DNA of 49,066 nucleotides from Trichoplax sp. H2 (Eukaryota): contig NOWV01000001.1 in the NCBI GenBank assembly GCA_003344405.1, forward strand, positions 1,612,001 to 1,661,066, given 5' to 3'. A program made the translations under genes and the position numbers. The notes beneath the pieces were generated by a model. The model worked only from the letters and a program-made list of their open reading frames with translations. It did not search any database and was not told where the DNA came from. Within the stretch, counting starts at the first letter, position 1. Every line of letters begins with the position of its first letter. This document shows, one piece after another, positions 1 through 49,066 of the stretch.

Positions 1-2229
1 TAGATAATACTATAAATTCTTAGTTACGTATGTATATGTATGTGCTAAATATGTTGCAATTACGTTAAAATAGAGCATATCGTAGCCTTATTTTATCAGC
101 CAGCATCTCTAAGCAAATGAAATTTAATTTAATTAAGCACCATTTCCACTGTTTAAAAGTTGATACTATCTGTTTGTTAACGTTATAATAAATCATTCAC
201 ATATAATTATCTAATAATTGGATCAAATGTAAGTAATTCTCACCCGTATTAATGAATGGTACGTGATTTTTGGTCGATAATGATGAATTTCAAGCTGTAG
301 AAGATTTGCTTTACTGTTTCTTCATAGGTTAATAATTATAAATGTCTATTTTCCGTGATAGAAAATTTAAATCTTTTATCTTTCGAAATTGCTATAATAT
401 GGAGATGTGATGAAATAGTTTTAAATTTATACTACTAGCTGAATTAATCAAAACGCGGCAACATTAATCAATTAGATTTTTGTTAGAAAATACGTAACAT
501 AAAGTATTGACAGTTCAGACTGTTTTATTAACAAACTAAGCATATTTGTCATAATTCCTATCTTAAAATTATCTACTTTCTTCTCTAGAACTAGAACGAA
601 AATAAAAATGATCATAAAATATATTTATCTCCTTTAACGTATTTGTAATAAGCTAAATTGACCTTGAATTCTAGCGATCACAGAGCTTGTGAGCAATAGT
701 GCTATTTTAGAGCTGCAACGGCCAGAAATAATGCACTTTATCTCAAAAATGATATTGCAACATGGGGCCTTAGCATCTGATCATTAAAACTGAAGTAAAG
801 TCTCTATAACATATTGTCAAAGACATAAACGCTCAATCGTACTTTGCTATTAGTGCTACTGAAAGCTAATTATTTCTAACGTACCGTATAAGAGGCGCGA
901 TGAATTCAAATTTAGGTGCTGAGTCTCTATATGTACAGGGGGTGTTTAAATTAATTACCCGGTAGAATTATGTTACAAGTGGAGGGTAGTAGACCCAGTA
1001 TGGATTGCTAATTGCATTGACTAGGAAGGCAGCCTTACAGCTTTGATTTAATTATATTCTATCGATTGGCTGCATAATTACAAATGATTAATCTACCATA
1101 TTGCAAGACATATGTTTATAACTAAATTTATATACATAGCACGAATGTTATGAATCCAGTGTGAGAAAGTTAAAAGATATAATAGTACTCAAGAACTTCT
1201 ATTTTAATGTGTACCAGAAAATTTGAAATAAAGCGTTATTTTACGGATGAGTCTTCTATAAAAGGTAAATTGGAAATTTTAATATTAGTAAGTTAATAGG
1301 ATATATTGTAAGCAAAGGTATAGATTTCTTTGATTAAAGTGAAGACTGGTTTTGCTATCGTGTCCTAGAGTTATTCCACATACTCGGTAAAAGTTAAAAC
1401 GCATCAGATTAATAGAATCGCTAAGTCACATTATTATTTAAATTAGCTCTAGTTAGCATAAAACATGGCCATAACATTGATATTTTAATCACCTAATACT
1501 AGATTATCTAATAAATGTACTAGATTTAGTAATTTTATACTATAAGAAGAAATATTATCTATGTTGTTACTCTTCTGGCAATAATATCAAAACTGTAATT
1601 AAATTCTATTTGCAGAAGGCCCACGCTATTATCTTATTCGTTCTCTAATTTCTATAAAGCAATAACTATAGGGAGAGATAACACGTACAGTTAGTCTAAT
1701 ATTATACTAGCGTACCTATAATACGTTCAAAAATATCGAACACATTGGATAGCAAAAGTAGTGTTTATACGTAGACTTAAAATTCATTTTTATATAGATT
1801 TTTGGGCAATCATAATTTTCTTGAGATTTTTCTGAACCTATAAACTCATAATATGCTAACATAGTTTCTTTAGAGATCGAGAAAATCTATCCGAATAGTA
1901 ACAACGATAAAAATTTCTAAATCGGGTTGGCTAGAAATCGTTTTATACCTATTCACATTGATATACAGACTATACTGTAAGCAAAGAACAAATATGATAC
2001 AATTACAGTGTAAAATGAGTCAACCTAATAGTTAAGCCGCAATAGGAAACTATATTACAATTTCGTAAGGCAGTTTAATAAACATTTAATCAGAAAACAC
2101 CATATAAGTAGGAAAACAAGCAAATATAGCTATCATCGGCAGTCTTTAACTTCAATAATTGAGATCGGTACGGTAGTACCTTGCTCGGAGTTGTTAGAAT
2201 TAACAAATAGTATTTACTGGATCATCACA

Positions 2230-3465
2230 ATGAGTAAGTGTATACTGAAGGATTACGTTCTAGTAATATCCCTTCAGCCTATTAATATCCTTACATTCTA
2301 GATTCCAATGTCAACATTTAGCTATGACAACAAGAAATAACTCAGTTACTGGAAATTAAATACAAAAATTATGTTATGAACATCTTAGGAGCCCAATCAG
2401 TGATGCTTTATTTTTGTACTTCTACTCTATTAAAATTTTTACGTACACTTGTAGACTGATATTCATTGATCAGCCTAATAGATTCTATAAAATATAGCAA
2501 GATAGGAAATGGGATTATTTATGTTAGTTACTTATTCATAAGATTTCTGCTAAATTCTATTCAGTCTAAGGCATTAATACTAGATAAAACAATTTCAATC
2601 TTTAGTATTGTTTTTGACGCCATGATAAATGATTAATTATGTAAAATGGTTTCTCAAAAATTTGCTATAAAAGCTCCTAAGTGTTTTGTAGCTTTTCCAT
2701 TTACTTAAAGTTATCTAACTATACGATCAGGGTTTAAGCTTGATAGTTATCCGTAAGAATTGAAAAATACTTATATTACTGCATACAATATTGTTTTGCT
2801 AGTAGGATTATTTCCATCCGTGGCCTGTCTTGGGAGAATAAATTGACAATTATTTTAAGAAATAGAAAGCTTTCCCTTTTTTGTAGATGTAGAGATGGTT
2901 ATGCACTTTGGCCCAGGTCTTGATGTTCCAATCTTAGTGGCTACATGTATTAGCCTGATTGGTCTAGCCATTAGTTTGGTTATTATTTGCATAAATGTAA
3001 ATTGTTCGGATCATAAGGTAAGCAAAGGAAATGTCACACTGTATTCTAATCTTTCGTCATTGAGTGCTCTAAAATGGTTATTTTATTACAAATTATTTTT
3101 TTACAAAAATATCCGCTACTATTAATAATTGATTTTGTTATGAGCATTAACAATGTATACCTTCGTGTTATGCTATAAATAATAACCAACTTATATTAGT
3201 GTGTACCTCTATAAAACAAATAGAGTACTTACAATTATATTGTTGCAAGGAAAAAAGCTTGGTAATAGGTACAAATCTAATTTATGATACTATGTTGAAC
3301 TATAATTAGAAAGAAAGGATGGGAGAGCTAGAAATTCCGACCATTGTTATTGAAGACTACGATGAAATTCTCAGAAAAAACGGTGAAGGTGAAAGTGGGA
3401 AAGTAATTCATGGACGTCGATTATCTGTATTACCGGGTGGAGTAGCCGATGATGCAAACATTTGA
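2230..3465 (+). CDS. Gene A: 96-aa single-pass membrane microprotein (3 coding exons) with PxIxIT-like and RRxS motifs in the tail
   Basis: Exons 2230-2233 (ATGA|gtaagt), 2887-3017 (tttgtag|...AAG|gtaagc) and 3310-3465 (aattag|...TGA) join in frame: MNVEMVMHFGPGLDVPILVATCISLIGLAISLVIICINVNCSDHKKERMGELEIPTIVIEDYDEILRKNGEGESGKVIHGRRLSVLPGGVADDANI. One hydrophobic segment is followed by a charged tail. The 4-nt first exon is the least certain part; an ATG at 2895 is also in frame. Confidence 0.7.
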
Positions 3466-5383
3466 TATCAATTATGGATCTTTTCCCAACTCTTTAATGG
3501 AGTTACTTATATTAGTTTGTGTCTAATCTATGGTCTTACTCTATGAGACGGCTAGTAAAACTTATTCTATTCATAAGTAAAGATGTATTCAAAGAAATTC
3601 ATGAATAATTTATGGAGAAACGAAAAGATGAATCATACTTCCTGAACTAAGAAGAAAATGGGTTGGAAGCCGATAGCAGCTTGAATTATAGGCACATCTA
3701 AATAACATGACATAGACAAATTTGATATCGAAGTAATTTTCTAGTCGCATACGCAAAATGAGCAAATGATCGTTGTAAAGGACTTAAAATGGCTTACTGT
3801 CAACATATTGATAACCATACCTTCTTCAACAAGCTCTGATGTAGGTAAGAAATGATTCTCCTGTAAATAACGAAAATTTGGTCACACTTGCGCGAAAAAT
3901 TTCAACGAATTCTTATTCTAATAAGAATGAAATCTGACAGTTATCAATATCAAGCAAATCATTGCGTGTGCAATAGCTCATAGTTAATAAATTGCAATTC
4001 CAAGTCCATTTCTAGATAAGAAATGAGACAAGGTCGACTTTTAAATGTTGCTAAAAATCAATATTCTATGTATTGATAGAGGAAAGAGCTGTAACACAGC
4101 ATTGGTCAATTTAGCCATGAAGAGTAGCAATTCCATCTTATCTTAAACATGGCTAAGCAATTGGTTAGATTATGCTCAGTATTATCGAAGCAATTTGTTA
4201 TCGAAACTTCAATAAAAGATTCACCACAGCTGCAAAAAATGAAGTGATCGTATACGAAACTAACATTCGTTTCATGAATCTACTGATAGACAAGTTTAAT
4301 AAATTTATAGGATCTATACTTAGGTCAATTGAAAGTGTAAATTTAGCTAGGGTCCCCATTTATGTGAGTACGGTAAATTATTTATAAAAGTCATAGCTTC
4401 TAATTTATAAATAAGTATGCATCGAATTATACCTATGTTATTTCTGAAAAGTTGTTAACAACCTCATCGATTATTTCTAGCATTTCAGTAATTTATATCT
4501 AGGTGCGGTATTAATAGTATATAAGTACTGTACTAAATCGTAGACTGCTTTGCTTATGTTTGTTTGAAGCAACATCATACAGGTTATGCGAATAATCTAA
4601 TGTAATTTGAGTGAGTGTTTTAAGATGGCTCACTCAATTTAGTAGCAGGATATCTGACCATTGTAACTACCGCACCGATCGATAAAACGAGTTTTATTTG
4701 GCACCGGATTTATATCGTATTTTATTATTAAAATTAAATTATAAACTATTACTGTTCATAAAATGAAGTTTTTTCGATGTTTCACTAATCTCAATGTGAA
4801 TTGTGTAATTAATGAGATGTTAAATAATATTTAGCAAGTTTTGTAAAGTTAAGCCACCTATTCCCTATCGATGTCATGACGTCAGTGAGTCATAACTATT
4901 GATCACAAGTCGATATCTTGTTAATCATTTGGTATAAAAAAGATTCACTGAAATTTACCCCTTTACATCTTCATGTTTTACGTCATAAAAAATCCACAGC
5001 TTTTAAATAATTTAGGAATTTGAGTGGGCACGTTCTTTCTATAAATATTGTACATTACTTATAGCTTGATGGACAGTATCAATTAAATTAAAGTATAATT
5101 GGGTACTTTTCACGTGCAATTTATTCCAGTGCTAATCGATTTTTGGATGTTATAAAATTTTACTCTTCCGAATCTGATCAGTTGCACCGTCATGCAAATT
5201 GGTATACTTAATATTAGGATTTAAAAAGGTTAATAATCCTTAGCAATTAATGTGTAAGTCAGCTTAAGGTATGTAAAAAATTACATGGTATATCATAATT
5301 GAGAATAGAGCATTCCCTAAAATCATTCTAAAATGAGATTTTCCTTTATTTTCTCTCTCTGTATACAGTATATATCAGGATGA

Positions 5384-5981
5384 ATGATTCCGCAGAAATA
5401 TGATATTACTACAGATTTCGACATAGAAATAGAGCTTGAAAAATATGCGCTGATATTAGTTATTCTTAAGATCCTATTCCATGGTGTTATTACAACCTAC
5501 TTGCAGTATTTCTGCACATCAATCATGGCGAATTTAGGCAGTGTCAGCTTGAAAAGGTTAATGCAATGACTATTTAAATCGTCTTTAATATTACTATTAA
5601 TATGGAAGGAAAATTCATTTGGAATGGCATGCTAAGCTTTAGGACACATTAAGATGTGCAATGAAAATGGCAATGAATAAATTTATGATAATGCTTCTAG
5701 GCTAGTAATTGTTGTAGAATTTAAGATTGCCAATATCACAAATCTCTATTCGGAATATTTATATCCATTGCATCAACTTGTAAAAATTTACAAGTATTGA
5801 CCACTTTTCTTAATCTACAGATTACTACGCTCGAAATTTTTATTGCAAATCCACTTTGCAACTATCTTTTTCGTATCCAGCTATGTAACTGGATATAAGT
5901 AGGATTATTTTTGCATATGCTTGATATTGACCTTTATTTGACTAGAGATACAATCGCGATTCCGTTCAATTTTTAAATTAA
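5384..5981 (+). CDS. Possible small hydrophobic protein or degenerate gene (tentative 3 exons, ~90 aa)
   Basis: A strong polypyrimidine acceptor lies just upstream (ttctctctctgtatacag, ends 5368). Tentative exons 5384-5556 (|gttaat), 5821-5884 (|gtaact) and 5946-5981 join in frame: MIPQKYDITTDFDIEIELEKYALILVILKILFHGVITTYLQYFCTSIMANLGSVSLKRLLRSKFLLQIHFATIFFVSSYRYNRDSVQFLN. Donors are weak. Faint resemblance to exon 1 of gene G (TDF...ILKLLF). Confidence 0.3.
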
Positions 5982-6820
5982 TATTTGAGATAAGATTATT
6001 TTTAAGGATAGATTTAGGGGATAAAGATACTGCTATAAAAGTATAAATCGAAATACTGTAGAAGGTTTATGCTGGTATTAGCAGTATAGACAATGACTTC
6101 AGGACTTTGTTATAAATAAAATCATAACTCATTTCAATTTTTAAATCAGTATTTGAGTATAAGGTTCCTAATCTAAGGGATAATTTTAGAGAACTAAGAA
6201 AGCCTAAGTGTAAAAAAGAAATCGAAATAGATGATTTTTGGTGGCATCAGCATCGTAGGGTATGACCCCATGGCTATGCTATGAATCATGATTATAAAAT
6301 GAACTATTCTAAAATTTTCATTTTAATCTAATTAATTTCTTAATTAAATATTTTTAGTTAAGCTTTCAGTCATTTTGTAGATAAGACAATATAAAGCAGC
6401 TTTCCGTATTATTCCGTGGCTACAATGGCCATGAGGCATTTTAAGCAACTTCTCTTACTTTATCTTGTGTTCAGTCGCAGGTAGCTTAAATTTCTGCCCA
6501 TATGTTTTATATTGTAATAATGTAATAGTGTACACCTATGCAAAATATCAATAAATTGTCTTATTTGCAACCTAAGCCTGTTGTAGAAGGGTGCTGATTT
6601 TATTGAAAATCTGGCCAAATTAAACGAAGTCTTATTGCATTAAAATTTAGTCCAATATAATTGTCTGCAGATTTTGTCAAGCAAGTATTCTTGCTAAATA
6701 CAAAATAAACAGCACTGAGTAGCACTTTTCCAGCCATCAACATATTTAGTGATTTTGGCAGCAAATTTGTCCACTTCGCTATTTGAAAATTGTATTATAC
6801 CCGTATTCAGTAAGAAAAAA

Positions 6821-8741
6821 ATGCAATATATCAATCCAGCAGCAACTTCGAGAATACCAAGATACCTTTTAGCTACGAGCATTTTTCAGATTATTAGTGG
6901 ACTAGGTGCATCAATTACCGGCAGCGTAGCTTTCATTCTACGTCAAGAAGATAGCAATGTTGGCTTAGTGAGTGCAGGAGGAATATGGAGTGGCTTTTTT
7001 GTAAGTATAATAATATTTTTCGTTACTTGTATGCTTTCCAGTATATATATAATCGCGTAAACATCATGTTTTGCTTTTAAATATGAACAAAGTCTTATCT
7101 CCTGAAATTAACTATAATTTTATTAGTATTAGTTTTTTAATACTATAAATAAAAAAAAGATAGCTTGCTGTACTTTAGCTTTTATGTTATACATTTTACT
7201 TCACTATTATGGAAATGTCCAAGTATATTAATTACATTTTAATTCTGGAACTAAAGTATTAATATTTGAAAGCTTCACATTAGCCATATTATTTAATTTC
7301 TTAAAATCGAATGATACCTGATGATATGCTACCAAATTGTATTGGATAAATCTCAATATAACATTTAATTAGCCACAGTAATGTGTCGTATGGTACATTA
7401 GGAGAAGATTATCTATAAAAAAGAAGTAAAAAGTGATCAAATCTTTGAATCTTTGAATTAATAGCCATTGTATATGTAGTTGCAAGCTTGAACTAAGAAC
7501 GAGGTTTAACCATAAAATTTATCAAATTATTAAATAGTATAATCCATAAATTCACCAACTTTAGCAACGATTAAATGAATGGAGTACGTAGATAAATCAA
7601 AATATTACGGCCAAAAAATTAATTATGAAACAGTCAGTAAATCTGAGAGCTAGCTGATGGTATAGGTTAAATAGAATAAAATTCGCTATCTGTTAGATAA
7701 ATGTTAGCATTTTACGATTAACCTTTCCTGGAGAATTGGGATATATACGAAAAGAACAATTAAGAATTATTACTATAATTTCCGATCAAATTGTCCCGAT
7801 GTTAGATAAATGAAGTAACCTCTAGATATTTTATATCATATCAATTTCTAAATTGATGATTTTGTCTTTTATTCGTTGCATTTCGATCTCTTATTAATTT
7901 GCTATTCCTATTTATATAGTTAATGTGTAGTGGCATACTTGGTGTACTGTTTCATGTCTTCAAGTACAAAAATAAGAACTTGGTTGGTATTCTTAGATTC
8001 TCATGATAAAAGGCTGTATTAAATTAACAAGTCTAATTGCAATTAATCCACGTGCATTATATCTATCATCTTCTGAATTTAAATATATAATCCTAGATTA
8101 CGATCACTACGTTTACTGCTATAGCTATACTGTGAAATTGTACTAACTTGAATGAATAATTGAAACTGTTAGGCTGCAGCAAGAGTAATTTTGTCTTGTA
8201 TGGCAGTGGCTACATCAGCTACAGCATTTGCTCTTCACCTATATGGAACAAGAACGAAGATTTCTGTTTATCTTAGCGCTTTTCTAGCTGTAGGCTTTGT
8301 TTGCAGTATGACTAAAACCTCCATTGTAAGTTACGATTGTTGCCGGACTTTGACAACCGAGGTAAAAAGTGTTGACGAATTTCATTTTAAGTTACTATTT
8401 TAATTCAGCTGTATTATAAACGCAATATAAATTTATGGTCACTTTCATTCTCGTTCAACTTATAAACATAAAAATTTTTCCTTTTGTGACTGTAGGAAGT
8501 TAACCGAACTACAGTAGCTCCAGCAGTGAATTATCCTTATTTACAAGTTCCTGTCTTCGTTGAGCCTGTTCCACGATATAGTAATAATACCATCCCTCTT
8601 CAAAATCTTCGCTCTCATCATAACGAAAATCCAATTATCGTTAGTTATCCGCAAAGTCATCAATTTCCGATGTCGCAAACCTATAGCAATAATCCATCGG
8701 CTTTCGTTACTTACAAGCCAGCTAATAAAGTGGAAGCTTGA
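6821..8741 (+). CDS. Gene B: four-TM membrane protein, MS4A/CD20-like, ~225 aa, Pro/Tyr/Gln-rich C-tail
   Basis: Exons 6821-7000 (|gtaagt), 7920-7982 (tatag|...|gttggt), 8173-8361 (ttag|...|gtaaaa; alternative in-frame donor gtaagt at 8326) and 8496-8741 (tgtag|...TGA), all phase 0. The junction reads ...SAGGIWSGFF|LMCSGILGVLFHVFKYKNKNL|AAARVILSCMAVATSATAFAL..., resembling the MS4A TM2 signature (G..W.G..F..SG.L). AATAAA at 8891. Confidence 0.8.
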
Positions 8742-11700
8742 GCACACGATAGGAGTAAATATTAACAGTTTGTAGAGCAGTTATTAGCAGCAGGGATAAA
8801 TTTAACGATTCAACAAGACCGAGACAGTAGAATGGTTACTCTTTAATATGACTGGCATATGATTTTTCTACACTATAAGCCTACCGTATCAATAAATACT
8901 TATTTCTTTCTTAGATCAGTCAAATATGCAGTGTACGAACGCTACTGATTACTATATCTCACTTGGTCGCCCATAAAAATAATACTAGACGCACTTCTAC
9001 TTTGCTTCTTGCTTTAACAGCATTGCGTACATATCAATTCAAAAATCATGAAATAGAATAGAACAACTTCTAAAACCTAATCAACAGGGATATTTTCGGT
9101 ATCAACGATAGCATCAGGTATAATATCTGTATGCTGTATGTGTATACATAAAAACATAGTTATCACCTTACTATTTCTCCTTAATAAAAACCTACTATAC
9201 CTGTTCTTTATATATAGCAATATGAATTTATTTCAGAAGATTATAATAAGTTTTTACCGTTTTAAAATGTAAATACATAAAAATAGTAATAGAATTAACT
9301 TTAATTTAAGGTTTAAACTTAACCAGATTAAGATTAAAATAATAAGAAGCAGAGTATTAGATGATTTTTGTTACTTTCCGTTCTTCAATCGATACTCAGT
9401 TTAGATAGTACGTAATACATTTAATACTATAGCAGCTAAAAATTAACAATTTCGACGTTTTGATTTCTTCTAATTATAAATCAGAGCCTCAGAAGGAGCT
9501 TTTTCTAACTGTTATTGCCAATGCCAATTGATTATCTTAATTTGATCTGTTCATATCGAGGCCATTAACACGTTTCATACTTCATCTCACTAATTAGTTG
9601 GTTTATGGCCGATCTTGATTTAATTTTTCTCACATTGTGACGATGCATTTTTAGTTATTATGATGAATTTCAAAACTATAAATATAAATTCTAACTCTAT
9701 TAAACAGTTGATCTGTATACGGATGCCCAATAAAATTTTTAAAATGTTGCGAACAGGCTAATGGCCAAAGTTGTTATCATACTGTGTAAATCTATAGACT
9801 GCAGTAATTTTGCTTTCAATTATTACGTTCGTTCAATTACTATTCTACTCAACGGACTGAAATTCGTTAAAATATCGAACGAAAAATGAAGTAATAGTTA
9901 AGGTATTAGTACATACAGTGCTTTACATCGAAAAATTTCGTCATTCTCTATTTTTTAAAAGCTATTAACGAGATATTATGGAAGCTTTCTACTTACAGTA
10001 CTATTATTGTAAAATTTTAATAAACAGCCGTTTATGATACTCCCAGTAATGAATCAAGATGATTATCATTATCTGTACTTCAACAAGTAATAGTGGCTGG
10101 TTGAATTCGCACATTTTAAGTATGTATTGATATAAAAATAAATTGTTTTACCGTTTATATTTGTATTTGCAGTACTTATACTACTAGTACATGTATATAA
10201 AGAATAATTTTCAAAATTCTATCGATTCACCTTTGCAATCGATCTATAATAATTTATTACCGACGTGACTTTAAATCTTTGATCATTTCCATATCTACTA
10301 CGTTAAAATAAGTTTAGAAATGAGCTTTCAAAATGAAATATTCATCTAACACAGTAATCTTTTATTGTAAACCCATCGTTATTTATTAAATACCGAAAGT
10401 ACATACGCTAACTGATCATCCGAAAATTATCACTTATAGACGACATCAAATATAGCATGAAATTCTACTCAAATAGCACCCAAACATTGGTGCAATAACT
10501 ATTGATAACGTTAAAGTCATAAAATCAAGGATAAATTGATAGTATTAAGGACGTGGATGTTATTTAGATATTACTAGACTAGTCATCTAATAAACATGCA
10601 TGCCGTATAGTTGCATTTCTTTCCGGATATTAGCCAAGGCTTATTCATTTTGCAAGCGTCAATATTAAAAATTTCAGGCTATAAAGCATTAATTCCCTCC
10701 GTTTTCCGCTCGATTATAGAAGAGAACACATGGAATATAAACTGTACCTGCACTACGCATATTGAATTAAAGCACCGCTGATTTATAATAGGAGTATGCG
10801 TAATTATTGGTGATGCTAACTTCAAAACATCCGACAATTAAAATTTTTATCTATTAAATTAAAAACTAACCATATTCTCATCACCAAATAGGCCAAAGAA
10901 TCTATGATCATATGATTTTAAACAAAATGTAGTGTTCACTTCTACTAATGAAGCCACTCTTGAAACTAATATGTGTAATTTCTTTAGATATTGGTATGTT
11001 TCTAAACAATACTACCAGAAGACATATTGCCTATTCAAAGGCATCACTTCTAACCTTAAGAGTTATCGACTGTAGTCACTACGTATTTACGAATACCTTA
11101 AAGTATTATTTCGCCAGCTCGAAATTGTAAAGCCCTTTAACTATTGTTTTAAAAATATTATCGTTTAAAGGAGTAATAACTCGAAATTAATATAACAGGA
11201 AATTCAATTTCTAGGAAATTTCAATTGATTACTTGAGTTGCTTCTCCAATCAAGGCGAAAGACATGAATTATTTCTAATGTCTTGTATAAACATAATTCA
11301 AACAGAATTTTATTATTCGGTTTACAAGATTTATCTTTTTTTGGATTATATTCCATTTCCATATCTACATATTATACCTTATATATTTTAGAATAGAGTG
11401 ATTCATATCTAAAATAGCAAAATTAGCTATCAGTGATAGTTGTATCGAATTATAATCATAACTATTGCAAAAGGTTAAAGCTCCTATAGTTTTGAGTCCT
11501 AATAGTAAATACGTCTTATACAGTATGCGCTATTTGTAAACGTATATGAACAGCAATCACTATTAGGAGACTTAATAAATTTTTTTCGAGTTAGTCCATG
11601 ATATTGGCCTACTTTCGTCATATTTCACTTTGTAATACATCATTTTTTTATATATAAGCCCATGAACATATCATGAATGAGATGTCTCAATTGACTTTAG

Positions 11701-14503
11701 CAGTATGAAAATCTAACATAGGGAGTATGTTGGTTGTAGTACTTTGGGTAGCGTAGCATTCAATAGATATTGGAGATATGAAGAATTGGTTATTCTCCTT
11801 TATTCACCATGTTTTCACACTATTACGTTCATAACACGCGATGCGGTAAAGCATAAAGTCTCGTAGCTTAGTCTATAGTGTCGATAATTAATTAATATCA
11901 TCGTATTTTGCATAGATAAGTAATGATATTTTATAGCGTAAACGGACTAGTATTGTATGATAACAAAATACTACAGTACATTAGCAGTATGTGTAATAAT
12001 AAAAATATAAAATAAATGGCTACCGTGACATGTAGCTATAGCATAAATGATTCGCTTTAAAAGGGGTTTCCTTATAGAAAATAATTCATAATATCATAAA
12101 GTTATAAAGTAATAAGTGTCTTATTCTGATTACGTATTTCTGCACATAATACTCATTCAAATTAATTAACACTCTATATTCCCTCATATCATAATCTAAC
12201 ATTTCGAATTTAAAAGTATTAAATATCGTAATAAAAAAAATCTATCTTTTGGTCATCCATTATAAAATATGGACAATTTCCTCTGATAAAAATATGCTTT
12301 CCCTTACTCCGATTCAATCAATGTAGAATTTTTTTCTCTTCCGTCGATGGCTTATTCTAACCAGAATAAATTGATAGGAATAAGTAAATGGACTACGATG
12401 ATTAGCTAGCATGATCGTTGAAAAATCAAACGTCAGCGGCCACTACTCATTTAAAATTTAGCCTGGACATATAGACAGCGACAGAGACATTCAATGATTT
12501 TGTTTAATTAGTACTATTGAAATTAATATCGACAGCTGTTAATGGATACTGTATATCCTTTTAATACAGTATCGATGTTATCAAACAATAGCCGCTACAA
12601 ATTTCTTTTAAAAATAGTACTATTCTAATCCTCTGGCTTGTTGAATGAATAATTTATCAATATAATTTGCAACGCCAAGTTGATGAAGAAAGCTAAACTA
12701 GCTATCGGTTTTAATCCATTAATAATAGATTAAGTATAATTGACACTAGTTATCAAAATATTATGACTAGACAATTAAAGTACCACCAGACTCTTTCTTT
12801 ATTACCAGGTATGATTGACTTTGACATCGATAATTGAACCGCGGTAAAAAGACTTATTCATCCAATTATGATAATAGTTGTTACAAGAGAAATGCGTTCT
12901 ATCGCATTAAATTGATAAACTGATGATGCAGGCATTAGAGTTTTAAGTATAGATTTTTTAGCACCTAGAATGGGATAAATTTTGTTCAATTTTATGCTTG
13001 GCCTAAATTTCAATCATTGACTTTAAATTTGGCTGCCTGCCATGAGCAAGTTGTATCTAGTAATGGCATAGTATGTCATTCTTGGATTTTTATCAACCGT
13101 TTATGGTATATTTCCGCTTAGCAATTTGAATATCTGTTCTTTAAAGGGAAATAAGGATAATTTTCAGTTGCTAATCTTGCATTATTTTAATATGACGATA
13201 TTATCCATTAGAATAAAACGTCTATTCAATAGTTACTGTATGCCTATATTATCCATTTGAAGATAATAGACGTGACGTGTAAAAGTTTGGAGTATTTACC
13301 AGAAATGAAGACTAAACGTTGCTATTTATATTCTACTAGCTAATGGACTTTTGAATGCTATCATTGAGTTATTATTTGAACAGTTGTAGAATAAGCATAC
13401 TTGCAATCGATCGAAATTTATCGACATAAAGAACGACAAATTTTGACATACGGATTGAAAGGGCTTTTTAATGGATAACAATAAGGCTATATTTGATCAG
13501 TTGCTGAGGAATTCAAATTGATTTATTATGATACATCAAAAGTAGTGTAGCAAAATAGGATACTTGAGTGGTTATTTACAAAGTTTCTTCTTCCTGTTGA
13601 CAAGATAAAATGTAATAGCTAATCGACGTATGTCTTGCCATTACAATGATATATTACAGTTATTACTTTAGTGCAGTTAGATTGTTCAATTCCTCTAAGG
13701 CTTACTCATGGTATAAGGTTATCGCTGCTTGATTGTTGATGATCGATATTTAACGGGTAGATTTACTACTGATTGTAGAAATACACTTGCAAATATATCT
13801 TGTAGATCATAGCTCGCTGCATTGCCTTCCATTTGCTTCCATATTATCAATAACATTAATTGATTCCACTACCTTAGCTGAGAGTTAAAACAACAGTCGG
13901 ATTGACTAATGATGGCCGAGGTAAAAATAGAAAAGAACCTTCAAGTGATTAGTTATTGCTTAATTCAACAAATTAAGGGAAAATTTACTTTGCAGAATTT
14001 CCATAACAATCGATCAAGTTAACTAGCGTGGTCAATCAACAATAGATTATGTTGACATCTTGCATAATTTTGATATCTATGTCGCCATATTACTGGCTTA
14101 GATGTCGTCATTTGCTAGCTGATTTGATCAGGGCTATAATAAGAATGAACTAACAACAGTGGTTTTATTCGTATTAAAAAAGGAATCATTATACAATCAT
14201 TTAATTATCTGTAAGTAGTAGAGTTAGTGAATTGATTAAAATATTGAGTTGTTGATTGGAAAAAGAAGACGAAAAACCACAGTTTGGGCAGTTGACCTAA
14301 ATGTATGCAGAGTGATGAGCCGATAGAGAGAAAACGTGCTGAGATTATTTCGATGACCAAGGAAGCTTTTTTACATCATTTTAAAGGATAGACGGCAAAA
14401 ATATAGTAATATCATTTTTTTTTGTCATTGGTGTTAGCAATTTTACCCTTTTCAAGACGTAAAAGCTTGCTATCACTCTAAAGTGCCGTTGGCAGGGAAT
14501 GCC

Positions 14504-17500
14504 ATGGAACTCCATGCTAAGCGAAGACTTGATCGTAATTTAGGCCAACTTATCCGTTATTCCATCATTCAACTTATATGTGGCATTGCTTGCCTTAGTT
14601 GTGCTATCGTTAACTTTGTATTAAATCCACAGAGTGCACCAAGTTATCAATTGATTTTGCAATGTGTCTCGGCCGGAGTGGTAAGTATTCTTGTAATGTA
14701 CAGTATAGCCAATTCTTCGTAACTAGCTGGTATACTATGCATCAACGTATGAAAAACGATAATGACGATAAAAGCCTTATTTTTGCCCGTAATAGAAAAA
14801 AAGTTCAATTATTTTCAATCTCAGACATCATTTTTGTTAATGATGCCATTGTAAGGGGAAAAAAGTAACAATTTTTCTTATGGATCAATCTTTGAAGCTG
14901 CCAATAGCTATTTTATTATTACTTTACATATCTTTTACTTGATACCTTTTCTTCTCACTAGTGAATTTTATTGTTATTGGCGACAATGTCCTTCGATAAG
15001 TATCTACGGCTATAACGTAAGCGGGTTCAGCATTGAGGATTAGATATTAATCCCATTGTAATTTAGGTCAATTCTTTTTTTTCCATTCTCATTTTATTTC
15101 ACTGTACTATCGAGGAATGGCTCTTCCTTTACTATTTTTCTATTTCTATGATTAGTAAGACAGGACTAAGTGTTAACGGTCATGATGCCGCCATATCGCC
15201 TGTTAAATAGCGTATCGTAGTCTGCCTGGTTGTTCTGTAAATTCGAGCGCCTGGGGGTTTATTTCATTGTTAAATGCTACAATTTTTGAAATTTCCTTCC
15301 CAACTTTGATGCCTTTTTATTCTAAAAAATTCTTTATTACGATAATAGCCTGCAGTGTATCCTATTTTACGTTAGTTTAATCTAGTGAAATGACTAAAAG
15401 AACCAAATAATCAATCACCAAAATAATGCCGTTATACTTTGAGAAAATATCCTTCTTTTCAATCATGGGTATGAGTACTCGCCGACGAAATCTAGAAGGG
15501 TTAACGTAGAAAGTATTCCTATTGTAAATTAAATCGATATAACCACTCTAGATTTAGGCAGGAATAACATTCTTTCCTATATTTTATGCTGTTAGAGTGA
15601 TTGACGTTCGAGATTTTGCTGGGATTGTGATATCAAAGCAAGTATTTATATTCCTTTCGCACTATCATCGACCGTAAGCAGATTATTCTTTCTTTTTCGT
15701 GATCAAGTGGTCGAGGATTGATGTTAACAACAACAATAACCGATTCAGCAACTACGATATCGAATAGAAAATATATCTCGTTGTAGCGAGGGAAATTTTC
15801 TGTTTTACAGCGCTAGCCAATTTGTCTACCTTTGATTAAGCAAGGGAAACGCAAATAGGATAATACTATAAAAATCAATAGTAGATTTACAGTCAAAACA
15901 AGTCGGTTCATTTTACTTTTATACGACAATCAATTGACAATGCATGTGTGTCCTCGATATTAATTACATTAATCTTGTTAGTGATGTTTTTATTCAGATA
16001 AATTTACTTCTGGGTTGAAAGTTGTTTAAAAATTCCAGCCCTTCGTTCTTATTTTTCTATAGGCATTGATTTGCATGTCTATTTACAATAACTAACATCG
16101 ATCACCGTCGCTTACCATTTTCAACAAGGAAGTTAATTAGGACTCATTCTTTGTTTGCTATTTTTCAATCTGTGTATAATCTAATTAAATCGTACATCGT
16201 TGATGAAACACTCTTGCATATGCTTCTGACGTGTGTATCCTTACCCCCCTACCAGTAATTTGTTGAAGCAAGTTACAGCCATCTCTTGAGAAGCATCATA
16301 TAAATATATGTTGAATTTTTAGTTGGATTATCGCTAGATTTAAGTACTTTAGCAACGTATAAAAAAATAATTTATCTGGTTTGACTTGAATTCAATAATA
16401 TGAAAAATTTCGTTTTCATAACGATTAATAGTTAAGCGTTTCTGCTGCCATGATATTTGGAGGCTTGTATAAGAGAAGATTTATTCCGTGGATTGCGTAT
16501 AGGGTAAGAATGTAGATTATGTAGAGAGAAATCAAGTTACACAATTGATTTCAGTCAAAGACTAGCTTTTAAATTTATTGTCGCCTAGTCTAGAGTAGAA
16601 CTCCTGTAAAGGAGCTTGCTGCAATAAATTCAGAATAAAGTAATAGATTTAATAAAATGATAGAATTGGAAGCATCGATAAGGAGCAACTGGTACAGAAT
16701 CATTAACAGACTGTTAAAATACGACTTAGCCATAACTTGGTTTTACCTCTATGGTTGATGGAAAGACGAAGTTACTCTACTCTAACTACAGTGTAAACGT
16801 TTGTGTGAAAAGTAAAAGGATGGATATGATATGAAATGGCTTTACCGCTACAATTTTGATCAGTTCTTATGTAGCTATTACTGAAATAGGCTATAATAGT
16901 ATAAGAGACATAAAATATCTGATTAGTGTTACTAATTAGCTGCAGCATCCAATTTAATCCATCAGTTTTCAACATTGACCAAGTCTTGCTTGCATTGTAG
17001 CTGAAAATAAAGATTTCTTTCGTAATTTTTCCAAGAGATCATTTATGATCGCAAAGGCTAATTAGCTACTCTTGGTAATATTGTAAAATAAAATTAATGA
17101 ATTGACGTATTCATTTGCATTAATTCCTTCCTTTAGCCGTTAACATTTCAAATTTTGAATACTGGACTTAATATCCCACTGTGGATGACCGTAGTTATAT
17201 CAGCATGGAATTATCCATACCTGTATAATCAATCGTCAAGATACGCTAATGGAGTATACTTGGGTATCGCTTTCTGCAGTGTTGTTTTATATGGATTAAT
17301 TACTGGTACACTTAGGCTGAACATGGACGCTTTGAAGGTAAGCTGGACTAGAACTAATTAGTGTGTAGCAGCGAATCTTGATAGACGAATATCATGGTTA
17401 AAACATCATGGAATCATAGTTAAATGATTATTTTTTCTTTTGGACAGTGTCTAGTGTACTACCTATTATTTCTCTACGATACTAATACAAGTTAGCCTAT

Positions 17501-17648
17501 ACCTAGTGGATACTACATGAAAGTATTTATGACCTAATCACTTCTCTAAATATAAAACTAGGCAAGCATAGAAGAGTCGAAACCAGTAAACGAGAATGGA
17601 ACGAAAGAAAGAAGTAGTAGAAGTTCTTATTACGATTCCAGTGTTTGA
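14504..17648 (+). pseudogene. Gene C: four-TM family paralogue with apparently disrupted exon 2 (pseudogene or exon-2-skipping gene); ends in DSSV
   Basis: Exon 1 14504-14680 (gccATGg; MELHAKRRLDRNLGQLIRYSIIQLICGIACLSCAI...AGV|gtaagt), exon 3 17137-17337 (PLTFQILNTGLNIPLWMTVVISAWNY...ALK|gtaagc) and exon 4 17562-17648 (ASIEESKPVNENGTKERSSRSSYYDSSV*) are intact and homologous to gene D. The best exon-2 candidate, 16063-~16131 (ALICMSIYNN*HRSPSLTIFNKE), has an in-frame TAA and a poor donor. Confidence 0.6.
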
Positions 17649-19158
17649 TTCAAGCTTTGTTAACGTGTGAATAATTTTTGATAGAGATTAGCTGGCTTCT
17701 ACCGAAACTTCAATTTTAACTAGTATGAAAATTACAATTTGTTACCGCAATAATTACCAAAAAGTTTGGACTACCTTAATGTACAGCAACTGCAATGCTA
17801 TATTAGACATTTCATTTGTACTTAGTATGTATCGAAATATTATCAAATTTACAGACTCTATACCTCCTAATAAGTAATCTGAGCCTAGATGATTCCGTTC
17901 AATTTTGTATTATACTATCAAGATACGAGAGCATGGAAATGCAATGTATGCAATTATATGCTTTATTTTATTCCTTTCGACGTTCACGCTGAAATAAGTT
18001 TAGCTAATTGGAATTTTAATTTTTGATACCGATAAAAGTTGTGTAATCAAGGTATTTGTTACTATAAGTATTTCAAATGCAATTATACTTGCTTCAATGA
18101 AATATATCAAGTTGTAATCCAGATTTATAGTTAACCATATTGTCATTTTTTTTATCCTCCTAAGCTACTGTATCTACAATTTCATTTTCGATGGTTCTGT
18201 AGTTGTATATTGGCATATATTTTTACGCCATGATGGATACAAGATATTATACTCTATGAAATCGCCCATGAACTATTCGCATTTGTCATCGTAGAATGAT
18301 CACTTTGACCTTTGTGATAGGCCATCAAGGCTTTGGTTAATGAATTCATTCCAAGTGTTTTCAATTTTGCCGGTATTAAACTATTTGCGTTCAATAGCTA
18401 TCCATTATGAAGAGAAAATAAAAGTATTATACATATGAAGCATATTGACCTTTAGGCAATCAAAATGGTTACACTACTTGCACTATGCCTATTCATCATT
18501 CTTCATTTATTTCTTTCACATTGGATTTTAATATTTGAGTTTATACGTACTTACTGACGCAATATCCAATGTCTGCCTTGGTCTAAGCTAATCGTAGTGA
18601 GATATTAAAAGTCTGATAGTATAGGCAACAAATTAGTATCAATGACCACCTCCGGAGACTTACAGTGGAAAACATAATTTCATAATGCTCTTATTCCAAC
18701 GGCTATATGTCTGATACATTGGGCTCGTTTTTTTCAGGTATTTACCTCCATGTATTACTGCAATTATCAGTTTATACAGTCATATACAACATGGGATTGG
18801 AGACATTTGTATTTAAAATTTTATTTGCTTCAACACCATTTATAAATAGATTCAAATTCAGAGATTAGTAGAAACCAAGAACCAGTTAAGGATACATTTT
18901 TAGACGGAAACATTGTGATACAACACTGTCAGAAATTGAAGATATCAATAATTGGTTTAAATTATGTAGTATCATATAAATACTTACTTCCTTAGACTTG
19001 CTATGTCAGCAGTAAGAGTAGGACTATGTACAGTATTGTACTAATAAATTCATTTTAGAAGCATTAAGATATGCGGATGGAAGGTTCAATTTAGTCATAC
19101 AAATACAAAATACCTTTAGTTTAGCCATTGCTAAAGCCCCTCCAAAACAAGTATAAAA

Positions 19159-19866
19159 GTAGGTAAAACACAACAGTTACAGGACAAGGATTAGTAGCTG
19201 ATTGAAGGCAGTCACCATCCTCAGACAAATTTCTTTTAGCGACATCTGAATGTCAGTATAAATATTACACTGCATCAACGTTAGCAATAGCATGCACGAT
19301 GTTTTTAATAGTTAGAGCATAAACACAACAGCTACAGGACAAGGATTACTAGTTAACTTGAGGCAGTACCATCCTCAGATAAATTTCTTGAACGAATCTG
19401 AATGTCAATATAAATATTACATTGCATCGACATTAGCTACAGCATGTACTCCTATGTTATAATAGTTAGAGCATAAGCACAAAAGTTACAGGACAAGGAT
19501 TACTAGTTAACTTGAGGCAGTAACCATCCTCGGGCAAATTTCTTTTAAAGACATCTGGATGTCAACATGAATGTTGCATTGCATCCACGTTAGCTACAGC
19601 ATGTACTCTTATGTTTTGATATTTAGAGCATAAACGAGTTAGAATGGAGCTTTATGGTCGAATCAACGTAGGTAAAATACAACAGTTACAGGACAAGGAT
19701 TACTAGTTGAATTGAGGCAGTAACCATCCTCAGACCCATTTTTTTTTAGCGACATGTGGTTGTCCATATAAATGTGATACTGCACTGCATCCACGTTAGC
19801 TACAGCATGTACTCTCGTGTTACAATATTTAGAGCATAAACGAGTTAGAATGGAGCTTTATGGTCA
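19159..19866. repeat. Tandem repeat array, 4 copies of ~155-200 bp, starting just 3' of the gene D stop codon
   Basis: Anchor CAGGACAAGGATTA recurs at 19180, 19335, 19489 and 19689, with shared downstream blocks (GAGGCAGT..CCATCCTC, TTAGCTACAGCATG, TTAGAGCATAA). Confidence 0.92.
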
Positions 19867-19874
19867 AATGATTA

Positions 19875-22659
19875 TTATCTGACTAAGGCGATGCTAGTAT
19901 AGTCTGGTGGGGCTGATGCGCGCTCACATTGGTGGCCATTGTTGACATCATGATATGAAGGTGGCGAAACCCTGCGAAATTGATGATTCCTTATTCTTGC
20001 ATGCTCGAAACGAGTCGTTGGGGATACCGTTGTTGTGGCGGCTTGGGTAGATTGTTCAATCCTGCTCATTTGATATGACGTATTTGAAGTTGAATCCTAA
20101 ACAGTGTTACAATATCTGATTCAATCCAGTTTTTGATCGAAATTATTTTATATAATTGAAGTAGGCTCCTTATTAGATATCTATTTCATTTAACAACGAC
20201 ATTTTTAAGTGATCCATATGTGAAACACATGGATCACTTTATTAATTAATTATTGAATTACCGGTGCACAGTGTAATGCTTTTTGCAGTATCACATTGCT
20301 GGCCCCAACGACGATAATAGCGGCAGTAGCACTCGTCAGAAACAATATATTAGCAATAAGAAGGCCAATGAAGGATCCAGGTATCGATCTAAAATTCCAC
20401 GCGGTCAAAACAAGAGCCATAGCAGGCAAAGTAATTTGTGCAAGTAGTACTACTTGAAATCGTCTTGGCTGTAGGATATTTTAAGATAGCAAAAAAGTGA
20501 GTTTATGCAGTATACTTAATTGGTCTCTCCAAATTTCTAGTTATCACTACGTTGAGAATCATTAATATAACTAATGAATGAGCAGCAGAATTGCGTTAGC
20601 GCTGATCTATTAGATAACCTGGAAAATACTGCAGTTATTAACTCTACTAATAATATTATCTTCGCCGTAGCTGACGTACCTCGTTCAAGAAGAAGCGCAA
20701 ACGATTTCTTCCAGCAAAAGTAATCAGCATTTGCGTACTGATGATTACAATCTGAGCAAATATAAAAACAACACCGAAAATGATTAATATAAGCGTGTGT
20801 ATTTAATTAGAAGAACATCGACAAGTGCCTAGTGAAATTGCAATACGAATGATAAAATAGACCAAGGCCTCCTAGGAGGTATATTTTAATTTGACAAGAC
20901 GATCTAATTTCAACAGAAATTGTTTTCTACAAGGCAAGGGTATACGGTACAACCTACTGTGTCTAAACGCAATTGTGTACGTAAAAACAAGTAAACGGTG
21001 TCCAAAATGTGTCCGTTCAGTTGACTGTTGGTATGAATTGATGGCTTATCACATGTGGAAAATTGTTGGCCTAGTATTATTCATTGCTAACCCTTGGTGT
21101 ATTTTATCCATTTAGAACGATTGCGTCCAAGGATGTTATGAAGGAGACTAGTTATCCTGCTTTTGCATAGATGAATTTGATTGAGGTATTGATTCGAAAA
21201 GAATACTGTAACGTGAAGTCAAGTAATATATTGTAGATTGATTAATATAGCTACAATTGAAACTATCTTCATTGTGATCGAGGAGTAAAGTAGGTTGGAG
21301 TTTTTACAACTACTTTATTCTGATCAAGTACTCTTAAGGCAATCAAACAGTGCTATTCAAGTAAAATCTCGACTAATTGTAATGAATCATCACGAGTTGG
21401 GATGATAATACTATAATTAGTAGTAGTCTGTGGAAAACCAATACTAGTATACCATGATAACAGAGCAGAATATATCAACATGACACCCGAACAATAACAA
21501 CAAGAGGCGCTTGATCGTCAAGGTAAACCGGCAGATGAAAGTGCTTGAGGATACGATCGATCCATGGTCAAAGTAGCAAGACTATGGTCATCCTTACGTC
21601 GACTAACACTATTTTAATAGGATTCTACCGTAGCGGTACTACAACAGGTTGATCGATCGAAGGAGAACAGTCCGTGTTGGCAGTTTTCCACGTCGTCCAT
21701 TCTCTTTCCAATACAATTTCCCTAGTCAATTTAACTACTTTATCCTGATCAAGCACTCGTACTTGTGATGAATAATCATCAATTGGGATGATAATACTAT
21801 AATTTGTAGTAGTCTGTGGAAAACCAATACTAGTATACCATGATAACAGAGTAGAATATATCAATATGACACCCAAATAACAACAACAAGAGGCGCTTGA
21901 TCGTCAAGGTAAACCGACAGATGAAAGTGCTTGAGGATACGATCGATCGATGGTCATCACTATGTCGACTAGTACTATTTTAATAGGATTCTACCGTAGA
22001 GGTACTACAACAGGTTGATCGATCGAAGGAGAACAGTCCGTGTTGGCAGCTTTCTACGTCGTCCATTCTATTTCTAATTCAATTTCACTCTTGAATTCAA
22101 CTACTTTATCCTGATCAAGCAAGCACTAGTACTTGTAATAAATCATCATGAGTTGGGATGATAATACTATACTAGCATACCATGATAACAGAGTAGAATA
22201 TATCAATATGAAAACCGAACAACAACAACAAGAGGCGCTTGATCGTCAAGGTAAACCGACAGATGAAAGTGCTTGAGGATACGATCGATCGATGGTCATC
22301 ACTATGTCGACTAGTACTATTTTAATAGGATTCTACCGTAGAGGTACTACAACAGGTTGATCGATCGAAGGAGAACAGTCCGTGTTGGCAGTTTTCCACG
22401 TCGTCCATTCTATTTCCAATTCAATTTCCCTCGTCAATTCAACACTACTTCTACAAGACTTGGACAACTCGACAATATTGCTTACCGCGACAGCAGCGAT
22501 GTACTGGAAAGCGATCGTGTAATCAAATGTATAGGACAGAAAATCGCACATAATCGCACATACTAAACACGTTATTCCAAGGCTTAACATTGCGATACCA
22601 TATCGAATCGATTGGCGGACGCAGTAATCAAATTGGAGAGCATTGCTACCCGAATTCAT
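19875..22659 (-). CDS. Gene D: four-TM family protein, 224 aa, tail with two PPxY motifs
   Basis: Minus-strand exons 22659-22486 (MNSGSNALQFDYCVRQSIRYGIAMLSLGITCLVCAI...AAVA|gtaagc), 20751-20680 (IVIISTQMLITFAGRNRLRFFLNE|gtacgt), 20468-20262 (PRRFQVVLLAQITLPAMALVLTAWNF...HCAP|gtaatt) and 20096-19875 (DSTSNTSYQMSR...VSPPSYHDV...SAPPDYTSIALVR*). All phase 0, canonical AG acceptors. Confidence 0.85.
21308..22448. repeat. Tandem repeat array (~3 copies of ~340-390 bp) inside intron 1 of gene D
   Basis: Anchor CAAGAGGCGCTTGATCGTCAAGGTAAACCG at 21501, 21887 and 22229; block GGTACTACAACAGGTTGATCGATCGAAGGAGAACAGTCCGTGTTGGCAG occurs three times. Confidence 0.92.
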
Positions 22660-23036
22660 TGCAAAATGGATGCGAAAAGTTTGCAATCTTTCCTAAATTG
22701 GAGTTAGAAGATGGCTCATGACTCAAGTCTGTGATTAGTATAGCAAGATGACGGACTGATATTGACAGTGAATTGTATGGTCGCTCGCTGGTACTTGGGC
22801 AGTTGTTGTCATGTGGGGTTAGTCGATTATGGGCGGTGGTCGCGATGCTATAGTAAGTACAGGCTACTGCTTGTGTCATGTCATCGTGATGAATCACTGA
22901 CTGGTTATGTTGAAGAGCGTGTTGCGATACGAAATCGTTTGAGATACTTTTTATGCCGTATGTAGGCCGAATGTTGGTGTACGTATGCGTACATCAACAG
23001 TCAATCAAAATGAGTGAATGCTACATCATACTGTCT

Positions 23037-24560
23037 CCCCATAGTAATCCTTATAAATGGATTGCTTTAGTATTTTTCATTATTCACGCCATATTTCTAG
23101 AAGTATTGACTATTAAATACTAGATCAGTTTATATGAGATGTATTTCAAGTTGCTGGCTAAAATTAGTCGATGTTAAACGTTTTAATCGGAAAGATTAGA
23201 GTGCGTCAAGAGTTGTGCGATTTTCTCAGTATAGTGTAGCAAATGCTTCATATATGCTGATATTAAACGTGTAGAATTGCAATACGAAAGTAAAGTGTAT
23301 CATACTGTTAAGACACTATGTCGATGGAAAGTGTTCTTTACCAATAGTATCTCCCAATACTAATCCTTATAAATTAATTGCTTTAGTATTTTTCATTATT
23401 CACGCCATATTTCTAGAAGTATTGACTATTAAATACTAGATCAGTTTATATGAGATTTATTTCAAGTTGCTGGCTAAAATTAGTCGATGTTAAACGTTTT
23501 AATCGGAAAGATTAGAGTGCGTCAAGAGTTGTGCGATTTTCTTAGTATAGTGTAACAAGTGCTTAGTGCATGCTGATATTAAACGCCTAACATCGTAATA
23601 CAATAAAAAAAGCGTATGATACTGTATAGGACACTATATGCTTGCAAAGTCTTCTCTACCAGTTCTATCGCCCAATAGTAATCCTTATAAATTAATTGCT
23701 TTAGTATTTTTCATTACTCACGCCATATTTCTAGAAGTATTGACTATTAAGTACTAGATCAATTTGTATGAGATGTATTTCAAGTTTCTGGCTAAAATTA
23801 GACGATGTTAAACGTATTCATCGGAAAGATTAGAGTGCGTCAAGAGTTGTGCAATTTTCTTAGTATAGTGTAGCAAATGCTTGATATATGCTGATATTAA
23901 ACGTGTAGAATCGCAATACGAAAGTAAAGTGTATCATACTGTTAAGACACTATGTCGATGGAAAGTGATCTTTACTAATAGATTCTCCCAATACTAATCC
24001 TTATAAATTAATTGCTTTAGTATTTTACATTACTCACGCCATATTTCTAGAAGTATTGACTATTAAGTACTAGATCAATTTGTATGAGATTTATTTCAAG
24101 TTGCTGGCTAAAATTAGACGATGTTAAACGTATTCATTGGAAAGATTAGAGTGCGTCAAGAGTTGTGCAATTTTCTTAGTATCGTGTAGCAAATGCTTGA
24201 TATATGCTGATATTAAACGTGTAGAATCGCAATACGAAAGTAAAGTGTATCATACTGAACAGGACACTATATCCATTTAGCAGTTCTGTTTACCAATAGT
24301 CGTTGATTGCTTTGGTATTTTTTCATTCCTCACGCCATCTTTCTAGAAATATTGACTATCAAATACTAGCACAGATTGTTATGAGATGTATTTCAAGTTT
24401 CTGGCTAAAATTAGACTTTATTAAACGTATGGATTGGAAAGATTGGAGTGCGTCAACAGTTATGCAATTTTCTTAGTAGAGTGTTATGCATGCTGATATT
24501 AAAAGTGTAGCCTTCTATGCACGACAGTATGTCGAATTGTCGATGCAAAGTGTTCTATGC
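23037..24560. repeat. Tandem repeat array, ~316-318 bp unit, 4 near-identical copies plus a degenerate fifth
   Basis: Anchor TAATCCTTATAAAT at 23045, 23361, 23679 and 23995; GGAAAGATTAGAGTGCGTCAAGAGTTGTGC repeated; diverged copy at ~24300-24560. Confidence 0.95.
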
Positions 24561-26558
24561 CATCCGACCAGTGCTGATGATTCGGATTGAGTAATTTTTG
24601 TTACGCAATCCTAGACTAGAAAGTTTTTCTACCAGTCTACACAGGCAATGATCAGCCCGTTTGGCTTGGTTATTGCCAATGATGCAAAGTATTTCAGCAA
24701 ACTAGTAAAGGAGAGACTTTTGAGGAAACCCCATGATATTGCCACTTTACGTGGAAAAGGACTAAAACCCTGCCTGCCCCACTTGAAAATATTGTAATCA
24801 AATATCCCAAAATAACTGAGAGAAAGTTGGGGATGAGAACGGTCGTTAGCAATGAGTTGGATGAAAGAGGAAGACAGACTTGTGGATGAGTGTCTGGATG
24901 ACTTAGTCCTGGACTGGTAGCCATGTTGAAAACAGCTCGAAATTCCCAGTAGTGTAGTTGGTAGCACTGTCCACTGCATTGGCATCGGAAAGGATTCTTT
25001 CAACCAGTCCGTGTTCCTGCCTTGGACTCTGTCAAGAGTCAAGCCATCATCGACTTATTCCATGCATAGACCCAATGGAGTATAAATGAATTAACAGCAC
25101 TACAGGCATTGAATTCAATTTAGCCAACTACCATGTTGTTGATCATCATCATCACTGACTTCATTGATGAATCATTGATGGATCGTAGGTATATTCTAGT
25201 TCTGCCGACTGCCATCAATAAATGGATTGATGTCTATCGGCTTTCTGGAACCAAGGCCATCTTCATTTGAGGAGCGGTAGTCCAGGGTAGCCTAGCATGG
25301 ACAAGTCGGTGAGCGCTACGCTGACTAATACTTGCTAGGCTTTTGAATTATTCAAGCGGTCTCCATTAAAATCAGGCCGCCAAAACAACCTTTTGCCTTT
25401 GCTCTAAATGATCGATTGAGCACGCATACAAGGCCGACAAACTACGGCTACCGTATCCGATGGCAGCAACCATTGGAGATGGTTGCTAGGCTAGCTCCAC
25501 CGCATACGGACGGCGGCACTCCGTCGCCATAGGACCCATCGGCCTTACCTTTGCCTGTAGACGAAGGGGTTTAACAAAAGGTAGAGTAGAGTAGTAGTCC
25601 ATAGCAGGACATCTAGCCATCGCCAATAGCTATATTAGTAGCATAATCAACTTGCGTGTAGTAATTGACGAAGAAAACGCCAAGCACAACCCCAACACTT
25701 TTGGCTATTGCCTTCCTTCTATTCCAATTAATTAGTAGACCTTTAATTGACTCGCCACGTTACCAGTAGCATCACGTAAGTATATCCTATGTTTATTCCG
25801 GCTTGTAGAAATTAGAATCAATAGCGGGTATCCATCACGAGATAGGATTGCTGAGTGATGATGATGATGATGAGGCAAGTTGGTCCATTTCGATCCTAGT
25901 GCCTAGTGGAGAAAATCATTAAACCCTATTTGGATTTCTTTCGCCTTTGCTGTATAAAACACAAGCTGTCAAATGGACTAGTTGTTAATTGCATTACATG
26001 CGTAGCAGTCATCGCCATGGGACTATTTTTCAATTGGAGAAGAATAGGGGAGGAAAAAAATTAGTCTTGATTAACTACATACAGTACATTGTAAAATAAA
26101 TAAATTATACAGGGAATATCAAAGTAATAGACAAGAGTGCTTCCTATATCACCCTAGTGAAATTCGTTGTCAATCGTTTTAAAAGGCCTTTTTTGAATCC
26201 AACTCATTCCATTAGCGTACAATCATGAACGCCAAGAGACAAAATTGATATCACGCATTTGGATTCAATATGGTTGATCCATATCGATCGATAGTCTACG
26301 TCTAATTGAAATAAAAACTTAATTTTAATTGCAATTGGTAGGATCAATCAATCAACGTCGTCATGTCTTGACGTTGGGATATCTTTACCCATTAAAAATG
26401 GGCGTCTGTTACTTCTCCTTCATAAAGCTATTGAATTATACAACCATTTCAACTCATTTCGTTCTATTTTTTCTATGCCTAACTATTCTACTTGGTTTTT
26501 TTTTTTACAGTTTTCAACAGTTCTCCTACTTCCAATCAGCTACACTATCTCTCAAAAA

Positions 26559-29556
26559 ATGCCTATCCTGGTCAATAACGCAGAATTTTATCAACGATAC
26601 CGCCAGCAAATTGATGGCATTCGAAATTGTAACATTGCCAAGCTTCTCTTCAGTTTTTGCTGTTTTGCCAATTGTATCGCCATAGCAGTCTTAATTCGTT
26701 ATCACAATCAAGCCTTTATCGTCATCCCTTTCATCGGTAGTATTATTGTAAGTTGCAATGCTAGCGTAAGGAAATTGAAACGAACTGGATCATCAAATAT
26801 CATTTTCTTCTCCCCTATTTGCCAAAGTAAAACTTTTCCTATCATTTAGTGACGATAAAAGATTCACCAGTACTGTAGCTAGCATGGATGGCACTTTTCT
26901 TTCAGGCAGTTGACATCATTTAGGCTCAAAATGGCTTCTTCTTTATTACCGTAGATTGTTTAGTACACTATGCATTTCTTAGAAAGTTCGTTCAATTAAT
27001 CCTATGATCATAAAGTACAACTGTTATCAAAGTTGACTTGTATCCTCCATTGAACTCAACCTTACATAGTTCTCAAGCTCTTGATACAGTTATAAAAGAA
27101 CTGATTAGGATCGATAATTATTCTTAGCTCTAGAAATTGTTAGCTTGCAGTTAGTTAGCCAAACTCGAGTTGTAAATATTCAAACCAATAGATAATAGGT
27201 TGTCATGAGACGCCTAATTTTACCTTACCATTGTAGTTTTTAACATATACAAAGCCATTTTACGCCAGTATTCGTTATACGACACAATTGCCTTAGGTCA
27301 TTTCTTGAATATACTTTGTTATTCCAACACTTAATTACTGTAATACCAAGGTCTATATCTTGAATCAAAAATATGATCTATTTCAGTTGGTAAAGTAGAT
27401 TACATTCTGTTCGACATCGATGGGAAGTTTCTATCAATTTTTATATTAGGCTACCGATCGTTCGACGATACTTTTCTTCATTAATTTTAATTTTATAACC
27501 CTTTAAGATTTTTATTTCTCTGTGCGTGTCGATGTGCTGTGGTAATAATACGTGTATACTATACTTTATGGTGGCATGAATTAATAATTTCTACCGTAAG
27601 AGATGAATGTTTGCAGCTCAAATGAAAGTCATAATCATTTGTAAATGAGAAATCTATAAATTCAAATTGGTATCAGGAACTACTTTTACATAGTCCTAGA
27701 CAAAACATCTAATTTAAAGGAGTCTAGCGATTGAAACGTTTAAATATCTATCAACCTTAAGATAATGTCAAATGAACGATATTCAATACGGAGTAATGTT
27801 ATCTATTTCATTCTCGTCGTCTAATCATTCTAGGCTTTTGGTTCATCAATTTTGAACATTGTCACATTTAGCTCAGAACAGCGAATTGCTACATTCACCA
27901 AAAATGTAAGTATTTTCGAACAATATTATTTACCAGTTTCAATTTTACCTTCTATCTAACTATCCGTGCCATCAAATAAAACGATACCGAGTTTATTTTT
28001 GCTATATTAATGGATATTTTCTCCTTACCCATTTTTCACTCGAAAAGAATAATAATAATAATATTGCTTAGCATATACGCGTATATTATTTCTCGCTTTC
28101 AATTTCCTTGACAGAAAGCATTATAAATTTTTTAATGATGATGAGACGGTATTGATAGTTTTTGAAGATGAGAAGCAATGTGCTTCTCTTCAAAATGGAT
28201 GACTTTATTGTTAGTTTTGATATTTAGTATGCAATTAGATTGATTTCACAATAGCTATGGTGCGATACCAACCTTACATGCCCTTAATTTAGTCCACGCT
28301 TGTTGATTAATTTCCTCTTTTTTTTGCAATCTTGTGGTTATACGAGTATTTCCATTAACTTAGGCATAAAATGCTAATTCTACTGTAGATACAAAATTTC
28401 TCCCTAGTTAGCGTAGTCAGATCTCAATGTAGACGCATATTACTTTATCGAGTACAGTAAAGTGCACTAAAGAAGCTTTTCCTTGGTCAGCATTGAATCC
28501 CTGTATGAATTGATTCGTAACAACCGTATAAATTCGTTAATAGACAGTAAAATAGGAAGAAAATAAATTTTCAAATGTTGCTCTTTCACCTTGGTAACTG
28601 GCTTAGCGATTTTTACTCATATTGGAGATATCGTAGGCGCATTCTCGCAATTCTACTTGGACTTTAAGATCTACTCCCAACCACTTGACTCAATTTCTTA
28701 GACAGTTTCAGTTATTAGGGTTGATTATTAATTAGTACTATATTTAAATGTTTTCGTTAGCATTACTGATAGCCATTGGGACCCATATTCAGTCAAGAAA
28801 GACTGCTGATCCTACTGCCAACGCCCAGTTCTATGTAGCAACTTACAGTACAATGCTATAGTTTCTTACTGAGAACACTCATACATTTATCCTATCTTTT
28901 ATGCCTTTAAACAATTTGATGGTTTAAAATCTTAATTTTTGAGTAATAACGACATATCTTTACTTTTATGACGTGTTCATTAGCCTGTAGGATACAGATA
29001 TGGCGTGTCTTTTTCTGATATACCTATTGCAGTTGCCTTTGGCATGTATATCTATCTTTCAATTGTGACAAGTTCATCCTATGCTGCGATCAGAGCTCCA
29101 ATTATTAGTTTCACTGTTTTGGCCTTATTGGTACTCCTAATGTCAACTGCTTATGAAATCACTATGAAAAGAATAGTCGCTTTTGCGATCGTAAGTTTTA
29201 TTTTAATTAGACTATATCGCGGAAATTAGCAGCTGTAAAAATTAAATTCCATATTTTGTTCTAAATTTACATAGGTGCATTCGTCTATACCTACAACTGT
29301 AGTACCAGGCGCTACTGTAGCTGTCACCCAGACTGCTTATCCTCCGAACTACCCACCCAATCAGTTTACCAATCAGTATACCAATCAGTATAGTGCCAAT
29401 TATGGTCAACAGTATCCTCCACCAGCCGGCCAGGTACCACAAGGCATGATAGCTCCATCCACAGCGAATATGCAGTCATACCCTGCTTCACCATCACAAT
29501 TGCCACCAACATACACTGATGTCCAGAAACAGGCACCACCACCGGATACAAAATAA
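26559..29556 (+). CDS. Gene E: four-TM family protein, 249 aa, Pro/Gln/Tyr-rich tail with PPNY and PPTY
   Basis: Exons 26559-26747 (MPILVNNAEFYQRYRQQIDGIRNCNIAKLLFSF...IPFIGSII|gtaagt), 27834-27905 (AFGSSILNIVTFSSEQRIATFTKN|gtaagt), 28984-29190 (PVGYRYGVSFSDIPIAVAFGMYIYL...FAI|gtaagt) and 29275-29556 (VHSSIP...YPPNYPP...LPPTYTDVQKQAPPPDTK*). A poly-T acceptor at ~26510 suggests a 5' UTR intron. Confidence 0.9.
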
Positions 29557-30986
29557 GAATGTAATATTCTTCGAAATCATGTGACAATTCATTGATATCT
29601 TTCGGATGTAATGTTCTACAAATTATGAATTAGGATAGGAAAGATATTTCTGGATTCTCTCGACGTTTCTAAAAGTATTTGGAAACCTTAAATATTCTAC
29701 TGAGGAGCCATAATATTCATTACGATATAATATATTGTGTTGTTTGTAGTATTTTCTAGCTTCTGTTAGAATAACCTAAATATACGTATAAGCTGGTGCC
29801 TTTTACTCGGTATTAGAAGTGTTCTATATCGGGTCACTAATTTATTATTACAAGTAATCATACTAGTATATTTAAGCTACTAAAATCGTTATGTTAAAAT
29901 GTTTGATTTTCTTCTGCCGGTCTAACTTTCTACATATATAGTATACGATACTTTGAATATCTAATTAAAGGATGCGAAATCATTCTGAAAATCTGTAAAG
30001 ACAAAAGAGTGTCAGTATACTCATTGCGTAGATAAATTTGCCATTAAATGACATCTTATTAGTTCGCAGTTGATAGACGAGATCCTCACTACCTATTTTA
30101 ATTGCCATTTCTAAAGTACGCATATCTTCTGCTCATTGATCGGCTTTGCTATTTCAGTAGATGGCATACTAACAAAGAATGTTAAACACAAGTATGGCAG
30201 CTATTAAGTTGTCGCGGTAATCACCTTACTAAACCAGCCATGCGGCTATTAACATTAACAAGATAAAGCACTACTACTGTTAGTTGTACCTCGCATATTG
30301 CTATATCATTTACTGGCTAAAAATTGGTTATTTACTCATTTTATTTAACGGTAAATACAATGTCCAAGGCCAAGGATAGTCGTGGAAGGGAGAAAAATGA
30401 TTGGAGCAATTTGCTTTTAATGGGTTCACCTTATATGCAGTTACCTTAAATTTGATAATACGAGTAGTAACAACTGGTTCAATTGAATACGCTTATAATA
30501 AGAGCATAATGCTTGATGCCAAACTGAATACTTTTACTGGCACGTAATGAAACTATGACGATGAACTGCAACTTTGATGAAGCAAGAATATTGTATATTT
30601 ATCAGTAGTATTTACAATTAGTCGAGATTCGGCATTTCGCATAACCTACAATTCATTGCAGTCTACTGTAGCAAGGGTTAACAAAGGTGCGCGCAAATTT
30701 ATTGTACACAGTCGTCCGCGACGAAACAACGACTTAAATAAAGCATGCAAGGAGCACACTTTCATATAATTGATTCTAAGCGGGGTATTCATATACGTCT
30801 AGGTGCACTAGCTGTTATGTAAAATATACGATATAAAGTAAGTATATATCAGTCATGGATATTAGAAATTTATATAATTATATAACTATGCTCGTAAAGG
30901 TATAATCTAATTTTAAAGCCTTAACAGTTCTAGGCAGTTTAAACTACCTAGAGCTACTATCTGAAATGTAATAGTAATAATTGTTA

Positions 30987-33900
30987 GATACGGTACTGAT
31001 GGTAGTTTAGACGTAGTTATAGATCTTTCATTATACATTTACTAGTGATATACGTAATACGGTATTGCGGTATGAGATAGCTGCATATTATTGTACACGC
31101 TGTTCTTACCTATTTACAGCACTAGTTGAGATATCAGTATAATAAGTTAGAGTAAAGTTAAAAGGTCTATGATAGGTCTAAAGTAAATCGTTAGGGATAA
31201 GCAGGTCATTATTTAATTCTATTTATTTAAGGCAGGGAGTGAGTGTAAGAGAATAGGTACATAGCTGTGAGCTTCTCTGTAAAAGCTACTAGCCGTGATG
31301 TATAATCACAAATAAAAACTCGTTACAGTAATAGTTATACCTGCCGGAAATTGGCCGCGAACAACAACTACAATAGTTGTAGTTGTCTGGACTTTTATTA
31401 GACAGTAGCCTACAGAAGCAGCAACAGTTAGTAATAAAAGTCCTGGCAGTACAGCTCTGAAGAAAACTATATAAGGTTACAGCGTATATAAGGACGTGAA
31501 CTAATCAAATAGCTATAGTAAAGTGAAATAGGTAAAGTGCGCAAGCTTATCGTGTATATGGCGGAACTAACTAACAAGACAAATGTATAAATATAGCTAT
31601 TATAATGTAGGAAGCAAAACGAAGGAAAATATTCATAAACGCTAATGAGTAATGAGAATAGCTTACTTCTATATAAGGAGATTTTTACTGTACAATGGGA
31701 TTAGAGCATAAAGTGATTTTCACAATATAAGTTGCTAAGTATAGATCATACATATAAGGAGTTAAGTAAGAAGACAAGATTGATATCGTTTGTTTAAGTT
31801 AGAGCTGTGAATTGCTTACAGAATCATCGTATGACTAATGAATCGTTACGATAACAAATTTATTTTATAGGTTAGATACATAACTACTTGATCAGCCAAT
31901 TTTAGGAATCTAAACATCGAAAGTTGATCGCTTTTTATACTTATAACCGAGAATTTAATAAAAGAGTTCTGTAATATTGGGTAGCAGTTTTAAAATTATC
32001 TCTCTCTGATTACCAGGATCAATTAGTGAATTTGTCAGTAAGCATGCAGCAATTGGCTCTTCTACGATTCATATGTTCAATACAATAACAAGCAATAGGT
32101 TCTTATTATTACATAAGTGTAAAGGTTTACTTGATCTCAGATCAAAATTACTTGCGAAAAGTTTAGCAGTGATATTGTGTATTAAGACTACACTTACTGA
32201 AGTATCTATAGATACTGAGGAGATAAAGCGAAATAGCGATTAATCTTTCATCGGTGGCTGCTTCTGTCGAAGCAAAAGTTGCGAAGTTACTAATCGTTAA
32301 TAGAGGCGAAGCACACGTAGAGTAGATATACGTCACTTTGTTAAAGATCACCGTATAGTATACAGTAAATACGTTGTATTGATTGTTTTACAGTAGATAA
32401 CTTGCCGTTATGGTTATAGGTTATAAAACTAATTCATTTTCCAGTAAGGACAAGTGAACTAATTAGTTAGATACCTAATCTATAACAGACCTCGACGGCC
32501 AGATCGTATTCTGATCAGAACTGATCTCGTGTTATATGCGTGCTGTAAAGTATTTTACAGTAGAATCCAAAGCTATACAGATTTAGGTCTAATAATATAC
32601 TACAGCAATATCGTTAGTTAGTATTAACTTCTAGTATATACTGTGTAGCCGCTCACAAATATAGATACAAGGTATAAAAACGAGTACTTTTATAATAAAG
32701 AGAGTTCATTATTTTACCGTTTACGTGTGTCGAGTCGATCTACATATATCGTTTCTTCTGTGAAACTTAAGGAAGAAGTTTCTAGTTGTCACGGAGAACT
32801 ACAGTGATCAAGATCAGTAGTTGGAGATAGAAAGAGACCCAGAAATATCTGCGATATACCTTTGTCGCATGTGTATATACATTTTGTTAGTGACGATATA
32901 CTAGTATCAAATTGGGTAAATTTACATTGAGAGAAGAATTACAAGAATTACCGGAAAGTTCAATTTAGCTGTATGATGATCACCGGCTTGCTCATTACGA
33001 GAATAGCTATTTTATTGGACCGAAAATGAATGATGGCAAGATCGTATTTTAAGCTGTACATAATTTACTAATGTAGAGGCTATTGTTACAAATATATTAC
33101 TTTAGATATTTTCTTAACAGAAAATTTGTAGTTTACATCACTCGTATACATGCTCATCATCATGTATACTATAACCTGTCATTATGCTGTAGTGTATAAT
33201 TCGTAGTAAAGAAATACATGAATGATATTGTTATTCCTGTGTAAGTGGAGAGGTGATCAATATCGGACCCTACAGTATTTTGCTTTCGTTGCAAAACACG
33301 GATACCCAATGATCACAATTATCAACAATAGTTGCTTAGATAACAACAAATCTTACCTCTTTTAAAACTACTTTATAATACCATACAAATTGAGTCGGGT
33401 GAATGAATCTATTGCTATATACACAGCAGGTGTAGTAAGTCGATTTTTAAGGGCCCACAATAAATCAGTCTAACTGGATTAAAAGCCGAATTGAGCTTTA
33501 TTACAATAAAAACCAGCCGTAACTGTAATTACAACAAACTATGAACAAGAAGAACTCTCGATCTACTCGTTGCATACGCTTATAGATCGTAGTGCATGAC
33601 CTATTTGGTAATAGTAGTAACGTTATCACGCTTCCAAGCGTTAAGCACGGACATTGAAAGAACATATTTTACCGGGACACGAGCAATAACTAATCGCATG
33701 AAAGTACGCAAGTATTATAGTCTACGGTAGTGGATATTCGTAATTCTATACTTAATTAAGAATTTAACTGAAGTACGAAACTCACGGCACTACATTCACC
33801 CCAGGCATCTAGAATTTGATAGCATTAATTCATATATAATTTTAGGAAATTCTATCTACAAATCTTTAGAATTGTACGATTCATTATTATACGTATAACA

Positions 33901-34570
33901 ATGACACATCACAATAATAACATTTAAATCACTGGCTATTACTAATGATCGTACAATAATCTAGACCAAGCATCAGCATTTCCGTTTTGCGCCCATTTTC
34001 GATATTGCATGGTAGTCATTGGCTCACGTAACCATAGGAATAAAGGTCCATTGCAAAATATGAGTAAAATAAGGAACTGTTACTCGGAATAACCAATAGT
34101 TTATTACAGTGAGTGTATATTCTCTTTCAAAAGGCGAACGTAGCAACGGCCCCGATAATACTCATGGCAAGCCTTGGAAACAGCTATCCGATAATAATAA
34201 TCGGTAATTGTTGTAATGGTACTTTGCCAGGTTTTGGTGTTACCCTTTGGCCAACATCGCAATCTTTACAATATGCTGCTAAAGTGGAAGACTGGTAGTG
34301 CAGGTTCATCGGTCAATCGCCTTAAAATCTTGAATTTTCGGCTACGGTGATTATGCTAACAGTCATTTCTTGTGAATCGGCTTTGGGGGAACCGCCTAAA
34401 ATCACGAGATCTCCGAATACGTCATTGAACCTTATTATACTGTACATCTGGATTACGTCATGGTACTTTATGAAATGGAGTTACAGTACGATCGAGGTGG
34501 TTTACACTGTAACTCAGCGATTTTGCACTGTTTTTTTTTTTACATACACTGTACAGTACAGTACAGTACA
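30987..34570 (+). repeat. Copy 1 of a diverged collinear segmental duplication (spacer between genes E and F)
   Basis: Ordered homologous anchors: 30987/44312 (GATACG.TACTGATGGTAGTTTAGA), 33241/46580 (GTAAGTGGAGAGGTGATCAATATCG), 34301/48481 (CAGGTTCATC), 34408/48995 (GATCTCCGAAT.CGTCATT), then CAGTA repeats at ~34550/49055. Confidence 0.8.
32874..33084 (+). repeat. 211-bp direct repeat, copy 1 (upstream of gene F)
   Basis: Near-identical, ungapped match to 38642-38852 (TATATACATTTTGTTAGTGACG...GTAGAGGCTATT) with about five substitutions. Confidence 0.92.
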
Positions 34571-34871
34571 GTACTGTACAGACTGTACTGTACTGTAGTC
34601 TACAGTGTATAGTGTACAGTACTGCAGGCCCTGCTACTGTATTGTACTGTAGTTCCCCATACTGTACAGTACAGTACAGTACAGTACTGTACAGTGTATA
34701 GTGTACAGTACGTTGATGAAACTGTGCTTCTGTAACACCGCAGAACCAATATGCCTGGCAGAAGGTAATTGACAATTTTTAACAGAATGAATTGATTCAT
34801 TGTGTTGAATTGTTACAGTGTACTGTACACTGTACAGTGCAACCAGCCTGTACCCTGTACTGTACAGTACT
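34547..34871. repeat. Low-complexity (CAGTA)n/(TACTG)n palindromic satellite upstream of gene F
   Basis: Runs such as GTACAGTACAGTACAGTACAGTACTGTACAGACTGTACTGTACTGTAG, with alternating orientations of the same pentamer. Confidence 0.88.
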
Positions 34872-34979
34872 GGAAGCGGTTATAAATAAGCACGAGAAGC
34901 GTCATTTCCGGTTGCTCCCGCAGCGCGCAACTTGGAAGACACCTTTTCTCTCGAATTTCTCCGACGCGATTGGACAAAA

Positions 34980-37661
34980 ATGGCTGATCAAGACGTTTCA
35001 CTGAATGAGCAATTCCGCAAACGTATTGCTGGCTATATGAAAGTCATTCTCATATGCAATAGTTGTAAATTAGTTTTATCGATTGGAGCTCTGGTCGTTG
35101 CAATTATGATGACAGTAAACTTTCCCTCCATAGCAGCATACTATCACGTGTTTCCGTTGGCCGGTGCTTCAGTGGTAAGTGTTCGCCATCGTTACCATGC
35201 GTATTACGGTAGTTGACCGTGACGATAATGGCGTCATAGTGATGGTGCAATAGTACAGTACAATAACGGATCCACCAACAGCTACCTACCTTGAACTTAC
35301 TGCAAGTGATCAAACTCATTGGCAAAACTACAGTGCAGCAGGAATATGGCTTGCATTCTTTTTGTGAATTTCATTTCACATAAAATGGAATTTTGCCTTT
35401 TTCCTTGCATTTTTTTAGAAGCATTACGAGTACGCGTGTATATGTCATATATACTCAGCACAATTGGTGCCAATGACTGGACATGATTCACTTTGAGATG
35501 TTATGTTTTCAATTACTTGGCGTGGCTGTATAGAGTGTTAGGATCATATCGGATATAGCACAGTACTGTACTTTAGATATGAGTATAGGATTTGATTTGA
35601 GCCAACTGACTGTAAAGTGAGTAATTTAGACTTGAATTTGAAATAAATATGGATAATATACAATAGATATGTTCATATATACTGTAGATATATCTATATC
35701 TAGATATTAATTTACAGATTAGCATGCTTGCAATGATTTCGCAAAGGACTCTTTCCTCGGCTTATATAACGGGACTCTTTGCAGTCCTTGTGAAATGCGA
35801 TGTTTATTGGTCTGTGTGTGCTTCAAATTCCATGGTGCGGATACAATGCTGGTCTAAATTCTGTCATAGGACGGCTCTCTTTGATGTTGGACCTTTAATA
35901 ATTAAGCTAATAAAGTACTTAACCTTAGTTAAATCGTCTTTGTTAGTTTTTTCTAAAAGTCTCTACAATAATTTACTCAACCGAGCGGTGCAAACCCGAT
36001 TTGGACTAAATCGGCTATGCGCCGCTCGGTTTTTCACTGATCTTCACCATGAAATACAGTACTACATCGGTAGGACTGTTTCAGCGAAGTGTACAATGAA
36101 TTTAGCGCAAAACAAATGGGGCTAATGCTAATCTACTCATATCTCTCTATACTGGACACTGAGTGTGCAGTACAGTACTGTATGTATGTTTTATTACTAT
36201 ATTTTGCGTTTCAGATTCGATCGCTAACAAATGTTGGAACAGTCTACTGTACTCTACAGTGTACAGGATATTGCAAGTTTAAAATATACCTGAGTTTATA
36301 CTACTAAGCGGACATGGTTAATTAATTTAGGATATTCATATAGATACTTTACCGTTTCCATGTCTTTCTTTTTAGTAATCTTTGATGTGTATTCCATTGT
36401 AACATGATTCTGCTAGTAGTAAATGAAGCAACAGACCAAATTACATACAAAACACTGGTACATTAGGATGGACGTGGCAGTCTGTTTTGCTGACTCCGAA
36501 TATTTCAAGCAAATTGCCCCTACCTACAGTGTAGTACAATTGTTGCATATACATTGCAATCAGAATAGATGTCAGCTGATACGCAACTATTAGCTCATCA
36601 AGCAAAGGAAGCACGAATGACATTTTAGTAAGAAAGCAATTTCTATACTCTGGTACAGTATTTCATGGCATATTTATTTAATTATCATTTTTTACGGGTT
36701 AATCGTCATGACTACATACAATACTGTACATGCACTAGTTCCGTAGATAACAACAGTCATAGCTTCCTTGATGCCAGTAAATCTATAATGCTTACGGGGT
36801 TTTGTCTAAATATGAAACGGGATTTACCCGACTACTGTTATCTTACTGTGAACTATTGTACTGTACAATGTACAGTAGATCCAGCCATTTTGAAATTTAG
36901 TCTTTCGTACACCTCGCTGAAACTACGCTGCCGATGCATTATGTCCACTGACCGTATGTGTATTCCCTCTTAAATTGCAATCTTTTAAAATTTTTTCTCG
37001 CAGAGTTGTTATTATCTATTTGGTATCAATAGCTAGTCTTGACGTAACGTGCAGTCATTGCAATTCTCGGATTTTCATCAACTTTTTTCGTCAATTGTTA
37101 ATTTTTAGACAATCTTCGCTTCAGCCGCTGTTGTATATGTGTTCATTTCGGAAGAAAGAAAAGAGCATTTCATCAGTAATGTAAGAATGTCAATATAATG
37201 TAAACTAGCTATCACAACATTTACATCTAACCGTAAATTGATGTATCTTGCAAATCTGATAGGTAAACCTATACCTCGTAGGAACAACTGCAGGCGAGAT
37301 ACCGATGGCTATCGCATTTGCTGTAAATTTGCATTATATTTCTACTTCTTATTTGGACAATACACTGGCTGTAGTGTACGCTGGCATTTATGCCCCTATA
37401 TCATCTTGTATAGTTGGAACTTCGATATGGATGCAAAGAGTTAAAGCTGTCAAATGGGTAAGTCGTTTTTGATGCGATTGTAAATCAAAACGGTCTACAA
37501 AACTTGAATCGAATTGTGAACATTTTTTGTACATATTTAATAATATAATCATAATCCCTCCGTAGCTCATGCTGACTAGTTCGGTCAGGAATACTGCTTC
37601 TGCAACTGCCGATCGATTCCCGCCAGGATATGGGTTTAGTACTTCTTCGCCTTCTGTCTAA
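34980..37661 (+). CDS. Gene F: four-TM family protein, 185 aa, short tail with PPGY
   Basis: Exons 34980-35174 (MADQDVSLNEQFRKRIAGYMKVILICNSCKLVLSIG...FPLAGASV|gtaagt), 37109-37180 (TIFASAAVVYVFISEERKEHFISN|gtaaga), 37263-37457 (VNLYLVGTTAGEIPMAIAFAV...AVKW|gtaagt) and 37566-37661 (LMLTSSVRNTASATADRFPPGYGFSTSSPSV*). All phase 0; exons 2-4 are absent from the ORF track. Confidence 0.85.
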
Positions 37662-38641
37662 CGGAATTTATATTTTATCTATCGACTCATTCATTGCTTG
37701 TTAATGCTAAGTTTTGAATCATTTCTATGCTGATCAATTAATCAGCGTATAAATATCCAAAGCTTACGAATATGATTTGTTAACGTAGAAATGATTTTTC
37801 ATATTATAACTTGCATCACATTTTGTTTGAAAAATCATGCATAGTACTATATGTATTTTTGGCCGTACCACGTTAAATCGCTATAGAAAGATCATCAATC
37901 TTATGGATTTTGCCTTGCGAAATAAGGACATTTAATAACTTTTTACCGTTGTAGTTTTACTCGTAGTTAATGTAGTACGATCCGTTGATTAGTTATTTCA
38001 TGATAAAGAAAAGCCATATGCGCATGTAGGCGCTTTACTTTTGGTCTTGATATTATTCTCCTATATTACAATAAAATCGACATGTTCAATATTCATAACA
38101 GCGTGAATAGCAGCATTATAAAATGTACTGCATTATGTACAGTACATTGATAAAATATATTATATTACCTCCGTACTTCGGAGCATTGAGTCTACTAGTC
38201 TTCGTAATTTGCATAGGAACCAGTCGAACCCTTGCTCGTGATACTTGATATTCTATATGCTTGTATTGTAGTTTTACTTTACAGTACATATTACTGTCAC
38301 TACTGCACCATGACAGATTAGTTGTATAGCCTTAAAAATGAAGTTGCAATCGTAATTATGTAAGTCTCGGTTTGAAGTAATTTAATGAGGATTTACTATC
38401 CATACTATACCACCACAAGCGACCCTGTTACGCACCTAGCTTTATAGATGTGGGTGCGCTTTATACGGCCAAACAGAGAGTAGGTGTATGCCAGAAACAC
38501 AATGTTGCAGCGCTTGACGTTGCTTAAATTTATTGTAATTTAATATGCGATATACTAAAATTATATGTAGAAATTTCTATGTGCAATTAGTGGACGTTAC
38601 TTTAAAATTAGGCCGATAATGCTACGCGGGTTGTATACATA

Positions 38642-38852
38642 TATATACATTTTGTTAGTGACGATATACTAGTATCAAATTGGGTAAATTTACATTGAGA
38701 GAAGAATTACAAGGATTACCGGAAAGTTCAATTTAGCTGTATGATGATCATCGGCTTGCTCATTACGAGAATAGCTATTTTATTGGACTGAAAATGAATG
38801 ATGGCAAGATCTTATTTTAAGCTATACATAATTTACTAATGTAGAGGCTATT
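38642..38852 (+). repeat. 211-bp direct repeat, copy 2 (downstream of gene F)
   Basis: Near-identical to 32874-33084. Confidence 0.92.
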
Positions 38853-41774
38853 ATTATTAATTTATTCCTACGAGTAAGGAATATCGAAAATTTTTCATTA
38901 CTATTTAAACTGATTGATAGAGGTAATACCGCATTTGCTAAATGAGTCGAAATAAAATATTTTCTATAATATTTGAAGAAACTTTTGAAATTTAGAATTA
39001 TCACACCAATAGGTGTTACAATGGATTATAAAGATAACGGGCATCATGCATTAAATTTAAAGTTAGGTATAGCATATAGATTACTCTGTATTACAAATAA
39101 ACAAATATATATACATGCTTGGTAAATACAGTTATAAAGCCTTTATAGTAAAATACTACGACAGAGAATATCGTTCCTGGTACTCTCTATAAATTAAAAA
39201 GATGATATATTATAGTATACTGTACATTTCATGATATCTTTCTTTTATTTTCATAGACTATCAAAGAACTTAAATCGTCAGATAAAAAATATATTATCTA
39301 CAATAACATAGTAGTAAACGAAAATAAACCTTTTGCTATATTTGTAAAGCAGATTTCGTCATAGCTATCGGTAATAGATCAATTCCTAACTAGAATAGTT
39401 TTACTTTCACCGGTATGGCTATTACAGTATAATGGATAGCGGCAGGTAAAACCTCTATTTTCTGCTGACTATAAGCCGTAGCAATGATATGAATCAGATG
39501 GACAATATTAAATATTTGTTATAATCTGTCGATAAAATCTGAGTTAGTCTCTAAGTATAGAAACTTTCTTTCAATTTAAGATTTACATTTATAGTAACTA
39601 TAATGCGTAATGTTCTGAATAAGTGACTAACTTAAGATAAAACACGGAAAATCAACAGATTTATCAAACAAATAAAATTGTAATAACACTAGGATTAGTA
39701 GAGCACTTACAAAGATTATGCTTTTGAAGAAAAATTTCTATAGTTTAATGTAACTAGATAGAATCATCCTTGCCATAAAACTGCTTAAAAGTAAGGGAAA
39801 TTTGAAAACATTGTTAATTAGTCAGATGGCTTTAATCCGTTTTGGATGCTCATTAGGTACTTCTAACACCTACAGTACTTAGTTTTCGTCGTAGTTTTTC
39901 CGCAACAGAATCGAGTAATCAATTAATTCTTAAAGTATAATATTGTTATTAACATGAGATTCAAGTTATCCATTTTAAAATACGCCAGGAAAAACTTGAT
40001 GACACTAGTTTGATCAAATCTAGGGATGTTACATTGGATTAGAAACTTAATGGAAAGGTAATTTATAAGTTACTGCAAGTAATAGCATGGTTTATACTAA
40101 TAGTATAACTGAAATGTGAATTATAAATTATTCAAATAAATTAATCTCTATTATAAAATTCTCTTAATTGTAATAATCGAACACACTAAGCTTTATCTTA
40201 TAAGCAGAAATTAAGCCTGCAGTACATTTACATAGATATTGTTTTGATTAATTAATAACAATTGGAGCAATCAACGCTTTACCGTAGAATTTGACTATGG
40301 ATGTTATTTTCTGACTCGGTAAATAATAAAGAAATAGAATTGCCAAGTTCGGAGAATTACCAGATTAACTATGTGTATGATTATGATTTAATATTTCAAA
40401 GATTTCTTGATGTAAAATTTGATGGAAACCTTTTACGTACTGTATTTCCTTTCATTTATAATTGAGAAAAAATCTTCTTTCACGATGAATTAAGGTATCC
40501 AATGTTTATATCAGCATGTTGAAAGTCTACATCATGATGATGTTGAATTATAGTTAGTTCATACTCAAAATTGATAAACTTTTATGCAAATCGTTATTAG
40601 CTTAGTTACTTAATCAGTTAGTACTCTGGATTACTGTATGCAATTGCAACAAGTAGTTACACACAAAGATATAGTGTATACGAGTTCTTTTCAAAGTTAT
40701 TTATATTCATCTATTTTGAGCCTCCCGATTATTTGTCGAATACTCTTATTGAAATATAATCCTGCAATCCCTTATATTCTACTTCCATATGATGCGAGTA
40801 TATAATTTTAATTCTCAAATGCTTATACTTCGAACTTGTAGTAAGCTATAGAAAGGATATTATCCATATTTATCACATTTGTGATCCCATAACGGGGAAG
40901 TAACATTTTATACTCGTATTTCTATTTTCAGTCGCAACCTGTATCGCATTTAAACAGAAAGTTCGATAGAATTGCATAAGTAGATTCCACGATTTTTTGT
41001 TTTATTTGTACTTTGCAGTAGATTTATTACTCTTCAAGTACAGTCTATTACTTTAACCTCAGCAATTATTAATAGATGCAGCTAATAAATACGGTCATAA
41101 AAATACAGAAATAGGATGTCTATAGCTCTTAATGAAGTAACCATGGCAATATTGATTCAATTTATTTATTGAACGTACAGTATTATCAATCAACTGCATT
41201 TAGCCTATTGAAATTACAAACATGATGATTTGTCTACACATGATATTTGCATACGGTATGCATAATTATTTTGTCAGTCTACCCATAGCATGTCGTTAGT
41301 GTTGAGTTTAGGCTTCTGTAAAGCACTAAACCACCTCTGAGCGCATGGCTTTCACTCTACACTAGTACATTAGAATCCAGTCATCATTCTGCTATTAATA
41401 AATAAGACACTATTTCGAGTTTTCGTCGGAGGCCTTTCTTGCTATCGTATATTTTAATCTCTAGCAATTCGTTAAGCTGTCATTAAGAGAACGTTTTATA
41501 CGGTGCTTGACTTCTTGATTATCGCTTGATTCTATTTTCGGTAGGCTGATTAAAATTATTGATCAAAGATTTTCCGTAAACATTTTAAACACAAACTCAG
41601 CAGCTACTAGCTAGCTATAAATAGTAATTCCAATTACAATAATGCAATCATGTAGCTCAACTTTAATAGCAATTTAGACTCAAGATTTATGAATACATTT
41701 ATTATTAAATATTTCTGCCGTCTAATAATTATAATTTGTTTCTTATACGTTTTACTAGGCCGTAAAATCGAAAA

Positions 41775-44038
41775 ATGCCCTCTCCTGTCGTTATAAATGC
41801 AACCGATTTTTACACTCGATATCGGTTGCAGTTAGATAGCATTCGCAATTTTAGCATACTTAAGTTGCTCTTTTCAATCGGCTGTCTAATATGTTGTATT
41901 CTGTTGGCTACTTTCTTCACATTTTACTTTGATAACGCTTTTATTATAGTTCCTTTTATTGGTTGTAGCATAGTAAGTAATTATGATAACTAAAATTATT
42001 TTATTTTAATGACATCGAACGACTCTCTTATTAAATAATTACTACGGTTCGATGTCGATATTCAAAAAGAGCCAATTGCAGCCACAAGCTTTTAAAATGA
42101 ATCTGTAGGCTACGGATTTTGCATTATAAACTTACACGTACTGTATGATATTACTACAAGCGTATTCTCGAATGTGCTAGAACTGTTTCGGTGACATAGC
42201 TCTTAAATCTTTGATTTATTTATGTTAACCAGACCTTGCAAATTAACTTTAATAGTATCGTATTAGATAGTGATTCGTTAAATAAAATGTTGGTGCCTTA
42301 ACAATGACATACAACGCAAATAAGTACTTGAATGTATCGAATTGTACTAGACGTGTGAGTGTATCCATTTCTCTTAACGTAATTTCGGTACAATCTATAG
42401 TCATTATGATTTTATAAGTCTTCATGCAGCCAATTTAGTCGATTAAGATCTGTTTAACACATTTGTAATTACTAAAGTTACATTATAGGGTGTGTATATA
42501 CTATGATATGATCATTATTGACTATAAACTAATGACAGAAAAACGCTAAATTTTTATGTTTTAGACTATTCTTTCTTCCATCATGAACGCTTATATTTTC
42601 TCAGCAAAAACCCGCCTTGGTACTTTCTTGAGTAACGTAAGTAACTAATAATTTGTAGCATATGTTCTTAATATCTTCAAGCTATCATATGTATATTTTA
42701 CTGTTTTAAACAAGGCAATAATTATCATTAATTAATTTATCACCATAAAGTATCGTCATGTTTACTGTAACATGGTTTTATCGGAGATAAAGTTAACCCT
42801 TTCCAATTTACTCATATATATTTCGTAAGTAATCGACTATAGGAATCCTACATTAGCTCCTATACCTGAAGATTAATACGAATACAGTTGATCATTTCGT
42901 TATTTTGACCGCATCAATTTTGCTTAAAATAAGGATTTTATTTTATCCATTACAACTTGTTTTTAACCAACATTATAGATAACGATTTGTTACGTATCTT
43001 AATTTACATCATCTGATTATCTTGTAATAGATTCTTTAAGTAGAGATGATTCACTCACTAACTCTAGCCTATTAAATTAATCGATTTTGTACAAGTTTGA
43101 TAATGTCTGTGTTGGCAAAAATTCGGCTTTAATTTTTAATAATTACGTTATGATATAAAATAAATTTGATTGCAGTACAGAAACTACTTAAATTTACGAT
43201 AAGTATATTTTTGATCGGTTGAAATATGATCACTACTCTTACATTTAATTATTTCTCTTCACCTATAATAATCCTATATTAGATAGTACCGCAGCATTTT
43301 TTTCTTAGAGAATCACAATCGTTTAAATCTTTTAAATTAAATTTTATGTTTTTACTTGGTCATAAGCCGGCAGGATACCGATATTTCATTGCTGCACTTG
43401 ATCTTCCTCTTGCAGTGGCTTTTGGCATGTATGTTTACTTATGTATTAATGCGCCAAGTGACAACAGGATAAAGCCAACAATTGTCAGTTTTACAGTTCT
43501 CGCCTTCTTAGCACTGTTATCGGCAGGCTATTTCGAGACAACTATGAGAAGTGTATACATCTCGGCATATGTAAGTATGGCAGTGTTTCCTTTATAAAAA
43601 CGGTACATGGTGATATATTAGAAAGTATTGAATGCATTGCTAGGTATAATATACGCATTTTTCAAATACTCGTATATGACCAAGAATTATCATTTTATGG
43701 AGAATGACTTTCTGTGACATAATATTTTAAAGCAAAGTTATCCTGGATAATCATGATTCACTATTAAGTGAGGTATTTTTATTGTCCTTGAATTATAGCT
43801 AAGAGCAGTTCAGATACGGAATCGCAGAAATCAGCGTCGTTCTCGAAATACTAATACGCCTACCAATACCAATGCAAATGTTGAAAGTAGTTATGTTGAC
43901 AATTATAGTAATCCTCCGGTCGCTAACCCGAATGCAATGCCGTCTCGATCTGCAGTTGACGAGCCACCAACAGCCCCTATGGATCTGCCGCCATATGATG
44001 ATGATGATGATGATGATGTGAAGCCATTAGTTCCATAA
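41775..44038 (+). CDS. Gene G: four-TM family protein, 237 aa, tail with PTAP, LPPY, poly-Asp and DxxxLV
   Basis: Exons 41775-41972 (MPSPVVINATDFYTRYRLQLDSIRNFSILKLLFSIG...VPFIGCSI|gtaagt), 42565-42636 (TILSSIMNAYIFSAKTRLGTFLSN|gtaagt), 43367-43570 (PAGYRYFIAALDLPLAVAFGMYVYL...SAY|gtaagt) and 43799-44038 (LRAVQIRNRRNQRRSR...DEPPTAPMDLPPYDDDDDDDVKPLVP*). Closest paralogue of E. AATAAA at 44046. Confidence 0.9.
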
Positions 44039-45044
44039 ATGCGCTAATAAAATGTAGAGAGATATAGATTAATACAACTTCATAGCTGCTATTGGTATTT
44101 ATATATGCAATAATAAATTAATAGTGTCTGACTGTAATTTCTAAATTGACTATTAAATTCACTGATAACTTAAAGAGTTATCTAGTAAAATAGTATGTTA
44201 AAAATTAAAACGAATATTTAGTGTCTAGTTGATTTTAATTGCTTAATAACCACTAAAGACGTGATAGCCGGTAATGGATAGAGATTATATCAGCTGTTAT
44301 GCTCAGTGTAGGATACGATACTGATGGTAGTTTAGATGTAGTTGTAGATATTTTGTTTCTAGCGATATACGTAATACAGTATTTCAATGTTAAATAACTA
44401 TATATTATTGCAAGCGCTGTTCATATTTAATATGGTACTAGTTGAGATGTTAGTATAATAAGTATAATTAAGTCTAATGTAGCTCGGTAGCGATAAGCAA
44501 GTCATTATTTACGGTTAATTATTTGAGGACCGCGTGTAAGGGAGTACATTTGTTTAAGTGTTCTTCTTCTCTGTAAGAGCTACCAGCCGTGAGATATAAC
44601 TGTAAATAAAAACCCATTTCATGGTAACAGAAAGGAGATTAAAATATTTGAGAAAGATACAGCTATGGTTATTCTACTATATAAGACCCAGCTCGAGTAT
44701 TGGTATTTAATAAATACAATAACAATAAATAACGTATGTTAAGTACGCGTAATATAAATTCGCTCACTTATTTTTGTAAGTTAAGGAAAGTCGAATATAG
44801 GAAAGGTACTGTGCTACATTTTACTGTAATTAAGCTTGCCGTATTGTACTGTGTCACTATCCTCAAACCACGAACAGTAACTCGTAATTAATTAATACTA
44901 GTGCAAACTCCCGTCGCTTTACTGACGGTTTACGATAATGTGCTCATTTAACAGAGGTTCAGTAACTATCAGATCGCTGACTAACGAACATTATCCTCTT
45001 AGAAATACTTTTTGTAATATGATATATAGCAATCAAAAATAACC

Positions 45045-45600
45045 GGGACAGGGGAACTATAGTAGGGTAACACTACGAATTGCAAGAGAGCAATAGAACT
45101 AAGAGTACCTACTGATGTGTATCAATCACTTTTCAAATTTCGTTAAGTAACTTTCGTATTAGTATGTTTACCGAATAAGGATGGTTACTATATACAGTAT
45201 AGAAATCAAAAGTAATTGGGACAGGGGAACTACAGTAGGATAACACTACGAATTGCAAGAGAGCAATAGAACTAATAGTACCTACTGATGTGTATCAATC
45301 ACTTCTACCTTCTCAATAATATTTACATAAATCCTACAGATCATTCATTTCTATACCAATTCAAATTTCGTTAAGTAACTTTCATATTAGTAATCGGGAC
45401 AGGGGAACTACAGTAGGATAACACTACGAATTGTAAGAGAGCAATAGAACTAATAGTACTGATGTGTATCAATCACTTCTACCTTCTCAATAATATTCAC
45501 ATAAACCCTACAGATCATTCATTTCTATACCAATTCAAATTTCGTTAAGTAACTTTCGTATTAGTATGTTTACTGAATAAGGATGGTTGCTATATACGGT
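45045..45600. repeat. Tandem repeat, 3 modular copies of ~175 bp
   Basis: Anchor GGGACAGGGGAACTA at 45045, 45218 and 45396, followed by TAACACTACGAATTG.AAGAGAGCAATAGAACTAA; internal modules differ between copies. Confidence 0.92.
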
Positions 45601-46609
45601 ATTAATGCTATGTTAAGGTTGGTGAGCGAAACTTTCAAATATACGTTTATGGTCAATTTCTTAATAAAATTAACAGATAGTATTATCATTCGATATTATA
45701 TATATCCTAGTAACAGTAATATACTATGCTATATTAAGATTAGTTAATGGTCCAGAGCACATTATGATAACTAATGTACAGTGATGGACATACCAAGTTA
45801 AGATTAGCAGGTACTGTAAGATATCTACAGTGCGGTAGAATGTCCTTCGTACTGTGGTCAATTCTATACCAATCATTATAATGTGTCTAAGGATCGCTGT
45901 CGTATGCAAGCAAAGCTTGCTCTGTCGATAACAACCGTTATAAGAAAATGTAACAATCAAAATGGCTGTATAGAAAACTCTATAAAGATTCTATGTTTAT
46001 TCAATTTTCATCAGAATATTACATGAAATCAAAATTTAAAGGCCCAGTGGCCACCCTTAGCGATATAACGAATACTATTTTAATAATCAGTACTCTGCAG
46101 AAATTACTACCTTAGAGCTATTCGTTTTACATGAAGAAATCTTTAGGTTAAAAGTACTGTAAGAATCTTATACTGACCTATTGAAATGAACCCATAATCA
46201 GAGTCATTTAACAGTAGTATAAATACCCCCGCGCTGCTCATTTCAAGGGACGGTGGGTGGGATAAGTTATCTTTTCTGTAAGTTATTCTCATGGAAATTA
46301 TGAATAACTATGTGAACATCGTTGTTATAATTTACTCATGCGATTGTAGATTGATTCCTTCACAAATCTGATTAATGAATTAGATTCTTTTTTGAGTTTC
46401 AAGCCTTTTTCTTTCGTATTACAGTAAAATTTATTTATTTATTTATTACTCACTTCTAAGCGTAGGTATGAGAAGTACTGATATTAACGAACAGTAAATT
46501 TAACATGAACTAACAAGTTTACCTACTGAGTATAATTTTACTGTAAAGAAACTTTTGAATATTTTTATTTCAGTGTACTGTAAGTGGAGAGGTGATCAAT
46601 ATCGAACCC

Positions 46610-46916
46610 TGTAATGAGGGGGGGGGGGAGTTTATGTGTTGTTGTAATTGGATGGGTATATCCTTAGTATGATATGAGAGAGATTCTAAAGGAAGAAGAG
46701 ATCCTTTATTTAGACATAGAGGAGATCATAAGCGTACTCTAAGCAGGAATAGGACAAGGTAGACAATTGTGAGACATGCAATGAGATAAGAATTGAGTAA
46801 TGCATGAATTATCTTATAGAAGTGTATAACTATTTATACAGTAGTGTGCTGCCCTATAGGACTCTACTACAAGACATATCGTAGTTACAACTTTACATGA
46901 AGTACATAATATTACA
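46610..46916 (-). mobile_element. Solo LTR of an LTR retrotransposon (307 bp)
   Basis: Termini TGTAAT...ATTACA (TG...CA, 6-bp inverted). Flanked by a 5-bp TSD, AACCC (46605-46609) and GACCC (46917-46921). The paralogous site at ~33267 has a single GACCC and no insert. On the minus strand TATAAATA (46838-46831) precedes AATAAA (46710-46705), the U3-R-U5 order. Confidence 0.85.
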
Positions 46917-49066
46917 GACCCTATAGTATTTCGCTTTCATTATAAAACACTAATAATACGCAATGATCACAATTTTCAACAAAAGTTGCTTAGATAACTT
47001 AGATAGCAAATCTTACATCTTGTAAAATTACTTTATGACACCAGACATACAAAATTGAGTCGGGTGAATGAATCTATTGCTAAATACACTGGATGATATG
47101 CAGTGCTATGATTTATTTACAAGTTCTTCGATGGTATTTAAGTCAAGCGCTTTATACGTATGGTTTTAAGCCTAAAATTAACAAGCTTTCATGAATGTTT
47201 GGAATAGTATTACAGTTCGTAACGATTTGTTTTAATATCCAATTCATAGTGTAGTGACTCTATTAACAATCATCAAGGTTTTAAATATTGTTAGAGTACC
47301 TTATAAGTTCTACGAAATGGTCACATCAGATATTTATGTACTTGTGTCTAAAAATGCCTATTGGAGTAACTAAGTTCGTAGCTGAGTCTGATTAATCCGC
47401 TGTAGATATTGGCGTAGCGGCCAGTGGATTACCACAAGAATATGCATTTAATACTGCTTCACCCTCAATTTAGCGAAATTACGTATTCTATTCATTGTTA
47501 TTCATCCAGGTTTTGGATCAATCATAATGTACTTAATGGATTAATTGATACAGGTATCTAGATCATAACGGTTTTAAACCGAACCGAACCTTTCTCAGGT
47601 CTAGATACAGCTAGGGCACATAGCTGTCATAATATTTAGTTCAAAGAATCTTTTATTACACTTACTGCAATAGAACAGTAAATAGTTCTAAAAATGGAGT
47701 TAATTTATATATTTTGGCTTAGTCACGATCTGCTATCTTTAATATCATCTTTAATTGAATATTTAAGTAGAAACAATCAGTGATAATTTGTTATGTATAT
47801 AATTATACAGTATTGCATATCATAGCATGCAGCGGATTCATGATTATGGCTAAAGCAGAAAGCTATATATAGAGGCTTCATCTCTTTGATACTGCACATG
47901 TATACTTCAATAACTCGCAATGGCGAATCACATACAATATAGAATTTGGAGAGCAACAGTTCTAGGCTGGACGAGTGTTTGATCCATTTAGCAAAGCCTT
48001 ACGCACAATGTTTTCATTATCCAATTGCAATTATCGAGTTAAAGAGATACTAGAGTGTTTATCTAAAAACGTTAGAGCTCTGTATGAAATTATGCATACC
48101 ATATATTGCCTTACTAGTGTGATTTGCCGAGCAAATAATAACATTTGAAGTACAAGATAAGTTCTTGCAGTTGCATTGATAGCCCTATTCAATGTTAATT
48201 GAATAAAATTACTTTATTACTGATCCTAAGCTATACGGTATATAAAAAATCGCTCAAGACTCATATCCATCGATCAACTTGTATTGATTTCCTTGTATAA
48301 ATTGTTCTTATGGGGTCATTCACAACTATGCCAATTTCGTCATAACTAGGCTGACTAGTGGCCGCTGTCATACTAGTGCAAGCAGTTATACAACTTATAC
48401 GCCTTGATCGCTTTGTCACCAGTTCAGACCTGGCTCGGCAATAACGTTGGAATCGTGATATTGACTGTACTGTGCTTTTACAGGTTCATCTGTCAGTTGT
48501 ATTGAAAGTCTTTAATTTTCGGTTTGAGTGATTATGATAATACTCATTTATTGTGAGCCGGCTTGGATATCACTAGCAATAGTGTTTGCATCAAGTCGAT
48601 TACTGTAGGTTCTTATGATCGACTTGATCCTAGTGTTTTTACGTAGCAGCAACAGCAATTATAATACCGCCAGCTCTAGAGCATCTTAGAAGTTGCTGGT
48701 CTTACCTTGCCTAGACTGCTGTACAGTACTGTACAGTTAGATTTAGCATCTTTCTAAAGTTAATACTGTAAACAAAAATTGAGAGAGTGATCGCCAAGTT
48801 CATTAACGAACCTGAGAAACGTTCAGATGCGGAAATTTCAGCCTTCTTAGACTTGAACTTTAAGACATGGTGACTAAAAGTTAGTTGGTTAATGAAAATG
48901 GAGGAATGTATGGGCAGGGATTACTTAATAACTTTCGAGCAGCCCCTGTTTTAAAGGGGGGAGGGACCTAAGTAGGCACCGCGTAGATCATGGGGATCTC
49001 CGAATGCGTCATTAACTAACTCTTCGATGTCCACGTGACCATCAAACAAGGCATACAGTACAGTAC

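Follow-up and report, generated by a model that had tools for sequence, protein, structure and literature searches.

A tandem gene family in a 49,066-nucleotide stretch of Trichoplax sp. H2 DNA (the window) includes four members, here called D, E, F and G, that encode four-pass membrane proteins in four exons each and whose C-terminal tails carry [LP]PxY (PY) motifs far more often than their composition predicts. With modest confidence, we favor the view that these tails are cytoplasmic, that they likely dock the WW domains of NEDD4-family ligases, and that the proteins act as membrane adaptors.

Gene structure and enrichment of tail motifs

E, F and G are transcribed, all three introns of each being joined by RNA contigs and having GT..AG ends; the RNA joints cover these three genes, and the model of D agrees without difference with NCBI protein P0017 (Table 1). 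Exon 4 of each of the four genes is preceded by a phase-0 AG acceptor. The six motifs listed for these genes in a preliminary description of the DNA are real and in frame, and the measured tails do span its range of 31-93 aa. Its statement that all tails keep a PY motif was too broad: paralogues B and C, also in the window, have no [LP]PxY in their tails (81 aa, and 28 aa predicted ab initio only), so that 4/6 window paralogues (B-G) are positive. Intron 1 of C contains an LPPY frame (16070-16258), which was taken as chance.

Table 1. Positions in the window of exons, tail motifs and the paralogues with motif-less tails
Feature	Position	Strand	Basis
D exon 1 (ATG, TM1, start of TM2)	22486..22659	-	spliced model; same protein as P0017
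D exon 2 (72 nt; end of TM2, basic inner loop)	20680..20751	-	spliced model
D exon 3 (TM3, TM4)	20262..20468	-	spliced model
D exon 4 (73-aa tail, no lysine)	19875..20096	-	spliced model
D motif PPSY	19953..19964	-	in-frame translation
D motif PPDY (Tyr 7 residues from C-terminus)	19899..19910	-	in-frame translation
E exon 1	26559..26747	+	RNA; protein P0001
E exon 2 (72 nt)	27834..27905	+	RNA joints
E exon 3	28984..29190	+	RNA joints
E exon 4 (93-aa tail; 12-nt repeat; two natural in-frame 12-nt deletions)	29275..29556	+	RNA
E motif PPNY	29341..29352	+	in-frame translation
E motif PPTY	29503..29514	+	in-frame translation
F exon 1	34980..35174	+	RNA
F exon 2 (72 nt)	37109..37180	+	RNA joints
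F exon 3	37263..37457	+	RNA joints
F exon 4 (31-aa tail, no lysine)	37566..37661	+	RNA
F motif PPGY (same motif in paralogue H, contig C464)	37620..37631	+	in-frame translation
G exon 1	41775..41972	+	RNA
G exon 2 (72 nt)	42565..42636	+	RNA joints
G exon 3 (RNA acceptor 43367; NCBI model P0007 has 43283)	43367..43570	+	RNA joints
G exon 4 (79-aa tail)	43799..44038	+	RNA joint (one run)
G motif LPPY (PPPY in T. adhaerens protein P0003)	43985..43996	+	in-frame translation
Paralogue B (four-exon plan as D-G; no PY motif in tail)	6821..8741	+	tail is that of P0015
Paralogue C (four-exon plan as D-G; no PY motif in tail)	14504..17648	+	last exon ab initio only

The tandem array, of about 16 genes, goes on into the next contig, and its members are spread over different cell-type gene modules. 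Seven of the 19 genes we modelled show no motif (B, C and L, with modelled tails, and R, T, V and W, with unresolved tails), making [LP]PxY a majority trait of the family and not a universal one. The tails of I, K, L and U come from our own models alone, and near C464:105-106 kb a further candidate was excluded for want of a consistent model. The core tree supports well only the groupings E-G, F-H, EG-FH, V-W and M-N, and on it the PY label shows no clear clustering (41/500 shuffles as low).

Across 14 non-duplicate tails there are 22 motifs against 1.13 expected in composition-preserving shuffles, an enrichment of about 20-fold, and 11/14 tails are positive against 1.07 expected. By the same shuffles, the joint probability of a motif in all four D-G tails is 4e-6, and p = 8e-5 for the 4/6 positives once B and C are counted. 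Outside the window, 7/8 paralogues are positive (p 3e-8), as are 5/6 members of a group profile-aligned to C-H (91% probability), in a set that is not fully blind, several of its tails having first come from a list of PY-bearing frames. Because paralogues share ancestry, these p-values rule out chance from composition but are no measure of how many independent events took place. The signal is also specific for tyrosine, which is the fourth residue of [LP]Px-Z words 22 times (2.4 expected) against 0, 0 and 1 for Phe, Trp and His; the reversed word occurs four times in the tails, and 4,240 aa of polar control windows contain zero [LP]PxY. Seven of the 11 positive tails have two or three motifs, and in 9/11 tails of 31-210 aa the last Tyr lies at most 13 residues from the C-terminus (p 4e-4, at a threshold picked post hoc). 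J has an additional PPSY in its N-terminus.

Natural variants leave the motifs intact among strains that are nearly identical: an L-to-P variant in G turns LPPY into PPPY, still a motif, and both deletions segregating in E adjoin its motifs, with none inside. Tails of T. adhaerens and H2 differ at just 0-2 residues. Nothing but Trichoplax proteins and tail-less fragments of one exon came from searches for distant orthologues, two of which scored the 8,000 best candidates, P0005 being a chance low-complexity match. Hoilungia and Cladtertia orthologues of these genes are tabulated in PMC10580291, where orthogroup OG_2920 includes Hhon_g00011 and PlH23_008533-5, OG_4600 includes Hhon_g00006-8 and PlH23_011524-5, and OG_7 corresponds to motif-less B. 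Judged from the sequences, selection for a WW-domain ligand in the tails is well supported. To this extent the earlier proposal, that the family is selected to recruit NEDD4-type ligases, holds; we infer the NEDD4 partner and the choice between adaptor and cargo from the evidence below.

Predicted topology, candidate ligases and a proposed adaptor model

All 19 proteins have four hydrophobic segments and an excess of Lys+Arg on the predicted inner side (153/872 residues in inner segments vs 27/503 in outer loops overall), which predicts cytoplasmic tails with both termini inside. A structure model of D from a 13-row alignment reached pLDDT 60-84 over the helices. In fold comparison it gave Z 8.8 to FceRI-beta (8k7t_B; rmsd 4.1, 139 aligned), 10.3-10.5 to dystrophin-complex chains and up to 11.6 to soluble bundles, all generic four-helix-bundle matches; Foldseek with this model gave no match at E <= 0.001, and the best hit of a PDB sequence search with the same alignment had E 0.46. 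For E, the model built from the sequence alone was of poor quality, at pLDDT 49, and the fold search with it was uninformative.

Candidate ligases are present in the genome. WW and HECT matches fall on the same contig at four loci (C508, C397, C208 and, with its WW match below cut-off, C206), and four NEDD4-subfamily genes are listed for Trichoplax in PMC2837046 (Table 1 there). The C508 locus has a C2 domain, four WW domains and a HECT piece nearest WWP2/ITCH. We suspect that the partner is a NEDD4-family ligase and not some other WW protein. In the adaptor model, the divergent four-helix core would select partner membrane proteins, the tail motif would tether the ligase via its WW domains, and the tethered ligase would ubiquitinate those partners. 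Tails with several motifs (D, E, I, J, K, S) would, in the manner of NDFIP2, also relieve ligase autoinhibition.

What remains to be weighed

A realistic, if less probable, alternative is that the proteins are themselves the cargo: they would likely bind NEDD4-family ligases solely for their own sorting or turnover, much as LAPTM5 is sorted to lysosomes, and the core would be a receptor subunit, a channel or have some other job. All of the motif evidence fits this equally well, and none of the proteins is free of lysine, which often adjoins the membrane. A hydrophobic residue at Y+3 is found in 10/22 motifs (17.5% expected, p 0.002), so that the selected feature could in part be a YxxPhi sorting signal overlapping the PY motif. 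We favor adaptors over cargo because lysine is scarce in the PY tails: 18 in 1,076 aa (1.7%) compared with 6.3-7.6% in matched polar windows, which were drawn from 11-29 ORFs and not from membrane-protein tails. D has a single lysine in 224 aa, and the tails of H and M, like those of D and F, have none. Low lysine is not specific to PY tails (W 0/90, B 2/81), and it is compatible with a cargo role, since LAPTM5 sorting requires Nedd4 binding and not its own ubiquitination, according to part of PMC2064599. Against cargo, the two or three motifs in many positive tails resemble those of activating adaptors, as the consulted portion of PMC12720080 describes them. The two roles are not exclusive, ENTREP being both (PMC8811627, in part).

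Rather unlikely, in our estimate, is a partner other than a HECT ligase, whether a WW scaffold, AP-2 mu recognizing YxxPhi, or SH2 proteins binding phosphorylated Tyr. WW scaffolds include types such as YAP, WWOX, KIBRA and MAGI, and at least 10 contigs have WW matches with no HECT match nearby; the Y+3 enrichment also fits. However, the enrichment sits in the two residues before x-Tyr and 12/22 motifs have no hydrophobic Y+3, so that docking by YxxPhi or by SH2 proteins would not suffice as an explanation. Moreover, the multi-pass proteins whose PY motifs are C-terminal bind NEDD4-family ligases in the literature, as far as the relevant parts of PMC8811627, PMC12720080, PMC2064599 and PMC7342019 go.

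The preliminary description had also called the tails unalignable and exon 4 a swappable phase-0 module. The former stands for five of the six D-G pairs (p 0.046-0.76 raw, 0.34-0.70 masked) and fails for E-G, whose tails can be aligned in collinear order for some 60 aa, through to the last motif (p 0.003 raw, 0.04 motif-masked). The latter, in which exon 4 would be exchanged among paralogues or taken from unrelated genes, we consider improbable. In its favor, E and G are 47% identical in their cores and 27% in their tails, and the first part of the G tail is similar to that of the non-sister I (p 0.004 raw, 0.019 masked). Yet G-I is one among about 100 pairs, and no non-sister tail pair survives correction for that many comparisons. 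Tail similarity instead tracks kinship, weakly for E-G and strongly for F-H (68% in tails against 56% in cores), and at the DNA level an exon-4 match stands out for F-H alone (next z 4.6 for I-L and 3.7 for I-J). Tail kinship discordant with core kinship was looked for in protein as well as DNA sequence and not found, and phase 0 is common to all three introns, not peculiar to the exon-4 junction. In-frame indels of the kind segregating in E are sufficient to erode tail alignability, and the tails likely changed through indels and slippage, with the C-terminal motif retained, rather than through exon exchange.

Last, and very improbable, the idea that the motifs are chance products of Pro-/Tyr-rich disordered sequence is refuted as a family-wide account by their number, Tyr specificity, C-terminal position and absence from control windows, although single-tail probabilities are not negligible (E 0.27, K 0.13, G 0.08) and individual motifs (J LPIY or I LPCY, for instance) may be incidental.

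Relation to known systems

The single-motif members F, G, M and N share the plan of TMEM127, a WWP2 adaptor with four TM segments, a cytoplasmic C-terminus and a PPxY at the C-terminal end (PMC7342019, in part). The TMEM127 Pfam model does not match D-G, motif-less B alone giving a weak 17 bits (cut-off 25.3), and unlike TMEM127 the genes here form a divergent tandem array. The motifs of NDFIPs are N-terminal. NDFIP1/2 and LAPTM4/5 pass the membrane several times and have two or three L/PPxY motifs that bind NEDD4-family WW domains (PMC12720080 and PMC2064599, both in part), the NDFIPs having three helices (PMC8811627, in part) against four in the Trichoplax proteins. Among Atlas look-alikes, LAPTM5 came up for D at 0.76, which is no more than a lead; the array proteins searched had no Mtp or NDFIP Pfam match, and for D-G nothing in Pfam rose over cut-off with single exons or full proteins. 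ENTREP/FAM189A2 and FAM189A1/B combine a CD20-homologous region with a cytoplasmic tail, whose two PPxY motifs bind and activate ITCH; in its published description ENTREP crosses the membrane once and has a 343-aa tail, in contrast to the four helices and 31-210-aa tails here (PMC8811627, in part). Tests for a sequence link between ENTREP/FAM189 and the array proteins were negative.

CD20/MS4A-like proteins (PF04103) have four helices and both ends inside, the layout predicted here. Two genes with the same three phase-0 introns are CD20-like by PF04103, W on contig C330 (44 bits), which alone passes the 27.9-bit cut-off, and R below it (20 bits); W, the clearest case, has no PY motif, and D, E, F and G have no match. 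CD20-like clusters appear at 0.80 among the Atlas matches of D and E. Profile alignment of the CD20-like subgroup reached 14% with I-N (decoy 0.4%) and a non-significant 0.3% with C-H (reversed decoy 0.1%).

One speculative possibility is that the array represents tandem-expanded, cell-type-partitioned tetraspan NEDD4 adaptors from a CD20/MS4A-like ancestor, in which different cores pick different surface receptors or channels, single-motif members pair to switch the ligase on and motif-less members serve as decoys. If true, it would be the counterpart, among membrane proteins, of the arrestin-adaptor repertoire of fungi, and suggest ligase recruitment as an old job of the MS4A fold. A CD20-like origin would also bear on the roles of MS4A-like proteins before adaptive immunity; PMC2826416 concludes that invertebrates are without them.

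That a membrane protein with a PY tail can recruit a NEDD4-family ligase is already known from TMEM127, NDFIP, LAPTM and ENTREP. What is new is the deployment of this plan across a divergent tandem array with members in different cell-type modules, a combination on which our literature search, mostly without subscription papers, found nothing relevant. A dozen unnamed placozoan genes thereby gain a concrete, testable function, and their natural one-, two-, three- and zero-motif versions form a set on which the model of ligase activation by single or multiple motifs can readily be tested.

Extent and structure of the gene array

The array is larger than the preliminary description had recognized. 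The window is the final 49 kb of contig C1 (NOWV01000001.1) of assembly GCA_003344405.1, and its end is repeated in the first 336 bases of a second contig, C464. Core exons (exons 1-3, the four-helix part) were used to model genes in 246 kb of C1, which contain the window, in 170 kb of C464 and in 50 kb of a third contig, C330. This gave 19 genes: S, R and T upstream; B-G in the window; H-L as well as M and N on C464; U, which lies 140 kb upstream; and, on C330, V and W. When these stretches were scanned with a profile, no further core exon came out below E 0.03, and other arrays are present elsewhere in the genome.

B, C, D (minus strand), E, F and G share a plan of four exons, three phase-0 introns and a 63-72 nt second exon. 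RNA contigs of four public runs were aligned to window 26400-44200. In three of the runs they splice out the introns of E, F and G, with GT..AG ends where predicted; the joint for the last intron of G comes from one run only. Modelled tails match the C-termini of the NCBI proteins in nine of ten genes compared, the tenth being H, whose record is marked partial; the E protein has a database entry as a Trichoplax sp. H2 hypothetical protein.

In the single-cell module table of PMC10580291 (mmc3), S and N are peptidergic alpha, M peptidergic kappa and G cilia; B belongs to a module of unknown cell type, E and H to modules absent from the annotation sheet, and D, F and J to none. T. adhaerens orthologues of E, G and H are placed there in pan-peptidergic, gland and fibre modules. 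By gene order, with identifiers mapped by inference, C would be peptidergic alpha, K ventral epithelium, L fibre and T pan-epithelial, and none of the paralogues found in the table falls in a lipophil module.

Additional features in and around the array (window coordinates unless a contig stretch is named)
Feature	Position	Observation
Candidate gene A	2880-3468	Small, two exons, one hydrophobic segment, tail with EDY and RRLS; no Pfam match; if TrispH2_000676, shares the cell-type module of neighbour B in three placozoan species
Tandem repeat directly past D stop codon	19166-19869	154-206-nt units
Tandem repeat, D intron 1	21150-22450	Units of about 350 nt
Tandem repeat upstream of D	23034-24484	316-nt unit x4.6
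5' ends of E transcripts	26511-26521	Loose letters match near 25746, which suggests an upstream non-coding exon
Transcribed stretch between E and F	33496-34405	RNA contig coverage, no long open frame
Upstream non-coding exon of G	41402-41765	Seen in RNA contigs from two runs, which join 41541 to 41765
Acceptor in NCBI models of G (P0007; P0003, T. adhaerens)	43283-43570	Upstream acceptor, +28 aa; RNA contigs of three runs splice to 43367
1.4-kb segment downstream of G and of H	44897-46267; L009 3662-5023	97.6% identical; a very recent duplication or conversion
V and W (C330)	L011 1451-2347 and 5759-7964	Adjoining CD20-like genes; W tail a Gln/Pro/Met repeat without PY motif
Stretch between L and M (L014)	C464 about 33800-36800	Frames with a putative resemblance to a hAT-type transposase

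PY motifs in the tails

The pattern of PY motifs ([LP]PxY) is real and statistically solid across the array. It had been proposed that all exon-4 tails keep one; the six motifs named are in frame in D (PPSY, PPDY), E (PPNY, PPTY), F (PPGY) and G (LPPY), but B and C, which were passed over, have none. With 20,000 shuffles per tail, the single-tail chance of a motif is 0.015 for D, 0.27 for E, 0.013 for F and 0.08 for G, and the joint chance for these four is 4e-6; counting B and C, four of six window tails are positive (p 8e-5). Fifteen tails were modelled, and without H, a recent duplicate of F, 11 of 14 carry the motif, with 22 occurrences against 1.13 expected, in a set that is partly non-blind because several tails were first met in a list of PY-bearing frames; family membership was fixed afterwards by core exons, and motif-less genes were counted. 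Outside the window 7/8 tails are positive. Profile alignment links six of these outside genes to C-H (91%, against 0.1% for a reversed decoy), and five of the six are positive (~4e-6, hand-computed from per-gene values). Across all 19 genes the motif is found in 12 and apparently lacking in 7: B, C and L by their modelled tails, and R, T, V and W by the sequence past exon 3. Over 2.5-6 kb of that downstream sequence, C, L, R, T and W show no sense-strand motif; B and V have one each there, in an apparently non-coding frame.

At the fourth position of the [LP]Px-Z word only Tyr is enriched (22 vs 2.4 expected), the reversed word occurs four times in the tails, and no motif occurs in the 4,240 aa of matched polar windows taken from other long frames. 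The last Tyr lies no more than 13 residues from the C-terminal end in 9/11 tails (p 4e-4, threshold post hoc). Tyrosine motifs can also follow the YxxPhi/AP-2 sorting rule, and 10 of the 22 motifs have a hydrophobic residue at Y+3. The G motif reads PPPY in T. adhaerens vs LPPY in H2, one of two tail differences, and in RNA contigs of E two in-frame 12-nt deletions directly adjoin motifs and leave both intact. Such strain comparisons are a weak test of motif retention, as the tails barely differ elsewhere; mmc4 of PMC10580291 lists orthologues of deeper divergence in Hoilungia and Cladtertia.

Tail divergence and family affiliation

The tails had also been called unalignable, which holds for five of the six D-G pairs with motifs masked but not for E and G. 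Their cores make them sisters (47% identity, tree support 97/95), and their tails stay collinear as far as the last motif (raw p 0.003, masked p 0.04). The idea of a swappable phase-0 module, with exon 4 exchanged between paralogues, is not supported. Closely related genes have the more similar tails (68% identity for F-H, weak collinearity for E-G). The best non-sister pairs give masked p-values of 0.019 (G-I) and 0.009 (G-J), values to be expected when about 100 pairs are compared, and only F-H stands out in exon-4 DNA matches. The segregating indels and 12-nt repeat of E offer a simpler path to tail divergence.

W passes the CD20 Pfam cut-off and is named MS4A-like by NCBI, at odds with the statement in PMC2826416 that invertebrates lack MS4A-like genes; R falls under the cut-off. 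We do not file D-G as MS4A: they have no CD20 Pfam match, and profile alignment gives no significant link between C-H and the CD20-like subgroup. Fold searches gave no match above generic bundles. Common descent of D-G with the CD20-like genes is nevertheless plausible from the shared intron plan and adjacency.

Predicted topology, probable ligase partner and proposed mode of action

Each of the 19 proteins yields four hydrophobic segments with window means of 1.3-3.2, the number four being preset in the method, and D is predicted to form four long helices, with its tail disordered. Lys+Arg make up 17.5% of the N-flank, middle loop and C-flank vs 5.4% of loops 1 and 3 (p 1e-11). By the positive-inside rule for membrane proteins, this bias points to both ends being inside, as a prediction from composition.

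WW and HECT matches occur together on contigs C508, C397 and C208 and weakly on C206; the gene on C508 combines C2, four WW and HECT exons, one HECT exon being closest to WWP2 and ITCH. WW domains are also found outside HECT ligases, in YAP, WWOX, KIBRA and MAGI. The WW+HECT loci agree with the four NEDD4-subfamily genes given for Trichoplax in PMC2837046.

In the likeliest reading, the four-pass protein would be a membrane anchor tethering a NEDD4-family ligase. By analogy with PMC12720080, multi-motif tails may activate the ligase alone, and single-motif tails may need a partner. We consider binding to a WW-HECT ligase probable, with an adaptor role slightly more likely than not and a role as cargo less likely. 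Lysine makes up 1.7% of PY tails vs 6.3-7.6% of matched polar windows. This favours adaptor over cargo, but weakly, as lysine is also scarce in the tails of W and B, which have no motif.

Outside bioRxiv supplements, which could mention the genes, literature searches turned up no account of four-pass proteins with PY tails in placozoans. A known mechanism would be at work in a lineage-specific expansion that is itself undescribed. The arrestin-adaptor repertoire is one comparison; TMEM127 and ENTREP are another, and although we do not claim that D-G belong to those families, we infer that they are alike in working mode.
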